Source: a virus. From it: DNA of 64,000 nt. The position numbers and the translations under genes were made by a program. Numbering within the stretch: position 1 is the stretch's first letter; each line of letters begins with the position of its first letter. Positions 1 to 64,000 of this stretch are shown here, piece after piece. The DNA is taken from IMG/VR virus record IMGVR_UViG_3300035670_000085, positions 35,897 to 99,896 of that record; one strand, given 5' to 3'. Under the pieces are notes generated by a model. That model saw only the letters and a program-made list of their open reading frames with translations, was not told the origin of the DNA and did no database searches.

Positions 1-23
1 TAATTTAAAGGAGTGTTTCAAAT

Positions 24-416
24 ATGAAAATGTCCGATGCTTGTGAATTGGATTTTTTTGAACAAATTTGCACAGTATCTAAGAAAGATAAAGAAACTGT
101 ACGTGATATTTTAAGATCCATTTTAATGGTAACTACTGCTAATCTTTATTTTGATAAAACGGAAATTGTAATACCTTATTTGTGTAAATTAAATATTAAA
201 TATGAAGATGCAATTCGTATAAATAAAAAAACTTCAAAATGTTGGAGCACAACTGATATATCAATAACAGCAGAACCATTAACTGCACTAATAAAAGAAA
301 TTGTAGCCTTAAATGAAGGAGACGATCCAGAATCATTGCAACATCTTGATAATAGTATTGCTATGAAAATGTCTCAACTTTTGGAGGTTGTTGACGATGG
401 GGAAGAAAAAAAATAA
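24..416 (+). CDS. Hypothetical protein, possibly HU/IHF-like DNA-binding fold
   Basis: Two helices then IVIPYLCKL strand, a loose match to the HU pattern. Confidence 0.3.
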   Translation: MKMSDACELDFFEQICTVSKKDKETVRDILRSILMVTTANLYFDKTEIVIPYLCKLNIKYEDAIRINKKTSKCWSTTDISITAEPLTALIKEIVALNEGDDPESLQHLDNSIAMKMSQLLEVVDDGEEKK

Positions 417-1798
417 AGACTTAGTTCACAGAGTTGCTGTTTTAATATCAAAAAAATTAACTAAGGCAGATTGGATGGCTTCTTTCTGGGATGAAATAGA
501 TGAGATAAAGGATAAAGATGTTATTACAGAACGTAAAAAATTATTACAACTTTCTGGGGAAATAATAAGATTGGTTAGACTAGAAATAGATAAAGAAAAT
601 GAGAAATAAATTTTAATGGAGAAAATATAATATGAAAGATGGTTATAAACAACTTGAAGAATTTAAAGCAGGTAAAAGAAAATATTTAAAATATGCTTGG
701 AGAGAAAAAGCTATTTCTTTTTCTTTTTTACCTAAATTTGCTCATGTTAGGGTTCAAAAAACAGAAAGTTATTCCCTTCAATTTTTAAAATGGAATTTTC
801 GTTTAGTATATATGAAAAATGAGAAATAAAATATTCAATATGAGAAAGAAAAAGAAAAAGAAATTTAAAATTGACCATACTGTTTTTTATAGCTTTGGTT
901 TCTATCTATTTCCAACTATTATTGTAGAAAAAATATCTTGTATAGATGCAAATGGAATAGAATTTTCTTTTCATTGGGGTAATATTGGGTATGACATAAT
1001 ATTGTGGAAAAATAAATGAAATATTTGATTTGTAAACAAGATGCATATGACACTATCAATTATATCACTGATGATATGTCTATGCCAGATGATATGGAAT
1101 ACAAAGATTTTTTAAACTATGTCCGACCTTATGTTATTGAAAATTGGGAACAATTTGTAAAAGAATTAAATTGTTTTAAAGTATTGCATATAGAATATCC
1201 AGAAGGAACATGGACGATAAAAGAAGATAAAAGAACATACACTGATTTTTCAAAAGAAGAATTATATAAATTAAATGATACTACTAATAAAAAAGAACCA
1301 ACTACATTCGAGAAGGTGAGAGATGAAAAAGTTCAGAAAGGAAAACAATTTTTACAACGATTTGGACGACATAAACGATGATAATTTTGATATCGTTTTA
1401 TCAGATTTTGAAGAAGAAGAATATGATTTAAGTGGTATTGGGCTTGAAGGATTCTTTTTATCTGTAGAACAGTATAATAATTATTTGTGGTCTGAAGATG
1501 GATTTTCTTTTAGTTTTGAAAATTATGAAGAATTAAAACGATATTTAAATGTAATCGATGATTGTTTTGTTATTTATGACGAAGATGATATGGAATGTAG
1601 AATGACTGAAGATCAACTTGATAATATTAAACATATTTTAAAAGGAGAATAGATATGATAGTTTTTCTTATATTGCTTTTAATACTTCAAATATATTTAA
1701 TTTATGCTGGTATTAAAAATAAAGATTATATATTTATTCTTATAAATATGGCTTCTGCTATATATAATATATTTATAATGTATCAATATTTTTTGTAA
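388..1798 (+). CDS. Run of small hypothetical ORFs (388-609, 632-829, 819-1019, 1016-1381, 1323-1652, and a hydrophobic 47-aa ORF at 1655-1798)
   Basis: Overlapping or abutting ORFs with SD-like sites; no recognisable motifs. Confidence 0.6.
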
Positions 1799-1805
1799 GT
1801 GGTTA

Positions 1806-1819
1806 CATACTAATAAATA
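1806..1819 (+). promoter_or_regulatory. Late promoter motif (CATACTAATAAATA)
   Basis: One mismatch to the recurrent TATACTAATAAATA. Confidence 0.65.
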
Positions 1820-1961
1820 GAAATGCCAAAAAACTTATGATTTAATAATTAATTCACAAGTAATCGCATTTCTAAATAGTATACCCTCTATGCCTCCGTT
1901 TAAATTTGTTAAACATGCACAATTTAGGGGGTCTTTGGGATCTGGTAACAGGATGACCCGT

Positions 1962-1998
1962 GAAGCGTAAGACTGCGCAATCTTACGCTTCTTTTTTT
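1962..1998 (+). terminator. Intrinsic terminator
   Basis: GAAGCGTAAGA/TCTTACGCTTC 11-bp stem followed by a T run. Confidence 0.85.
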
Positions 1999-2004
1999 AT
2001 TTTT

Positions 2005-2018
2005 TATACTAATAAATA
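2005..2018 (+). promoter_or_regulatory. Late promoter TATACTAATAAATA
   Basis: Exact copy of the recurrent motif. Confidence 0.8.
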
Positions 2019-2037
2019 TATAGAATAGTTTTATAAT

Positions 2038-3150
2038 ATGGTGGCAAATATGCCTATTACGAAAGATGATGTTCTCTCTCTCCTTCCAGATAAAAATGAC
2101 TATCGTCCTGGTTTACAATTAAAAAAAGACTTAGGACTTGAATTATTTCAAAATGTTGTTATTCAAAAAGCTATAAATTTTCCTATACCATTATATGTTG
2201 TAACTTATAATTCAAGATATCCAGAACGTGCTATTTTTTACAGTAAAGTAAAAGCTATAAAAACGTCTTTAATAACAAAATTAAAACAATATGGTGTCGC
2301 TAATAAATTTAAAGAATTAAGATTAACCCCACCAATCGATTTAAATTATTTTAATAGTCGTTTAAGAACAAATTCAATGATTTTTTGTCGGGATATGTGC
2401 GGGGAACAATTCAGAGACGATAAGATGTTCCAACGAATAAATGAAAGTTTGATTGAAGTAAAAAAAGATACAAGAAATTATTGTATATTTACTGGAAAAA
2501 TTTTAGAAGGTATTATTCGTCCAAATAAATATACAAACGAAATATCTGCAATAGTTAAAAGAAATTCAAATTTGTTATCACAGAATGATAATGAAAATAA
2601 TATAATTTTTTTATTGAATTCATTATTATATAATAAATATAAAATTCATTTTATATATGATGAGAATTCAAATAGAAATCTTCCTATATCAATCGCAGCA
2701 TATAATTATAAAAATAATGATATTGAAGTAGGAATAACTGACACTTTACTTAATAATACAAAAGATAACGGCATATTAAAACAATTATTTGAACAAATAG
2801 AATTGATTATTGGTCACGAAATAATCCACAGATTACAATTTGGTCAAAATAAAATTAAAAAACTTATGAACAAATACAATGTTGAAAATATTGATGATTT
2901 AAATCAAGTTAGGAAGTACCTCTCCGATAAAGATGAAATAATGGCTTATGCTTGGCAGATAGTAGAATTTTTTAAAGTACATGATTATTCAAAAGAAAAA
3001 ATAAAAACTCTATTGCAAAGTAACCATCTTGATAATGAAAAATATCAATACGAACCCTTATATTATTACCATAAAGTATTTACAATAAATGACACACCTT
3101 TGAAACTATTGTATAAATATATGTACTCTTATTTAGATATAGAAGGTTGA
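2038..3150 (+). CDS. Zincin-like metallopeptidase domain protein
   Basis: IIGHEIIHRLQ (HExxH) with downstream Y-x5-EIMAYA. Confidence 0.6.
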   Translation: MVANMPITKDDVLSLLPDKNDYRPGLQLKKDLGLELFQNVVIQKAINFPIPLYVVTYNSRYPERAIFYSKVKAIKTSLITKLKQYGVANKFKELRLTPPIDLNYFNSRLRTNSMIFCRDMCGEQFRDDKMFQRINESLIEVKKDTRNYCIFTGKILEGIIRPNKYTNEISAIVKRNSNLLSQNDNENNIIFLLNSLLYNKYKIHFIYDENSNRNLPISIAAYNYKNNDIEVGITDTLLNNTKDNGILKQLFEQIELIIGHEIIHRLQFGQNKIKKLMNKYNVENIDDLNQVRKYLSDKDEIMAYAWQIVEFFKVHDYSKEKIKTLLQSNHLDNEKYQYEPLYYYHKVFTINDTPLKLLYKYMYSYLDIEG

Positions 3151-3188
3151 GGACGATTGCCTATTTTAGATAATTAGTTATATTACAT

Positions 3189-3665
3189 ATGGTGGTAGTT
3201 ATGCAGTTATTAATAGCATTCTTATTTAGGGCCGCTATTTACGTTTTATTCGGGTGGGGATTAGAGATATTAGCTACTTCTATAAGTAAAGTTTTTACTA
3301 AAGGATGGAATGAAGATACAAAATTATTAAATGGCGATGTTAGTGTATGGATGGCTCCAGTATATGGAGTATTTATATTTTTTTGTTTTGAACCCTTACA
3401 TAATCTAATAAGTTTCTTACCAGTCTATATTCGTTTTGCTATTTGGGGATTTTGTTTCATGGGTGTTGAATTTATAACTGGTTTAGTTTATGATAAAGTC
3501 TTTGGTATTCGACCTTGGAATTATGATAATGATGATGGAAATATCTGTGGTTATACAAAATGGTCCCTTTTTAGTTACTGGGCGTGGGCAGCATTTTGGT
3601 TGGAGTCTTTAAGCATGATTTTAATATATGCAACTCCTACAATATGTAAATATTTTGGATATTAA
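3189..3665 (+). CDS. Membrane protein, CmpB/TMEM229 (ABC_trans_CmpB)-like
   Basis: Four hydrophobic segments; GW-x2-E, P-x-YG, EFITG, W-x-Y and N-x2-G motifs. Confidence 0.65.
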   Translation: MVVVMQLLIAFLFRAAIYVLFGWGLEILATSISKVFTKGWNEDTKLLNGDVSVWMAPVYGVFIFFCFEPLHNLISFLPVYIRFAIWGFCFMGVEFITGLVYDKVFGIRPWNYDNDDGNICGYTKWSLFSYWAWAAFWLESLSMILIYATPTICKYFGY

Positions 3666-3668
3666 AAA

Positions 3669-3953
3669 ATGAAACGTTATAAATCATTATTAGAAGATGA
3701 TAAAAATAAACGATTTGCTTTACTTCTTTCTGATATGAAACATAGTCGTGGTTCATTTAAATATTTTGATACTGAAAAAGAAGCAGTTGATTTTGTTAAG
3801 AAACTACACAGCCAAAATAAACTTATGAGATATGTAGAAATAGAATTGCTTGATAGAAGTATTAAAGATTATCAAAGTCCTAAATATAGTAGAGTATTGT
3901 GGGATGGATTACATAATGAATTATATGTTAGAGGATATTTGGAGAGAATATAA
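3669..3953 (+). CDS. Leader-bearing putative internal head protein
   Basis: N-terminus MKRYKSLLED. Confidence 0.7.
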   Translation: MKRYKSLLEDDKNKRFALLLSDMKHSRGSFKYFDTEKEAVDFVKKLHSQNKLMRYVEIELLDRSIKDYQSPKYSRVLWDGLHNELYVRGYLERI

Positions 3954-3972
3954 TAAATAAGAGGTTATCGTC

Positions 3973-4113
3973 ATGGGTAAAAATCCTTCAGAAGCAAATA
4001 AAAAAGAAACTCCTAAATGGAAAACAACTATAGTTATTTCTCATTATATAAAACCTAATGGGGCATGGGGAAAAAGAACTACAGAAATACGTGAAGAGGT
4101 TATTAAAAAATGA
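3973..4113 (+). CDS. Small hypothetical protein (46 aa)
   Basis: GAGG SD; ATGA overlap with next gene. Confidence 0.55.
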   Translation: MGKNPSEANKKETPKWKTTIVISHYIKPNGAWGKRTTEIREEVIKK

Positions 4114-4613
4114 GACGATATAAACCGCTGTTTGAAAAAGTTGATTTAGAAAAAAAAGATTATCATGTTAGAGAATGGGATGAAGATTCTCGTGATACAT
4201 GGGAATATCTTCTTTCTAAATATGAAAACTGGGATCAAGCTAATAAAGATGGTATGGGAAGTCTTTATAATACTTTAGAAAAAAGTTTTATAAGTAATGG
4301 TGATGTTGCAAAGGAATTACTAAAATCTAATAGACAAAATAAAAATTATTTAAATGTTGGTGATGTTCTTTATTTTAAATATATAAACGCTTCAATAATG
4401 GGAAGAAATCCTTTGGATAATAAAGGTATAAAAGAGTTTAAAAAAAATGCATATGTAATTGTGACAGAAGTGAATTTAGAATCTAAAGTTTATGGGTTTA
4501 ATAAAAGCAATAAAAACAAAACAATATTAGGAAATACTTTTTATTATAAAATAAGCGATATAAATGAGTTATTAGAAAAACGAGAAGGAAAATCAATAGA
4601 AGTAATTTATTAA
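4110..4613 (+). CDS. Leader-bearing putative internal head protein
   Basis: MRRYKPLFE. Confidence 0.7.
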   Translation: MRRYKPLFEKVDLEKKDYHVREWDEDSRDTWEYLLSKYENWDQANKDGMGSLYNTLEKSFISNGDVAKELLKSNRQNKNYLNVGDVLYFKYINASIMGRNPLDNKGIKEFKKNAYVIVTEVNLESKVYGFNKSNKNKTILGNTFYYKISDINELLEKREGKSIEVIY

Positions 4614-4615
4614 TT

Positions 4616-4915
4616 ATGAAACGTTATAAAAAATTATTTGAATCACAAACTTATCATTCAATAGCTTACAGAGATATTGAAAATACAAGATATAAATCTA
4701 TAAAACCATATAGAGAATATCTTATTATTACTTCTGAAAGTAAAATAGAAAAAGATGGAAATATGATTTGTTATGATAACATTAAATTATATACTAAAGA
4801 AAATTATGCATCTAAAAAAATATCTAACAAAATGATTTTAGTTGATGTAAAAAATATGTGCATTGATATTAAAAGAGACCATTGGATATTTAAAAATGAG
4901 GATATAAATATATGA
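4616..4915 (+). CDS. Leader-bearing putative internal head protein
   Basis: MKRYKKLFE. Confidence 0.7.
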   Translation: MKRYKKLFESQTYHSIAYRDIENTRYKSIKPYREYLIITSESKIEKDGNMICYDNIKLYTKENYASKKISNKMILVDVKNMCIDIKRDHWIFKNEDINI

Positions 4916-5343
4916 AACGGTATAAACCCTTACTTAGAGAGGAAAATTCACTATCGCAATTAGATAAACCAGAATTAGTAGATAAATTATTTCAATATTT
5001 TAAAGAGAATCCGTATCCACTTGACCACGAAGGATTCCATAAATTTGCTGAATCTCTTGGTATGGAAGCAGATGATTTAGAAATCTATGGTTGGGCAATT
5101 ATTAGCTGTTTTGTTACTGGTGGAAATTTTAATAAGTCTGGTAAGAAAGAAGAAGATTTTGATTCTAAAGAAATTGAGATTGGAATTGATATTGAAAAAG
5201 AGCATACCGACTATACTAATGAAAATCCTGTTGTAAAACGTATTGCAAATTTTATGCAAAAAAGAATTGCAAAAGATCATCTTTCAGAATTTTCAAATTA
5301 TTATACTTTGTTAAAAGAAATGGAAAAAAATGCAAAAAAATAA
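4912..5343 (+). CDS. Leader-bearing protein with DUF5661-like C-terminal domain
   Basis: MKRYKPLLRE; G-x3-EKEHT...IAKDHL-x-E...YYT-x-L-x2-ME. Confidence 0.65.
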   Translation: MKRYKPLLREENSLSQLDKPELVDKLFQYFKENPYPLDHEGFHKFAESLGMEADDLEIYGWAIISCFVTGGNFNKSGKKEEDFDSKEIEIGIDIEKEHTDYTNENPVVKRIANFMQKRIAKDHLSEFSNYYTLLKEMEKNAKK

Positions 5344-5348
5344 TAATA

Positions 5349-5362
5349 TATACTAATAAATA
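5349..5362 (+). promoter_or_regulatory. Late promoter TATACTAATAAATA
   Basis: Exact motif, intergenic. Confidence 0.8.
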
Positions 5363-5390
5363 TATAACAATAAAAAAGAGGTAATTGATC

Positions 5391-5708
5391 ATGTATAGAA
5401 GTGTATTTGAAGAAAGCAATGGTAAAAGAAAAATGAATGAAGCTGTAGTATTTTCTATTAGCACAATAGACGATGCTTTTGAAGCTATTCAAAAATGTGT
5501 TGCATTGATAATTGAAAAGAAAAAATCCAGCATGGCTATGATGCTTCCTAGAATAGCTGAAGCAGTAATGAACGGAATTAAAGATGCACTTGGAAATATC
5601 TATAGTGATCCTAACAAAATTGAATCTGTTAAAAAACAAATAGTAGCTAAATTTATTCGTTTCTTTAAACAAGATGCAGTTAGTGCTCCAGAAGAACCAA
5701 TGATGTAG
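5391..5708 (+). CDS. Leader-variant putative internal head protein
   Basis: MYRSVFEE, then KMNE as in the capsid N-terminus; AGAGGT SD. Confidence 0.6.
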   Translation: MYRSVFEESNGKRKMNEAVVFSISTIDDAFEAIQKCVALIIEKKKSSMAMMLPRIAEAVMNGIKDALGNIYSDPNKIESVKKQIVAKFIRFFKQDAVSAPEEPMM

Positions 5709-5716
5709 TATTAAGT

Positions 5717-5986
5717 ATGAAACGATACATTAGTATTTTTAAAGAATCTGGAACTGGTAATTACGCACCAAGTAGCATTCTTTTTAAAACAGATGAAGAG
5801 TTTAATAGGGCAGTGGAATTGTTAAGTTCTCTTAATTTTCAATTTAAACCAGATTTCTATATAAGAAAAAATGGTAATATTTCTGGGTATAGTAAAAATT
5901 ATTTAAGTTTTACATACTCTAAAGATTGGACTAAACTTGTTAAACTTCTTCAAAAAAATAATGTAGATTTCAAACAAATAAAATGA
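5717..5986 (+). CDS. Leader-bearing putative internal head protein
   Basis: MKRYISIFKE. Confidence 0.7.
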   Translation: MKRYISIFKESGTGNYAPSSILFKTDEEFNRAVELLSSLNFQFKPDFYIRKNGNISGYSKNYLSFTYSKDWTKLVKLLQKNNVDFKQIK

Positions 5987-6084
5987 GGCGATACAAACCA
6001 TTATTTGAATATATGACTCCTTCCGAAAGGAAAGGAGCTTTTCTACATGGTCAAACTAATTTAGGAAAGATGGTAATGAAATGA
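5983..6084 (+). CDS. Leader-bearing 33-aa micro-ORF (below the ORF-track cutoff)
   Basis: MRRYKPLFEYMTPSERKGAFLHGQTNLGKMVMK*; ATGA overlaps at both ends. Confidence 0.7.
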   Translation: MRRYKPLFEYMTPSERKGAFLHGQTNLGKMVMK

Positions 6085-6320
6085 AAAGATACAAAAGTAT
6101 ATTTAAAGAATCAAAAGAAGATGTTATAAAACGAGCATTAAATTTTGCAGATTCTGGCTCATTTCCTGTTAATAGAAAAGTATTTCGTTTTATGATGTAT
6201 TTAAATGATGAACAATTTGATATTGAAGAAATTAAGCAATTAGCATGTGAATTCTATAAAATACATAGAAGTAAAGTAGAAGGAATATTTAAAGAAGTTG
6301 AAAGATTAGAAAAAATATGA
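6081..6320 (+). CDS. Leader-bearing putative internal head protein
   Basis: MKRYKSIFKE. Confidence 0.7.
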   Translation: MKRYKSIFKESKEDVIKRALNFADSGSFPVNRKVFRFMMYLNDEQFDIEEIKQLACEFYKIHRSKVEGIFKEVERLEKI

Positions 6321-6988
6321 AAAGATACAAACAACTTTTTAAAGAAGATCATGAACATTGGATAGATATAAAATTTTCTGATATAGAAAAGTTGGAAGAA
6401 GAACTTCATCTTGCAGATTTTAAAAAACATGCTGGTGCTTCTGATTTTACAAAAGATTGGATAGAAATAAGACGTAAGATAAAAGGACCAGGAAACAAAT
6501 CAGCTAAATTACATTCACTAAAGGTAAATCGTAAGGACGATTACGTTATTTTTGTATTTAAATCATCACCAACATATTCCGGATTAGAAAAATCAGTCAA
6601 TGTTAAATCTATGACATGGAATGGAAAAGTTAAAGCTTATACCGAAATGATAAAAATAAATGACTTCTTCAAATTGGCAGAAACTAAACCAGGATATGTT
6701 GAAAAAGAAATGACTTGGAAAGAAATAAAAGAAATTCTTTCTGTTGCGCCGATTTCGGTCTCCTGCAATTGCGGAAGTTTCACCTATCAAGGATTGTCTT
6801 ATTATTTGACACAATTAGAGGGAACAATTTTTCCAAATAATATAGAACCGAAGCGATGGAATAAATACCATGATAAAGGAAATGATATAGGATTGCTTTG
6901 TAAACATTTATCAATGATTTTTAATAGCATAGATTTCTTTTTATCTAACTTTACAAGTATGATAAATAAATATATTCAGGGTAAATAA
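6317..6988 (+). CDS. Leader-bearing SWIM-type zinc finger protein
   Basis: MKRYKQLFKE; VSCNCGSF...LLCKHL (CxC...CxH). Confidence 0.7.
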   Translation: MKRYKQLFKEDHEHWIDIKFSDIEKLEEELHLADFKKHAGASDFTKDWIEIRRKIKGPGNKSAKLHSLKVNRKDDYVIFVFKSSPTYSGLEKSVNVKSMTWNGKVKAYTEMIKINDFFKLAETKPGYVEKEMTWKEIKEILSVAPISVSCNCGSFTYQGLSYYLTQLEGTIFPNNIEPKRWNKYHDKGNDIGLLCKHLSMIFNSIDFFLSNFTSMINKYIQGK

Positions 6989-6989
6989 C

Positions 6990-7490
6990 ATGCCTTCACG
7001 GTCAGAGAGACAAAGAAATTTCATCTTTGCTAAACGCGGAGAATACAAAACCAAATCAGATACTCCAGAAGATTGGAAATGGGTGTGGAATGATGAATGG
7101 GAAAAAATAGAGGAGAGGTTTCCAATAAAACGATATAAACCATTGTTTGAATCAAATAAAATTATCTATTTTATCCGTGCAACAGATAAACAAGAAGTAC
7201 AAAGTAAACATTATGGAGATTACTGGAGATTCTTCAAGTCCTTAAAAGATTTATCTAATTTAATAAAATCAAATCAATTATATGTTGCTCAAAAAGATAA
7301 AAATGATCAATATATGATAATAGGACAAGGAAATATAGACGAACTTGAATTAAATTATTCTGAATTAAACGATGACTTTGATTCAAAAGAGATGCATTTT
7401 AAATTCAAAGACTTATTCGATAAAAATTATACACCTTCCTCTAAAGTTCTTTATGCTGGAAAAATTGATTACGATTTAAAATTAAAATAA
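6990..7490 (+). CDS. Protein with an internal copy of the leader (possible fusion)
   Basis: IKRYKPLFES from nt 7125, preceded by AGGAGAGG. Confidence 0.6.
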   Translation: MPSRSERQRNFIFAKRGEYKTKSDTPEDWKWVWNDEWEKIEERFPIKRYKPLFESNKIIYFIRATDKQEVQSKHYGDYWRFFKSLKDLSNLIKSNQLYVAQKDKNDQYMIIGQGNIDELELNYSELNDDFDSKEMHFKFKDLFDKNYTPSSKVLYAGKIDYDLKLK

Positions 7491-7491
7491 T

Positions 7492-8640
7492 ATGAAAAGA
7501 TATAAACCATTATTTAAAGAATCTATTCAATCAGAAAAAGCTATAGCAGAATTAGTTGATTTCGTTATAGATAAATTATCTAATAATATGATGAAAAAAA
7601 TAAATAATGGTGATTTTATTCCAGAAAAAAGATTTAATTTAAGAATGAGTTTTGATGAAAATAAATATTCAAATCCACCAGAAATATTAAAAGAATTTGT
7701 TAATTTATTTTTATATGAATTTGATGTTATATTATCAAGTGATAAAGATAAAGCAAATGGTGTATATCAAAGTAAAAAAAATAGAATAGTATTATGGAAT
7801 GTATTATTTCCAAATACATGGACTAAAGATAATCCTCATTTTGAAGGAAAAAAAGAAATTAAAGATTATTTCAGAAGATATTCTAGAGGTACTCTAATTC
7901 ATGAGTTTGCCCATGCTTATGACGATTTTATAAGTCGTGGAAAATATTTACCTAAAAAATATAAAGATGCCCCAGAAAGTCATGAAGACGAGAAGGGATG
8001 GAAAGATTACGCAAAACAAAATTTAGAAGTCAATGCAAGATATACTGATTGGATAAATGAACATCAAAAAGAAAGAATTACTTACACTTGGCCAGAATAT
8101 GTAAAAGAATTTAAACAAGAATGGGGGATTAAATACTTAAATCCGGAACAATATCGAAGACTTATAAATAGACTATTTGCTCAATATAATGAACCACTAC
8201 CAGAAGATTTTAAACTAGAAGTTTTAAATAGTTTATCCTTTAAATTATTTCATAAAGGATTTGAGAATAAGTTAAATGTTAATGATTTTATTCCAGAAGA
8301 TAAAAGATGGAAAGATCAACTGACCAAAAAAGATATTTTTAATTATATGAAAAAATCTATACAGAATATTTTAACTGGAAAAGTTAAAGAATCTGAGATA
8401 AAAAATCCAGCAATAATTGATAATAGATATGCTGGTTTAAAATCTATAAAATATAGTTTTGAATTGATTGATTCTATGGAAGAAAATCTTAAAAAACATG
8501 CAGACAATCCAGATATTGTTAAAACAATTCAAAAACAAATTGATAAAGAATTAGCATATTATGAAGGATTTAAAAGAATATTTAAATTATCTGATGAAGA
8601 TTTAAAACAGATTAATGATGTTATGATAAAATATTCATAA
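7492..8640 (+). CDS. Leader-bearing zincin-like metallopeptidase
   Basis: MKRYKPLFKE; TLIHEFAHAYD; downstream Y...EVNARY. Confidence 0.7.
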   Translation: MKRYKPLFKESIQSEKAIAELVDFVIDKLSNNMMKKINNGDFIPEKRFNLRMSFDENKYSNPPEILKEFVNLFLYEFDVILSSDKDKANGVYQSKKNRIVLWNVLFPNTWTKDNPHFEGKKEIKDYFRRYSRGTLIHEFAHAYDDFISRGKYLPKKYKDAPESHEDEKGWKDYAKQNLEVNARYTDWINEHQKERITYTWPEYVKEFKQEWGIKYLNPEQYRRLINRLFAQYNEPLPEDFKLEVLNSLSFKLFHKGFENKLNVNDFIPEDKRWKDQLTKKDIFNYMKKSIQNILTGKVKESEIKNPAIIDNRYAGLKSIKYSFELIDSMEENLKKHADNPDIVKTIQKQIDKELAYYEGFKRIFKLSDEDLKQINDVMIKYS

Positions 8641-8661
8641 TTTCTATTATATTGAAGAAAT

Positions 8662-8675
8662 TATACTAATAAATA
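8662..8675 (+). promoter_or_regulatory. Late promoter TATACTAATAAATA
   Basis: Exact motif. Confidence 0.8.
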
Positions 8676-8689
8676 TAAAGGTAATAAAT

Positions 8690-8941
8690 ATGAAAAGGTA
8701 TAAGCCATTATTCGAATCCTCTCAAAGATTTTGTGCAATATATAAAGCACAAAATAATAAATGGTACCTAGCTCTTGCTGACGAAGAATACGGTACATCA
8801 GAAGATGCCACTACTTACGGACCTTTTTCTAGTAAAGAGCAAGCTCATAGGTATTTGTTGAGAAATTTTTCAAATCCTGGTGGAATAATTGAGGATGGTT
8901 CTGGAGAACATTCAGTACCTCCCAGTGTTGTTAAGCCTTAG
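8690..8941 (+). CDS. Leader-bearing putative internal head protein
   Basis: MKRYKPLFES. Confidence 0.7.
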   Translation: MKRYKPLFESSQRFCAIYKAQNNKWYLALADEEYGTSEDATTYGPFSSKEQAHRYLLRNFSNPGGIIEDGSGEHSVPPSVVKP

Positions 8942-8981
8942 ATCTACATAGACAATTCAAAAATAGAATAGGTATGTAATT

Positions 8982-9335
8982 ATGATATGTGAACTAATTT
9001 CTTTCAGTGCAGCAGAACTCAATACAGGAATAGATGTTATAAAAGATATAGAATTTATTTCTATAGTTAAAAATGATGCAGAAGCGCTTCCAAAAGTATA
9101 TAGACCAATTGAGATACGCTTTTCAAATGTAAGCGGTATTGCAGCAAATATTGATATTTTTTCTGATATCGAACATGCTGCTTATCTAACAACTCCAACT
9201 TTATCTGATAAAATAACTATAGCTAATGGCGGTACATTGACATTAACCCCAACTAAAGATGCTATTACTAAAATAGTTGCTAAAGGTACAGCAGGACATT
9301 CTGGAAATTTAAATATTACAATAATAAAAGAGTAG
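8982..9335 (+). CDS. Beta-rich virion protein candidate, paralog of 11010-11357
   Basis: Shared DI, PI-x-I, N-x-S/T, FSD-x-E-x3-Y-x2-TPT and I-x-I-x-KE* motifs; no MKRY leader. Confidence 0.55.
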   Translation: MICELISFSAAELNTGIDVIKDIEFISIVKNDAEALPKVYRPIEIRFSNVSGIAANIDIFSDIEHAAYLTTPTLSDKITIANGGTLTLTPTKDAITKIVAKGTAGHSGNLNITIIKE

Positions 9336-9344
9336 GTGTAAAAA

Positions 9345-9641
9345 ATGAAAAGGTACAAAAGCTTATTTAAAGAAGATTCTACAGAATTTAATAATGATGA
9401 TTTTGTTTATCAAGAATTAAAATTTAAAAAACAATTATCAAAAGAATTGAAATTACCTTATACTGGAAAATGGGCAAATCAAAATAAAGAACTTCCAATT
9501 TATTTTGATGATGCAGATATGGTGTCAATGTTAGATGATAAAACTATTTTTAAAAATGCTATAAATGGTAAGCATACATATGGAGAATTAAAAACATTTG
9601 TTATAAACTTTATGAAAAAAAACACTCCTAATCTTATTTAA
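9345..9641 (+). CDS. Leader-bearing putative internal head protein
   Basis: MKRYKSLFKE. Confidence 0.7.
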   Translation: MKRYKSLFKEDSTEFNNDDFVYQELKFKKQLSKELKLPYTGKWANQNKELPIYFDDADMVSMLDDKTIFKNAINGKHTYGELKTFVINFMKKNTPNLI

Positions 9642-9656
9642 TAGAGGTAAAAAAAA

Positions 9657-9938
9657 ATGAAAAGATATAAAAGTGTTATTAGTAAAAATGAAATAAAATT
9701 AAATGAATCTAAGTGGAGTGATGCTAATCTAAGCAGGTTCTTTTTTAGTGGTGAATATGATAATTATCAGCATGGGAATCCAAAGAAAGCAGCGCAGCAA
9801 ATTTATGATCTCACTGTTAATTATTTAGATAATATTGAAAAGAATCTAGAATTGGCAGGTTCATTTTTAGCACCAGCCATAAAAGATGAACTTGAAAAAA
9901 TGTTAAAAAAGAATTTTAGTAGAATAAAAATAAAATGA
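9657..9938 (+). CDS. Leader-bearing protein with extended leader
   Basis: MKRYKSVISKNEIKLNE. Confidence 0.7.
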   Translation: MKRYKSVISKNEIKLNESKWSDANLSRFFFSGEYDNYQHGNPKKAAQQIYDLTVNYLDNIEKNLELAGSFLAPAIKDELEKMLKKNFSRIKIK

Positions 9939-10243
9939 AAAAATATAAATCATTATTTAAAGAATCTGAACAAAAAGCTAGTTACGATTTGGTAGCAAAT
10001 CTTTATAAAAAGGGTTCAAAATGGAGAACTATAGAGTGGGCAAATAATAATGATAAAGCAATAATATCTAATCTATCTCCAACTCTTTTAAAAAAAGGAG
10101 AGAATTGTAATATTGAGATGATGAAAGGTTCTTCTCAATTTAATCTCATAATTTCATGGAAAAACTCTAGCAATGTCATATTAGGATGCTCACTTTCTTT
10201 TGATAATGAAAAAGAAGCACAGAAAGAAGGGTGGAGTATATGA
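9935..10243 (+). CDS. Leader-bearing putative internal head protein
   Basis: MKKYKSLFKE. Confidence 0.7.
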   Translation: MKKYKSLFKESEQKASYDLVANLYKKGSKWRTIEWANNNDKAIISNLSPTLLKKGENCNIEMMKGSSQFNLIISWKNSSNVILGCSLSFDNEKEAQKEGWSI

Positions 10244-10467
10244 AGCGTTATACACCAATAAAACTACAAGAACAAGATGAAGAAGAATTACATCCACGAG
10301 TTCTTGAAATACTCGATTGTTTCAAAAACGAAGATTTTAATAATTTTTCAAAACGTCTTGATTTTGCATCAAAGCTACTTGAAATTATAGTATTATCAAA
10401 GGATGTTCGTATAAGAAGACTCATAAAGAAAATCTGTCAGGCAATAAAAGAAATAGAGGAGGAATAA
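10240..10467 (+). CDS. Leader-variant putative internal head protein
   Basis: MKRYTPIKLQE; ATGA overlap at 10240. Confidence 0.65.
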   Translation: MKRYTPIKLQEQDEEELHPRVLEILDCFKNEDFNNFSKRLDFASKLLEIIVLSKDVRIRRLIKKICQAIKEIEEE

Positions 10468-10469
10468 AA

Positions 10470-10712
10470 ATGAAAAGATATAAGAGTATTTTAAAAGAAG
10501 CACAACCAATTCATATCGGAAAAGTTACTGTTTTTGTTCATTTGAAAATCAAAGAAGAAGAAGTAAGTAAGATTATAGATCTATTTGATAATATAGATAG
10601 CGATCAAAAAATTCAAAATTTTCAATATTTAGCTGGAAATATGAAACTTAAAAATTTAGCAAAATTTATTGATAATAAAAATATTTATCTTTTAAGAATT
10701 TCAGAGGAATAA
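10470..10712 (+). CDS. Leader-bearing putative internal head protein
   Basis: MKRYKSILKE. Confidence 0.7.
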   Translation: MKRYKSILKEAQPIHIGKVTVFVHLKIKEEEVSKIIDLFDNIDSDQKIQNFQYLAGNMKLKNLAKFIDNKNIYLLRISEE

Positions 10713-10714
10713 AA

Positions 10715-10963
10715 ATGAAAAGATATAAAAGCATTATTAAAGAAGCTGAATTTTCAAAAGGAAACATCCAGGCAATAATTGCCGCATTTAAAGAATGTGG
10801 ATTTAAAGTTGAAGGGAAAGAAGGCGAACAGAAAGAAGGAATTTTTTATGCTTCTTTTGAGAAAGGAAAAGAAATTCTCTCTATAGAGGATGCTATAGAA
10901 AACTTACAAGCATTAAAAAAAAACGATAGAAAAAACACAGGATATAGATTTGAAATAGTATAG
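10715..10963 (+). CDS. Leader-bearing putative internal head protein
   Basis: MKRYKSIIKE. Confidence 0.7.
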   Translation: MKRYKSIIKEAEFSKGNIQAIIAAFKECGFKVEGKEGEQKEGIFYASFEKGKEILSIEDAIENLQALKKNDRKNTGYRFEIV

Positions 10964-11009
10964 CACGACAATCCAATCAGATTTGATATATCCGACTGAG
11001 AGAGTAATT

Positions 11010-11357
11010 ATGATAACTGAAAAAATTGCAATAGTTAACGCAGACCTCGTAGCGGGAAAAGCGGTTAAAACAATAGAAGATATATCTTTAACTAGATTAG
11101 ATGCACAAGCTTCATCGAAACAATATATTCCTATCAAAATAAAATGTACTAATAACACTAATGTTTCTGGCAATTTTATTGCATTTTCTGATATGGAATA
11201 TATACAATATATAGCAACACCAACAATTACTGATTTAGTTCCTTTAGCAATCGGTGAATCGTTTGAATATATTCCAACAAATCAAAAAATGACAACTATT
11301 GTGGTCGAGTCTGCTGTTTTTACTGGAACCTATGATATAGAAATTTGGAAAGAATAA
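11010..11357 (+). CDS. Beta-rich virion protein candidate, paralog of 8982-9335
   Basis: MITEKIAIV start after GAGAG; aligns with the 8982 ORF. Confidence 0.55.
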   Translation: MITEKIAIVNADLVAGKAVKTIEDISLTRLDAQASSKQYIPIKIKCTNNTNVSGNFIAFSDMEYIQYIATPTITDLVPLAIGESFEYIPTNQKMTTIVVESAVFTGTYDIEIWKE

Positions 11358-11376
11358 ATTTTGAAGTTTAAATAAA

Positions 11377-11607
11377 ATGAAAAGGTACAAGAGTGTTATT
11401 AAGGAATCTGGGGATAATTATGAGAATTTTGGCATCTCCTTATCAAAAATGTATAGTAAATCGACAAATATGACGCAATTAGCCAATATGATTTCAAATA
11501 GTATTGGAGAAGAGATCGGAGATAGCGAGGATTTAATAAAGGTATCTAAAACTCTTATTGGTAATTTACAAGACCTTATAAATGATGCAAAATCTTCAAG
11601 AGAATAA
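11377..11607 (+). CDS. Leader-bearing putative internal head protein
   Basis: MKRYKSVIKE. Confidence 0.7.
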   Translation: MKRYKSVIKESGDNYENFGISLSKMYSKSTNMTQLANMISNSIGEEIGDSEDLIKVSKTLIGNLQDLINDAKSSRE

Positions 11608-11609
11608 AT

Positions 11610-11771
11610 ATGATAATTGAAAAAATTGCAATAGTTAGCTTTGAGAGCGACCCAAAAACGTATAGTGAAATGCGTAAGCTTGTGGACGAACATTTCTCCG
11701 AAAAGGGTGGAGGTTGGTCTAGCGGTTTTAGGAATTTTATAAAATACGTAAGGGGAGAGGAAGTATATTAA
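11610..11771 (+). CDS. 53-aa ORF whose first 9 codons copy the 11010 gene start
   Basis: MIIEKIAIV vs MITEKIAIV; near-identical 28 nt, then unrelated. Confidence 0.5.
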   Translation: MIIEKIAIVSFESDPKTYSEMRKLVDEHFSEKGGGWSSGFRNFIKYVRGEEVY

Positions 11772-11850
11772 AAAAAGCGGAAACGACAACTATGAAAAAT
11801 AGGAAAGAGTGCGTATAAAAAAATTTTAAACAACGAGGAAGGGAAATAAG

Positions 11851-12216
11851 ATGAAAAGATACAAATCAATTTTAAACGAAGAATCACAATTTTCTAAAAA
11901 TTTACATAAGTATTTAAGACATTATGATAATCTTGAAACTTATAGCGAGTTAATTAAATTAATAAAAACTATAAATTATAATAAAAAAATAGAAACAGAT
12001 GAAGCAAAACAAAATGTTTATAAAGCTGTAATTTTATTGCTTCTTGGATATACTGGTTCAGAAGTGAGTAATAAACGTGATTATCTTTCTAAAGAATGGG
12101 AGAAAGAGGAAGAAAGTAAGAACGAAACTCCAGATGAATTTATGAAAAGAATGAAAATGGTGCCTTATAAAGAAAATTTGTCATGCAATAAAAGAAATGG
12201 AGGAGGAATAAAATGA
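11851..12216 (+). CDS. Leader-bearing putative internal head protein
   Basis: MKRYKSILNE. Confidence 0.7.
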   Translation: MKRYKSILNEESQFSKNLHKYLRHYDNLETYSELIKLIKTINYNKKIETDEAKQNVYKAVILLLLGYTGSEVSNKRDYLSKEWEKEEESKNETPDEFMKRMKMVPYKENLSCNKRNGGGIK

Positions 12217-12524
12217 AACGATATAGAAGTATTTTTAAAGAAGAAAAAAATTTACCTAATATGGATATTGATTCTTTTGTTAAAGAATTAATGAAAAATA
12301 GAAATTTAAAAGATACTTTTAAATCGTATACTATTGATGAATCTTATGAAAATCCAGATGGAGATTTTAATTCTGTTATTTATTTAGAAGATTTTATAAC
12401 TGAAAGACCAAGTTATGATTTTGTGAATCATTTACGCAGGATTGTTAATAAAAATGAAGATATTATTGATAGTAATATTGGTCGGGACAAATATAGAGTT
12501 GTTTTAAATATAACCCATAAATAA
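12213..12524 (+). CDS. Leader-bearing putative internal head protein
   Basis: MKRYRSIFKE. Confidence 0.7.
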   Translation: MKRYRSIFKEEKNLPNMDIDSFVKELMKNRNLKDTFKSYTIDESYENPDGDFNSVIYLEDFITERPSYDFVNHLRRIVNKNEDIIDSNIGRDKYRVVLNITHK

Positions 12525-12539
12525 AAAGGTGGAAATAAA

Positions 12540-12743
12540 ATGAAACGATACAAATCGATACTTAAAGAAGGAATGAGATACAATACTAGCTATTTTGAAG
12601 CAGGAAAAGATTTAAGATCAGCAAAAAAAATAGATACTGTAATTGGTGTTTTAGAAGAAATGATTATGGAATTAAAAGCTTGGAAAAAAGAAGGAGCTAA
12701 AGAAGTTCAAGGAAATAAAAATGAATTTATTCCATTATGGTAA
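12540..12743 (+). CDS. Leader-bearing putative internal head protein
   Basis: MKRYKSILKE. Confidence 0.7.
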   Translation: MKRYKSILKEGMRYNTSYFEAGKDLRSAKKIDTVIGVLEEMIMELKAWKKEGAKEVQGNKNEFIPLW

Positions 12744-12761
12744 TAGTGTAGGTAAAAGAAA

Positions 12762-14828
12762 ATGGCTAAAATAAAATTAGTTGAAAAGATAGGAATTAAT
12801 GTTCCTATTGAAAATATAAAAGTTTTTGATAAAGTAAAGATAGTAGAAGCTGCCGGAAAGAATTACGAGGCTATAGCAGTAATTGAGAAAGTACCTTTTA
12901 CTAGATTTGGCAGTGTTAATGATAACAATAGATATTATCCACGTAAACTTTGGGAAAAAGTTATAAAAGAAGGAGTATGTGAAGGAAGCTCTCTTTATAC
13001 AAACCATGCAGAAAATGAAACAGATGTATCTAAAAAAGCAGGTATCTGGCATAATGCATTTATTGACGATAAGAATAAAGTATGCAGAGCAGATCTTTAT
13101 CTTATAGGACCAAACGGACAACTCTTTCTCGATGCTTTAAAAGCTGGTTCAAAAGGGGAGGGTATCAGTTCAGTTGGCTACGGTGAGTTTGAAGATAGAT
13201 ACGAAGAATTAAAAGAATTTGGTAATATAGGACATGATGTAAAAGTAGTACGATGGGACACGTATGATGGAGAGTCTTATGGCGACTGGGTACATCAGCC
13301 GTCTCAAAACGTATTTGCAACATTAGAAAATATTAAAGAAAATAATGAAAACTCTTCTAATTTAAATGAAAGTTATACTAATAATAGTAAAGCTACTAAT
13401 GATAAATTAGATGAAAATATAAAATTACAAGAGAATAAAAAAGAGGTTTATATGGATAAGTCGATATTGAAGAATATGGTATTGAATGAAATAAAACGTT
13501 CAAAAAATAATCCTAATCTTCTTGAAGCAATTCAAGGATTGAAAGAGATTGACACTGCTGGTGATTCTGAACTTAATAATAGAGTAAATGATGCAATTGA
13601 AACTCTCACAACTAAACTTGAAGAAAGTAAAAGTAATGCAGAAAAACAGCTCAATGAAAGCACAACTAAATTGAATGAAATGACTGCTAAATATAATAAA
13701 CTTGTTGAGAATTATAAAAAAGCTACTTCTAAAGTTGTAGAATTGACAGAATCAACAAAACTTATGGAATCCGATATTAAATGCTTGGTAGAAGATTCTA
13801 ATCTCCGTGATAATGATATTAAATGTCTTACAGAAGACCGTAAAGTTATGATATCCGATCTTAAAAAAATGATTGAAGATCGTAAAGCAATGAGAAAAGA
13901 TATTAATGTTCTTACTACTAAATTGAAAGAAGCTGAAGAAGTTATTGGTCAACAAGAAGATGAACTTGAAAAACGTGGATTTGAATTTGAAGAAGATGAT
14001 GAAGAAGTAGAATTTGATGCGGAAGGAAATCCTATAGTAAAAGAGCCTGTAACAGAAGAAGAAATGCCTGCACCTGAAGTGCTTCCAGAAACCCCGGCAG
14101 AAATAAAAGAAGAAGGTGACGAACAAGAACTTCCTATGCAAATCGATCCTCTTCCAACTGAACCTGCAATGGTTGAAGAAGAAGATGAAATGATGAATCT
14201 TGATTTTGAAGATGAAGAAGAAGTTGAAGAACTTGAAGAAGAAGATGCTTTTGATGCATTTGCTCCTGCAGGTGAAGAAATGGATGAGCCTATGGTAGAA
14301 GAAGATGAGATGGAAATGCCTGTTGAGGAAATGCCAGTTGAAGAAGCTCCGGCAGAAGAAGTGAAAGAAGAAGAAATGCCTGCACCTGAAACTCTTGACA
14401 CTCCTCCTGCACCGGCTCCTGCTCCTATAGCCATAGAAGAACCTAAACCAGAAGAAACTAAAATGGTTGAGGAAGACGAAGAAGAAAAAGAAGATGAAGA
14501 AGAAGTTGAAGAACCAGAAGAAGAAAAAGAAGAAATGAAAGAATCTGTAATTAAGTTTTCATGGGAACCAAAAAAAGAAGTTAAAAAAGCTCCTGTAAAA
14601 ACTAAAATCGTAGAAAATAATATTAAGGCTGATCTTAAAAAATTCTATGAAAGTCAGATTGCAAAGAATCCTTCTGTAAAAGCTATTGAAAAACAAATCA
14701 TGTCTGCTAAATCTTTGTTAGAGGCCTTTGATATGGTTGATGTATTCAAGAGCAGAAAGTCAGATAAACTTGTGAAAGTTACTGAAAGTAAAAAATCTGA
14801 TGGTAATGTGATAAAATTTAAATTCTAA
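12762..14828 (+). CDS. Prohead protease (T4 gp21-like) fused to a coiled-coil/acidic scaffold domain
   Basis: VNDNNRYYP, NH, GISSVGYG and DWVHQPS match gp21 motifs; coiled coil and Glu/Pro-rich C-terminal part; upstream of the capsid gene. Confidence 0.85.
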   Translation: MAKIKLVEKIGINVPIENIKVFDKVKIVEAAGKNYEAIAVIEKVPFTRFGSVNDNNRYYPRKLWEKVIKEGVCEGSSLYTNHAENETDVSKKAGIWHNAFIDDKNKVCRADLYLIGPNGQLFLDALKAGSKGEGISSVGYGEFEDRYEELKEFGNIGHDVKVVRWDTYDGESYGDWVHQPSQNVFATLENIKENNENSSNLNESYTNNSKATNDKLDENIKLQENKKEVYMDKSILKNMVLNEIKRSKNNPNLLEAIQGLKEIDTAGDSELNNRVNDAIETLTTKLEESKSNAEKQLNESTTKLNEMTAKYNKLVENYKKATSKVVELTESTKLMESDIKCLVEDSNLRDNDIKCLTEDRKVMISDLKKMIEDRKAMRKDINVLTTKLKEAEEVIGQQEDELEKRGFEFEEDDEEVEFDAEGNPIVKEPVTEEEMPAPEVLPETPAEIKEEGDEQELPMQIDPLPTEPAMVEEEDEMMNLDFEDEEEVEELEEEDAFDAFAPAGEEMDEPMVEEDEMEMPVEEMPVEEAPAEEVKEEEMPAPETLDTPPAPAPAPIAIEEPKPEETKMVEEDEEEKEDEEEVEEPEEEKEEMKESVIKFSWEPKKEVKKAPVKTKIVENNIKADLKKFYESQIAKNPSVKAIEKQIMSAKSLLEAFDMVDVFKSRKSDKLVKVTESKKSDGNVIKFKF
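13374..13386 (+). promoter_or_regulatory. Intragenic late promoter (TATACTAATAATA)
   Basis: Late motif inside the protease-scaffold linker. Confidence 0.65.
13452..14828 (+). CDS. Nested in-frame scaffold protein (from Met231)
   Basis: AAGAGGT SD just before the ATG at 13452; late promoter about 65 nt upstream. Confidence 0.65.
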   Translation: MDKSILKNMVLNEIKRSKNNPNLLEAIQGLKEIDTAGDSELNNRVNDAIETLTTKLEESKSNAEKQLNESTTKLNEMTAKYNKLVENYKKATSKVVELTESTKLMESDIKCLVEDSNLRDNDIKCLTEDRKVMISDLKKMIEDRKAMRKDINVLTTKLKEAEEVIGQQEDELEKRGFEFEEDDEEVEFDAEGNPIVKEPVTEEEMPAPEVLPETPAEIKEEGDEQELPMQIDPLPTEPAMVEEEDEMMNLDFEDEEEVEELEEEDAFDAFAPAGEEMDEPMVEEDEMEMPVEEMPVEEAPAEEVKEEEMPAPETLDTPPAPAPAPIAIEEPKPEETKMVEEDEEEKEDEEEVEEPEEEKEEMKESVIKFSWEPKKEVKKAPVKTKIVENNIKADLKKFYESQIAKNPSVKAIEKQIMSAKSLLEAFDMVDVFKSRKSDKLVKVTESKKSDGNVIKFKF

Positions 14829-14839
14829 TAAAAAATAAA

Positions 14840-14876
14840 CTCAAAGGAGGAATTCAAACTCCTTTGAGATTTCTTT
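14840..14876 (+). terminator. Intrinsic terminator/hairpin
   Basis: CTCAAAGGAG/CTCCTTTGAG stem, then ATTTCTTT. Confidence 0.75.
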
Positions 14877-14889
14877 AAAGATAATAAAA

Positions 14890-15105
14890 ATGAAACGATA
14901 TAAATCATTATTCAAAGAAGAATTTCCTCTTAATTACAAACAAGGAATGTTTCTTAAAAACATTATAGAGGAATATCTTATAGATATTGGAAAAGAAGAA
15001 AAAAGAAAAGAAGCGTTTACTATAATTTTACATGCAATATCTAACCATAAACTTGATTTTGATAAAGATAAAATTTTATTGTTTTTACAGAAAAAATATA
15101 ATTAA
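14890..15105 (+). CDS. Leader-bearing putative internal head protein
   Basis: MKRYKSLFKE; lies between scaffold and capsid genes. Confidence 0.7.
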   Translation: MKRYKSLFKEEFPLNYKQGMFLKNIIEEYLIDIGKEEKRKEAFTIILHAISNHKLDFDKDKILLFLQKKYN

Positions 15106-15126
15106 AAAATTCATTTTTAAATAATT

Positions 15127-15140
15127 TATACTAATAAATA
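15127..15140 (+). promoter_or_regulatory. Late promoter of the major capsid gene
   Basis: Exact TATACTAATAAATA. Confidence 0.85.
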
Positions 15141-15155
15141 TAAGTTGAAGATATT

Positions 15156-15253
15156 CTATCAAAAGATAGTTTGTATAAAAAAGACGATTCAAAAGAATCA
15201 AATGCAATAGTAGTTCTCAAAAGAGATCATTAATAGTGCCTTTCAGAAGAAAG
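15156..15253 (+). promoter_or_regulatory. Four tandem small hairpins with C-A(A/G)AA-G loops in the capsid 5' leader
   Basis: CTATC-AAAA-GATAG, GATTC-AAAA-GAATC, TCTC-AAAA-GAGA, CTTTC-AGAA-GAAAG. Confidence 0.7.
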
Positions 15254-15310
15254 ATGTTTCGATGTTCAATTAAAATTTAAAATTAAGAAAATAATTTCAA
15301 AAGAGGAAAT

Positions 15311-16819
15311 ATGAGTAATCAAATGAAACTCCAAGAGGAGTTAAAAGAGCGTAACGAACGCTTGAATAAAATAACTGAAAACTGGATGAGGACTGAATTT
15401 ACAAAAGGCGATGTAATTCCTAAAACTGGAAAAACTTATCGTTCCATGCTTCAAGAAGTTGCAGCAAGGAATCCTCATCATGCAAGATGTATCGCTGCTG
15501 CAGCTCAGCAAGAATACAACCACATGAAAAAAAGTAAAATGAATGAAACTACGATTTCTACTGCTCTTCAAACGCACCCGGAAAACGTAATAAAAGTAAT
15601 CATGCTTGGTATGGCTAATTCAATTCGTCCTATGGCATTCGTAGAATGGCCAATGACAACTATTGATGATGCTATGTATTGGGTAGATCGTACATATGAA
15701 CAATCAATTCGTGGCGCAACTGCTAACGATCTGATTTATTACAGCTTGAATGGAAGGTATGCTGGGGAATCTAAAGAAGAAACAGATGCAACTGTAACTT
15801 CATGTCTCCCGAACGTACCGAATAGCGCAACTCAAAACTTTACGTTGACCCTTACTCTCAATCCTATTATCATGAAAAAAACGTATATTACGTTGAATGA
15901 TACTCTGATTGGTTATGACAGTCTTGGAACTGGTGTTATTACCCGTCCAGGGAATTCAACTGTATTGACAACCAATACAACTAATAATAATATCGATTAT
16001 ACGAATGGTATTGTAAAACTTGGTTTTACTTCTGCTCCCGCAACTGGTGCTGTTATAAAAATAGCATATGAGTGGGATTCTGAAAATACAACTCTGTTTG
16101 CTGCAAATCAAGGAACAGTAAGTGTTAATCTTCGGAAAGATCGTTTTAATGCTCGTCCAATGCCGTTAGGATACAAATTCACGGATATGGCTGGCCTTAC
16201 TCTTATGTCAACTGGTCTTGGTGACATTCATGAAATGCTTATTTCTGCAGTAGCAGATGAGCATGCAAAAGCTCGGGATGCTCGTGCAATTCAGCTCGCA
16301 TACCAACTCGCAAAAGTTAATGGTACTTATACATTTGATTGCGATTTCCGTGTAGCTGGTGAAGTTCAAGCGAAATCACACGTCCAGAAAGTTGTAGCAA
16401 AAATAGATTCTATCGGTGGTTTGATTCAGGACGATATTAAAAAAGGTCAGATCAACGTAGCTATCGCTGGTTCACAAGCACTTTCTATTCTCCGGATGCA
16501 TGACAACTGGAAAGATGATAATTCAATGCCTCGTCAAGGATGCTATAAAGCAGGTTCTGTAAACGGTATTGATGTATTCTATGCACCTGCAACTACCGGA
16601 ATTATTGGAACAGAAGACATTATTCTTTCCTATAAAAACCCGCAAGAAAATGCAGACGTTGCTCTTGCTTTCGGTAACTTTACTGAAATCAGTGCAGAAT
16701 TACGTTATCCAAATTTTACAACTGAAGGATCGTTGGCAACTGTTGAAGACGTGAAAATAATTGAGCCTAAGTTTCTCCGTCATCTTCAGCTTTCAAATAC
16801 TTCGGCTGTTCTTTCCTAG
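15311..16819 (+). CDS. Major capsid protein (gp23-like, HK97 fold) with an inserted beta domain
   Basis: 502 aa; follows protease/scaffold; strong SD, promoter and terminator; N-terminal ITENW...MNE propeptide-like region; F-x-EWPM motif; high-expression-like codon usage. Confidence 0.85.
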   Translation: MSNQMKLQEELKERNERLNKITENWMRTEFTKGDVIPKTGKTYRSMLQEVAARNPHHARCIAAAAQQEYNHMKKSKMNETTISTALQTHPENVIKVIMLGMANSIRPMAFVEWPMTTIDDAMYWVDRTYEQSIRGATANDLIYYSLNGRYAGESKEETDATVTSCLPNVPNSATQNFTLTLTLNPIIMKKTYITLNDTLIGYDSLGTGVITRPGNSTVLTTNTTNNNIDYTNGIVKLGFTSAPATGAVIKIAYEWDSENTTLFAANQGTVSVNLRKDRFNARPMPLGYKFTDMAGLTLMSTGLGDIHEMLISAVADEHAKARDARAIQLAYQLAKVNGTYTFDCDFRVAGEVQAKSHVQKVVAKIDSIGGLIQDDIKKGQINVAIAGSQALSILRMHDNWKDDNSMPRQGCYKAGSVNGIDVFYAPATTGIIGTEDIILSYKNPQENADVALAFGNFTEISAELRYPNFTTEGSLATVEDVKIIEPKFLRHLQLSNTSAVLS

Positions 16820-16849
16820 TAACAAATAGAACTTACAGATATAAAAATT

Positions 16850-16878
16850 GAGACCGGTAGAAATGCCGGTCTCTTTTT
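16850..16878 (+). terminator. Intrinsic terminator
   Basis: GAGACCGG/CCGGTCTC stem then T run; sits between convergent genes. Confidence 0.9.
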
Positions 16879-16908
16879 GTCTTTATCAAATTGTTATTTA
16901 TTATTTAG

Positions 16909-18714
16909 TTATGGTTTGTATTCAAAAACATAATTACCACAATCCCAAATTCTATCCCAACCATTTTGTTGCATATTTTCCCACTCTGTTAACTCTTGAT
17001 TATAAAATTCTAGTAGATTTTTGAGTTTATGTTTTTGAAATTTAATACGAGAATATAAATTTATATAATCTTGCGTATAGAAATAATTAGGAGAGGATTC
17101 ATTTATAAGAATGAAATTATTTTTAAGATATACGTTTCCAATACTAAATCGTTTATCTGCATATGATATAAGTGATGTAGAATAGTTTTGAGTAAAATAT
17201 TTTAAGCATTTAGAAAATCCACCAATAACAGATATATTTAATTGAGAAGAAAATCGAATTAATTCATATTTATGTTTTTGTTTCTTATCAAATCTTGGTT
17301 TAGAAAATGAACAAACTTGAACTAGTTCATTATTAAAAAATAATCCAATATTTATACTTGCAATAATTCCTCCTTGTATGTGAGTTCTATTTAAAAATTC
17401 AATTGTAGTTGCATTATCTATTTCTTTTATAATACATTTCCTTGCATATATTTTGTTTTCAGATATTCCTATTTTAGTAAGGATTATCGATTTTACAATA
17501 TCTTTTTTTTCTATCCATTCTTTATCCCATATATGAATAACTTGAATATTTTTTTCTTTAAAGAAATTAGTTTTAATTAAGTGATAATTTTGTCTTTTAT
17601 TGCCCGCAATTTCACTATGATAATATATGCCATTTAATTCAATACCAATATTTTTTTCTGGTATATAAATATCAAGTTCATGATGATGCTTTCCTTTATA
17701 ATAAAATCTTTTATTTGGTACTATAGAAATATTTAATTGTTTTAACCAATCTTTAATTTCATTTTCGATTTTAGAGGTATGATATTTAGGAGAAAAGCAA
17801 TGCGTACAGCGTGGAATTTTTCCATCTCTTAATACAAAAGAAAATTCTTGATTACAAGTAAGACATAAAAATTTATAAGATTTTAAATTACCTTTATATT
17901 CTTCAATAGTAAAAAGAGGTTTAACATGTGTAAGATTTAAAATTACTCTTTGATAATATTTAGTATAATGTGTATGTTTACTTTTTTCAATAACTTCTGG
18001 ATTTTGAGAAGGAAAATCAACTCCACGTTTTAATTGATTTGTTTCTTTCATTTTAGTTTCATTATATGCATTAACAGAACCATGAAGTTTCATATTAGTA
18101 TCTTGTCTTTTTCTAATAATTTCTTTCCATTCATCTTCTGATTTATTTAATAATCCTTCACTTATTGCCTTACCATTACTCCCCATTCCATATTTGTCAT
18201 TACATGTTTCAATTCTTTTCTCAGAATTGTTATAATTTTCATCCCCATATCGTTCTTTTTTTATTTCCTTGTTCTTTATAGTAGCCCTCTCGTAAGCATT
18301 CAATCCATTTTCATCAACAGAATTTATTTTATTATTGTGTTTCTTTTGAGAAATTTCTAAAAGCTCCGATTCATTTTTTGATTTCCAAGTTTCTGCTGCT
18401 TTATCATATCCTGGATTTCCTCTGTCTTTTCGGGTTGCATGACTTTTTTTATTACGAGCTTTAATCATAGTATCATAATCTGAATCATAATTTTCTCGTT
18501 TTCTTTTTTCTTTACATTTACCATTTTTACAATAATGATTTTTTAGAAAACAACTCACAGATTTTATGATAAGAGTATTACACGGCGTGTGGATATATTC
18601 TATTTGTTTTGTGTTTAAATGGATAAGTTTATATTCATCAGTCAGTTCTAATTTTTCAATTAAAATTAAAGCTTTTTCAATTTTAAATGCAGTATGTTTT
18701 GCTAATTCTTTCAT
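16909..18714 (-). CDS. Hef-like homing endonuclease (repeats + Vsr-like PD-(D/E)XK domain + GNAT-like C-terminus)
   Basis: ERYG/DKYG repeats; CxxC pairs; ELDIYIP..IGIELNGIYYHS; KIYARKC...ELIRF...SYAD...RIWDCG. Confidence 0.75.
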   Translation of the reverse strand: MKELAKHTAFKIEKALILIEKLELTDEYKLIHLNTKQIEYIHTPCNTLIIKSVSCFLKNHYCKNGKCKEKRKRENYDSDYDTMIKARNKKSHATRKDRGNPGYDKAAETWKSKNESELLEISQKKHNNKINSVDENGLNAYERATIKNKEIKKERYGDENYNNSEKRIETCNDKYGMGSNGKAISEGLLNKSEDEWKEIIRKRQDTNMKLHGSVNAYNETKMKETNQLKRGVDFPSQNPEVIEKSKHTHYTKYYQRVILNLTHVKPLFTIEEYKGNLKSYKFLCLTCNQEFSFVLRDGKIPRCTHCFSPKYHTSKIENEIKDWLKQLNISIVPNKRFYYKGKHHHELDIYIPEKNIGIELNGIYYHSEIAGNKRQNYHLIKTNFFKEKNIQVIHIWDKEWIEKKDIVKSIILTKIGISENKIYARKCIIKEIDNATTIEFLNRTHIQGGIIASINIGLFFNNELVQVCSFSKPRFDKKQKHKYELIRFSSQLNISVIGGFSKCLKYFTQNYSTSLISYADKRFSIGNVYLKNNFILINESSPNYFYTQDYINLYSRIKFQKHKLKNLLEFYNQELTEWENMQQNGWDRIWDCGNYVFEYKP

Positions 18715-18777
18715 ATATATAATATACAAAATATCTAGAAAAAATTAACAACTTTTTTCAGAAATTTATAAAAAATA

Positions 18778-21700
18778 TCAAAGAGTTACTAAATTGCTTT
18801 TTTGCTGCATTTGCATTCTTCTAGCATCTTCTATATACAGTCTATAATCATCAGCTTCCCACATTACATACACTCTAACCTGTCCATCCTCTTTTGTTAA
18901 TACATTTTGAACAGTTTGGATATTATATTCTTTTTCTCCTACTTGAACATATTCTCCTATATGTGCTATAAGACTTTGAATAACTATTGTTTCTTTTACT
19001 TCTGGGTATTGTCCATCACGTTTGTATGGACTCATTAAATGACACACTGCTTTCATTTTGTCTCCTCCTCAGATATACATTCAATTACACCATATTCTGA
19101 ACATCGACACTTTTTCCATATACCAGAACGATTTAAAATTGATTCAAGAATTTTATCCTCTTCTAAAGTTTTTAGATTCTTCTAATTTTTTGTAATATTC
19201 TTTTTTTGCTTTATCCATTCTATTTCTCTTTTTCAATTTTTTATTTCTTTTTTAATACTTTATCTGGCTATAATATTTGCTATTATGGACACAATAAATC
19301 CTATTAGTACGATACAAAATATGTATATTATAATCGATATATAATATTCATAATCATAAGAGCGAACATCTTTAGCATAATCGAAGCAATTATTATATTT
19401 ATTTTTAATAAGCGGATCGTTATATGTCTTTTTTTCTTCAAAATGCTCCTTTTGTAGTGGAGACTCTTCAATATAATTTCCACGTACCCAAATACAGCAA
19501 TCAGGGTTGCCGTCAAGATTACGAAAATAATGTTTGCATTCCTTACAATATACTTTTTTCATATTTTATTCCCCTTTTTTTGTATACTTTGTTTCTGATG
19601 GAATTTCTTTAACTTCTATTTCTAAATACTTTTCAAGCAATTCAATTTTTTTGTTTAATTTTTTAACAATAGTTTCTAAATTTCCATTTTTTGTTTCTAA
19701 GCAAAAACAAGTATCTAATAAAAAATCTATAATATTAGATTTACTGTAAGTACTTTGAAAAGTACCTATGTATTCTCCACCTCCACGCATATAATTCTGT
19801 TCTTCTATTCTGAGAATTCCTTCAATAGCTTTAATCTTTTCTTTTACGTTCATTTTGTTACCTTTCTTGTTAATTTTTTTACTTAACCCATGAAATTCTT
19901 GTAAGCTTGCTATCCGATCCATTAAACCAATACTCAATCCTAAACCCATTTGACTCTAGCGTAAGTTCAATTGCATGATCAACAAGATAGTCAAGCTTAA
20001 CAAAAAACTCTCCAGCATTAACCGCATCTGATATTTTAATCATTATAGCTTGGTACTCCTCAGATTCTTCAACAGAAGTAAGAGTTCTACACCTACATAC
20101 ACTAGCTGATAATTTTATTGTCATTTTACTACCTCATTTATAAAATACTTGCTCAATGCTCTTATTATAGCATTTTCTAACTCCTCTTCATGTAGTTCAA
20201 AATAAAAATTATCTTCAGACCATGCCTCTTTTTTTATTTCAATAATTATGTCATTTAATAAAGATTGTGCATCTGGACCAACAAAAATGTTTGATCTCTT
20301 ATCAAAACTATTCTCTTTCTGATCGAAGTACTCTTCTTTATTCATCTTATTACCTCCTCTTGTTTACTTATTTTTCCGCATTTTTCGCAAAATATTACAA
20401 CTGTTCTAATTGTATCTTTAACTGTCCTTGTATTACCAGAATGATGAGCTAATGGTTCCCTTATGCTTTTATAAATTTCAGACTCTGTTACTACTGAAAT
20501 AAACTTATGTTTACACTCTGATGATTGTATTGTCATTTTATTGCCTCACTTTTATTTAAAAAAATCTTTATTGAAAATAATACAGGTAGCCACTTATTTA
20601 GAAACTATGTTTTTTAATCTTTTAACCTCCTCTTCAAGCTCTTCTATTATATAATCTTTTGATTTAGTTCTGTAGGGAAAGCATCTCATATCAGGCTTTA
20701 ATGTTTTCCCTGCTGTATTACCTTTAATAATATCTCCTATCTTTAATTCATTTGGGCCACCATGTAAAAAAGGTTCGGCTATAGCACCAATAACTGCTCC
20801 TATAATAAGGCTTTGAATACTAAATCCAGACATTAAAAGGCCCGCTATACCAAAAACAAAAGCCCCAGCCAAAGAACCCTCTTTTGTGTAACCCTGACAT
20901 TTTTCTTTACTCATTTTATTGCCTCACTTTTTTAATGATTTTCTGTTTTTAAAAGTTCAGTATCATTTTATTGTCCTTCTTTGTTGTATACTTCTAATTA
21001 TCAATTATAAGAAAATGTGATATATCTTTAGAATCAAAATAAGGTATAACCGGAGTAGATCCTTTGAATTTTGCTACTATTTTAGGATCACAATTGACTC
21101 CATTTTCACCCATAATAAATATTTCTGTATCCATTACTTCATCTGGTAAATTATTAATAGCTAATTTAAAATCATATAGTTTCATTTTATTCCTCCTTTA
21201 ATCTCTTTTTAAGTCGTCTATTTCAAATCAATCTAGACACTGGCCGACGTTGTATTTTGAAGAATACAACCCACAATTATTAAGTGCGTTTATCTTATAA
21301 GGATCTCCATATTTTGCTATTGCTCTTTCTATAGGGGTGTCATGCATTTCAACTACATTAGGATGCTTGCAACGATGTTCACATGGCGTTGAATTAAGTG
21401 ATTGATACCGATAGTGTATACAATCTTTACAGTAAACTTTTTTAGTACTCATTTTATTTCTCCTAAATTTTTCTATTTGTTTTTCATCTATATTATTACT
21501 TTATTTTTTATTCATTGTTTTTCTCTAATTTCTATCGAAAATTCGGGTACACAATACATACTTAAAACCCCTCCATGAGAATTCAGGCGGTATTTAACCA
21601 CATAACCTTTTGCTTCACATTTTTGTGAATAATCCAAAACATATTCTGGCGTATAACCACAAGAACAGAATAATAAACTAAAACTAATTAAAATGACAAT

Positions 21701-22256
21701 AATTACTTTTTTCATATTTTACCTCTTTATTTTTTAAACTTAATTAGTGCTTCTTTAGACACGATCATTTCTAATGGGACATATTTTGATAACGCTTCAT
21801 ATATTTTATACCTTTCATGCATACATCTTTAATTTAATTATTGGCATTTTTATTTTCCTCTTCAATCTGTTTTAAAATTTGTCTATATTGTTCATCAGTT
21901 AAATCATTTTTATTTGAATATTCTTTAGCGTGTTTCGTTAGCCATTCTGGCCCTCCGGCAACACAAGGATATTTTACATTACAATATTTACAATCAAGCC
22001 CTTTCGTTGGATCTTTACCCTCTTTCAAACAGGCTTTCACATATAAACAAGTTTTAAAATGTTTACATTCTTTAATGTTATTGCCTTCTTTAATATAATA
22101 TAATATCTTTAGCTTAATACAATTACACTCATTGTCGTGTACATCCTCTTTTACTTTATTAAGATCTTCTTGTATGATATAATCAACTCCAGTAGCTTGT
22201 TTAATCATATCATTTTTAAGTTGTAAAAACCTAATAAGCCATTGTTTTGATGTCAT
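18778..22256 (-). CDS. Cluster of small early hypothetical genes (18778-19056, 19260-19562, 19566-19853, 19879-20124, 20121-20345, 20342-20536, 20594-20914, 20994-21185, 21228-21452, 21512-21715, 21727-21822, 21834-22256)
   Basis: Tightly packed co-oriented ORFs with GAGG/GGAG SD sites; several Cys-rich or membrane-anchored. Confidence 0.7.
21512..21715 (-). CDS. Putative small lipoprotein
   Basis: MKK, hydrophobic stretch, then LFCSC lipobox-like site. Confidence 0.5.
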   Translation of the reverse strand: MKKVIIVILISFSLLFCSCGYTPEYVLDYSQKCEAKGYVVKYRLNSHGGVLSMYCVPEFSIEIREKQ

Positions 22257-22474
22257 TTTATACCTTCTATTATTATTCTCTTAAGGTTACATAAGTTGCC
22301 ACAAAAAAAGCAATGAAAAATAAAACTAAAAATGGTATTGGTCCTGCAACATGAACAAAATACGTTGAAACAATTGCTACAACAGATACTGTAAGTAAAA
22401 GCGCTATGATTTTTAAAATAGTTTTCATTTTGTCCCTGCCTTAAATTAACTATTATAATACTTCCCTAAAAAAG

Positions 22475-22984
22475 TCAAGCACTTTTTTCATCATTTTTAA
22501 AAATAAACCATTTAGGAACTGGCCTTTTTGTCCATTTTGCTATATGTTGCTTCTCGCCGATGTAATAGTTTCTATATGCTTGTACAGGATCATTACATCT
22601 ATACTGATCTGGCATACACTGGACAAAAGGGGTACGTTCAAGTTGATCAAAAGTATACATAGTTGTTGTAGTGCTTACACTATTTAGAAACTCTGTAATT
22701 TTTATAAAAGATAGATGACTTGTACACTTATTATAACGAAATTCATATTCAGCATTTAAAGAGTATAGCAGATCTACTAAATATTCAAAATTACCAAAAG
22801 ATTTACCTGCCCACTTAACGCATGGATGATTTTTATGTGTTGATTTATATGGTGCATTAAAACCCTTCTCGTTAAGCACGGTACACAAAATTTGTGATGT
22901 TTCTAGTATCATTTTTATACAGTGTCTATTATTGTAATATGACACGCTTTTTTCAATGTTGTTGTCTAGTATAAATATGTTCAT
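22475..22984 (-). CDS. Pyrimidine-dimer DNA glycosylase / endonuclease V family protein
   Basis: MNIFILD, H-x2-KMILE-x2-Q, YKSTH-x-NHP, QCMPD, AYRNYY, W-x2-R-x2-P-x-W. Confidence 0.85.
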   Translation of the reverse strand: MNIFILDNNIEKSVSYYNNRHCIKMILETSQILCTVLNEKGFNAPYKSTHKNHPCVKWAGKSFGNFEYLVDLLYSLNAEYEFRYNKCTSHLSFIKITEFLNSVSTTTTMYTFDQLERTPFVQCMPDQYRCNDPVQAYRNYYIGEKQHIAKWTKRPVPKWFIFKNDEKSA

Positions 22985-23183
22985 ACGTTTTTTTCCTTAT
23001 ATTTTACTTGAACATAATAAAAATCCAGTGTCTCAGAAATACAATTCAATTTTGAGTTATATTTTTCTTCTTCACATTTTGCCCCTTTATCAAAAAAGTA
23101 GCATTTCAAACATGGTGCGCCATCAGTTGGATCAGCAAGTTTCTTTTTAAGATAAATTTTCATATCACTATTCCTATATATAC

Positions 23184-23212
23184 AATATAATATATTTACC
23201 CAAAAAATACAA
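23184..23212 (-). promoter_or_regulatory. Sigma70-like early promoter TTGTAT-N17-TATATT
   Basis: 17-nt spacer; shares an upstream element with the 25323 and 61282 promoters. Confidence 0.65.
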
Positions 23213-23292
23213 TACTTTTTTTTTAAATTATGAAAAAAAGTTAAATTTTTTATTGTACTTATAATTACAAATTACTATTAAAATTTATATAC

Positions 23293-23976
23293 TCATTTTA
23301 TATTATAAATTTTTTGTGCAATTTTCCTTTTTAATCCAGTAACATATGCTTGAGATTTTTTCATCTCTTTAGCTATATCTTTTTGAACCCATCCATCAAG
23401 AAGTTTTTCTACAAGAAACATTTCTGCTTCGTTGAGAGTTTTTAATTTAGAGTTAAAATCTATTTCATCACATAGCTTTTGAGTGAAATCTTCTTTGGTG
23501 GCTCTAGTAATTCTTTCCACTGTTTTTTGAAAGATATTATTAACACGAGAACTTGTAGCATCTCCCATCACATCATCAAAGTAACATTCACTCACTCCGT
23601 ACTTATAAATTCTATTCCTATTTCCAACATAATCAATTCTAAGTGACATATATGTTTGATAGAACATTTTATTTGTTTTATAACTATGATCTATTCTATT
23701 AATATCAATTTTAGTATTCATATTTTCAAGCATTCTATATTGTAACTCTTCTTTATAATCTTCAACATCTCTACTTCCATCATATGTGTGAAATTCTTTC
23801 CATAATTTAAATGCATATACATCAATAACATCTTTATGTCGATTATTTAATTCTACTATAGCTTTTTGACACATACCACAACTTTTATTAATATTATTTC
23901 CGGGACATTTTTGGCAACGATACATTTTTATCAATTCTTTGTCTGGCATTGTTGTCAAATCAGTATAATAATTCAT
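23293..23976 (-). CDS. Sigma70-family sigma factor-like protein
   Basis: N-terminal D-x-ELI, region-2-like ED-x2-EEL, and region-4 HTH LNEAE...GWVQKDIAKEMKKSQAYV. Confidence 0.7.
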   Translation of the reverse strand: MNYYTDLTTMPDKELIKMYRCQKCPGNNINKSCGMCQKAIVELNNRHKDVIDVYAFKLWKEFHTYDGSRDVEDYKEELQYRMLENMNTKIDINRIDHSYKTNKMFYQTYMSLRIDYVGNRNRIYKYGVSECYFDDVMGDATSSRVNNIFQKTVERITRATKEDFTQKLCDEIDFNSKLKTLNEAEMFLVEKLLDGWVQKDIAKEMKKSQAYVTGLKRKIAQKIYNIK

Positions 23977-23985
23977 ATGATCTCC

Positions 23986-24522
23986 TTATAGTGTTATTAG
24001 TTCAAAAGTTCTATAAATATTTGAATTCTTTCCATCAATAAACATATCATAATTAATCAAATCCATCTCTTCTTTCAATTGCTCATCAAACTCATAACGA
24101 GCATAACCATTATTAAATATCCATTCACATATTTTTTCATCAGATTCAAATTTCTTTAAATTTTCTAAAAAAATTTTCTTATCTTTTTGAGTTAATATTT
24201 TCATTTCATTATCAGATAAAGTTGTTGCTGTATATCCTCCATATTTTTTTGTATTTCTGTCTGGTCTCCAATGCACTTGAATTCCAAAACTTTTTTCTTT
24301 AGAATACCACAAATATCTATCTTCGATATTTGTTTTTTTATTGTCAATAAGCCAATCTATTCCTTTTTTAAGTAAATTTTCATATACTGTAATATCCTCT
24401 CCAACTCTTTCATGATACCTGACAACAGAATGTTCTGTATCATAAATAAAATATCCTTTATATGTCAAGACTTTTTTAAAATATTCTTTTATAGGAAATA
24501 ATGGTTCATATCGAGTTACCAT
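23986..24522 (-). CDS. Hypothetical protein with a divergent leader-like N-terminus
   Basis: MVTRYEPLFPIKE; H-x3-RY-x-ER motif. Confidence 0.5.
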   Translation of the reverse strand: MVTRYEPLFPIKEYFKKVLTYKGYFIYDTEHSVVRYHERVGEDITVYENLLKKGIDWLIDNKKTNIEDRYLWYSKEKSFGIQVHWRPDRNTKKYGGYTATTLSDNEMKILTQKDKKIFLENLKKFESDEKICEWIFNNGYARYEFDEQLKEEMDLINYDMFIDGKNSNIYRTFELITL

Positions 24523-25290
24523 ATTTCCTCCGCTACAATCTCATCACGACATGTTAGATATCGACCAGTAATATAAAAATCTGACCTATTATAATTTGTT
24601 TTCCAGACTTCATTACAATCGATAATACCAGTAATAATATTTTCAGCAGTATCGATCCATTTAGTAGAACTGAATTTTGAATTACAAACCTCAAAAGTAT
24701 GTGTCATTTTACTACTCATTGTTACTCTCCTTTTTCTTCTTTATTATTACATTCCTCTTCTTCATTATCATAATCATCTTCTTCCCAATAAATCTCATCC
24801 CCTTTAGTAAAAATCATTTCATATATTTCTTCTTCCATAATATCTAGCAAATCTTCTGGAACTTCCATAAAAAATACTTGATTTTTCATAAAATAAAAAT
24901 GAACTATGTATTCATCAAATTCAGGATCATCTCCACAATCTGAAAATAACGGACTGTCCGGATTATTACATGGTGGAGCCGGTCTTGTTGGAGTAAATCC
25001 TTTAACTTGAATAAGTACATCAAAATTTCCATTATCTAATTTCAAAGAGGAAATAAAATCAAAATCTAATTTTTTCATTATTTTACCCTTATTATTTTAT
25101 TTTCGATATTAGCTATTTGACTTTTAATAGCTATGAGATTCTTTTTTAAGGATGGCAAAATACTCCCATAATATTCTTGCATATAAGGAGAAGTAGCATA
25201 GGCTTTTTCTCCTCTTGCATATTCTCTTGCATCATTATAAATAGCAGTATGTTTATCAAGCATTTTGTATAATTTGATTAAATCAGTCAT
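24516..25290 (-). CDS. Three small hypothetical genes (24516-24719, 24722-25078, 25078-25290)
   Basis: Coupled ORFs downstream of an early promoter. Confidence 0.65.
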
Positions 25291-25322
25291 ATTAATTCTC
25301 CTTAATCTAATCTAATATATAC

Positions 25323-25351
25323 AATATAATATAATATATAAAAAATGTAAA
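25323..25351 (-). promoter_or_regulatory. Sigma70-like early promoter TTTACA-N17-TATATT
   Basis: 17-nt spacer; same flanks as the 23184 promoter. Confidence 0.65.
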
Positions 25352-25443
25352 CAACTTTTTTATAAAAATAAAAAAAAGTTCAATTTTTTAGTGTAAATTG
25401 AACTTAAAGATTGATATAAAAATTTTTATATATTAAATAAAAA

Positions 25444-25782
25444 TTATTCAATTCCGCATTGAATAGGTCTTCCATATTCATCGAGTTTATACATAACATT
25501 TAGAATCATTTGTTTTTCTGTTTGAGTATGCTTTTTACCATTTTTTATTATTGTAGACGTAACAACATACATAACTTGATTATTTTGACATACTTCAATC
25601 ATTGATACATTTGATTCTAGAATAGCACTAACATCTTGATACATTAGATCTGGATAATTTTTTTCCTCCACAGTATTATTAGTCACATTAGTTATTTTTT
25701 TATTTCCTGTATCATCATCACAGGAGAAATACAAAAAAGATAAACACACTACAATAAAACATAGAAAAATTTGTTTAATCAT
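25444..25782 (-). CDS. Putative lipoprotein
   Basis: Signal peptide ending LYFSC-DDD; VC-x-N...P-x2-C as in 61018-61275. Confidence 0.55.
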   Translation of the reverse strand: MIKQIFLCFIVVCLSFLYFSCDDDTGNKKITNVTNNTVEEKNYPDLMYQDVSAILESNVSMIEVCQNNQVMYVVTSTIIKNGKKHTQTEKQMILNVMYKLDEYGRPIQCGIE

Positions 25783-26228
25783 TCGACCTCCTTAATATAT
25801 TTAACTTTATTTTTAATAAAAATTTCAATAGCAGTTTGATAAGTATTTTCTCCCAAAATATGAAAAATTAAATTAAGATACATATCAGCATATTCTATAC
25901 CATGGGGAGCAATATCTCTATCAAAATAAATTCTATCACAAATTCCATGTGCTATTTCATGTAAAATTGTTGCTTGATTTTTAGACCATTTAGGAAGTTT
26001 CATAGCTATTGTATAATTATCTTCCAACCACCCATATGCTACATTTCCTTTACTGCAATAAACATGAATGTGTTTTATATTGAATTTTTTAAACCATTTA
26101 TTAGCAAGAATTTCATTAAGAAAAATTTGTATTTCCGATAAATTTTTATAAAATTTCAATTCAGATTTATATTTCCGTCTGAATTGCCTATCAGAGTCAT
26201 ATATTTTTTGTCTTTGAAAGTCTCTCAT
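25779..26228 (-). CDS. SprT-like zinc metallopeptidase
   Basis: TILHEIAH...APHG-x-EY. Confidence 0.7.
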   Translation of the reverse strand: MRDFQRQKIYDSDRQFRRKYKSELKFYKNLSEIQIFLNEILANKWFKKFNIKHIHVYCSKGNVAYGWLEDNYTIAMKLPKWSKNQATILHEIAHGICDRIYFDRDIAPHGIEYADMYLNLIFHILGENTYQTAIEIFIKNKVKYIKEVE

Positions 26229-26527
26229 ATTTTATATAATTCATTTAATCTTTTTAAATATGAAGTTGCTCCTGTATCTCCACTTGTATACCATTCTAAT
26301 TCTTTAGCTCTAATAGCTAATTGTCTCAAATCAACAATAAATCTCTTCACTTCATCAAGAATAATTTCTCGTTCCTCATCTGTAGCATCTGATAACAAAT
26401 CATATTTATGATCTGTATCATTCCCATACTTTTCACATATTACTCCATCATTAATAAAATCTCTTTCAATTTCATCTGCAAGATATTCTAAATATCTATA
26501 TTGATATTGATAGTGTCCACCACTCAT
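26225..26527 (-). CDS. Hypothetical protein, paralog of 28408-28887
   Basis: MSGGHYQYQYRYLE-x-LADEIERDF shared. Confidence 0.75.
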   Translation of the reverse strand: MSGGHYQYQYRYLEYLADEIERDFINDGVICEKYGNDTDHKYDLLSDATDEEREIILDEVKRFIVDLRQLAIRAKELEWYTSGDTGATSYLKRLNELYKI

Positions 26528-26529
26528 TG

Positions 26530-27198
26530 TTATATTTCCTCCAATATTACATCCCTCAATTTTAGTTGATTCTTTATTTGAACCATAAAAAATATACCCG
26601 GATCTTTCTTAATAGTTCGCATATCACTTTTTTCTTTCCATAAATCAGTTTTTTCGAACTTTCTATACTCATAATGTCCAATAACATATTTAATAGTCGG
26701 ATATTTTGAAATTAAGTATTCACATAGTTGTACATTTGCAATCATTTGTTCTTGTGTCAAATCATTATATCCAATATTCTCTATTCCAATAGAGCACCAA
26801 TCTAGTCCTATACAATGTCTTCCAATTAACAAATCTGGCATAAGTCTATAAACAGTTCCATCTCGATCAATAATAAATTGAGTACCAACATTTAATCTTC
26901 CATATCTTCGTATATAATTCCAAGATTTATAGTAACGACCTCTTAAAGAATCATCAAAAAAATATTCACGTATATTATCAACAGAATTACTATGATAACG
27001 AGATTCTGTACTGTGAATAACAATAATTTTAGGATCTATTTGAACTTGTGCTTTTCCATATCTAATTCTTGTGTATTCTTTGATGTTTTTAATACGTTGT
27101 TCTGTTACTGGAATAGATTTATCCTCAATAATCAAAGTATCATTTGTTATTGAAGATAAAAATAAGATAGAACTTAAAATAATTAAATACGGTTTCAT
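26530..27198 (-). CDS. N-acetylmuramoyl-L-alanine amidase (Amidase_2) with N-terminal signal/anchor
   Basis: IIVIHST, FIIDRDGTVYRL, HCIG, SIGIEN, IGHYE, KKDPG. Confidence 0.85.
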   Translation of the reverse strand: MKPYLIILSSILFLSSITNDTLIIEDKSIPVTEQRIKNIKEYTRIRYGKAQVQIDPKIIVIHSTESRYHSNSVDNIREYFFDDSLRGRYYKSWNYIRRYGRLNVGTQFIIDRDGTVYRLMPDLLIGRHCIGLDWCSIGIENIGYNDLTQEQMIANVQLCEYLISKYPTIKYVIGHYEYRKFEKTDLWKEKSDMRTIKKDPGIFFMVQIKNQLKLRDVILEEI

Positions 27199-30100
27199 TT
27201 CTGTTCTTTACCACGCTTAACTGATTTATTTATACAGTCAGAACAATATAATTCTGGTCCACAATAATCATCATCTAGAGTATATCCAATTATGTTTTTA
27301 CAACCTGTGCCTTGACACTCTAATAGGTGTACTACATTTGGGTTTTCACAATCACATTCAGCTCCCCACAATTTAGAAGGGTATTGTTTTCCACAATTCA
27401 GACAAAGATCTTTGTTTGCGATTTGCTGAAGAGTCTCTTGTTTTGTCATATATCCTCCCTAAGTATTGTTTTGAATAAATAAAGTTCCTGTACATGTTTA
27501 GGAAGTTGTTCCCAATAATCTCTTACATCTAAACTATTTTTGGTTTCCTCACAATATAATTCCCATGCTAATTCTTCTCGTTTTGTCATATTATTTTTCT
27601 CCCCTCAAAATAATGTTTTCTACATACTGGACATTGAATATCAATATTGTTATCTAAATCTTCATTGGTGATGAAAACCAACTCATCCTCATAAAGACAA
27701 TGTAATATTTTTCCCTGTGCTATTAACTCATCATGTGTGTATAATTGATAGGTATCACGAATAGAGCATGTTTGTAATTTAAGTTTTTCCATTATTCTTC
27801 TCCAATATTATAAATTATTTATTATTTTATACAAGTCTTGTTCAAGTTCAGAATTTTCTATACCAGTATGTTGTTCGGCTACATATTTAAAAGCTTCACA
27901 TAATCTCTCATGTATAACACTTTTTAATTTTATCATTAAATCAACACAGGTATCTGCTTGAATATAACTATTTTTTTGAATATTTTCTATAGTTATTTTT
28001 TCAGCATATTCTTCTGCAATTGAAACAAAATCCTGTGTGTAAATTTCCATTATTTTTCTCCAATAAGTATTTCTAAACAGTGTGTTCCAACATCAATGAA
28101 AATATGATAATGATAACCATCATCTGGATTGTGTTTATGTTTAGCAATTGCAAGACCAAACTGTAATTGATCTTCATATTTAATCCATTGCGCTTTCATA
28201 TACTTTTACACTCCATTTTAGTAGATTTAAATTGTACACTTTTATAACCAAAATCTTCAGTAAAGGGCATACAATGATACCTTTTGAACTCCCCATCAAA
28301 ATACTCTTTAAAAATGTATTTAGTCGGGACTCGATGTTGAAGATAATAATTATATCCATTAATACCTAAACTAAAAGCAGAAATTAGTGATAATATTATT
28401 AATTTGTTCATATTTTTTTATTCTCAAATTTCTTCTTTTTTTGATATTGTGAAAAATTATCCGCTGTACAATCCATACATCTTTGAGAAATCAAATCTTC
28501 CCCAGTATAAGAGGTACAATTTTCACAATTTTTTCTATAGGTTGCATTTCCATCCAGTATACGGGCTATTAATCTCTGTTGTTCTTGTATAAAAAGAAAC
28601 CCCTTTTCTCTTAATATTTCAATATAAGAAGTTGACCCATAGTCCCCAGATGTTAGCCACTCAAGTGCTTTTGCACGTTCTGCACAATTCTTTAAATCAA
28701 CAATAAGACTTTTCACTTCATCTAAAATAATTTCTCGTTCTTCATCTGTAGCATCAGAAAGATAGTCATATGTTCTGTTTTCGCCAAAATCACTTTTCAC
28801 AACCCCATCATTAAGAAAATCACGTTCAATCTCGTCTGCAAGACACTCTAAATATCTATATTGGTATTGATAATGTCCACCGCTCATTTTTATATTTCCT
28901 CCTATTCTTCATAATCATCTTTTTGTATAAAAACTCTATCTGATATAAATTCTATTGTTTTAATTTCAAAAGAGTAACCTATTTCATTATAAATTACCGC
29001 CTCCGCCTGTGATATACAACTAGCTGCTATCCAGCATACAAGATCATCACTATCATCTGAAGATGCTATAACTTTATATAATTTCATTTTGTTTTCTCCT
29101 CTCCCATAACTTCTAAAAAATATCCACAATACCAATTAGGTTCAACTAGTACATAGTCATAGTCAATATCTAGCCCTTCTATAATTTTTGTACATTGCCC
29201 CATGTAATAAAAATAACAGTTTTTACATTTTAATTCTTTTGGTATTTTCATTTTATTCTCTCTTCAACAAAGTCTCCACAAACATAATCTGGTTCTACAA
29301 TGAAAGAAACATGTTGAGTGTAGCGTAAGTCTTCTATTTCGATATGCTTAGTACAACATTTATGATAATAAAAATTACAATTTTTACAACATAATTCTTT
29401 GATAGTTTTCATTTTTTATTCCATCACTCCACAAGGACTTTCATTTAAAAATACATATCTTTCATATAGTTGATAATAAGATGTTATAGATGAATTCCGT
29501 CCAATAATTACTCCATCCGGATAAATTTCAGTAATTATAAATTTTCCAAATATCTGTGATACTTCATGTTTCATACTCTTATTAAAACAATCATGTCCTA
29601 TAGCAATATAGGAATAATCCAATTTGATACATTTTCCTAATAATTGAGTTTCTGCTTCTTTAAAAGTAAATGGTCGATAAGTTTTTTGTTTTGGAATACG
29701 CCAAGTACCCCTTGTATAACCTTCTGTATTAAAGCTAAATCCGTCTTTAAAGAGAAATTCATCATCTTTAGAAACTACAATAATACTATTATTAGGACAT
29801 CCATATTTAACAAAAATAGCCGACTTCCATTCATTATCTGGCATAATGCATACTTCAACCGTGTCCCCCATTTTTAATTCCTTTTCATTCATATTATTTC
29901 CTCCAATAGATTATTTTTTCTCCTCTAAAATAATATCCCCATCGGGCAATAACGTATACTTTTCAGTATATTGTTCACACGGTTTCTCAATTTCACAATA
30001 TTCACAATCTGCATCATCGTGTACTATTATTTTATAATATTTACAATAGGCCATATTTTCCTCTTTAAAACAACTAATACCCATTTTTTGTTTCTTCTAA

Positions 30101-32821
30101 TTATAATATATATGATTTTAGAAATTTATTTAAAAACATTAATAATCTTTTGAAAAAAAGATGTATGTTTACAATTTATACAATAGACTTTCGGTGTGCT
30201 AGGTATTTTTAAAAAATCTTCAACAGATATTTTTTTAAAATTACTGTCATCAAAAGAATCTATATCATCATAGGTTATATTTTTATAGTATCCATCAAAG
30301 TAAAAACAAGGTTTATTAAGATTCTTAAGAACAAATCTATTGACAAACCAACTATATCCTAATTTAAAAGCATGTTCCTGTATATTGATTGATTCTCTAC
30401 AGGAGCTAACTATAACTTTGTAACTATTCATACTATTCCTCATATTCTTTATAATATTCTTCAGCAGCTTTTAATTGCTCTTGAACTTGAGGTTGATTTA
30501 AAAATTGTTGTATATCCTTAATGTGTATACCACCTATTCCATCAATTATTAGATTATCAATGTCAAGATTTTCATATTTTTTAAAGTCTGGGCTTAATCT
30601 TTTTACAGGTATCAATACAAAAACTAAAAACACAACAAACAGAAATATTGATAAACATCCAATAATAAATATAATTTTGTAAATTAATAGTTCCATTATA
30701 ACCCCATTTTAACAACTCGAATCTAATTTAAGTCTAAAGGCAAATCCCACGAGAAACGAAATTGAGCCTACTATCCGTAAAACTGTCAGAGCATCTGAAT
30801 TTGTAATCCAGAAAGTGAACACACCAATATCCCAAAATATTAAACTACCAACAAGAGCTGGAAGTAAAAATACACTAATTGAACCCACAAAGCATAGGAA
30901 GCCAAAATATATTGCTTTTATCACGCTATTCACACTCCTCTTTATTCTTACCACACAACTCAACTCTCATATGATATTGCCCTTCATACACACTACCAAA
31001 AGACATTTTTTTAAAATCTCCTGATATTTTCAAATCACATTCTTTAGTACCCGAATAAATTTTACCTAATGGACCAGTTATTTTTATTCTATAAAACCCC
31101 CTAATAGTGTTGAATTCTGTATTAGAAGCTTGTAATGGAATGAAAATCAACAGAAACATTAGACAAAATTTTGATATCATTATTGACTCCTATATTATAA
31201 TATATAAGATTATTCAAAAAATTTTTTAATCCAACTAATAAATGAAAACTTTTCTTCATAATGCTTACAATTATTAATTTCATTGCTTTCATACATATGA
31301 ACAAATACTGGCATCTTAATAATTGCAGTATCATATTCATGTTCAATTTTATTACAAATTAATGATGTTGGATCTTTTATGTAATATTTACAATCTGAAC
31401 AATACACTTTCTTATTTAGGTCTTTTGGATTTTGCCCTTCTCTCAATATTCTACATTCTGGTTCTTTTGGTTTTTCATTTGAATCTTTTGTCCATATAAA
31501 TGATCTATCTGGTTTTTTGTTTCCTTCAGTTACAGTTCTAAGATAATCTTTAGGATTGAGCATTCGTTTTGTCTTTTTCTTTTCAATATTCTCAGCTATT
31601 TCAGTTAACCCTTCAATTATACCTTCAACTACTGGATTAGAGTATGGTCTAGTTGATGCTGGAGGAGGTGTAGGTCGTTTTATATTTTTTGGTTTTGAAT
31701 TACTTTGTTTTTTAGTCATTGTATTTTTCCTTTTTGAATTTAATCAATGCTTCTTTAGACATAATCATTTCTAATGGAACATAGCACGATACTATTCTAT
31801 AAATTTCAATGCATAATTCTTTCATTTGTTTTTCATCCATATTATTTAATCCTTTATTTTATCTCCAAAACAAAATACTTTATAAAATTTATTGTTTTCT
31901 GGTAATAAAAGGTATATTCCAGTATATTTTGGTTTATTAAATAATACTTTTATTTCATGTATGCCAATAGAATGTTTTTGAATAAACCTCATACTAAATG
32001 TATTTGTTTCTTTGTTATATCTAAGTTCCCATTCCTTTAAAAGTTTACTTAATAAATTATTAAAGACATCACCACAATAAGTAGAAAAGAAACAAATATT
32101 ACCTTCAGTTTTACTATTAACAAGATACATAGAATAATATTCGTAACTATAATATACAATAGTTTTAATTATATACTCTAATTTTATATTTGAAGCATTA
32201 ACCGATAATTTCATTAGTTTTACTCTTTATAAGTTATTAATATATAATAATGTTAAAAATTATTTATATTTTTCTAATATTTCATTCCAACATTCATCAC
32301 ATCGAGTATATAACCAACTATTACCTCTAAGTTTCCCTTTAGCACCACATTCTTCACAAGTAGTTTCAGATTCTTCTTCAGCTTTTTCTATTATTGTCCA
32401 CTGTTCTTCAGTAGCTCCATTGGCATATACTCTAAGTGTTCCAAATTTTTCTTTTATTTGAGCAAATCCCTGATTAAAATCTAATTTTTTTAATTCAATA
32501 CACATATTCCAAAGTAAGTCAAACCAACCGTCCAACACTTCAAAACCGAATTGGCATTCATCAAACCAACCGGGGAATTCATCGTAAAACTTTTTTTCTA
32601 ATTCTTCTCTCATTTACTTATACCCTTCCTTCATAATCCTTACAATTATGTTTTGCGTTTTTATAATCTGCTTTGACATATGATATTGCAACAGCATTTG
32701 AGTATATTTTTAATTTGCAAACTCTAATGGTTTTACCATGTTTCGTATTTATAAAATATATACAATTTTCACAGTATACTTTTTTCATATTAACCTCATT
32801 ACAATAGCTTCTCCCGGACAA
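27195..32821 (-). CDS. Cluster of small early hypothetical genes, many Cys-rich or membrane-anchored (includes unlisted 29084-29251, 29248-29412 and 31712-31840)
   Basis: Dense co-oriented ORFs, ATGA overlaps, SD sites. Confidence 0.7.
28408..28887 (-). CDS. Paralog of 26225-26527 with an extra C-terminal CxxC...CxxC
   Basis: Near-identical N-terminal ~95 aa. Confidence 0.75.
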   Translation of the reverse strand: MSGGHYQYQYRYLECLADEIERDFLNDGVVKSDFGENRTYDYLSDATDEEREIILDEVKSLIVDLKNCAERAKALEWLTSGDYGSTSYIEILREKGFLFIQEQQRLIARILDGNATYRKNCENCTSYTGEDLISQRCMDCTADNFSQYQKKKKFENKKI

Positions 32822-32982
32822 TCGGCTTCATGCAAACATTTTCCACAATCAATACATTTATTTTGATCAATAATCATACCTTTATACATCCCTTCTATTG
32901 TAGGCTTAGGACCAATAGCTTCTTGTGGACAAAGTTCCTCACAATTTCCGCAACTCATACATTTTTCAATCAAAATTTTCAT
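32785..32982 (-). CDS. 2x[4Fe-4S] ferredoxin
   Basis: CMSCGNCEELCP and CIDCGKCLHEADCP. Confidence 0.9.
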   Translation of the reverse strand: MKILIEKCMSCGNCEELCPQEAIGPKPTIEGMYKGMIIDQNKCIDCGKCLHEADCPGEAIVMRLI

Positions 32983-32995
32983 TTATATTTTCCTT

Positions 32996-33625
32996 TTAAA
33001 GTTTAAAACAAGACAGCGCAATTATGTATTGTGCTGGACCATAGAACAACCAAGTATAAGTAACTGCTCTGTTAAAAGGACGAACAAAGGCATCAATAGC
33101 TAAAATGATATCTGAAATCAAAAAGCAGATAGTACCAATTTTAAGTTCAGGAGTATTAGGAACTCCAAACGAAATAACTACCATTGAACATAAAACAAAC
33201 ATATAAACTACAACAGGTATCAACAATTCTTTATTCAAATTTTTTAACAAATTAAACATAACAACAATTATTGCAATCATCGCAGCAGTGACTCCTGCAC
33301 TAACAGAAGTATATATAGATACAGATGATAATCCGATAATATAAAAAATGTGTGTAATAAGAAAAAATACAATACCATGTTTCAATAAGTCTATCTCTTT
33401 AATCATCAACATACTGTCCGCTACAACAGCAACAATTAAACCAATCAAAATACACATATTTGTAAATGTAAGTCCTGTTGTGTATATACCCACAAGAGCT
33501 ATACCAATTGATGATAAAGTAATCAATGGTGTTGCTAGATATTGTACAAAAGTATTACCTTTAGCTTTGAGTACCATATTGACTAGCCAAAACACTGTCA
33601 AAACTCCAATCACGATCATGCCCAT
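32996..33625 (-). CDS. yhhN: YhhN family (lysoplasmalogenase-like) membrane protein
   Basis: Multi-TM; AD-x2-L, G-x2-FFLITH-x2-Y, Y-x3-L-x2-M, FLISD-x2-LA, Y-x2-AQ. Confidence 0.8.
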   Translation of the reverse strand: MGMIVIGVLTVFWLVNMVLKAKGNTFVQYLATPLITLSSIGIALVGIYTTGLTFTNMCILIGLIVAVVADSMLMIKEIDLLKHGIVFFLITHIFYIIGLSSVSIYTSVSAGVTAAMIAIIVVMFNLLKNLNKELLIPVVVYMFVLCSMVVISFGVPNTPELKIGTICFLISDIILAIDAFVRPFNRAVTYTWLFYGPAQYIIALSCFKL

Positions 33626-33639
33626 AGTTTTAATCCTCT

Positions 33640-33867
33640 TTATTTTAAAGATTTTTTATTATTACTTCTATCTACAGAAATAATTTCAGAATTATATAGC
33701 CATATGCCATCATTCTGTGATCCATCAGTCAGAAATACTAAATAAGCCTCTTGTTTAAGATCTAGTATATACTTTTTATCCGCCACTTTTCCTTTACCAA
33801 AACGAGAGCACTCAATAGTATCTCCTACTGTAACATATTCTTTATTCCTCACCATTATCACTCTCAA
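33640..33867 (-). CDS. Small hypothetical (SH3-like beta) protein
   Basis: VGDTI...FGKGKV pattern. Confidence 0.45.
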   Translation of the reverse strand: MRVIMVRNKEYVTVGDTIECSRFGKGKVADKKYILDLKQEAYLVFLTDGSQNDGIWLYNSEIISVDRSNNKKSLK

Positions 33868-34063
33868 TAATTTCTTCTGTATAATTACATTCTTTTATAT
33901 TTGATGGATTAATTAAACAAATACCGCATTCATTATTTGTATCAACTTCTTTTTTGTAGTGGGTGCAATAAATTTTCATATAATCCTCATTTGAATATAT
34001 TCTTAGTATCTATTATATAATAGTTATAAAAAAAATTTACACTTTTTTTAATATTTTTATATT

Positions 34064-34075
34064 TATACTAATAAT
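34064..34075 (+). promoter_or_regulatory. Late promoter abutting the terminase ATG
   Basis: TATACTAATAAT-T-ATG. Confidence 0.7.
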
Positions 34076-34076
34076 T

Positions 34077-36176
34077 ATGGAAATATTTGCAAATAAAGAA
34101 ATTTTGATAGAAGAAACCATATCAAAAGAATATGAAAAATATTCTGATGAAGAAAAGAAAAATCTTCACAATCTCTATCATCATTATAGTCAAAATCCAG
34201 AAAAATTCGATCGAATGATTAGAAAGTTGGAGAAAGTTATATTTAAAAAAAGACCCCCAACTATGGCAGAATTTCTTGATGCTAAAAATGGTTGGCTTCC
34301 GAGAAAAGTTATAGATTCTATATGGCCACATGTTAAAGAAGATTTATTAAATATAGTTGACGGTGAAGAAAAATATTTTCAAATTTCTCTATACGGATCT
34401 ACTCGTTTAGGAAAATCTTTCATGGCGCAACTTCTTATGATTTATACTATTGTATTTATGCAACATTTAAGAAGTCCCGCACTATATTACGGTTTATCCC
34501 CCCTTACAAAATTATGTATTTACATCATTTCATTCAAATTTGATAAATCGAGAGAAATATATTTAAAAGATATTTATAATTTTTTAGAAAACTCAGAACG
34601 ATTTGTTAAGATTAAATTTCAAGATCAAGTTAAAGAAAAGCAAGAAGAATATGGCTGTGATAAAATAGTATGGTCTAAAGCTTCTGTTTCTGGTGAAATA
34701 ACAGTAGCTTCTGGATTACAAATATTACTTGGTAATAAAAATCCAGATGAAATAATTGGAGCGAACTGTTTACAAATTTACATATCTGAGATTGCATTTT
34801 TTATAAATCAAGCAGGAGCATCTGAAGATGATATTTTTGAACTATATACAAATAGTTATTCTCGTATTCGTGCTACTGTTGGAAAAAATTATTTAGCGTG
34901 GGTATTTCTTGATTCGTCTGCAAATTTTGAAGAATCAAAGATTGAACGACATATTATAAAAACTCTTCAATATGATAAAGATACATATTTTAGATGGAGA
35001 TCACAATGGCAAGCTAGACCATGGGATTTTAAACAATATTATAAAGGATTGCAGGAAGCAAAAAAGAATAATATTCCAGAAGAGTTAATAAATGAAGAAC
35101 TTTTAAAAAAAGGATGTGTATTTCAAGTTATTACTGGAAATGGTACAATTCCAGCACAAATGGTTACTAATCAAGCTCAAATTTCTGGTATTTCAAAAGA
35201 GTTAATAGACTATGTTCCTATTGATATTAAAACAGAATATGATAATAACCTTATAAAGTCAATTAAAGATATTGGGGGAAAACCAACATCTAATGAATCA
35301 AAACTTATTCAAAATGTAAAATTAATTGACGCTCTTTTTAATAATACTTATTTAAAAAATATAGAAGGTGGCTTAATAGCTGATGCTGCTGATTTTCCTG
35401 AAGAATTATTATGGAAACAAGTAGAACAAATATTTTTTCATAAACAATTTAATGGAAGAACTCAAATATATAGAGCACCAACTGAACCTAGATTTGTAGG
35501 AATAGACGTAGCTCATTCCGCAAAAGGAGACGTTTATGGATTTTCAATTGGTCATCTAGAATATTCAAAATTATTAAAAGAACGAATGTATATAGGGGAT
35601 ATGAATTTTGTAATTCTTCCTGGATCTGAAGGTATAAATTTGAGTGCTGTAGAACACTTTATTATTGATTTAATGACCAAAGGAAATTTATCTATTATAG
35701 CGTTAGCTTCTGATACTTTTCAATCACAGCAAACTATACAAGATTTAAAAAGAATGAATATTAATATTATAAGACCTCAACTTGATACATCTCTTGAACC
35801 ATATATTCGTCTTTTAACTTCTTTGGTTACCGGTTCATGCAAAGTAGGTAAGAATATATTTTTAAAAAATAATTTGAAATGTCTTGAAAGAGTTAGACCA
35901 GATAATGGGCGGGAAAAAATAGACCACCCAAAAGGACCAACTGTTAATAAATATTTTGGTGATTGGAATAATTCAGAAGCGGGTAAAAATGCAAAAGACT
36001 GTTCAGATGCTCTCTGTTCCTCACACTATGCTGCTTTAGAGAGTCAAGTGTTACCATCAACAGTTTATGAAGAAGAGAATAAAAGATGTAATAAAGAAAT
36101 TATAAAAGATGATGAATACTTTAAAAAAATAGATGAAGATTATAAAAAAATTACTGGGGAGTTTTTCAAAATGTGA
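34077..36176 (+). CDS. terL: Terminase large subunit
   Basis: Walker A YGSTRLGKS; Walker B-like IYISE; RNase H-like FVGIDVA, ASDTFQS, KIDHP, KDCSDAL. Confidence 0.85.
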   Translation: MEIFANKEILIEETISKEYEKYSDEEKKNLHNLYHHYSQNPEKFDRMIRKLEKVIFKKRPPTMAEFLDAKNGWLPRKVIDSIWPHVKEDLLNIVDGEEKYFQISLYGSTRLGKSFMAQLLMIYTIVFMQHLRSPALYYGLSPLTKLCIYIISFKFDKSREIYLKDIYNFLENSERFVKIKFQDQVKEKQEEYGCDKIVWSKASVSGEITVASGLQILLGNKNPDEIIGANCLQIYISEIAFFINQAGASEDDIFELYTNSYSRIRATVGKNYLAWVFLDSSANFEESKIERHIIKTLQYDKDTYFRWRSQWQARPWDFKQYYKGLQEAKKNNIPEELINEELLKKGCVFQVITGNGTIPAQMVTNQAQISGISKELIDYVPIDIKTEYDNNLIKSIKDIGGKPTSNESKLIQNVKLIDALFNNTYLKNIEGGLIADAADFPEELLWKQVEQIFFHKQFNGRTQIYRAPTEPRFVGIDVAHSAKGDVYGFSIGHLEYSKLLKERMYIGDMNFVILPGSEGINLSAVEHFIIDLMTKGNLSIIALASDTFQSQQTIQDLKRMNINIIRPQLDTSLEPYIRLLTSLVTGSCKVGKNIFLKNNLKCLERVRPDNGREKIDHPKGPTVNKYFGDWNNSEAGKNAKDCSDALCSSHYAALESQVLPSTVYEEENKRCNKEIIKDDEYFKKIDEDYKKITGEFFKM

Positions 36177-36182
36177 TTTTTT

Positions 36183-36196
36183 TATACTAATAAATA
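36183..36196 (+). promoter_or_regulatory. Late promoter
   Basis: Exact motif. Confidence 0.8.
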
Positions 36197-36216
36197 TAAG
36201 TCAATAGGAGTTCGAT

Positions 36217-37381
36217 ATGAAAACATTAAAATGGACTTGGTTTTTGCTTATATTATTATTTTATTCAATTCCTAGAATAGTATACGCAATTAAATTTTTA
36301 ATTTCAGACGAATCAGAAGATAAAGAGGATTGTAATTCGTATATAAATAATCTTGCCGAATCTATAAAAGAATTAAATAAGGAAACAAGGATGTTATGAA
36401 AAAGGGAATTATAATACTAAAATGTCGTTGTGGTTATGAAGACTCTGTTAAAACAGAAGGAATTTGTCCTATGTGTGGTAATGAAATGAAACTGGAATTT
36501 AAGGAAACAAAAGAGGAAATTAAGGAGATTAAAGAGAGGATTCATTATGACTGATAAAACTAAAATTATAGTAGTAAGTGTGGTATCAGCAGTACTTGTT
36601 GCTGGTTCTTTTGTAGGCGGATGGTATGGATCAAAAAATTGGTATGGTAATAAAAAACCTGTCGTAAAAATAGTGAAAGAAACTGTAACAGAAACCAAAA
36701 TTATAAAAGTTCCAATGAATGATGCTGAATGGGAAGCTTGGAAATTAGCCCCGATGAAGATAACTGGCAAAATGACCTCAACGGATGTGTTTTATGTCGA
36801 AGCTTCTGATGGTTATAAGATAGGAAGTAAATCGTTCACTCTTAAAACTACATGTCCAGATGAAGGAAAAAACGTAATGATATTTAGTTATGTTGGCGGT
36901 ATTGATTATAAAGCTGATACTTTTAAATGGCAACATGGAGCATCTGTTTCATATCATTATATGATTCTTCCAATGATCGGATGTGGAATTCAAATTATAG
37001 CGACGGAAAGTAATGTATTTCTAGCTCCGGGAATTATAGTAAAGTTTTAATAGTATGAATTGGTTATTTACATTATTATTTCTCACAGTACCTTTAACAG
37101 CATATGCTAATATAGACCATGAATTTGAGAAATTCCTATATGGTAACTTAAAATATGAATTTCAACAGGATGCCAGAAACTATCTGAAAAAGAATTTATA
37201 CAAAGAAATAAATAATCAATTTTATAAAATAGATACGTCGTGGATCGAATATATTCCAACTATAATGCAGATTTATTTAAATAGTTTTGCTTTACAACAA
37301 TATGATACAAATAATTATACTTTTGTAGTAGAAAAATTGAGTTGGAGAGAAGTTAAGATAGAAGTTAGATATTATTTTTAG
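36217..37381 (+). CDS. Late operon of membrane/secreted proteins (36217-36399 TM; zinc-ribbon ORF from 36396; 36547-37050 TM + beta; 37055-37381 signal peptide); possible lysis accessories
   Basis: N-terminal hydrophobic segments; late promoter upstream. Confidence 0.45.
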
Positions 37382-37411
37382 GCTATTATATCTTTTATTT
37401 TTATAGATATT

Positions 37412-37425
37412 TATACTAATAAATA
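37412..37425 (+). promoter_or_regulatory. Late promoter
   Basis: Exact motif. Confidence 0.8.
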
Positions 37426-37500
37426 TATGATGGGTAGAAATATTCTCATCATATCCGAAATATGTTAATGTTATTATGTTATGGAGATTGTTATTGTTAA

Positions 37501-37911
37501 GTGGAAGCACTCCTTACTAACCCCCTATATTTACAATATTTGAGTGAGTATCAAAAGAAATATAAAAATTTTCTTTGTGATAGTACTGCGCAAATAGGAG
37601 ATATTGTATATATACATCCTACCGAAAATAATAAAGTAATTGTTAATATTGATAATTGTAATGATAATCCTTCAGTTGGAATTATTGTTAAAAAAATTTC
37701 TATAACTGAAGCAAAAGTACAGCTTTGTGGAGAATGTTCTTTATTGTTCTCTGGACTTCAAAAATCTAAAAATGTTTTTCTTGGACTGGATGGAAAGTTA
37801 ACAAATGCCGTTCCAAATACTGGTTTTATTCAAAAAATTGGAATATCTCTAGAAGATCAAAAGGTCTTCTTAAATATTGATTACATGAGGATAAAAAGGA
37901 ATCCTTTTTAA
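37501..37911 (+). CDS. Capsid decoration/cement-like beta protein (module A gene 1)
   Basis: CDS...G-x2-V...GI...FSGL-x-K-x-KN-x-FL-x2-DG-x-LT-x2-VP; paralog of 43758. Confidence 0.55.
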   Translation: MEALLTNPLYLQYLSEYQKKYKNFLCDSTAQIGDIVYIHPTENNKVIVNIDNCNDNPSVGIIVKKISITEAKVQLCGECSLLFSGLQKSKNVFLGLDGKLTNAVPNTGFIQKIGISLEDQKVFLNIDYMRIKRNPF

Positions 37912-37918
37912 AAAAAAT

Positions 37919-37930
37919 TATACTAATAAT
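37919..37930 (+). promoter_or_regulatory. Late promoter variant
   Basis: TATACTAATAAT. Confidence 0.7.
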
Positions 37931-37942
37931 TGTAGGTAGTTT

Positions 37943-38179
37943 ATGGAAAACAAAATTAAAAACAAAAATAAAACTAAGGATTTGTGGTTTTATGCTTTTT
38001 TGAGAATACGTGGCTATGAATTGTCAGATTATGTAAAGCATGAAGATACAAATAAATCTGAATTTATTTTTAATATTACTAATGATGAATGGAAACAATT
38101 AAAGCTTGATTTTAATAAATCCGATTTATCAAAAGGAAAGTGGTTTATCGAAGAAGCAAAAGATTTAATTTTTGGATAG
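37943..38179 (+). CDS. Small hypothetical (DUF5659-like)
   Basis: TKDL-x3-AFL-x3-G-x2-L...FIF. Confidence 0.45.
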   Translation: MENKIKNKNKTKDLWFYAFLRIRGYELSDYVKHEDTNKSEFIFNITNDEWKQLKLDFNKSDLSKGKWFIEEAKDLIFG

Positions 38180-38192
38180 GGTGGTCAAAGTT

Positions 38193-38627
38193 ATGGACGA
38201 TATTCAAAAACCTCAAAAACGTAAAAAGCAAAAACTGTTTTCTGAACCAACTACAATAAACAATAATGATTTAACTATAGAAGAGAATTCTTCTAAAATT
38301 TTATTAGAAAAAGAGGCATTAAAACTTGAAAATTATATGTTAACTATTGCAAACAAAAAAATGCAATCAGATAATATTTTAATGCAAATAACTAATAAAA
38401 AATTAATTCTTGAAAATGCAGAATTAAAAGAACAAATAGAAAAATTTAAGCTTGATAAAATTAAAAATGATATTCAGTTTTTAGAAGCTCAAAAAGAAAA
38501 CAACCAAAAACAAGTTAGTTCTGTAATGAAAGATTATGATAGTTACAAAAAAATGTTAGAAGATAAATACACGTTAGCGGGAAAATGGGGATTTAATCCC
38601 GAAACATTCGAAATTATGGTTGATTGA
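38193..38627 (+). CDS. Coiled-coil protein (module A gene 2)
   Basis: C-terminal WGFNPETFEI, as in 44190 (WGFDPRSGEI). Confidence 0.6.
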   Translation: MDDIQKPQKRKKQKLFSEPTTINNNDLTIEENSSKILLEKEALKLENYMLTIANKKMQSDNILMQITNKKLILENAELKEQIEKFKLDKIKNDIQFLEAQKENNQKQVSSVMKDYDSYKKMLEDKYTLAGKWGFNPETFEIMVD

Positions 38628-38638
38628 GGTAAATTTTT

Positions 38639-40153
38639 ATGAGTATTAAAAAATTCTTATTCGTTGATTCGGATAGTTTTTATTCTGAATCGTCTGGAGC
38701 ATATGAAACTTCTGATTATATCAGCGGTACTGCTGGTGCGGGAGATGCAAATAAGCCTATTAAAACAAATCCTTCTGGTTTGTTAGATGCTACCTTTTTG
38801 CCATCTGTTGTAGTGAGGACAGATCAAGATTCAACTCTTGCTTCTGGAGTAACTATTGCTGTTAATCCGGCAACTACTTTTACAGCTAATGATCTTATTT
38901 CTAAATCTTATGCAGATGCTATTGCTGCTGGTTTTGGTCCTAAACGTTCTGTAAGAATAGCTACTGATGCAAACATAGACACATTTGTTTATGATAATGG
39001 GACTGATGGTGTTGGTGCAACATTAACAGCTCCTACAAATAATAGTTCTTATAACACTATGCAGTCAGTTTTATTGTCTGTTGGTGATAGGGTTTTAGTT
39101 AAAGACCAAACAGATACGTTTGAAAATGGTATTTACGCTGTAAGTGCATTGGGTAATGATTCTGACACATCTTTTACTTTGACAAGAGCAATTGACTTTG
39201 ATAATAATCCAGATGGAGAAATTCGTCCTGGTGATTATACTTTCGTCATTGAAGGTACAAAAGCCGATCTCGGTTTTGTTCAGATAGATTTTACAACTAG
39301 TGATGTTGTTGGAACAGATCCTATCACTTTTACTGAATTTATGTCTCCGACTGTTTATGTTGCTGGCGACGGTATTGATATTGCCGGAACAACTATATCA
39401 GTAGATGTAACTGATTTTATTGATACCACGTATGGATTAACAGAAAGTTCAAATGATATTCGAGTTAATCTTGATTCTGCTGGTGGTCTTGGTTTTGATT
39501 CTATAAATTATGGTATTGAAGTAGTACCGGATGTAACAACTGGGGCAACTGTTGCTCCTGTGACTGTTGGAGCAAATGGAGTTGGTGTAACTGTAGATAA
39601 TAGTACTATTGGCCATACTTCTGGAACTTTGGGAGTTAAAGCTGATGGTATAAACGACACTCATATCAATTGGGGTACTGGTGCTAATCAAGTATCTGCA
39701 GTTGATGTTCCAATCGCTGATGCCGGCGGGTATACTACTCAAACTGAAGTTGAAGGAGCATTACAAGAAATTTATGGAATGTTGGCTGAAAGTGGTGCTG
39801 AAACTTTTACTGTTGGTGCTGGTGGAGTTACCAAAGGTGATTTAGTTTATGTAAGTGCAAATGATACTGTAAATAAACTTGATATAGATGATTCAGAATA
39901 TGGTATTGGTTTAGCAATGGCAACTATTGGAGCAGGTAGTTCAGTGAAAGTTGTTCAAGATGATACTATTCTTGAAGGAGTTCTTACTGGAGCTATAGCA
40001 GGAGCTAAATATTACTGGTCATGGGATGGTTCAACTGGTGGTATAACTGCAACAGCACCCACTGCATCCGGTAAATCTGTATGGCAAATTGGTATAGCTA
40101 AAAATGCAACAGATTTGTATGTAGAAATAAGATTCATAACAAAACGGTCTTAA
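38639..40153 (+). CDS. Virion fibre/decoration protein (module A gene 3)
   Basis: KRSV-x2-AT...GDRVLVKDQT...ENGIY...LTR-x2-D domain, AGDGI shaft, cement-like C-terminus; paralog of 44611. Confidence 0.7.
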   Translation: MSIKKFLFVDSDSFYSESSGAYETSDYISGTAGAGDANKPIKTNPSGLLDATFLPSVVVRTDQDSTLASGVTIAVNPATTFTANDLISKSYADAIAAGFGPKRSVRIATDANIDTFVYDNGTDGVGATLTAPTNNSSYNTMQSVLLSVGDRVLVKDQTDTFENGIYAVSALGNDSDTSFTLTRAIDFDNNPDGEIRPGDYTFVIEGTKADLGFVQIDFTTSDVVGTDPITFTEFMSPTVYVAGDGIDIAGTTISVDVTDFIDTTYGLTESSNDIRVNLDSAGGLGFDSINYGIEVVPDVTTGATVAPVTVGANGVGVTVDNSTIGHTSGTLGVKADGINDTHINWGTGANQVSAVDVPIADAGGYTTQTEVEGALQEIYGMLAESGAETFTVGAGGVTKGDLVYVSANDTVNKLDIDDSEYGIGLAMATIGAGSSVKVVQDDTILEGVLTGAIAGAKYYWSWDGSTGGITATAPTASGKSVWQIGIAKNATDLYVEIRFITKRS

Positions 40154-40161
40154 TATTAAAT

Positions 40162-40192
40162 AAACAGGGGAGGAACTCCACTCCTCTGTTTT
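40162..40192 (+). terminator. Intrinsic terminator
   Basis: AAACAGGGGAG/CTCCTCTGTTT stem. Confidence 0.75.
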
Positions 40193-40201
40193 GTAATTTT
40201 T

Positions 40202-40714
40202 ATGGATAATGTAAAACCATTAAAGTTGGAAACTTCTATCGATGGATCTCAAAATGATGAGTTTCAAACAGAAGTCAATTCATTAGAAGATTATATTACT
40301 GCTAAAGGTTTTTCATTTGAAAATTTAAAAACCCATTATATTGATTTAAAAGATAATGAAATAGCCTTTACGGATATAGTGAATGGAACTCTAAAAATTT
40401 CTGAAATAATGGGCGGTGGTGGTTTAACTGCTAATTCTCATAAAGCACTCGATCAGTTAGTTCATAATATATCAGAAACATGTTATGTAGAAATAAATAG
40501 AACCAATAATAAAATAAATTCTGTAATTTATTGGGATTCTATTTCTAAATTAAAAAAAATAAGAGAGGAATTAATAACATATTCATCAAATTTTATTTCT
40601 GAAGTCGTTACGAAACAATATGACAGTTCTGGTAGTCTTTCAGAAACCTTAACTGATACATATAATAGAGATGTTAATAATTTTGTTACGTCAATCACAT
40701 CTGTATTATCATGA
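40202..40714 (+). CDS. Virion protein (module A gene 4)
   Basis: First ~70 aa homologous to the N-terminus of 46297-50223. Confidence 0.6.
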   Translation: MDNVKPLKLETSIDGSQNDEFQTEVNSLEDYITAKGFSFENLKTHYIDLKDNEIAFTDIVNGTLKISEIMGGGGLTANSHKALDQLVHNISETCYVEINRTNNKINSVIYWDSISKLKKIREELITYSSNFISEVVTKQYDSSGSLSETLTDTYNRDVNNFVTSITSVLS

Positions 40715-40724
40715 GGTATTTATT

Positions 40725-41396
40725 ATGTTTTTTAAATGGATAAATCAAAAACTTGCAGAAAAATTTAAAAAAGAGACTAAACCATCTGCTCATAGAGAAA
40801 TGACTTTAGAATCCTATCAAAGATTTCAATCTAATGGTGAAGGAATTTATTATTGCAATGTAAAAGGAAAATCAAATACAATAACTGCTAAACTTATAGA
40901 ATTTTTTGCTCATAAATTAACACATAGTTTTGCTGTTCTTTTTTCAAATGATTTAAGGAGTTGGTTCACTGACGAACAATGGAAAAAATTATGTGATAGA
41001 TGGAATTATCATTATGGTGTCACAACTGGTATTCCTTCAACAGTAAAAGCATTAATTTTAGGTTCTGCAGATCAAGATGGTATAAATATAATGGATTATT
41101 CTGCATATCAAAGTAGAGAACATTCTATTAGAAAAGCACCATTAAATTCAATACAAATTAAAAAACTTCTTGAGTTTGTATGTCAAGATAAGATATTAAA
41201 TGCTAATTATGATTATGTTGGTCTTGCATTACATTTAATTTCTAGGAAATTGCAAGATAAAACTGCATGGTATTGTTCTGAGTTGGTATATGATTCTTTT
41301 ATGGCAATAGGAGTTAAAACTGCAAAAAAACCATATCCTACTCCATATGAGCTCGAATGCTATAATAAAGAATGGATAATTTGGAGTAATCTTTAG
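40725..41396 (+). CDS. Permuted papain-like (YiiX/NlpC-P60) hydrolase
   Basis: THSFAV precedes YDY and WYCSELV, then PTP-x-EL. Confidence 0.75.
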   Translation: MFFKWINQKLAEKFKKETKPSAHREMTLESYQRFQSNGEGIYYCNVKGKSNTITAKLIEFFAHKLTHSFAVLFSNDLRSWFTDEQWKKLCDRWNYHYGVTTGIPSTVKALILGSADQDGINIMDYSAYQSREHSIRKAPLNSIQIKKLLEFVCQDKILNANYDYVGLALHLISRKLQDKTAWYCSELVYDSFMAIGVKTAKKPYPTPYELECYNKEWIIWSNL

Positions 41397-41448
41397 TTTA
41401 TAAAGATTATGAAAATTTTAAATAGATTTTAATAAGGGATTAAAAAAG

Positions 41449-41462
41449 TATACTAATAAATA
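41449..41462 (+). promoter_or_regulatory. Late promoter
   Basis: Exact motif. Confidence 0.8.
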
Positions 41463-41486
41463 TATTTAATTTTAATGAGGCAAAGT

Positions 41487-41900
41487 ATGAAGAGATACAA
41501 AAGACTTTTTGAACAAGAAGATATGGTTGTTAAACCAGAAGAAGAAATTAACGAACCAGAAATGGATTTAAAACAACAAACACAAGATGCAGTTATTGAA
41601 AATCCAATGGTTGAAGAAGATGATGAAGAAATTAATTTCGAAGATGAGAATGAAGAAGAATTTAATTTTGAAGAAGAAGACGAAACCCTTCCAGAAATAG
41701 AAGATGATGAAGAGGAATTCAATTTTGAAGAAGAAGACGATGATGAAATTCTTCCTGAATTAGAAGATGAAGAAGAATTTAATCTTGAAGAAGAAGATTC
41801 TGAATTTCCAATCATTAATTTTGAAGAGGAAGATGATGATGAAATTCTTCCTGAATTAGAAGATGAAGATGAAATTCAAGAACCAGAAATAGTACAATAA
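41487..41900 (+). CDS. Leader-bearing hyper-acidic repeat protein (prohead core-like)
   Basis: MKRYKRLFE; repeats of EEFNFEEEDDDEILPELEDE. Confidence 0.7.
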   Translation: MKRYKRLFEQEDMVVKPEEEINEPEMDLKQQTQDAVIENPMVEEDDEEINFEDENEEEFNFEEEDETLPEIEDDEEEFNFEEEDDDEILPELEDEEEFNLEEEDSEFPIINFEEEDDDEILPELEDEDEIQEPEIVQ

Positions 41901-41913
41901 TTTAAGGTAATAA

Positions 41914-43068
41914 ATGTCATTTAATATAGTAGAAGGAATTGTCCGTGTTTCTGATGATAACGGCAATTTAGTAACTTCACAAGATAATGGTTCTCAAAGA
42001 GCATTAGATATTGGAGTTACTGTAGAGGGTAATCAAATTGACCCAAGACAAATTAGACAAATAACTACTTCTGATGAAATAACTGTACAGCAAGGAGGTA
42101 TCTGGGATATTAATAATATTTCGGGTACTGTCTCTTTACCTACTGGAGCTTCTACAGCAGCTAATCAGATAACAACTAATAGTAAGCTTGACACATTACA
42201 CATAGATATAACCACAACACAGCCAAGAAAATTACAGGATGGTTCTGGTAATGTTATAACTTCTCAAATATCTGGTTCTCAACGTGCTCTGGATATTGGA
42301 GTTAATGTTGGTGGCGTTCAAGTTGATCCAAGACAAATTAGAGCTTTAATTTCTTCAGATATTATAACTGCAAATCAAGGGGGAGTTTGGAACATCACTA
42401 ATATTTCTGGAGAAGTTTCTTTGCCTACTGGTGCAGCCACTTCCGCCAATCAATTAACTACTCATGCTAAATTAGACACAGTTAATTCTAATTTAACAAC
42501 TATTGATTCCGACATTAAAGCTTCTCAACCTCGTAAATTACAAGATGGAAATGGCAACATAGTAACTTCTACGATTGTTGGATCAACACGATCATTAGAT
42601 GTTAATATTTCTGCCTCTGCTGATTCTGGAGTATGGATTCGAGATGGAATAAATGCTTCATTTAAAGCAAAAGTTGACGGTTCTGGAAATCTATATATGG
42701 TTACTCCAACACCAGAAGCTCCAGCAGGGAAAACATCAATAGTAGATACAAAACAAGGGGATGTAACCGGTACTTCCGATAGTTTTACAATAATACCTTC
42801 TGGATTTGCAATTACAATACAAAGATTAAAAGCCGGTTCTGAAGTAGATACTGTTGCAGGAAGTAAAGTTGAACTACATTATGCTCCTAATGGAACTACT
42901 GTTGGAACTATTCTTATTGATGCGGTATATGTAAACGGAGATAGTGACCATTCTGATTTAAATTATATAACTGAAATTGGAAATGGCACTAAAGCTATTT
43001 TACTTCGTAGACAAAGATTAGGCGGTGGCGCAGTAGAAATATTCGGTAAATGGGAAGGATACTATTAA
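41914..43068 (+). CDS. Virion structural protein with about 2.5 internal repeats
   Basis: GN-x2-TSQ..GSQRALDIGV...DPRQIR...NISG-x-VSLPTGA repeated. Confidence 0.65.
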   Translation: MSFNIVEGIVRVSDDNGNLVTSQDNGSQRALDIGVTVEGNQIDPRQIRQITTSDEITVQQGGIWDINNISGTVSLPTGASTAANQITTNSKLDTLHIDITTTQPRKLQDGSGNVITSQISGSQRALDIGVNVGGVQVDPRQIRALISSDIITANQGGVWNITNISGEVSLPTGAATSANQLTTHAKLDTVNSNLTTIDSDIKASQPRKLQDGNGNIVTSTIVGSTRSLDVNISASADSGVWIRDGINASFKAKVDGSGNLYMVTPTPEAPAGKTSIVDTKQGDVTGTSDSFTIIPSGFAITIQRLKAGSEVDTVAGSKVELHYAPNGTTVGTILIDAVYVNGDSDHSDLNYITEIGNGTKAILLRRQRLGGGAVEIFGKWEGYY

Positions 43069-43749
43069 ATGAAATTATCATATTCGTCAATAATATCAAC
43101 AGTTACTTCTAAAAATTTAAGACTACAATATACAACAATACCAAGTGGTGGTTATTATATATATGCATGGGATGGATCACAATATTATGATAGTACAATA
43201 ATTGATTCGTCAGATATAACAAATTTTGAAACAAATTATAAATCTTCTTGCAATAAAAAAATTAATCCTATAGAGACGGGCACTGGTTGGTTAAAAGTTA
43301 GACCCAGAAAAGCGTCTGGGGACATTCAATTAAAATATATTTATTTTACTTCTGCAACATCTAATAATTTTGATGATGCTGGAGATTCTGATTATACAAT
43401 TTCTATAAATGAGGCTCATACTAAAACAATTATAGATTTTATGCCTGATTATGATTATGAACTTGCTGGAGGAAGATTAAGAGCTCTTTCTTCTTCTATA
43501 GCTAATAACACAATATCATTAAATTTCATAATGGCTCCGGATATACCAGAAGCATATAGTGGTAACTATTACATTATCACAAATAAACATATAGATGACG
43601 ATGAAAAATTTTTTGTAATGAATGAAGAACCTAAATGTATGTTATATGACCCTTTAGTTCCGCAAGCATCAAAAGTGAGGTTAGAAATCAATCATTCTGT
43701 CGATGAGCAGATTTCGTTTGAGTATAATTTAAAAATATATAGGATTTAG
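43069..43749 (+). CDS. Hypothetical virion-associated protein
   Basis: Coupled ORF in a structural operon. Confidence 0.5.
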   Translation: MKLSYSSIISTVTSKNLRLQYTTIPSGGYYIYAWDGSQYYDSTIIDSSDITNFETNYKSSCNKKINPIETGTGWLKVRPRKASGDIQLKYIYFTSATSNNFDDAGDSDYTISINEAHTKTIIDFMPDYDYELAGGRLRALSSSIANNTISLNFIMAPDIPEAYSGNYYIITNKHIDDDEKFFVMNEEPKCMLYDPLVPQASKVRLEINHSVDEQISFEYNLKIYRI

Positions 43750-43757
43750 TTAATAGA

Positions 43758-44180
43758 ATGAGTACTGTAATACTAACTCGTTCTGTAAATGCTGGAAGAA
43801 CGATCCATGTTAATGATGAAGAATCATTAAGAATTGTTAGAGAATTTGATTGTGATAGTAGTACGTTAGTAGGTCAACCTGTTATTTTATCTTCAACTGA
43901 AATAAATAAAGTAATTGTACCAAATAATAATTTTGATGTTATGCCTATTTTTGGCATAGTTGAATCAAAAATAACAGCAACAACCTGTAAAGTTATCACT
44001 CATGGATATAGTGACGTTACGTTTACTGGACTAGTTAAAAATAAAAATATTTTTTTATCTTCGGATGGGGCATTAACTACAGATGTTCCATTAAGTGGTT
44101 ATATGCAGATATTAGGTATTGCATATGAAGATAATAAAATGTATGTTAATATTGGTTTACAGATTACGTTAATGGGATAA
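43758..44180 (+). CDS. Decoration/cement-like protein (module B gene 1)
   Basis: Paralog of 37501. Confidence 0.6.
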   Translation: MSTVILTRSVNAGRTIHVNDEESLRIVREFDCDSSTLVGQPVILSSTEINKVIVPNNNFDVMPIFGIVESKITATTCKVITHGYSDVTFTGLVKNKNIFLSSDGALTTDVPLSGYMQILGIAYEDNKMYVNIGLQITLMG

Positions 44181-44189
44181 GGTATTTAT

Positions 44190-44600
44190 ATGGGCAGAAA
44201 AAAAGTAATAAAAGTTGAAGCAGAAATGGTCAAAATTGATTCTCTCAAACTCTTAAAAGAAGAGTTATTAGAGTTGAAATTGGATAAAGCGGAAACAAGA
44301 GAAAAAGAATTAGAAATGGAATTGAAAAAGAAAGACTATTCAATTAAAGCACTTGAATTAAAAATTATGGATTTGCAAAATAAATTGCAAAGAATAGAAG
44401 AAGAAAAAAAGATTCAAGAAATGAAAGCGGTATTAGTCTCAATTGATAATGAAGTTGCTAATTTAAAAAAACATGTAGAAGATAAATATAAAGAACATAT
44501 TCCATTAATGAAAAAAATAGCTGAAAATCATAATATAGGAGAAGATGTTAGGTGGGGTTTTGATCCCCGTAGTGGTGAAATTAAAATAATAGATAAATAA
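44190..44600 (+). CDS. Coiled-coil protein (module B gene 2)
   Basis: Paralog of 38193. Confidence 0.6.
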   Translation: MGRKKVIKVEAEMVKIDSLKLLKEELLELKLDKAETREKELEMELKKKDYSIKALELKIMDLQNKLQRIEEEKKIQEMKAVLVSIDNEVANLKKHVEDKYKEHIPLMKKIAENHNIGEDVRWGFDPRSGEIKIIDK

Positions 44601-44610
44601 GAGGTATTAT

Positions 44611-46233
44611 ATGGCTACAAGTCAAAAATATATAATTGTAAATACAACTACTGGCCGGTATGAAGTTGAAAATACTTATGCGGCTGCTGATTTATTTGCA
44701 AAAGATGAATACATAAGTGGTACATCGGGAGCAGGAGATGCCGATAAACCGATTAAAACCAACGTGTCTGGATTATTGGATTCTACTTTTCTTCCTTCAG
44801 TAGTAGTAAGAACAGACCAAGATTCAACATTAGCTTCAGGTGTAACTATTGCCGTTGATGCAGCAACAACATTTACTGCTAATGATTTGATTTCTAAAGC
44901 ATATGCTGATTCTATAGCAGCAGGATTTGGTCCTAAAAGATCTGTAACATTAGCCACCGATGCTAATATTGATACATTCGTATACGATAATGGTACTTCT
45001 GGTGTTGGTGCTACATTAACAGCTCCAACAAACAATAGTTCCTATAATACAATGCAGACAGTATTATTAGTTGTTGGAGATCGTGTTTTGGTTAAAGATC
45101 AAACAGATACATTTGAAAATGGTATCTATGCAGTTAGCGCACTTGGTAATGATTCGGATACATCATTTACGTTAACACGTTCTGATGATTTTGATAATAA
45201 TCCCGATGGAGAAATTAGACCAGGCGATTATACATTTGCAGTATCTGGAACAAATGCAAATAGAGGGTATTATCAAGTTGATTTTACAACTGGAGATGCA
45301 GTTGGTACTGATCCTATTACTTTCTCAGAATTTATGGCACCGGCAGTATATACCGCTGGAGATGGTATCGATATAGCTGCTAATTCTATATCTGTAGATG
45401 TTACTGATATAATTGATACAAATTATGGTTTGACTGAAAATGCTAATGATATTAGAATTAATCTTGAATCCGACGGTGGTTTACAATTCGATGCGTCTAA
45501 TAAAGGAATAGAAATTAAATCAGATTCTATAACTGCTAATACAATTGCTATTACAACTACTGCAAATGGAGCTGGAGTAAAATATGATAACACTAAAGGT
45601 TTAGGGGAAACATCTGAAACATTAGAAGTTAAATTAAATCCTGCTGGAGCATTAGAATTTGATGTTACTTCTGGAACTATTGGAGTAAATGTTGATAATA
45701 GTTCAATTGAAATTAATGGTTCAAATGAAATTCAAGTAAAAGCAGACGGTATTAAAGATACTATGATAGATTGGGGAATAGGAGCAAGTCAAGTATCTGC
45801 TGCTGATATGCCAATAGCTGATACTGGTGACGTATTTACAGCAACTGATGTTGAAGCTGCTTTGCTTGAACTCTATAATGGTATTGGTTCTACAACTTAT
45901 ACAACCGACGGTACTGGAGTAACTGCAGGAGATGTTGTATATATTTCAGCAAATAATATTGTATCAAAATGGTCAGATATCACATCAAATCAGTACATAG
46001 TTGGTATTGCTGCTGAAACAAAAGGTGCTGGTGTAGCAGTTAGAGTATTGTGGTCTGGAGAAATTATTACTGGAATTCTTACTGGAGCAACTGCTGGAAA
46101 CGAATACTACTGGAGTGGTTCAGCTTGGGTAACAACATTTCCTTCAACAGCCGGGGGATATGTTTATCAAGTTGGTGTTGCTAAAAATGCTACTGATGCG
46201 GTAGTTCAAATCGAGTTTATAGTTCAAAACTAA
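44611..46233 (+). CDS. Virion fibre/decoration protein (module B gene 3)
   Basis: Highly similar to 38639-40153 over about 260 aa. Confidence 0.7.
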   Translation: MATSQKYIIVNTTTGRYEVENTYAAADLFAKDEYISGTSGAGDADKPIKTNVSGLLDSTFLPSVVVRTDQDSTLASGVTIAVDAATTFTANDLISKAYADSIAAGFGPKRSVTLATDANIDTFVYDNGTSGVGATLTAPTNNSSYNTMQTVLLVVGDRVLVKDQTDTFENGIYAVSALGNDSDTSFTLTRSDDFDNNPDGEIRPGDYTFAVSGTNANRGYYQVDFTTGDAVGTDPITFSEFMAPAVYTAGDGIDIAANSISVDVTDIIDTNYGLTENANDIRINLESDGGLQFDASNKGIEIKSDSITANTIAITTTANGAGVKYDNTKGLGETSETLEVKLNPAGALEFDVTSGTIGVNVDNSSIEINGSNEIQVKADGIKDTMIDWGIGASQVSAADMPIADTGDVFTATDVEAALLELYNGIGSTTYTTDGTGVTAGDVVYISANNIVSKWSDITSNQYIVGIAAETKGAGVAVRVLWSGEIITGILTGATAGNEYYWSGSAWVTTFPSTAGGYVYQVGVAKNATDAVVQIEFIVQN

Positions 46234-46245
46234 TAAATAAATACT

Positions 46246-46282
46246 AATTAGTGGAGGAGATTAATCTCCTCCACTAATTTTT
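46246..46282 (+). terminator. Intrinsic terminator (perfect 34-bp palindrome)
   Basis: AATTAGTGGAGGAGA-TTAA-TCTCCTCCACTAATT then Ts. Confidence 0.85.
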
Positions 46283-46296
46283 GTATATGGTATTAT

Positions 46297-49200
46297 ATGG
46301 ATAGAGTTAGAGTATTTAAGTTAGAAAATCCTACCAATGGAACTGAAAATAATCGTAGACAACAATTATTAGATTTTAATGAAGATTATATTGCTGTAAA
46401 AGGTATATCTTTTGAAAATCTTGAATCAAGTTCTATCGATATAGTTAGTGGAACCTCTGGAACAGATATTCAATTTAAAGATACCGTAAATGGTACAATT
46501 AAATTATCAGAATTAGTAGATCGGGGATTTTCAACTTATACAACTACATCTTCTGCTGAAACTGCTACTGGATCAGATAATGATTTATGTTATGTTGTGG
46601 AAACTGAAACATTCTATCGATATGAAGCAACTGGGTCTTCTTATACCGATGATAATAAATGGGTTCTCTCTACTGGAAATGGCGGAACTACTCGATGGAT
46701 TGGAATAGCAGGTAAATATATTTACACTACTTCAAATGCTTTTTATGGTTTTAAATCTGCTATTTCTAATAGTTCTGGATTATATAATACCTCATTTGGA
46801 ATGAATAGTTTATATACTAATTCAACAGGAAGTTCAAATGTGGCGATTGGTCATAATGCATTATATGCAAACAATGATGATCAAAATACTGCAATTGGTA
46901 AAAGTGCAGGATCTCAAGCAACGAGCGGATATAATACATTTATAGGAGCTGGAAGTGCATATAATGTAACTTCTGGGGGGAATAATGTTGCTATAGGGTA
47001 TTCCGCACTTTATGGAGCAATATCCCCTACATTTGCTACAGGAACAAATAATGTAGCTATTGGATATGAATCTGCAAAATCAGTATCTACTGCTTCTCGA
47101 TTAGTATTTGCGGGATATCGTTCTGGATATACAAATACAACTGGAGCAGATAATATTTTTATTGGTTCAAGTTCTGGATATTCAAATAGTACTGGTGGTA
47201 ATATTATTGCTATTGGAACAAGTGCTCTATATTCTAATACCACTGGAAGTAATATAGCAATTGGTTATCAGGCTGGTTATTCAAATACTTCAGCAACATC
47301 AATAACATATATAGGACATCAAGCCGGTCAATATGCTACTGGTAATAGTAATATAGCGTTAGGTTTTCAAGCATATAAAGGAGTTAACGGACAAACAACT
47401 GGAACAAATAATACAACTATAGGCGCTAATGCTTTTTATGGTTTAACTTCTGGATCATACGGAATTGCTATAGGTTCTTCAGCTGGTTATACACTAACAA
47501 CCGGAACAGACAATATCGCTATAGGTTATAGAGCAGGATATTTAAATAGCACTGGAAATTATCAAATAGCTATTGGTACGGATGCACTTTATAATACTAC
47601 GTCATCAAACAACACAGCGGTGGGGTATAAAGCTGGAGAGTCAAACACCTCTGGTGGTTCGCATGTATTGATTGGTTACGAAGCTGGAAGATATTCTACT
47701 GGATCTTTATCCAATACTTATGTTGGAGATAGAGCTGGTAAGGGTGCAGCTGGAACGAACTCTGGATATTATAATACTGGTTTTGGCGGCGGAGCATTAC
47801 AATTAATAACTTCTGGCCATGATAATATGGCTATTGGGCAACAATCTTTGCAACAGTGTAGTTCGGGAAGTTATAATACCGCAGTTGGAACTAATTCTGG
47901 TATTTTTACTGGAACAGGAAGCTATAATACTTATATAGGGAACGCAACTGGACAGAATGTAACAAATTGTAGTAATAATATTTTCATTGGTGCAAGTTCC
48001 GGAGCTAGTTTTTATGGAACTTCTCAAACATTAGCATATAATATTGCAATTGGTCTTGGATCTTCGTCTTCATTAGTATCTAGTTCATATAATATTACAC
48101 TTGGTGCTAATACAGGATTAATCAATAATTATAATAATTATAATATACTTATTGGTCATGATGCTGGTAATAGTGTTCAGTCAGATAATAACGTTGCTAT
48201 TGGTTATCGCACATTAGGTTATAAAGGTACTTCAGCGGCTCAAGAGAGAAGTAGAGTTATAACTGTAGCTGATGTATCTGGTTCATTGGACGGAAAATAT
48301 TTTATTCTTTATTCTACAACTACCACATATTGGGTATGGTATGATGTTAATAATGGTTCAACTCCACCGAGTCCGTCTAGCGGAGAAACTTTAGTTGAAG
48401 TTGATATTAGTACTAATGCAACTGCAGCGACAGTAGCAACAAATACTAAAACGGCAATTAATGCAATTAGTGGAACACCCTTTTTAGCTTTTATAGAAGC
48501 GAGCGGGACAAATTATCTGGGTATTGTTTGCAAATTAGCAGGAAATAATACTAACACTACTGATGGGGCCGCACCAACTGGATTTACAATATCAACAGTA
48601 ATTGCTGGAGCAGGTACTTCAACAACTGGAGCAGATAATACTGCCATTGGTTATAAATCACTCTATAATTTAAGTTCTGGATATGGAAATGTAACTGGAG
48701 GATATCAAGCTGGCGATACAATCACGACTGGCTATAATAATATTATTTTTGGTTATGACGCTGATGTAAATGCAACTGTTTATAATACAATTGTTCTAGG
48801 TGCAAATGCATCAAGTACAGTAAATAATCAAATACTTATAGGAAATTCATCCCATACGACAGCTATTATAAAAGGAATTTATGGTAATGAAAACGGAGTA
48901 AATCCTTATGTAAGGGTGGGATCAGATGGGACATTATATGAAGATAATAATCCACCAACTGGAGGAAGTGGAGTAACCACATACACAACGGTTACAGCAG
49001 CAGAAGCAGCATCAGGCTCAGACAATGATATATGTTATGTAGTTGAAACTGAAACTTTCTATCGTTATGAATCTAGTGGATCATCATATACGGATGATAA
49101 CAAGTGGATTTTAAGCACTGGGGATGGAGGAGATACACGATGGATTGGGGTTAGTGGTAAATACACATACACAACAGATAATTTATTTTATGGTTTAGGT

Positions 49201-50223
49201 TCATTAAAAAGTATAGTTTATGGAGATAGAAATATTGCAATAGGAAATAACGCCCTATCTGTAAATGATGGTGATTATAATGTTGGTATTGGTCGAAAAT
49301 CTTTATATAGCAACACATCCGGTTATGAAAATATAGCAATTGGAGATTATGCATTATACTCTAACGTATCGGGTTATGATAATACTGCTATAGGAGTTAA
49401 TGCCGGAAATTATCTTACAGGAGACAATAATACATTGCTTGGTGCATATGTATATAATAATTGTACATCTGGAAATAACAATACTGCTATCGGCTATCAG
49501 GCAATGTTTGGGGGAGGTGGGAGTACAGTTAATAATAGTATAGCTATTGGTTTCAATTCATTATATAATATCCAATCTGGAACAAATATTGCTATTGGAA
49601 ATTTCGCAGGATATACCCTTCAAGCGGGACAATATAATGTCATGTTTGGAAATTACGCTAATTATTCTAATCCCAATGGCGGATATAATGTTGCTATTGG
49701 ATACAATGCTTTATATCTCAATATTACCAACAATAACGTAGCAGTAGGTTATCAAGCTGGTAATTCAATTACCTCTGGCTCTTCTAACGTTATTATCGGT
49801 TATGATGCTGACCTTGCATCTAACACTAATTCAAACTCTATTGTAATAGGATCTGGAGCTACTTCAACTGCGAATAATCAAACATTTATAGGAAACGCAT
49901 CAACCACCTCAACAATCATTAAGGGTATTTATGGCAATCAAAATGGTTCTAATCCTTATGTGAGGGTTGGCTCTGACGGTACTTTATACGAAGACAATAA
50001 TGCTCCTTCTGGTGGGGTTAATATTTTAGAAGAAATTTTTACAGCTACTGCATCACAAACAGATTTTGTATTAACTAATTCTCCAACAGATGAAAATGGT
50101 GTCTGGGTATTTATCGATGCGGCATATTCAGCAACAGATCAATATAGCATATCTACTAATACTTTATCATTGAGCTCTGGTTTAGTTGGTGGAGAAAAAG
50201 TAGTTATTAAATATATATACTAA
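46297..50223 (+). CDS. Long beta-roll (N-x-A-x-G repeat) fibre/adhesin-like protein (module B gene 4)
   Basis: Many ~14-aa NxAIGxxA repeats; internal tandem duplication. Confidence 0.75.
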   Translation: MDRVRVFKLENPTNGTENNRRQQLLDFNEDYIAVKGISFENLESSSIDIVSGTSGTDIQFKDTVNGTIKLSELVDRGFSTYTTTSSAETATGSDNDLCYVVETETFYRYEATGSSYTDDNKWVLSTGNGGTTRWIGIAGKYIYTTSNAFYGFKSAISNSSGLYNTSFGMNSLYTNSTGSSNVAIGHNALYANNDDQNTAIGKSAGSQATSGYNTFIGAGSAYNVTSGGNNVAIGYSALYGAISPTFATGTNNVAIGYESAKSVSTASRLVFAGYRSGYTNTTGADNIFIGSSSGYSNSTGGNIIAIGTSALYSNTTGSNIAIGYQAGYSNTSATSITYIGHQAGQYATGNSNIALGFQAYKGVNGQTTGTNNTTIGANAFYGLTSGSYGIAIGSSAGYTLTTGTDNIAIGYRAGYLNSTGNYQIAIGTDALYNTTSSNNTAVGYKAGESNTSGGSHVLIGYEAGRYSTGSLSNTYVGDRAGKGAAGTNSGYYNTGFGGGALQLITSGHDNMAIGQQSLQQCSSGSYNTAVGTNSGIFTGTGSYNTYIGNATGQNVTNCSNNIFIGASSGASFYGTSQTLAYNIAIGLGSSSSLVSSSYNITLGANTGLINNYNNYNILIGHDAGNSVQSDNNVAIGYRTLGYKGTSAAQERSRVITVADVSGSLDGKYFILYSTTTTYWVWYDVNNGSTPPSPSSGETLVEVDISTNATAATVATNTKTAINAISGTPFLAFIEASGTNYLGIVCKLAGNNTNTTDGAAPTGFTISTVIAGAGTSTTGADNTAIGYKSLYNLSSGYGNVTGGYQAGDTITTGYNNIIFGYDADVNATVYNTIVLGANASSTVNNQILIGNSSHTTAIIKGIYGNENGVNPYVRVGSDGTLYEDNNPPTGGSGVTTYTTVTAAEAASGSDNDICYVVETETFYRYESSGSSYTDDNKWILSTGDGGDTRWIGVSGKYTYTTDNLFYGLGSLKSIVYGDRNIAIGNNALSVNDGDYNVGIGRKSLYSNTSGYENIAIGDYALYSNVSGYDNTAIGVNAGNYLTGDNNTLLGAYVYNNCTSGNNNTAIGYQAMFGGGGSTVNNSIAIGFNSLYNIQSGTNIAIGNFAGYTLQAGQYNVMFGNYANYSNPNGGYNVAIGYNALYLNITNNNVAVGYQAGNSITSGSSNVIIGYDADLASNTNSNSIVIGSGATSTANNQTFIGNASTTSTIIKGIYGNQNGSNPYVRVGSDGTLYEDNNAPSGGVNILEEIFTATASQTDFVLTNSPTDENGVWVFIDAAYSATDQYSISTNTLSLSSGLVGGEKVVIKYIY

Positions 50224-50237
50224 AAGGATAGAAGCAT

Positions 50238-50426
50238 ATGGATAAAATAACTCCAAAATCAGTAAATTTTTTAAGTTCGGATGGAATATTCCATTTGTTT
50301 GCTCAAACAGTATCAAATGATTATACAGTAGCTTCAACAGTAAATGCTTTATCTGTTGGGCCAGTTTCAGTAGACGATGGAGTTACTGTAACTGTTGAAG
50401 ATGGTGGAATCTGGACAATTGTATAA
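50238..50426 (+). CDS. Small fibre adaptor-like protein
   Basis: NALSVGPVSV-x2-GVTVTV-x2-G-x2-WTIV. Confidence 0.5.
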   Translation: MDKITPKSVNFLSSDGIFHLFAQTVSNDYTVASTVNALSVGPVSVDDGVTVTVEDGGIWTIV

Positions 50427-50448
50427 AATTAGGAGAATACTAATATAT

Positions 50449-51156
50449 ATGAGCACATTAAAAGTAGATAATATTGAACCAAGAACAGGAACATCCATTA
50501 CACTAGCCGGTGGTCTTGTATTGCCTTCATGGGTTACAAGTACTTCATATACAACTGGAATGATGGTGTTAAAAGGAAATACAGTCTATATTTGTATTTC
50601 GGATCACACTTCTGGAACTTTTGCAACAGATTGGCTTACAAATAGTTATTGGGTTACAAATGGATCTGCTCCGGGAACTGTAACTATGCTTGGAAAATCA
50701 ACGACAATAACAGGACATTTACTCTGTGATGGTTCAGCAGTTTCTAGAACAACATATGCAGACTTATTTGCAGTAATTGGAACTACATATGGTGCTGGAG
50801 ATACTACAACAACATTTAATCTTCCAGATTTTAGGGGGGTGTATCCAAAAGGTGCTGGAACTACAAATAGAGCAGCTGGAAAGGATGCAAGCGGAAATTT
50901 TTACGCCGCAACACTTGGTACATATACAACCGATAAAATGCAAGGTCACTATCACACCATTAAAGATATGGAAGGGGGCGGTGGTTCGCTGAGAAATTAC
51001 ACGGTTTCCGGCTCCCCACAAACAAATACGGGAGCGGGAATTGCGGTTGATTTAGGTGTATTGGAACCAATAACAGACGGAACAAATGATACACCCAGAA
51101 CCGGACACACAACAGAGCCCCAGAACTTGGGGATTACTTTTATAATTAAATATTAA
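50449..51156 (+). CDS. Tail fibre protein with tail-collar domain
   Basis: LLCDGSAVSRTTYADLFAVIGTTYG...TFNLPDFRG; H-x-H; P-x-N...FIIKY. Confidence 0.85.
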   Translation: MSTLKVDNIEPRTGTSITLAGGLVLPSWVTSTSYTTGMMVLKGNTVYICISDHTSGTFATDWLTNSYWVTNGSAPGTVTMLGKSTTITGHLLCDGSAVSRTTYADLFAVIGTTYGAGDTTTTFNLPDFRGVYPKGAGTTNRAAGKDASGNFYAATLGTYTTDKMQGHYHTIKDMEGGGGSLRNYTVSGSPQTNTGAGIAVDLGVLEPITDGTNDTPRTGHTTEPQNLGITFIIKY

Positions 51157-51167
51157 GGATATATTTT

Positions 51168-51962
51168 ATGTCAACAGTTGAAGTAAATACAATTAAACCA
51201 TCAACAGGAAATACTACAACATTTTCTAATACAACAGAATCATCCTCTTCTACAACAGGAGCAGTAGTTATTTCTGGTGGTGTTGGAATTGCTAAAAATG
51301 TGAATATAGCAGGAACATTATCTGCAACAACTTCTATATTACCAGATAAAGCGTCTATATCTTCTGGATCAGGGGCTCCATCATCAACTCCGGAAAAAAT
51401 TGGAGATTTATATGTTGATACAATAAATAAACTATTGTATACTGCTGATGGAAATTCTTCAAGTGCAAATTGGGTTATACAGTCTCCAGCTTCAAAAATT
51501 GGTATGATGACAACAAGTAATTGGGCCGATGTTAGTTGGGGAAAAGATAACGTAGGAGCAACAAGATTCATGGCATATCAAACAGGATATGTTTCAACAA
51601 TTGCAATGTGGATAAACTCCAATACTAGTGGAACTAAAGTAAAATGTGCATTATATGCAAATTATTCTGATAGTTCTCGACCAAATGGAGCACCTCTTAC
51701 AATAAGTGATGAAGTTACATTGGATGGTGTTGCAATGAAAATATGGTTATTTGATTTTTCAACTCCTTATAAAATAACAAAAGGAACTAATTATTGGTTA
51801 GCTTTCAATTTTGGCACATACAATTCAAACCCCATGCGTATTGGGACATCAGCTATTCCAATGTGTCAATATTGGTCACAATCTTATAATTCTGGAAATA
51901 GTTTTTTAACAATATCAGGAGCGGGTACAAATGAAAAAGGGATAGCAATGTTTGGTTATTAA
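51168..51962 (+). CDS. Tail fibre/receptor-binding-like protein
   Basis: N-terminal motif shared with neighbours; GSGAP...GDLYVDT. Confidence 0.6.
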   Translation: MSTVEVNTIKPSTGNTTTFSNTTESSSSTTGAVVISGGVGIAKNVNIAGTLSATTSILPDKASISSGSGAPSSTPEKIGDLYVDTINKLLYTADGNSSSANWVIQSPASKIGMMTTSNWADVSWGKDNVGATRFMAYQTGYVSTIAMWINSNTSGTKVKCALYANYSDSSRPNGAPLTISDEVTLDGVAMKIWLFDFSTPYKITKGTNYWLAFNFGTYNSNPMRIGTSAIPMCQYWSQSYNSGNSFLTISGAGTNEKGIAMFGY

Positions 51963-51991
51963 TCCTATTTATTAAAAGAGAGTATACAATA

Positions 51992-53056
51992 ATGGCTGGA
52001 ATTTTAAAAGTTGACGAATTACAAAAATCTTCTGCATCAAATATAACAATATCTGATTCTATAACTATATCTGATGATACTGAATCTACATCATCGAGTA
52101 CAGGATCTTTAATAGTTTCTGGTGGTGTTGGAATTGCTAAAAATGTGAATATAGCAGGGACATCTACATTAGCTACATTAAATGTTACCGGGGTGACTTC
52201 TGCTGTTAAAATAAGTACTGCAACCAAAACAGCAGATTATACAGTATTAGATGATGATGGATACGAACAAATATTTGTCAATCCTACAGGTAAGACAATA
52301 ACTATAACTCTCCCTACTGCATCAGCAAATACAGGTAGACGATTGATTGTAAAAGTTACTCATGCTGGTGGTGCTGTAACTGTAAATGGTGAAGGGAGTG
52401 AAACAATTGATGGTGCAACAACTTTTGTCATGCAATCACAATATGACTTTTTAGATATTACTTGTAATGGTACTACATGGTTTATAAATAGTTGCTATGC
52501 TAAATTAGATACTGGTTGGATAAACACGGCCGATGAAACTAATCGGGAGATGGGAAGCCAACAAGTTACATATAACGGGGCGTCTGGGTCCTTTACACTG
52601 GGGGAAACAATCACTGAAGCAACTAGCAATAATACCGGAATTATTATAGCTGATAGTGGGACTGTGCTAACACTCAAAAATGTAACTGGAACAGGAGTTT
52701 TTACTAACGGGCGACAAATAACGGGATCAACGTCGTCTGTTACTGCAAATGTAAACGGAAATACAATAAACCAAGATACTAATGTTACTCATAATTTTTC
52801 TTTGTCTCTGGCGTCCCCATTAGAGGTTTCGTACTATTACTCAACCGATAAAGCGGAAAATACAACGATATATATGCCCCTTACAATCGAATCAGATGGG
52901 GCCGTATATAATTTTTCACTCTTTGGCGTGAGCACATCTGCAGTAAAAGTTCAATCCGGCGCACAGGGGATGGTATGGGTTGCCGAGAATGGCACGTCAA
53001 CCCCCATAACTGCAACTAGTATATATTATAAATTACTTGTGGAGTATAAAAAATAA
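51992..53056 (+). CDS. Tail fibre/receptor-binding-like protein
   Basis: KTADYT...TITLPTA...ETIDG...NGTTW domain; 43 nt identical to the 51168 gene. Confidence 0.6.
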   Translation: MAGILKVDELQKSSASNITISDSITISDDTESTSSSTGSLIVSGGVGIAKNVNIAGTSTLATLNVTGVTSAVKISTATKTADYTVLDDDGYEQIFVNPTGKTITITLPTASANTGRRLIVKVTHAGGAVTVNGEGSETIDGATTFVMQSQYDFLDITCNGTTWFINSCYAKLDTGWINTADETNREMGSQQVTYNGASGSFTLGETITEATSNNTGIIIADSGTVLTLKNVTGTGVFTNGRQITGSTSSVTANVNGNTINQDTNVTHNFSLSLASPLEVSYYYSTDKAENTTIYMPLTIESDGAVYNFSLFGVSTSAVKVQSGAQGMVWVAENGTSTPITATSIYYKLLVEYKK

Positions 53057-53650
53057 TGAAAACAATAACATCAAGAAAACCAGAAAGTATAGTTATAGAA
53101 TCAGGGGAAGAAATATTATATGATATGTCTCAATGGCCAGAAAGTTCACCCGGTCAACCTTATAGAAAATCTGAAGTGTTGTGGGATGAAGTAAATGAAG
53201 TTATAGTTTTAAAAACACAAGCACAATTGGATAGTGAAAATGCTTTAAAACAACTTGTTGAAACTGATAAAGAAATGAATAGAAAATTAGAAGATCACGT
53301 TGATTTACTAATTTCAAAAGGGTTAGTTGAAATTGAAGATTATCCAGTTCAATTTCAAGAAGTTTATAATTTGAGAAAGGAATTGAGAACAAAATTAATT
53401 TAAAATATATTAGAGGTAACTAATTATGTCAGACACTTTTGAATTTAAAAACCCAGAAGAGCAATTGCCAGAAGTAAAAAAAGAAATAGTTCAGACAGTA
53501 ACTACTCAAATTCAAACTATTTTTAGAATTGAGGATTTACAAGAAGAAATGAATAGAATTGATTCGGAAATTGCTATGCTTCAAGGTCGTAAAGCAACAT
53601 TACAAGCGAAAATTGATGCAGCAGCAATAGCATTAAATATTACATTATAA
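53056..53650 (+). CDS. Two small fibre-associated hypothetical genes (53056-53403, 53426-53650)
   Basis: Position after fibre genes; helical. Confidence 0.45.
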
Positions 53651-53656
53651 AATAAG

Positions 53657-53670
53657 ACTACTAATAAATA
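53657..53670 (+). promoter_or_regulatory. Late promoter variant
   Basis: ACTACTAATAAATA. Confidence 0.6.
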
Positions 53671-53696
53671 AACTATAATATAAAAGGAGAAATATT

Positions 53697-54173
53697 ATGA
53701 AAAATATTGATTTATTAGATTTGTCTTATGTTTTAGAAAATGTAGATACTAAAGAATCATCAGTAAAATTTAAATATTTTATTTCAAAAAATAAACAAAA
53801 TATTGATGGTCAAGTTAAGATTTTAAAAGACTTGATAAAACCCTCTGATGAATACATGAAAGTAGAAAATGAAAGAATAGCTATATGTGAAAAATATAGT
53901 GTTAAAAACGAAAATAATGAGCCTATTAAAGAAAAAAGTGGTTACATTATTTCAAATGATAAAATAGAAGAATTTAATAAAGAAATTAAAAATTTATTTG
54001 ATGAAAATGATTCAATTTTGAAAAAAGAAATAGAAAAGTCTAAAGAAATAGAGGCTATATTACAAGAAGAAATTACTAATATAGTATTAGATAAAATAAA
54101 TATTAATGATTTGCCAAATAATGTGCAACAAATAGAGATGGATATTCTGGTTAAACTTGACCTAATTTATTAA
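53697..54173 (+). CDS. Hypothetical helical protein
   Basis: Strong AGGAG SD. Confidence 0.6.
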   Translation: MKNIDLLDLSYVLENVDTKESSVKFKYFISKNKQNIDGQVKILKDLIKPSDEYMKVENERIAICEKYSVKNENNEPIKEKSGYIISNDKIEEFNKEIKNLFDENDSILKKEIEKSKEIEAILQEEITNIVLDKININDLPNNVQQIEMDILVKLDLIY

Positions 54174-54178
54174 AAAAT

Positions 54179-54192
54179 TATACTAATAAATA
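54179..54192 (+). promoter_or_regulatory. Late promoter
   Basis: Exact motif. Confidence 0.8.
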
Positions 54193-54204
54193 TAGGTTAA
54201 TAAA

Positions 54205-54636
54205 ATGCCAGCAATAATATTAAAACTTATTTCTTTTATACCAATGATATGGGAAATTATTAAAAAAATAATTCCCTTTATTCACAAAAAAGAAGAAACA
54301 TTGATAGCTTTTTGTGATGATTATGGTTCTTTTTATGATTTTAAAGAGCATGTTGTAATTCCTGATTACGATGTATTGCATAAAAGTTTGATGAAGGTTA
54401 TTAAAAGAGCTAGAAAAAAAGGAGAAGTTTTAATTCTTAATTTTTCTGATATGAAACAATTTAATAACGATACTTCTGAAGCTATTAGAGAATGTTTGAG
54501 AGATGCCGTTATTCATAATAATATAAGACTTAGAGCTATTTTTCCTAAAAAAGGAATGAATGATTTATATAAAGAATTATCAAAATTGATAAACCAAAAA
54601 GATTGTAAATCTATAAGCATAAAAAGGGTTGGTTAA
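54205..54636 (+). CDS. Hypothetical protein, possibly STAS-like
   Basis: VLILNFSDMKQFN strand-helix pattern; hydrophobic N-terminus. Confidence 0.3.
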   Translation: MPAIILKLISFIPMIWEIIKKIIPFIHKKEETLIAFCDDYGSFYDFKEHVVIPDYDVLHKSLMKVIKRARKKGEVLILNFSDMKQFNNDTSEAIRECLRDAVIHNNIRLRAIFPKKGMNDLYKELSKLINQKDCKSISIKRVG

Positions 54637-54637
54637 A

Positions 54638-54937
54638 ATGATAATAGTTTCTTATTTTGCCGATGAAGATTCTAACCCTATAACTGGATTAACACCAACT
54701 ATAAAAATATATGATGTTATAACGTATGAACAATCTGTTTCATCTGGTTCAATGGAAGAGATTGATAATGCTGATGATGCTGGTTGGTATAAATATGATT
54801 TTACAACAGTTGATTTATCTCATACATATACAGTTAATATTGATGGTGGTAATACTCTCGATAGTTTTATACGTTATCAAAACGCAATAGTAGTTCCAGA
54901 AATACCACAAAGACCAGTAGTAGATTTTGGAAATTAA
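54638..54937 (+). CDS. Ig-like beta virion protein candidate
   Basis: PITGL-x-PTIKI...GWYKYDF. Confidence 0.45.
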   Translation: MIIVSYFADEDSNPITGLTPTIKIYDVITYEQSVSSGSMEEIDNADDAGWYKYDFTTVDLSHTYTVNIDGGNTLDSFIRYQNAIVVPEIPQRPVVDFGN

Positions 54938-55115
54938 TTATGATTTATAAACAGATTTTAAAAGATAAAGAATTATTATATACAGAATATATTATTATTA
55001 AAAATTTAATTAGAATAAAAGAAAGTGAATTTAAAAATAATAATCAATATTTAGATTTTTTAATTTTTAAAAATATACCAAGATATTTAACAAATAGACT
55101 TGGCGAGGTATTGTA

Positions 55116-56177
55116 ATGGCAAGTAAGAATCAGACTAGAGTAGCACAGGGAAGTACTCTCACAACCGATATATTTTTATATGCATATTCCGGAGGAGCTT
55201 TAACAGATGCAGATTCTACTCCAACATATGTGATAAAAAATCCTGATGGTGATACTGTATATACTGATTTTGCAAATAGAATTTCTATTGGATATTATAC
55301 TGCTTCATATGATGTACCAGCAGATGCAACGATATCTGAAGATTGGTCAATAGAATGGACTATTTATCTTCGTAGTGTTTTAGTTCCGGGAGCTACTGAA
55401 AATTTTATAGTTGTAGAATCTGGATTACCTGATTTTGGAGATTCCATTGTAATTGAAGATAAATGGATGAGGCAAATAAAACGAATCATTGGTTTTCCTA
55501 AAGTTACAAAATTGATATTAACTGATGATGAGATAAAAGAATTATGTGTTGAGCCTGCTCTTAGAGAATACTTTAAAAAATTTCCAAAACGTTTAGTATA
55601 CGAACAATGGGTTAATAGAGATTCTAAATACGAAATTGCTTTTCCTGCAGAATCTGTTTTTGGAGTTATAGATGCAAGAATAACTGATAGGAGAACTGCT
55701 ACTGTTGGCAGTCAATCATCATTTTGGGAACTTATTAAATTTCAACAATTTGGTGGTTCTAATATCACTCTTTATGGAGTTAAAGGTTTTAATCCAAACG
55801 CATTACGACAATCTAATTTAACACAATTTCAAGGATTAAACGCTTATAGAAAAACATATAAAACTGAATTTATTGAGATGGAATTAGATGAACGAAAATT
55901 ACATGTATATACTAATCAAGAAGGAACTCTTCAGGTTGATTGGGCATTATGGTCTAATAATTTTGAAGATGTAAGATATCAGCAAATAGAAAATGTTATA
56001 AAATTGTCTCAAAGTTATGTATTGCGACAAGTAGCTGATTTAACTGGATTAATGACAGATGCAGACGTTTCAATTAGTATGAATGCAGAAGAATTAAAAA
56101 CTAAAGCCGATGATTTGCGTGAAAAAGTATTTGAAGAATGGAATGAAATTACAGATATAGTAATGATTAAAATGTAA
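55116..56177 (+). CDS. Neck/head-completion protein (gp13-like) with Ig-like N-terminus
   Basis: IKR-x2-G-x-P...LTDDEI...AL-x2-Y and C-terminal N-x-EEL-x3-A; upstream of sheath. Confidence 0.6.
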   Translation: MASKNQTRVAQGSTLTTDIFLYAYSGGALTDADSTPTYVIKNPDGDTVYTDFANRISIGYYTASYDVPADATISEDWSIEWTIYLRSVLVPGATENFIVVESGLPDFGDSIVIEDKWMRQIKRIIGFPKVTKLILTDDEIKELCVEPALREYFKKFPKRLVYEQWVNRDSKYEIAFPAESVFGVIDARITDRRTATVGSQSSFWELIKFQQFGGSNITLYGVKGFNPNALRQSNLTQFQGLNAYRKTYKTEFIEMELDERKLHVYTNQEGTLQVDWALWSNNFEDVRYQQIENVIKLSQSYVLRQVADLTGLMTDADVSISMNAEELKTKADDLREKVFEEWNEITDIVMIKM

Positions 56178-56192
56178 ATTTATAGAGGAAAA

Positions 56193-56414
56193 ATGAAAAA
56201 GTATAGAAGTATATTTCAAGAAGCTGAAGAAGATAAAACACAAGATTCTATTGATGAATTAATTACTATGAAACGCCTTGATACTGAAGAAGATAAAGGA
56301 AAATTTCTTGAACTTATAAAAGGAATCGTTTTTTCAAATAATTCTAAAGGAAATGAATTTTTGAATAAAATAAATGATTTCACTTCTACTTTAAAAAAAG
56401 AAGATATTGAGTAA
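56193..56414 (+). CDS. Leader-bearing putative internal head protein
   Basis: MKKYRSIFQE. Confidence 0.7.
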   Translation: MKKYRSIFQEAEEDKTQDSIDELITMKRLDTEEDKGKFLELIKGIVFSNNSKGNEFLNKINDFTSTLKKEDIE

Positions 56415-56426
56415 TATCTAATAAGT

Positions 56427-57503
56427 ATGAATGACAAAAAATGTAAATATTGTGGAACAATAGAAAATTTATGTACACGAACAATGAAGACAGGACAAGT
56501 CTTCATTTTAAATATTTGTAAAGAATGTCATTCTAGTTTAATTAGTAAAACAACTAAAAAAGCAATGTCAGAATTACCAGAAGATAAAAAAGAAAAATGT
56601 CAGAATGCTTTTAAGAATTTTTGGGAAACTTGTACAGAAGAACAAAAACAAAAAATTTTAGAGAAACGAAGTAATTCTATAAAAGAATCTGATAAAACAA
56701 ATAATAGAAAAGAAAAAATATCAGAATATTGGAAAACTTGTGATAATTCTATTATTGAAGAAAAAACTAAAAAACAATTAGAAACTATCAATAATAAGAC
56801 AGAAGAAGAGAGAAATCAAACTAAAGAAAAACAAAGTATATCTATGAGTTTTTATTGTCAAAGTGACGATGGAAAAGAACAAAGAAGTAAATCTTCTAAA
56901 AAAATGTGGTCTTCAAAATCTGAAGAAGAGAAAGAAGAAATTAATAAAAAACGTTCTATATCTTATAAAGAAAGCTATTCGCTCCTATCAAAAGAAGAAA
57001 AAGAGATACGTAGTCAAAATATGAAGACAGTAATGCTTAACTTACCAGAAGAAACTAAAAAAAGAAGAAGTGAAAAACTTTCTATAGCAAATGTAAAAAG
57101 GATAGAAAGAGCTATTTTTAACAGAACTCATAGAACATCAAAAGTTGAAGTTAAGTGTTTAGAATACATAAGAGAAAATATTGATGAAAATGTTCAATAT
57201 CAAGTAACTTATAAACACAATCATGATGGAAGAAATAGATATTGGATAATGGATTTTTATCTTCCGAAATTTGATTTGTATGTCAATTTAGACGGTGTTT
57301 ATTGGCATGGTCATTCTACTACAAATGAAAAATTAAAAGAAACTAAAATGGGCAAAGCTATTTTAAAATGTAAAGAGAAAGATATTTTACAAAATCAAGT
57401 TATTGATAATTTAGTTAGAATTTCTGATGTAGAATTTAACAAAAACCCTTTCACTTTGAACAGAATAATTGAATTTAGATTAGAAAATGATATGTCTTTT
57501 TAG
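56427..57503 (+). CDS. Free-standing homing endonuclease (Zn finger + basic helical repeats + Vsr-like domain)
   Basis: CKYC...CKEC; EE-x-K repeats; SKVE; MDFYLP..LYVNLDGVYWHG. Confidence 0.75.
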   Translation: MNDKKCKYCGTIENLCTRTMKTGQVFILNICKECHSSLISKTTKKAMSELPEDKKEKCQNAFKNFWETCTEEQKQKILEKRSNSIKESDKTNNRKEKISEYWKTCDNSIIEEKTKKQLETINNKTEEERNQTKEKQSISMSFYCQSDDGKEQRSKSSKKMWSSKSEEEKEEINKKRSISYKESYSLLSKEEKEIRSQNMKTVMLNLPEETKKRRSEKLSIANVKRIERAIFNRTHRTSKVEVKCLEYIRENIDENVQYQVTYKHNHDGRNRYWIMDFYLPKFDLYVNLDGVYWHGHSTTNEKLKETKMGKAILKCKEKDILQNQVIDNLVRISDVEFNKNPFTLNRIIEFRLENDMSF

Positions 57504-57510
57504 GGAATAT

Positions 57511-57524
57511 TATACTAATAAATA
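57511..57524 (+). promoter_or_regulatory. Late promoter of the sheath-tube operon
   Basis: Exact motif. Confidence 0.85.
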
Positions 57525-57560
57525 TAAGATTAGAATATAAGAAATAATGAGGTAAATATT

Positions 57561-59735
57561 ATGCCAGGAAGTTTTAGGTCCGATTTTTCTATAAAAGACC
57601 TTTCGGGTTATATACAAGCAACAGGAGTTGAAACTGGGTTTATGGCCATTAATGCTAGTAAAGGCCAATCTAAACCAGTTAAATGTAGAAATCAAGATGA
57701 TGTTTTAACATATTTTGGTAATCCTTCAGCAACATTTCCTGAAGTTTTTGAAGCACTTGCTTTTGTACAATCAGCTCCTTGTTGGATTGGACGTGCAATT
57801 GGAACTGGTGCATATTGGGGCGGTGTTGATGTAACTGCTACTAATGTGGTTCCTTTTGGCGGTGGTAGAGGAAATCCAGAAACTTTTAATTTTACAACTG
57901 CAACACAACTTACTGAATATACTGCTGGTTCTGGAACGGGACTGGTGAAACATTTTTCTGGTACTGCTACAAATATACCTGCTGTAAACGCAACATTAAA
58001 AATAAAAGTTGGTTCAACATATGTAAATGCTTCTGAAACTGGAGATTCTATTTCTGGTTCTGATATTGATTCTGGGGCAACACATACATTTATAAAAACA
58101 ACTGGTGCATATGATTTTACCTTTACTGGAACTGTTGGAACTGTTGCTGAAGTTACTGGTAATGTTGCTCAACCTTATAATCTATCTACAAATAAATATG
58201 TAAATATTACAATTGATGGAACACTGTACGAAAATATAGATTTGTCTGATGGCGCTAGTGATCCTTCAGCAGTTACAAATGTAGAAGTTGTAAATGCTAT
58301 AAATGCTATTATACCCGGAACAAAAGCACATACAAGTGGAAATTATGTGAAGCTTAATGGTGCTATAGCAAGTCTGGCATCTGGAAATATTTCTGTAGAA
58401 GATCCAACATTAGGAGCTTCTGCTTTATCTACAGTATTTAGTTCTGGTGGTGGTGTTTTAAGTGCTAAAGGAACTGATCCTGTTGGTGCAGTGCCTAAAT
58501 ATGGTGAAACTGTAGTTTTAGAATATTCTTATACAAGTGATATTTCTTCTACAGTATCTCATTCATTCTTTTCAGCGTCTCCTGCTGATGATGAATATAA
58601 AGTGCTAATTGATAATATTTCTGGTTCACAATTTAATCTTAAATTATATCAAACTGTAGCCGGTAATGATGTATATCTTAAAGAATATAATTATTCATTA
58701 CTTCGTGAAAAAGATGCATTTGGAAAAAATCTTTATATTATGGATGTATTTGATGATGATCCTTATTTAATTCCTGTAGTTAATAGTTCTTATGCTGGAA
58801 CGATTCCTTCACTCCCCGGCACTCCTGCAGTTGCACTTGCTGGTGGTGATAGTGGTTCTGCTCCTTCAGCTTCTAATTATGTAACTGTTTGGGATTATGC
58901 TAAAAAAGTACAAGATTATCCTGCTAAAATATTTATGAACGTAAATGGATTAAATCTTGCATATGTTAATAATATTCTTGAAACTTATCAATATTATTCA
59001 CATCAAATCGGTGTTGTTCCTCTAGGAAATGATGTAGCTGATGCAATTGCTTGGAGAAGTGCTACTACAATAGATTCTAAATATACATCACTCTATACAA
59101 ACTGGAGAAAAATCTATGATGTATATAATGATAGTTATGCATGGATTTCAAACGTTGGTTCAATAGGACGTAAATATGCAGCAATGGCAGATGTATATGA
59201 TGGACTCTCTCCTGCTGGTATTGATGAAGGTCCTTATGGTGGTCAAATTGCAGACTGGACAACAATAGAAATGGAATACGGATATGATGATTCTGAACTC
59301 GCAGATTTAGATGCAGCTCAAATCAATCCTATTATTCTTGATGAGATTTATGGAGTTATGATTTATGGTGATAAAACTTTACAAGTAAGTTTATCAGATA
59401 CATCATTTATACATTCAAAAAGGATTATTGATACGATTATTGAAACTGCTGTTAAACAAGTTTTGAGAAAACAAGAATTTAAATTGAATGATCAAAACCA
59501 TCAGTTATCTGCTAAATCTAAAATAGAAACTTTTATGGAACCTATTTTAGCTAAACAGTTGATTAGGGATTATCGTGTCCAGTGTGACGATATTAATAAC
59601 TCAGATGCGGTGAAAACACAAAGATTGTTCATTGTCGACATTATCTTGAAAGTTTCCGTGAATTCTCAGAAATGTAGGGTTAGACTAACACAAACCTCTC
59701 AAAATGCAGTTCTTAGTCAAATAACGCCGGCATAA
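57561..59735 (+). CDS. Contractile tail sheath protein
   Basis: DLS..., KG, YFG-x-P N-terminus; LAGG-x-S; SPAG, INPI, IYGDKTL, FI-x3-R, FKLND, V-x-CD-x2-NN. Confidence 0.92.
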   Translation: MPGSFRSDFSIKDLSGYIQATGVETGFMAINASKGQSKPVKCRNQDDVLTYFGNPSATFPEVFEALAFVQSAPCWIGRAIGTGAYWGGVDVTATNVVPFGGGRGNPETFNFTTATQLTEYTAGSGTGLVKHFSGTATNIPAVNATLKIKVGSTYVNASETGDSISGSDIDSGATHTFIKTTGAYDFTFTGTVGTVAEVTGNVAQPYNLSTNKYVNITIDGTLYENIDLSDGASDPSAVTNVEVVNAINAIIPGTKAHTSGNYVKLNGAIASLASGNISVEDPTLGASALSTVFSSGGGVLSAKGTDPVGAVPKYGETVVLEYSYTSDISSTVSHSFFSASPADDEYKVLIDNISGSQFNLKLYQTVAGNDVYLKEYNYSLLREKDAFGKNLYIMDVFDDDPYLIPVVNSSYAGTIPSLPGTPAVALAGGDSGSAPSASNYVTVWDYAKKVQDYPAKIFMNVNGLNLAYVNNILETYQYYSHQIGVVPLGNDVADAIAWRSATTIDSKYTSLYTNWRKIYDVYNDSYAWISNVGSIGRKYAAMADVYDGLSPAGIDEGPYGGQIADWTTIEMEYGYDDSELADLDAAQINPIILDEIYGVMIYGDKTLQVSLSDTSFIHSKRIIDTIIETAVKQVLRKQEFKLNDQNHQLSAKSKIETFMEPILAKQLIRDYRVQCDDINNSDAVKTQRLFIVDIILKVSVNSQKCRVRLTQTSQNAVLSQITPA

Positions 59736-59745
59736 AAAAAATTGA

Positions 59746-59783
59746 GAAAAGAGCGATAGTTAAATCGATTATCGCTTCTTTTT
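59746..59783 (+). terminator. Hairpin/terminator after sheath
   Basis: AGCGATAG/TTATCGCT stem then T run. Confidence 0.6.
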
Positions 59784-59821
59784 AAATATAAAAAAGATAA
59801 TAACAAGAGGTAAATAAATAT

Positions 59822-60328
59822 ATGTCAATTAGTAAAATATTAAATTTGGGCGACGACGCTCTTGCAAGCAAATATTTTTTGGTATTTCCAAATGGTCTTC
59901 CAACTGGAGGAGATACTGATTCTATAGCACTTAGAATGGATCAATCATTTGATTTTCCTGAAATTGGTCCCGGAACATATGAAGTTGCATGGAAAGGAAT
60001 GAAAGTTCCAAAAACTAATGCAACAGATCAAACTACAAAAGAATTTACAGTACAGGTTCGTATAGACCAACAATGGAAGGTGATGGATGATTTGTATAAT
60101 CTTTCAAAAGCATCTTATGATCCAAATACAGGAACATATCTTCCAGATTCTGCTGTTCGTTTTCCTTTAGCAATTAGATTTGTTGATGGTCAAGATGTTG
60201 TTAAAAAAACGTGGACTTTTCAATATGCTAAATTAAAAACTTTTACTATACAATCAATTGAACCTATTTCTGAAGATCCTCTTCGTGTAAGTTTGACCTT
60301 TATTTATGCATCTCATAAGTACGAATAG
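59822..60328 (+). CDS. Tail tube protein
   Basis: 168 aa directly after sheath; P...V-x-WKG-x-K and final LTF-x-Y. Confidence 0.8.
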   Translation: MSISKILNLGDDALASKYFLVFPNGLPTGGDTDSIALRMDQSFDFPEIGPGTYEVAWKGMKVPKTNATDQTTKEFTVQVRIDQQWKVMDDLYNLSKASYDPNTGTYLPDSAVRFPLAIRFVDGQDVVKKTWTFQYAKLKTFTIQSIEPISEDPLRVSLTFIYASHKYE

Positions 60329-60342
60329 TTATTTTTCCACAC

Positions 60343-60389
60343 TAAACCATATCGATTTAATTTCTCCTTTTTAGATCGGTATGGTTTAT
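60343..60389 (+). terminator. Hairpin after tube gene
   Basis: TAAACCATATCGAT/ATCGGTATGGTTTA. Confidence 0.6.
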
Positions 60390-60415
60390 AATTTCTTCTT
60401 TTTTGATAAAATATT

Positions 60416-61021
60416 ATGGCAGATATAAATTCATTATTAAGTATAGCGCAAGCAAATGGAAAAAGATTTGAAGCTGAAAGACTTTTATTTCAGCTTATGG
60501 ATTTTCAAAATAAAAATTCTTTTGATGTAATATTTTATCCTACTTATTTTTCTACAGATCCGGTAAGTGCTATACTTCAAGGGGCTTCTGTTGCATTGGA
60601 TCAACTTGTTCAAAGACTTCATATTCAATCTATCTCTATACCAGCTTTTAATACTCTTGAATTTGAAAACGCAGATAAAGAACAATATGCAAGAGCTTTA
60701 ACTCGTGCTACTGAAATTACAATGACCTTTATTGAAACAGAACAATCTGTTATTAGAAATTATATATATGCTTGGAATAATCTTATTTATTATTATGATT
60801 TTGTTAAACAAACATATATTTTTAGAGATGATCAATATGCGGCTAAACGAAATTGTAAAATTTTTCTACTTACTGGTATAGGAAATCCATCTGTTGCATA
60901 TTTAACTATCACTGGTATGAGACCAAAATCAATAGATGAACTCACTCTTTCACATGAAGAACAAGATCCTTATAAGCCTGTTATAACTTTTCATTGTGAT
61001 AGAATAGACTGGGTATTTTAA
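60416..61021 (+). CDS. Tube-fold baseplate/tube initiator protein (gp48/gp54-like)
   Basis: ISIP, ITMTFIE, W, P-x-SI-x3-L, ITF motifs. Confidence 0.6.
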   Translation: MADINSLLSIAQANGKRFEAERLLFQLMDFQNKNSFDVIFYPTYFSTDPVSAILQGASVALDQLVQRLHIQSISIPAFNTLEFENADKEQYARALTRATEITMTFIETEQSVIRNYIYAWNNLIYYYDFVKQTYIFRDDQYAAKRNCKIFLLTGIGNPSVAYLTITGMRPKSIDELTLSHEEQDPYKPVITFHCDRIDWVF

Positions 61022-61275
61022 TCTTCTTGACATTCTACTGGCGTAAAATTATCTACATTATACACTCTTTTAATCTTTAATCCTTGCGACGTTCTAATTA
61101 AAATTAATTCATTTCCATTTCTACAAACCACTTGAATTGTTGTTGTGAATTCTTCCGGATATGGAATATCTTTTGCCACTCCTTTTATAACATTTTCATA
61201 TATAGTTATATCGATAGCAAAAGTAGAATTTAACAAACACACAATAAAAATAATTGTAAATATTAGTGTTTTCAT
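61018..61275 (-). CDS. Small secreted protein, inverted insert with its own promoter
   Basis: Signal peptide ending STFA; VC-x-N...P-x2-C. Confidence 0.65.
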   Translation of the reverse strand: MKTLIFTIIFIVCLLNSTFAIDITIYENVIKGVAKDIPYPEEFTTTIQVVCRNGNELILIRTSQGLKIKRVYNVDNFTPVECQED

Positions 61276-61281
61276 ATATAT

Positions 61282-61310
61282 AATATATCAATATTTTTAA
61301 TAAAAATCAA
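61282..61310 (-). promoter_or_regulatory. Sigma70-like promoter TTGATT-N17-TATATT (leaderless)
   Basis: ATG 6 nt after the -10 element. Confidence 0.65.
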
Positions 61311-61353
61311 CTATTTTTTCTTAAAAAAAGTAAAAAAGTACAAATTTTTTATA

Positions 61354-61365
61354 TATACTAATAAT
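61354..61365 (+). promoter_or_regulatory. Late promoter variant
   Basis: TATACTAATAAT. Confidence 0.7.
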
Positions 61366-61398
61366 TAAAATAATATATTAAAATTGAGGTTTATTTAT

Positions 61399-62541
61399 AT
61401 GCCAGATATTCTATCACCACAAGAAGTTGCTGAAAGAAAAGCTAGATCGGCTCAACCTATAAAACCAACTATTGATTTAGGTACAAACATTATAGCTGAA
61501 AATAATGCATCAAAAGTCAAATTAGATTATGAGACGATGGGTAGATTTAGTATTCCAGAATCTCTTTATTTTGAAGATTGGGATACTGAAGATGTTAATA
61601 ATCTTACTCTTTGCAATGAAGACAATATCTTTGAAACTTTAGTTACTATTTTAAATAAAAATGCTAAAAATCAAAATTTTAAAGTTGAAGATATGCTTCT
61701 TGAAGAATTCCTTGAAACGATGATAGGTATTAAATCTTCATTTGATTCCCCAGTTCATGTACATAAATGGATATGTGAATGTCAGAGAGATATTGAAGAC
61801 AAAGATAGAGCTATTCATGATCATACTATTGATTTGAGAACTATCAATTATATTTCTATTCTTGAAGCAGATGAAAAGATGAAAGAATATTATAAAAAAA
61901 TATTTGAGTCTATGACAAGAGAACAATTTGCTGAATTTGCTATTATGAAATATGGCGATAGTATGAAAGATACTGTTGCTGATTATACTATTGAAAAAGA
62001 ATTGGAAACTATTCGTATACAAGAACCTATTAAGCAAAATATTAATGGTAAGTTATATGAGTTTAGATTTATGAGAGTTGGGGATTTATTGCTTGCTCAA
62101 AAAGAAGCTGATAAAAAATATATTTATGAAATGAAGATATTAAATAGCAAAAAATATCGTAAAGAACTTGGTGAACTTGCAGTATTTAAAGCTAATCAAG
62201 AAGAACAAATGAATAAGCTTAAAGAACAAAAAGCAAAAGAAATAGTATTCTATTCACAGGCATCTACCATAGTTGCTGTTGATGGAAAGCCGGTATCTAA
62301 TATGCAAGAAAAAGCAAAACTATATAAAGAAATAAAAAGAAAAGCTCGTTTTGATTTTCTTAATTTCCTTGAAGAAATAAAATTTGGTATATCGAATGAG
62401 ATGACTTTAGTTTGTCCGCTATGTGGTCAGGAGGAGAAAAGGCCCTTTCGACGTGAAGTCAACCCTCTCGAATTCATACCTGTTTCAACTGATTCCACCA
62501 ATAAATTACGAAACACTCCAACAGGGTATATTTTTATGTAA
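61399..62541 (+). CDS. Baseplate hub/tail assembly chaperone (T4 gp26-like)
   Basis: CEC...IDL, FRFMRVGD, FGI...CPLCG; follows tube genes. Confidence 0.65.
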   Translation: MPDILSPQEVAERKARSAQPIKPTIDLGTNIIAENNASKVKLDYETMGRFSIPESLYFEDWDTEDVNNLTLCNEDNIFETLVTILNKNAKNQNFKVEDMLLEEFLETMIGIKSSFDSPVHVHKWICECQRDIEDKDRAIHDHTIDLRTINYISILEADEKMKEYYKKIFESMTREQFAEFAIMKYGDSMKDTVADYTIEKELETIRIQEPIKQNINGKLYEFRFMRVGDLLLAQKEADKKYIYEMKILNSKKYRKELGELAVFKANQEEQMNKLKEQKAKEIVFYSQASTIVAVDGKPVSNMQEKAKLYKEIKRKARFDFLNFLEEIKFGISNEMTLVCPLCGQEEKRPFRREVNPLEFIPVSTDSTNKLRNTPTGYIFM

Positions 62542-62683
62542 TATGAAACTTAAACTCTGTGATAGTGAAATTATGAAGATTAAGTATCATAGAATGAGAG
62601 ATAAATTTAAGTACCTTGCTGAATATAATAAAGCTTTTGAAGATGCTTTAAAAGAAGGTGCTAGTAAGATGAAGAAGAAATAA
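62423..62683 (+). CDS. Overlapping +1-frame ORF, gp51-like or frameshift extension
   Basis: Open 119 nt into the upstream gene; F-L...SEIM...Y...YL pattern. Confidence 0.5.
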   Translation: MVRRRKGPFDVKSTLSNSYLFQLIPPINYETLQQGIFLCNMKLKLCDSEIMKIKYHRMRDKFKYLAEYNKAFEDALKEGASKMKKK

Positions 62684-62746
62684 AGTTACATATAACCACT
62701 TTGATTGAAAAATCATTGTGGTTTTTCTATTATTTTTCAAAATTTT

Positions 62747-62760
62747 TATACTAATAAATA
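62747..62760 (+). promoter_or_regulatory. Late promoter
   Basis: Exact motif. Confidence 0.8.
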
Positions 62761-62774
62761 TAAAGTTTACCCAT

Positions 62775-63125
62775 ATGAAAAGATATAAATCCTTATTTGA
62801 ACAAAATAGCGATGATTATGATCTCAAAACAAAATATAAGGAGTTCAATGATTTATATTTTAACGGAGAACTTTCACCAACCACTAAATTAGAATGGGCA
62901 GATAGAATGGGTGATGCAACTATGGCTATGACACATCCAACACTTCCATTCACAATTAAAATGGGTAATAAAAAAGACTTAGATGAAATAGTTCTTGACT
63001 CGACATTGATACACGAAATGATTCATGTTCTTCAATTTCAAATGGGAAGACAAGGTTTTCACGATGATTGGTTCAATGCTGAAAAAGAACGTATAGAAAA
63101 ATTAAATCCAAAATTAGATATATGA
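62775..63125 (+). CDS. Leader-bearing SprT-like metallopeptidase
   Basis: MKRYKSLFE; FNDLYFNGEL, TLIHEMIH, HDDWF. Confidence 0.8.
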   Translation: MKRYKSLFEQNSDDYDLKTKYKEFNDLYFNGELSPTTKLEWADRMGDATMAMTHPTLPFTIKMGNKKDLDEIVLDSTLIHEMIHVLQFQMGRQGFHDDWFNAEKERIEKLNPKLDI

Positions 63126-63607
63126 AAAGATATAAACCGTTATTCAAAGAAGAAGTTATAGGCGATCTAAAAAGTTTAGAATTTACCAAAACTTATCATG
63201 GTACAACTTCTCAAAAACTACCGGGTGGATTAAAGTTATCCAAAAGTGAGAATAAAAATATATTTGGCGGCAATGCTTCAATAAGTGTAACTGATAATAA
63301 ATTTTTAGCGCAATCTTTTACAAAAGGGGAGTTGGGCCTCGATCCAGAGGGTAAGATTTTTATTATTACAAAACCTATAAAAGTACTAGATTTACGAGAT
63401 AAAAAGACGCATAGTTTTTGGAAAAATTCAAAATACAATCCTCAAATAATTCTAAATGCTGGGTACGATGGTGTAGCTTTTGAAAATCTTGAAGAGATAA
63501 GAATTGAATCTTTTTATAAAGAAATTCCAATAAATAAAATAAAAAATGCTTTAGAGATTCAATTATTTAAGAATGTAGAAGAAAGATATATAAAAGAACT
63601 AAAATGA
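63122..63607 (+). CDS. Leader-bearing ADP-ribosyltransferase-like protein
   Basis: MKRYKPLFKE; TYHGT, SVTDN-x3-A-x2-F, LDL, GYDGV, EIQLF. Confidence 0.65.
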   Translation: MKRYKPLFKEEVIGDLKSLEFTKTYHGTTSQKLPGGLKLSKSENKNIFGGNASISVTDNKFLAQSFTKGELGLDPEGKIFIITKPIKVLDLRDKKTHSFWKNSKYNPQIILNAGYDGVAFENLEEIRIESFYKEIPINKIKNALEIQLFKNVEERYIKELK

Positions 63608-64000
63608 AAAGATATAAACCGTTATTCAGAGAAAATAATATCTCAGATTTCTATGAGTATGAAGAAGTTCGGAGAACTATTGACGAACTTCAATTACCAT
63701 ATAATATAGAAGAAATAATTGATAAATTTAATAAAACAAAAACTCAAAAATTAGATAAAGCAATTTGGAAAATTTTGAATAATACTGATTATGATGTCAA
63801 TACAGAACAGGATGTTAGAGCGCGATTAGAGCAGTATGAGCGTGACCTAAACAACTATAATAAAGTATTGAATGAATTTAAGAAGGGTATATTTTATCCT
63901 TCCTTAATAGTACATACAGAAAAAGATGGTTATTATTTAGTAGCAGGAAATACTAGATTAATGGTATCTAAAGTTAATAATTTAATACCGTTTGTAAAAA
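63604..64000 (+). CDS. Leader-bearing ParB/Srx-like protein (runs off the window)
   Basis: MKRYKPLFRE; PSLIV...YYLVAGNTRL. Confidence 0.65.
   Translation, partial: MKRYKPLFRENNISDFYEYEEVRRTIDELQLPYNIEEIIDKFNKTKTQKLDKAIWKILNNTDYDVNTEQDVRARLEQYERDLNNYNKVLNEFKKGIFYPSLIVHTEKDGYYLVAGNTRLMVSKVNNLIPFVK

Follow-up and report, generated by a model that had tools for sequence, protein, structure and literature searches.

At least 28 plus-strand ORFs of this contig, which comes from an uncultured T4-like phage, open with the same short basic leader, and this leader is probably a T4-type capsid-targeting and processing signal in greatly expanded form. The preliminary description had proposed a tag of this kind, expanded roughly tenfold. 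The proposal is supported by the presence of a gp21-fold protease together with a capsid protein of the gp23 type, by agreement with the determinants of the T4 capsid-targeting sequence (CTS), by the family-wide occurrence of the peptide, and by a shared promoter-like motif. Presence of the tagged proteins in virions, their injection, and anti-defence or host-takeover roles, which had also been proposed, are suggested by analogy.

Leader peptide

The source contig is 99.9 kb long, is about 62% complete according to CheckV, and has ends without overlap. Coordinates refer to the window, the whole 64,000-nucleotide stretch that was analysed, unless they are called genome positions. The strict pattern M[KR][KR]Y[KR]x[LIV][FLI], scanned in six frames, has 25 copies on the contig against a mean of 0.03 expected from 30 Markov-1 simulated genomes, and all 25 are ORF starts on the plus strand. 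This genome-wide scan had been suggested in the preliminary description, and each plus-strand leader start listed there was recovered. A minus-strand "variant" at 24522 (MVTRYEPLF...) is a weak match and was left out of the count. The count of at least 28 plus-strand ORFs comes from the looser pattern, M-[KR]-[KR]-Y-[KR]-x-[LIV]-[FLI]-(x)-E, which gives a tag of 9–10 residues. The window contains 26 tagged ORF starts. Two more tags lie beyond it, a looser one (MKRYQSQFMES) at genome position 8044 and a full one (MKRYKPLFEAED) at 26258. Since the last tagged ORF leaves the contig end, the figure of 30 tagged proteins is a lower bound.

Among 28 leaders, Tyr4 is present in 28, position 7 is L/I/V in 27, position 8 is F/L/I in 27, and the Glu is at position 9 or 10 in 26. 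The tags at 9657 (MKRYKSVISKNE) and 10240 (MKRYTPIKLQE) have a displaced Glu, and the tag at 5391 is degenerate (MYRSVFEE). Hydrophobic-x-Glu, the tag end, is a short motif and is common across this Glu/Lys-rich proteome.

Arg3 is encoded by AGA (13), CGA (6), CGT (3), AGG (3), and CGG (1), Ser6 by AGY (9) and TCN (7), and the tag Tyr by TAT (19) and TAC (9), which bears out the synonymous codon variation described earlier. The 30 nt 5' of the tagged starts share a conserved A-rich ribosome site and nothing further. Since Arg and Ser span both codon families and the DNA 5' of the tag differs, selection acts on the tag peptide. All-against-all BLASTP of 30 payloads, without their first 11 residues, gave no pair with E < 0.01, in line with the earlier claim that similarity stops after the leader Glu. 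The DUF5661 cargo at 4912 was the single payload modelled; in its AF2 model (pLDDT 89.9), leader residues 1–8 are predicted to be disordered and the tag to lie outside the folded domain.

Tagged genes and payloads

All tagged ORFs of the window are on the plus strand; a slash marks the tag end. The preliminary description had placed 22 of them just upstream of the prohead protease gene, and 22 tagged copies do span 3669–12743, immediately 5' of that gene at 12762. The array begins with ORFs of 94 aa (3669..3953, MKRYKSLLE/DD), 167 aa (4110..4613, MRRYKPLFE/KV), and 99 aa (4616..4915, MKRYKKLFE/SQ), followed by the 143-aa DUF5661 protein (4912..5343, MKRYKPLLRE/E), whose payload is an all-helical domain (Pfam PF18905, E 1e-10). 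The 105-aa ORF with the degenerate tag (5391..5708, MYRSVFEE/S) has its own late-type promoter motif. It precedes an 89-aa ORF (5717..5986, MKRYISIFKE/S), a mini-ORF of 33 aa (5983..6084, MRRYKPLFE/Y), and ORFs of 79 aa (6081..6320, MKRYKSIFKE/S) and 223 aa (6317..6988, MKRYKQLFKE/D). In the next ORF (6990..7490, 166 aa), the tag is internal, at 7125 (IKRYKPLFE/S), and has its own GAGGAG ribosome site. Its start codon is ATA in place of ATG, so either translation starts at this rare codon or the tag is part of a fusion with the 45-aa module that precedes it.

The largest payload belongs to the 382-aa ORF at 7492..8640 (MKRYKPLFKE/S), which has a HEFAH zincin-like motif and a weak match to DUF4344. 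A late-type promoter motif lies directly 5' of the 83-aa ORF at 8690..8941 (MKRYKPLFE/SS). The array continues with ORFs of 98 aa (9345..9641, MKRYKSLFKE/D), 93 aa (9657..9938, with the atypical tag end given above), and 102 aa (9935..10243, MKKYKSLFKE/S), and with a 75-aa ORF (10240..10467, MKRYTPIKLQE/Q) whose conserved payload family adjoins the protease gene in relatives. It ends with ORFs of 80 aa (10470..10712, MKRYKSILKE/A), 82 aa (10715..10963, MKRYKSIIKE/A), 76 aa (11377..11607, MKRYKSVIKE/S), 121 aa (11851..12216, MKRYKSILNE/E), 103 aa (12213..12524, MKRYRSIFKE/E), and 67 aa (12540..12743, MKRYKSILKE/G), the last with a payload kept in relative L003.

Past the array, a 71-aa ORF (14890..15105, MKRYKSLFKE/E) lies between the protease-scaffold and capsid genes. 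A 137-aa ORF in the structural module (41487..41900, MKRYKRLFE/QE) has a late-type promoter motif 5' of it, and a 72-aa ORF upstream of the sheath gene (56193..56411, MKKYRSIFQE/A) has a payload kept in relatives. The final three are a 116-aa ORF (62775..63125, MKRYKSLFE/Q) with a SprT-like zincin payload at residues 19–112 (PF10263, E 2.5e-11), a 161-aa ORF (63122..63607, MKRYKPLFKE/E), and the ORF that leaves the contig end (63604..64000, MKRYKPLFRE/N).

Only the SprT-like and DUF5661 payloads have a confident domain, and each of these domains starts past the tag. Most payloads are tiny, without an enzymatic signature, and lineage-specific. None of the payloads could be matched to a known anti-defence protein. 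Relatives share at least four of the payload families (4912/DUF5661, the 10240 family, 12540, and 56193), and these could belong to the head core instead of being effectors. Payload orthologues are 35–56% identical between genomes, and in relative L005 the 56193 payload is fused to a DUF5661 module.

Protease-scaffold, capsid protein, and late-type motif

The prohead protease-scaffold gene (12762..14828, plus strand) encodes 688 aa, with a gp21 fold at residues ~1–180 and His82/Ser136. The protease domain is fused to a scaffold that is coiled-coil, very acidic, and basic at its C-terminus. A profile of the protease matched T4 gp21, as PDB entry 5JBL (E 8.8e-4), with the invariant His82/Ser136 aligned on catalytic positions, and the top three Foldseek matches of the domain are all 5JBL (E 6.4e-8, prob 1.0, TM 0.70). 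Both searches uphold the prohead protease identity given to this gene earlier. The gene is kept in 15 relatives, and its product is presumed to be both the enzyme that removes the tag and the docking partner of the tag.

The major capsid protein (15311..16819, plus strand) is of the gp23 type, scoring 25.3 bits with PF07068 against a cut-off of 24.4 bits. Its Glu79 is invariant and preceded by [LMI]-x across 22 homologues, and MNE79/TT is the likely maturation site judging from the sequence. The P3 residue is L/F/I in the leaders and L/M/I at the putative capsid site, and the capsid propeptide contains a tag-like GKTYRSMLQE.

The late-promoter-like motif TATACTAATAAATATA occurs at 8662..8677 on the plus strand, with more copies near 2005, 5349, 13374, 15127 (capsid), 34064 (terminase), 41449, 57511 (sheath), and 62747. 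It precedes the capsid, terminase, and sheath genes and also tagged genes. The form TACTAATA is found 30 times on the plus strand and 9 times on the minus strand, with 10.4 expected per strand.

Relatives and tag dialects

Metagenomic relatives with capsid proteins 37–42% identical have their own sets of small tagged ORFs upstream of the same protease-scaffold gene, and one 89.8-kb contig has at least 25. Tight clusters of tagged genes surround the genes for protease, scaffold, and capsid protein in each relative. The strict DNA pattern matches only 3 of 2.9 million IMG/VR contigs, all from this phage family. Position 7, which is hydrophobic in this genome, is Lys/Gln/Arg in several relatives. 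The N-terminus of the protease-scaffold is itself tag-like in relatives (MNKYKTLQE, MSKYKYLQE), and tags lie inside proteins at module joints in L004 and L005, as at 7125 in the window.

Leaders share on average 2.54 of 6 residues within a genome and 1.67 between genomes, a difference reached by 0 of 500 permutations, and DUF5661 payload orthologues bear the tag dialect of the local genome. The likeness within genomes and the local dialect of orthologues fit one shared receptor per genome.

Proposed mechanism and alternative explanations

The common promoter-like motif suggests that the tagged proteins are made late, alongside the head proteins. The cargo would dock onto the assembling prohead core through the first residues of the tag, M-K-R-Y-K, which are basic and include the Tyr. 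The probable partner is the scaffold part of the protease-scaffold, which is very acidic, and the cargo would be trapped in the shell. Site similarity suggests that the gp21-type protease would cut after the Glu that ends hydrophobic-x-Glu of the tag and that the same kind of site, [LMI]-x-E79, would serve in capsid maturation. By analogy with T4, the freed proteins, mostly 7–25 kDa, would remain with the DNA in the head, and at least part of them may enter the host with it like the T4 Ip proteins. The tag has a charge of +4 whereas the T4 CTS is not basic, so the docking chemistry may differ. Several points speak against capsid targeting. The residue at position 7, which helps to determine targeting in T4, is non-hydrophobic in several relatives; about 30 cargo species would each have to be packaged in few copies, unless only some of them are packaged; the tagged genes at genome positions 8044 and 26258 sit in a replication/recombination region and not in late modules; and the terminal motif is short and common.

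The tag could also target proteins to the prohead core and be cleaved there while most of the cargo consists of assembly or core components like T4 gp67/gp68, expelled after degradation or inert, and not of injected effectors. The payload families kept across relatives agree with this, as do the position of two of them (10240 and 12540) in the array 5' of the protease gene, the adjacency of 10240 homologues to the protease gene in relatives, the tag-like start of the protease-scaffold there, and the tiny size of the majority of payloads, which have no enzymatic signature. It is nevertheless judged unlikely. Payloads are mostly lineage-specific, a trait seen more often in accessory or arms-race genes, the SprT-like and zincin-like payloads are unlike scaffold, and the T4 Ip proteins, which have an analogous tag, are injected anti-restriction proteins (PMC12373910).

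Recognition of the leader by a partner other than the capsid, for instance by a chaperone, a modifying enzyme, or machinery for export or compartment targeting, would accommodate the two tagged genes outside the late modules. Such a partner is very unlikely given the tight grouping, in each relative, of tagged genes with those for protease, scaffold, and capsid, a tag end that shares its motif with the capsid maturation site, and the match to the T4 CTS determinants; a radical-SAM domain was also not found on the contig, which is ~62% complete. A nucleic-acid or translation feature has also been considered, namely a repeated cassette spread by recombination, an A-rich initiation region under selection for expression, or fast-diverged paralogues that keep only their start. 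Initiation generally benefits from AAA as the second codon and from an A-rich start, the tagged genes are in tandem, and the leader likeness within genomes could reflect gene conversion or new genes inserted behind an existing leader. However, Arg and Ser each occur in both unrelated codon families, the upstream DNA is divergent, Tyr4, the hydrophobic pair, and the Glu have no obvious role in initiation, and two payloads belong to different Pfam families. At 35–56% identity between payload orthologues, divergence is too slow to erase paralogy, and an origin of this kind is regarded as very improbable.

Beyond the capsid-targeting reading itself, a wider proposal is offered tentatively, as possible rather than probable. 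This uncultured T4-superfamily lineage would package and deliver at least 30 distinct, mostly lineage-specific proteins per genome through one portable basic tag that co-evolves with the acidic scaffold. Tags would act as cleavable joints between cargo modules, and loading would be tuned by an adaptor or competitor, a late acidic protein whose three tag cores are non-cleavable (genome positions 19427–19831). The tag would then be a handle for listing injected proteins in metagenomes.

Significance

Should the tag act like its T4 counterpart, sequence alone would suffice to list the capsid cargo, and probably the injected proteins, throughout this uncultured phage family. With about 30 proteins per genome, most of them without a known function, the list would form a rich pool of candidates for anti-defence and host takeover. 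The T4 rule of Tyr4 and a terminal hydrophobic-x-Glu would hold over very deep divergence, in a phage whose capsid protein is barely recognisable as gp23, and a T4-type system could scale tenfold. The tag dialects and the internal joint tags lead to predictions on tag/scaffold co-evolution and on the recruitment of new cargo. A second, orthogonal CTS could serve in protein-loading phage vectors.

Comparison with known systems

phiKZ, 201phi2-1, and SPN3US: In these giant phages, a gp21-related protease processes many head-internal proteins, namely ejection or inner-body proteins with propeptides, by cutting after Glu. Their cargo sets are large, and virion proteins account for a substantial share of the genes (PMC5694885, PMC7411985). 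In contrast to hydrophobic-x-E here, the cleavage motif is S/A/G-x-E or A-x-E, and propeptides are often longer than 100 residues with no common short tag, whereas one tag of 9–10 residues is reused here. The tagged proteins do not fit processed ejection proteins of the phiKZ type, given P3 (L/F/I in the leaders, L/M/I at the putative capsid site) and the length of the leader.

Encapsulins and phage P1 Dar: Short address peptides or adaptors also load diverse proteins into an HK97-fold shell in these systems, which are without gp21-type processing (PMC9024508). Encapsulin cargo tags differ in being C-terminal and uncleaved, and P1 uses the adaptors DarA/Hdf and a longer N-terminal region (PMC9024508).

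T4 and T-even phages: The principle of a common CTS on diverse internal proteins is already known from T-even phages (PMC3012670, PMC9026906, PMC12373910). In T4, the CTS of IPI/IPII/IPIII is removed by gp21 (Mullaney & Black 1996; reviewed in PMC9026906 and PMC3012670), targeting depends on residues 4 and 7 and processing on residues 8 and 10 (PMC9026906), and Ip1-3 are GmrSD inhibitors (PMC12373910). The T4 CTS, MKTYQEFIAE, shares 4 of 10 identical residues and 2 similar ones with the tag, too few in so short a peptide to prove homology. The matching length and M-K-x-Y-x-x-hydrophobic-hydrophobic-x-E pattern noted in the preliminary description hold, with agreement at Tyr4, hydrophobic 7/8, and the Glu. 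Both systems put an N-terminal leader of about 10 residues on small proteins that are otherwise unrelated, encode a protease of the gp21 fold and a capsid protein of the gp23 type in one genome, and have tagged genes that are clustered and variable between relatives. The putative system described here differs from that of T4 in several respects. About 30 tagged genes occur in 100 kb, compared with 3 in T4 and at least 10 across T-even phages; the tag is made basic by KRYK, in contrast to a neutral or acidic T4 CTS; and the Glu has two registers, being the ninth or the tenth residue. One fusion protein combines protease and scaffold, which are separate in T4 as gp21 and gp22, the tagged array is directly 5' of the protease gene, and tags are also internal, at module joints. 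T-even contigs in IMG/VR have the same anatomy, with 2–3 ORFs that carry MKTY[QNK]EFIxE.

Leader peptides and payloads

The leader shared by the tagged ORFs of this contig is very probably a T4-type capsid-targeting and processing sequence, expanded about tenfold over T4 in a deeply divergent, uncultured lineage of the T4 superfamily. The preliminary description had claimed that about 29 unrelated genes share this leader, and the plus-strand starts it named are found. They begin with M-[KR]-[KR]-Y-[KR]-x-[LIV]-[FLI]-(x)-E, degenerate or displaced copies apart. In the window, 26 copies stand at ORF starts; ORF 5391 adds a degenerate start, and the copy at 7125 is internal to an ORF. Extending the pattern scan to the whole contig and to relatives, as had been proposed, adds a full copy at genome 26258 and a looser one at genome 8044, and finds leaders on the small-ORF arrays of the relatives. 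The strict pattern is observed 25 times in six frames compared to 0.03 times in simulated sequence, and all 25 copies are plus-strand ORF starts. Most individual entries stand, with the reservations that 5391 is degenerate, the Glu is displaced in 9657 and 10240, and 7125 has ATA for ATG; the minus-strand variant at 24522 is unconvincing.

Conservation acts on the peptide and not on the DNA, as had been described. Arg3 is encoded by AGA, AGG, CGA, CGT, and CGG, Ser6 by AGY in nine cases and TCN in seven, and both Tyr codons are in use. The 30 nt upstream of the leaders have only an A-rich ribosome site in common. This codon evidence excludes a DNA repeat or a translation element as the source of the similarity.

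The similarity also ends after the leader, as previously stated: with the first 11 residues cut off, no payload pair among 30 proteins reaches E < 0.01. A diverged paralogue family is therefore unlikely, because payload orthologues in different genomes are 35–56% identical, whereas payloads within one genome have nothing in common. The predicted mature proteins range from 2.7 to 44.7 kDa (median near 10 kDa) with mixed pI, and the tagged ORFs occupy roughly 11% of the contig (about 10.8 kb in total). For nearly all payloads, neither Pfam nor PHROGs offers an explanation; confident and different Pfam domains start after the tag in two of them, SprT-like in 62775 and DUF5661 in 4912. For the 382-aa payload 7492, an Atlas search gives leads only (LPD23, 0.87; SprT-like, 0.84). 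ADP-ribosyltransferase-like and ParB-like labels for 63122 and 63604 have no support in Pfam or PHROGs. AF2 models the DUF5661 cargo with confidence (pLDDT 89.9) outside residues 1–8, which fall below 50, so the leader is predicted to be a flexible extension outside the fold. Compared with PDB folds, this model has no match (best E 3.2).

The copy at 7125, within ORF 6990–7490, has its own GAGGAG ribosome site, and a 45-aa module (MPSRSERQRNFIFAKRGEY...) precedes it in frame. This copy represents either a gene fusion or the use of a rare start codon. Two untagged paralogues, 8982–9335 and 10983–11357, occur inside the tagged array; they are 38% identical (E 5e-22) and have no Pfam or PHROG match. 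The start of a 53-aa ORF at 11610–11771 (MIIEKIAIV) resembles theirs.

Comparison with T4 internal proteins

The T4 capsid-targeting sequence is MKTYQEFIAE (PMC8442874). The first 10 residues of IPIII are enough for packaging; residues 4 and 7 serve targeting, residues 8 and 10 serve processing, and Asp at position 10 blocks processing while leaving targeting intact (PMC9026906). The preliminary description had proposed an analogous pattern here, and the leaders of the contig agree with it: Tyr4 is invariant (n=28), position 7 is L, I, or V in 27/28, position 8 is F, L, or I in 27/28, and Glu occupies position 9 or 10 in 26/28. With hydrophobic residues at positions 7 and 8, P3 is hydrophobic in either Glu register.

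The Ip proteins of T4 number three and all inhibit GmrSD; for the T-evens together, at least 10 have been reported (PMC12373910). T-even-type contigs in IMG/VR carry two to three clustered MKTY[QNK]EFIxE ORFs with unrelated bodies, which is the known baseline. The mechanism is already known. New variations relative to T4 are the roughly tenfold scale, the basic chemistry of the tag, the fusion of protease and scaffold, the genome-specific dialects, and the tags at internal positions. The most serious alternative accepts that the tag loads the core, and holds that many tagged proteins are assembly components instead of injected effectors. A link between the tag and a radical-SAM enzyme was also considered and rejected, with no radical-SAM domain on the contig (about 62% complete by CheckV).

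An acidic 134-aa ORF outside the window (L144:1–405, genome 19427–19831) lies behind a late-type promoter motif. Its product has three tandem internal tag cores, SKYKSLFD, SRYKPIFG, and IQYKSVMD, all without the cleavable Glu. Given the effect of Asp10 in T4, this protein could bind the core uncleaved, and could be a non-cleavable multivalent core binder, acting as an adaptor or competitor.

Protease-scaffold gene and capsid protein

A prohead protease gene had been placed beside the tagged array, and the 688-aa ORF 12762–14828 (+) bears this out. Pfam and PHROGs do not recognise it, and phmmer against PDB gives no match. Its first ~240 residues are 33–41% identical across 15 relatives, and in each of them the ORF closely precedes the capsid gene. 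A profile built on these N-terminal sequences matches T4 gp21 (5JBL) with E 8.8e-4, and in this match the invariant His82 and Ser136 align with the gp21 catalytic positions. The AF2 model has pLDDT 72.7 with residues 1–180 confident, and the top three Foldseek hits are 5JBL (E 6e-8, probability 1.0, TM 0.70). Beyond the protease domain follow a coiled coil, an extremely acidic low-complexity stretch, and a basic C-terminus. The gene is therefore a protease-scaffold fusion.

A late-promoter-like motif copy (TATACTAATAATAG) lies within this ORF at 13374–13460, in an Asn-rich linker with an in-frame Met downstream. This suggests a nested, separately expressed putative scaffold protein, comparable to lambda C/Nu3. 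In several relatives (L010:1129–3180, L018:1083–3134, L002:8048–9817), the protease-scaffold start is itself tag-like, MNKYKTLQE or MSKYKYLQE. It is followed by a conserved ...KGKxLLIE|S, a possible autoprocessing site comparable to LIE-9 of T4 gp21.

The gp23-type major capsid protein (15311–16819, +) matches PF07068 with 25.3 bits. Its Glu79 is invariant and preceded by [LMI]-x in 22/22 aligned homologues, and the site shares, in sequence, the hydrophobic-x-Glu form of the leader ends. The capsid propeptide contains a tag-like GKTYRSMLQE at 15431–15457. The element is kept in the closest capsid homologues as GKTYKSMLQE, SKSYHAMLQE, and TKTYGSLIKE, and relatives at <=45% identity lack it. In the cargo, the tag may imitate an element of the capsid propeptide that binds the scaffold.

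Leaders in related phages

The capsid as a single protein has no match in IMG/VR, and a capsid-alignment scan finds 18 loci with 32–48% identity over the best segment, mostly 37–42%. All loci have the same kind of leader, in locally varying dialects, on small-ORF arrays upstream of the protease-scaffold gene. Locus L008 has MKRYKSVLKE, MEKYKSKLTE, and MKYKSRFSE, L001 has M[KEQ][KR]YKRQFEE, and L012 has MKRY[TI]RKFKEE. On one contig of 89.8 kb, tagged ORFs number at least 25 and form two or more clusters. A DNA pattern with F at position 8 and K at position 9 has 0 matches in IMG/VR, and a looser one for MKRYKS-hh-KE finds 5 stretches in 3 of 2.9 million contigs, all three of this phage family. 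Across the family the leader reduces to the core M-x-[KR]-Y-[KR]-x-x-[FL]-x-E, and not all members share the hydrophobic residue that this genome has at position 7.

Over the six positions after Tyr, leaders share 2.54 identities within a genome versus 1.67 between genomes, a difference equalled in 0/500 permutations. Orthologues of the DUF5661 cargo follow the dialect of whichever genome encodes them; the homologues at the greatest distance are without the tag. These dialects point to one common partner per genome. Gene conversion would also produce such a pattern, as would new genes inserting downstream of a leader already in place.

Within ±10 kb around the capsid gene of each relative, only four payload families have tagged homologues, and the remaining payloads appear to be lineage-specific. 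Modules resembling 56193 and the DUF5661 payload 4912, separate genes in this contig, are fused in L005:5958–6749 and L004:2875–3636. A full second tag is retained at the joint (MKRYEPKFK... and MKRYERKFKEE), which would fit the tag doubling as a cleavable linker.

Expression motif and genomic context

The motif TATACTAATAAATATA occurs in about 20 copies on the plus strand. It lies upstream of the genes for capsid, large terminase (34077–36176), and tail sheath (57561–59735), all of them identified by Pfam, PHROGs, and fold searches. It also precedes tagged 8690, 41487, and 62775 and the degenerate-tag ORF 5391, and a copy near 2007 precedes the operon leading into the tagged array. By this motif argument, the pattern is consistent with late transcription of the tagged genes.

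The window represents genome positions 35897–99896, the final 64 kb of one viral contig of 99,896 bp, which is classed as linear in IMG/VR, has no overlap between its ends, and has a GC content of 26–35%. INPHARED contains no close cultured phage, the best match being Xanthomonas phiXF1 at 25% identity. Metagenomes contain 49 capsid homologues at 33–92% identity, the closest at 79–92%. No tRNA genes were found in the window. A large HNH homing endonuclease (16909–18714, −; PHROG 3339, E 1e-105) lies immediately after the capsid gene on the opposite strand, and GIY-YIG-like ORFs lie on both sides of the tagged gene at genome 26258. Within the block of minus-strand genes, 26225–26527 (−) and 28408–28887 (−) form a duplicated pair of their own, with the common start MSGGHYQYQYRYLE[YC]LADEIERDF.
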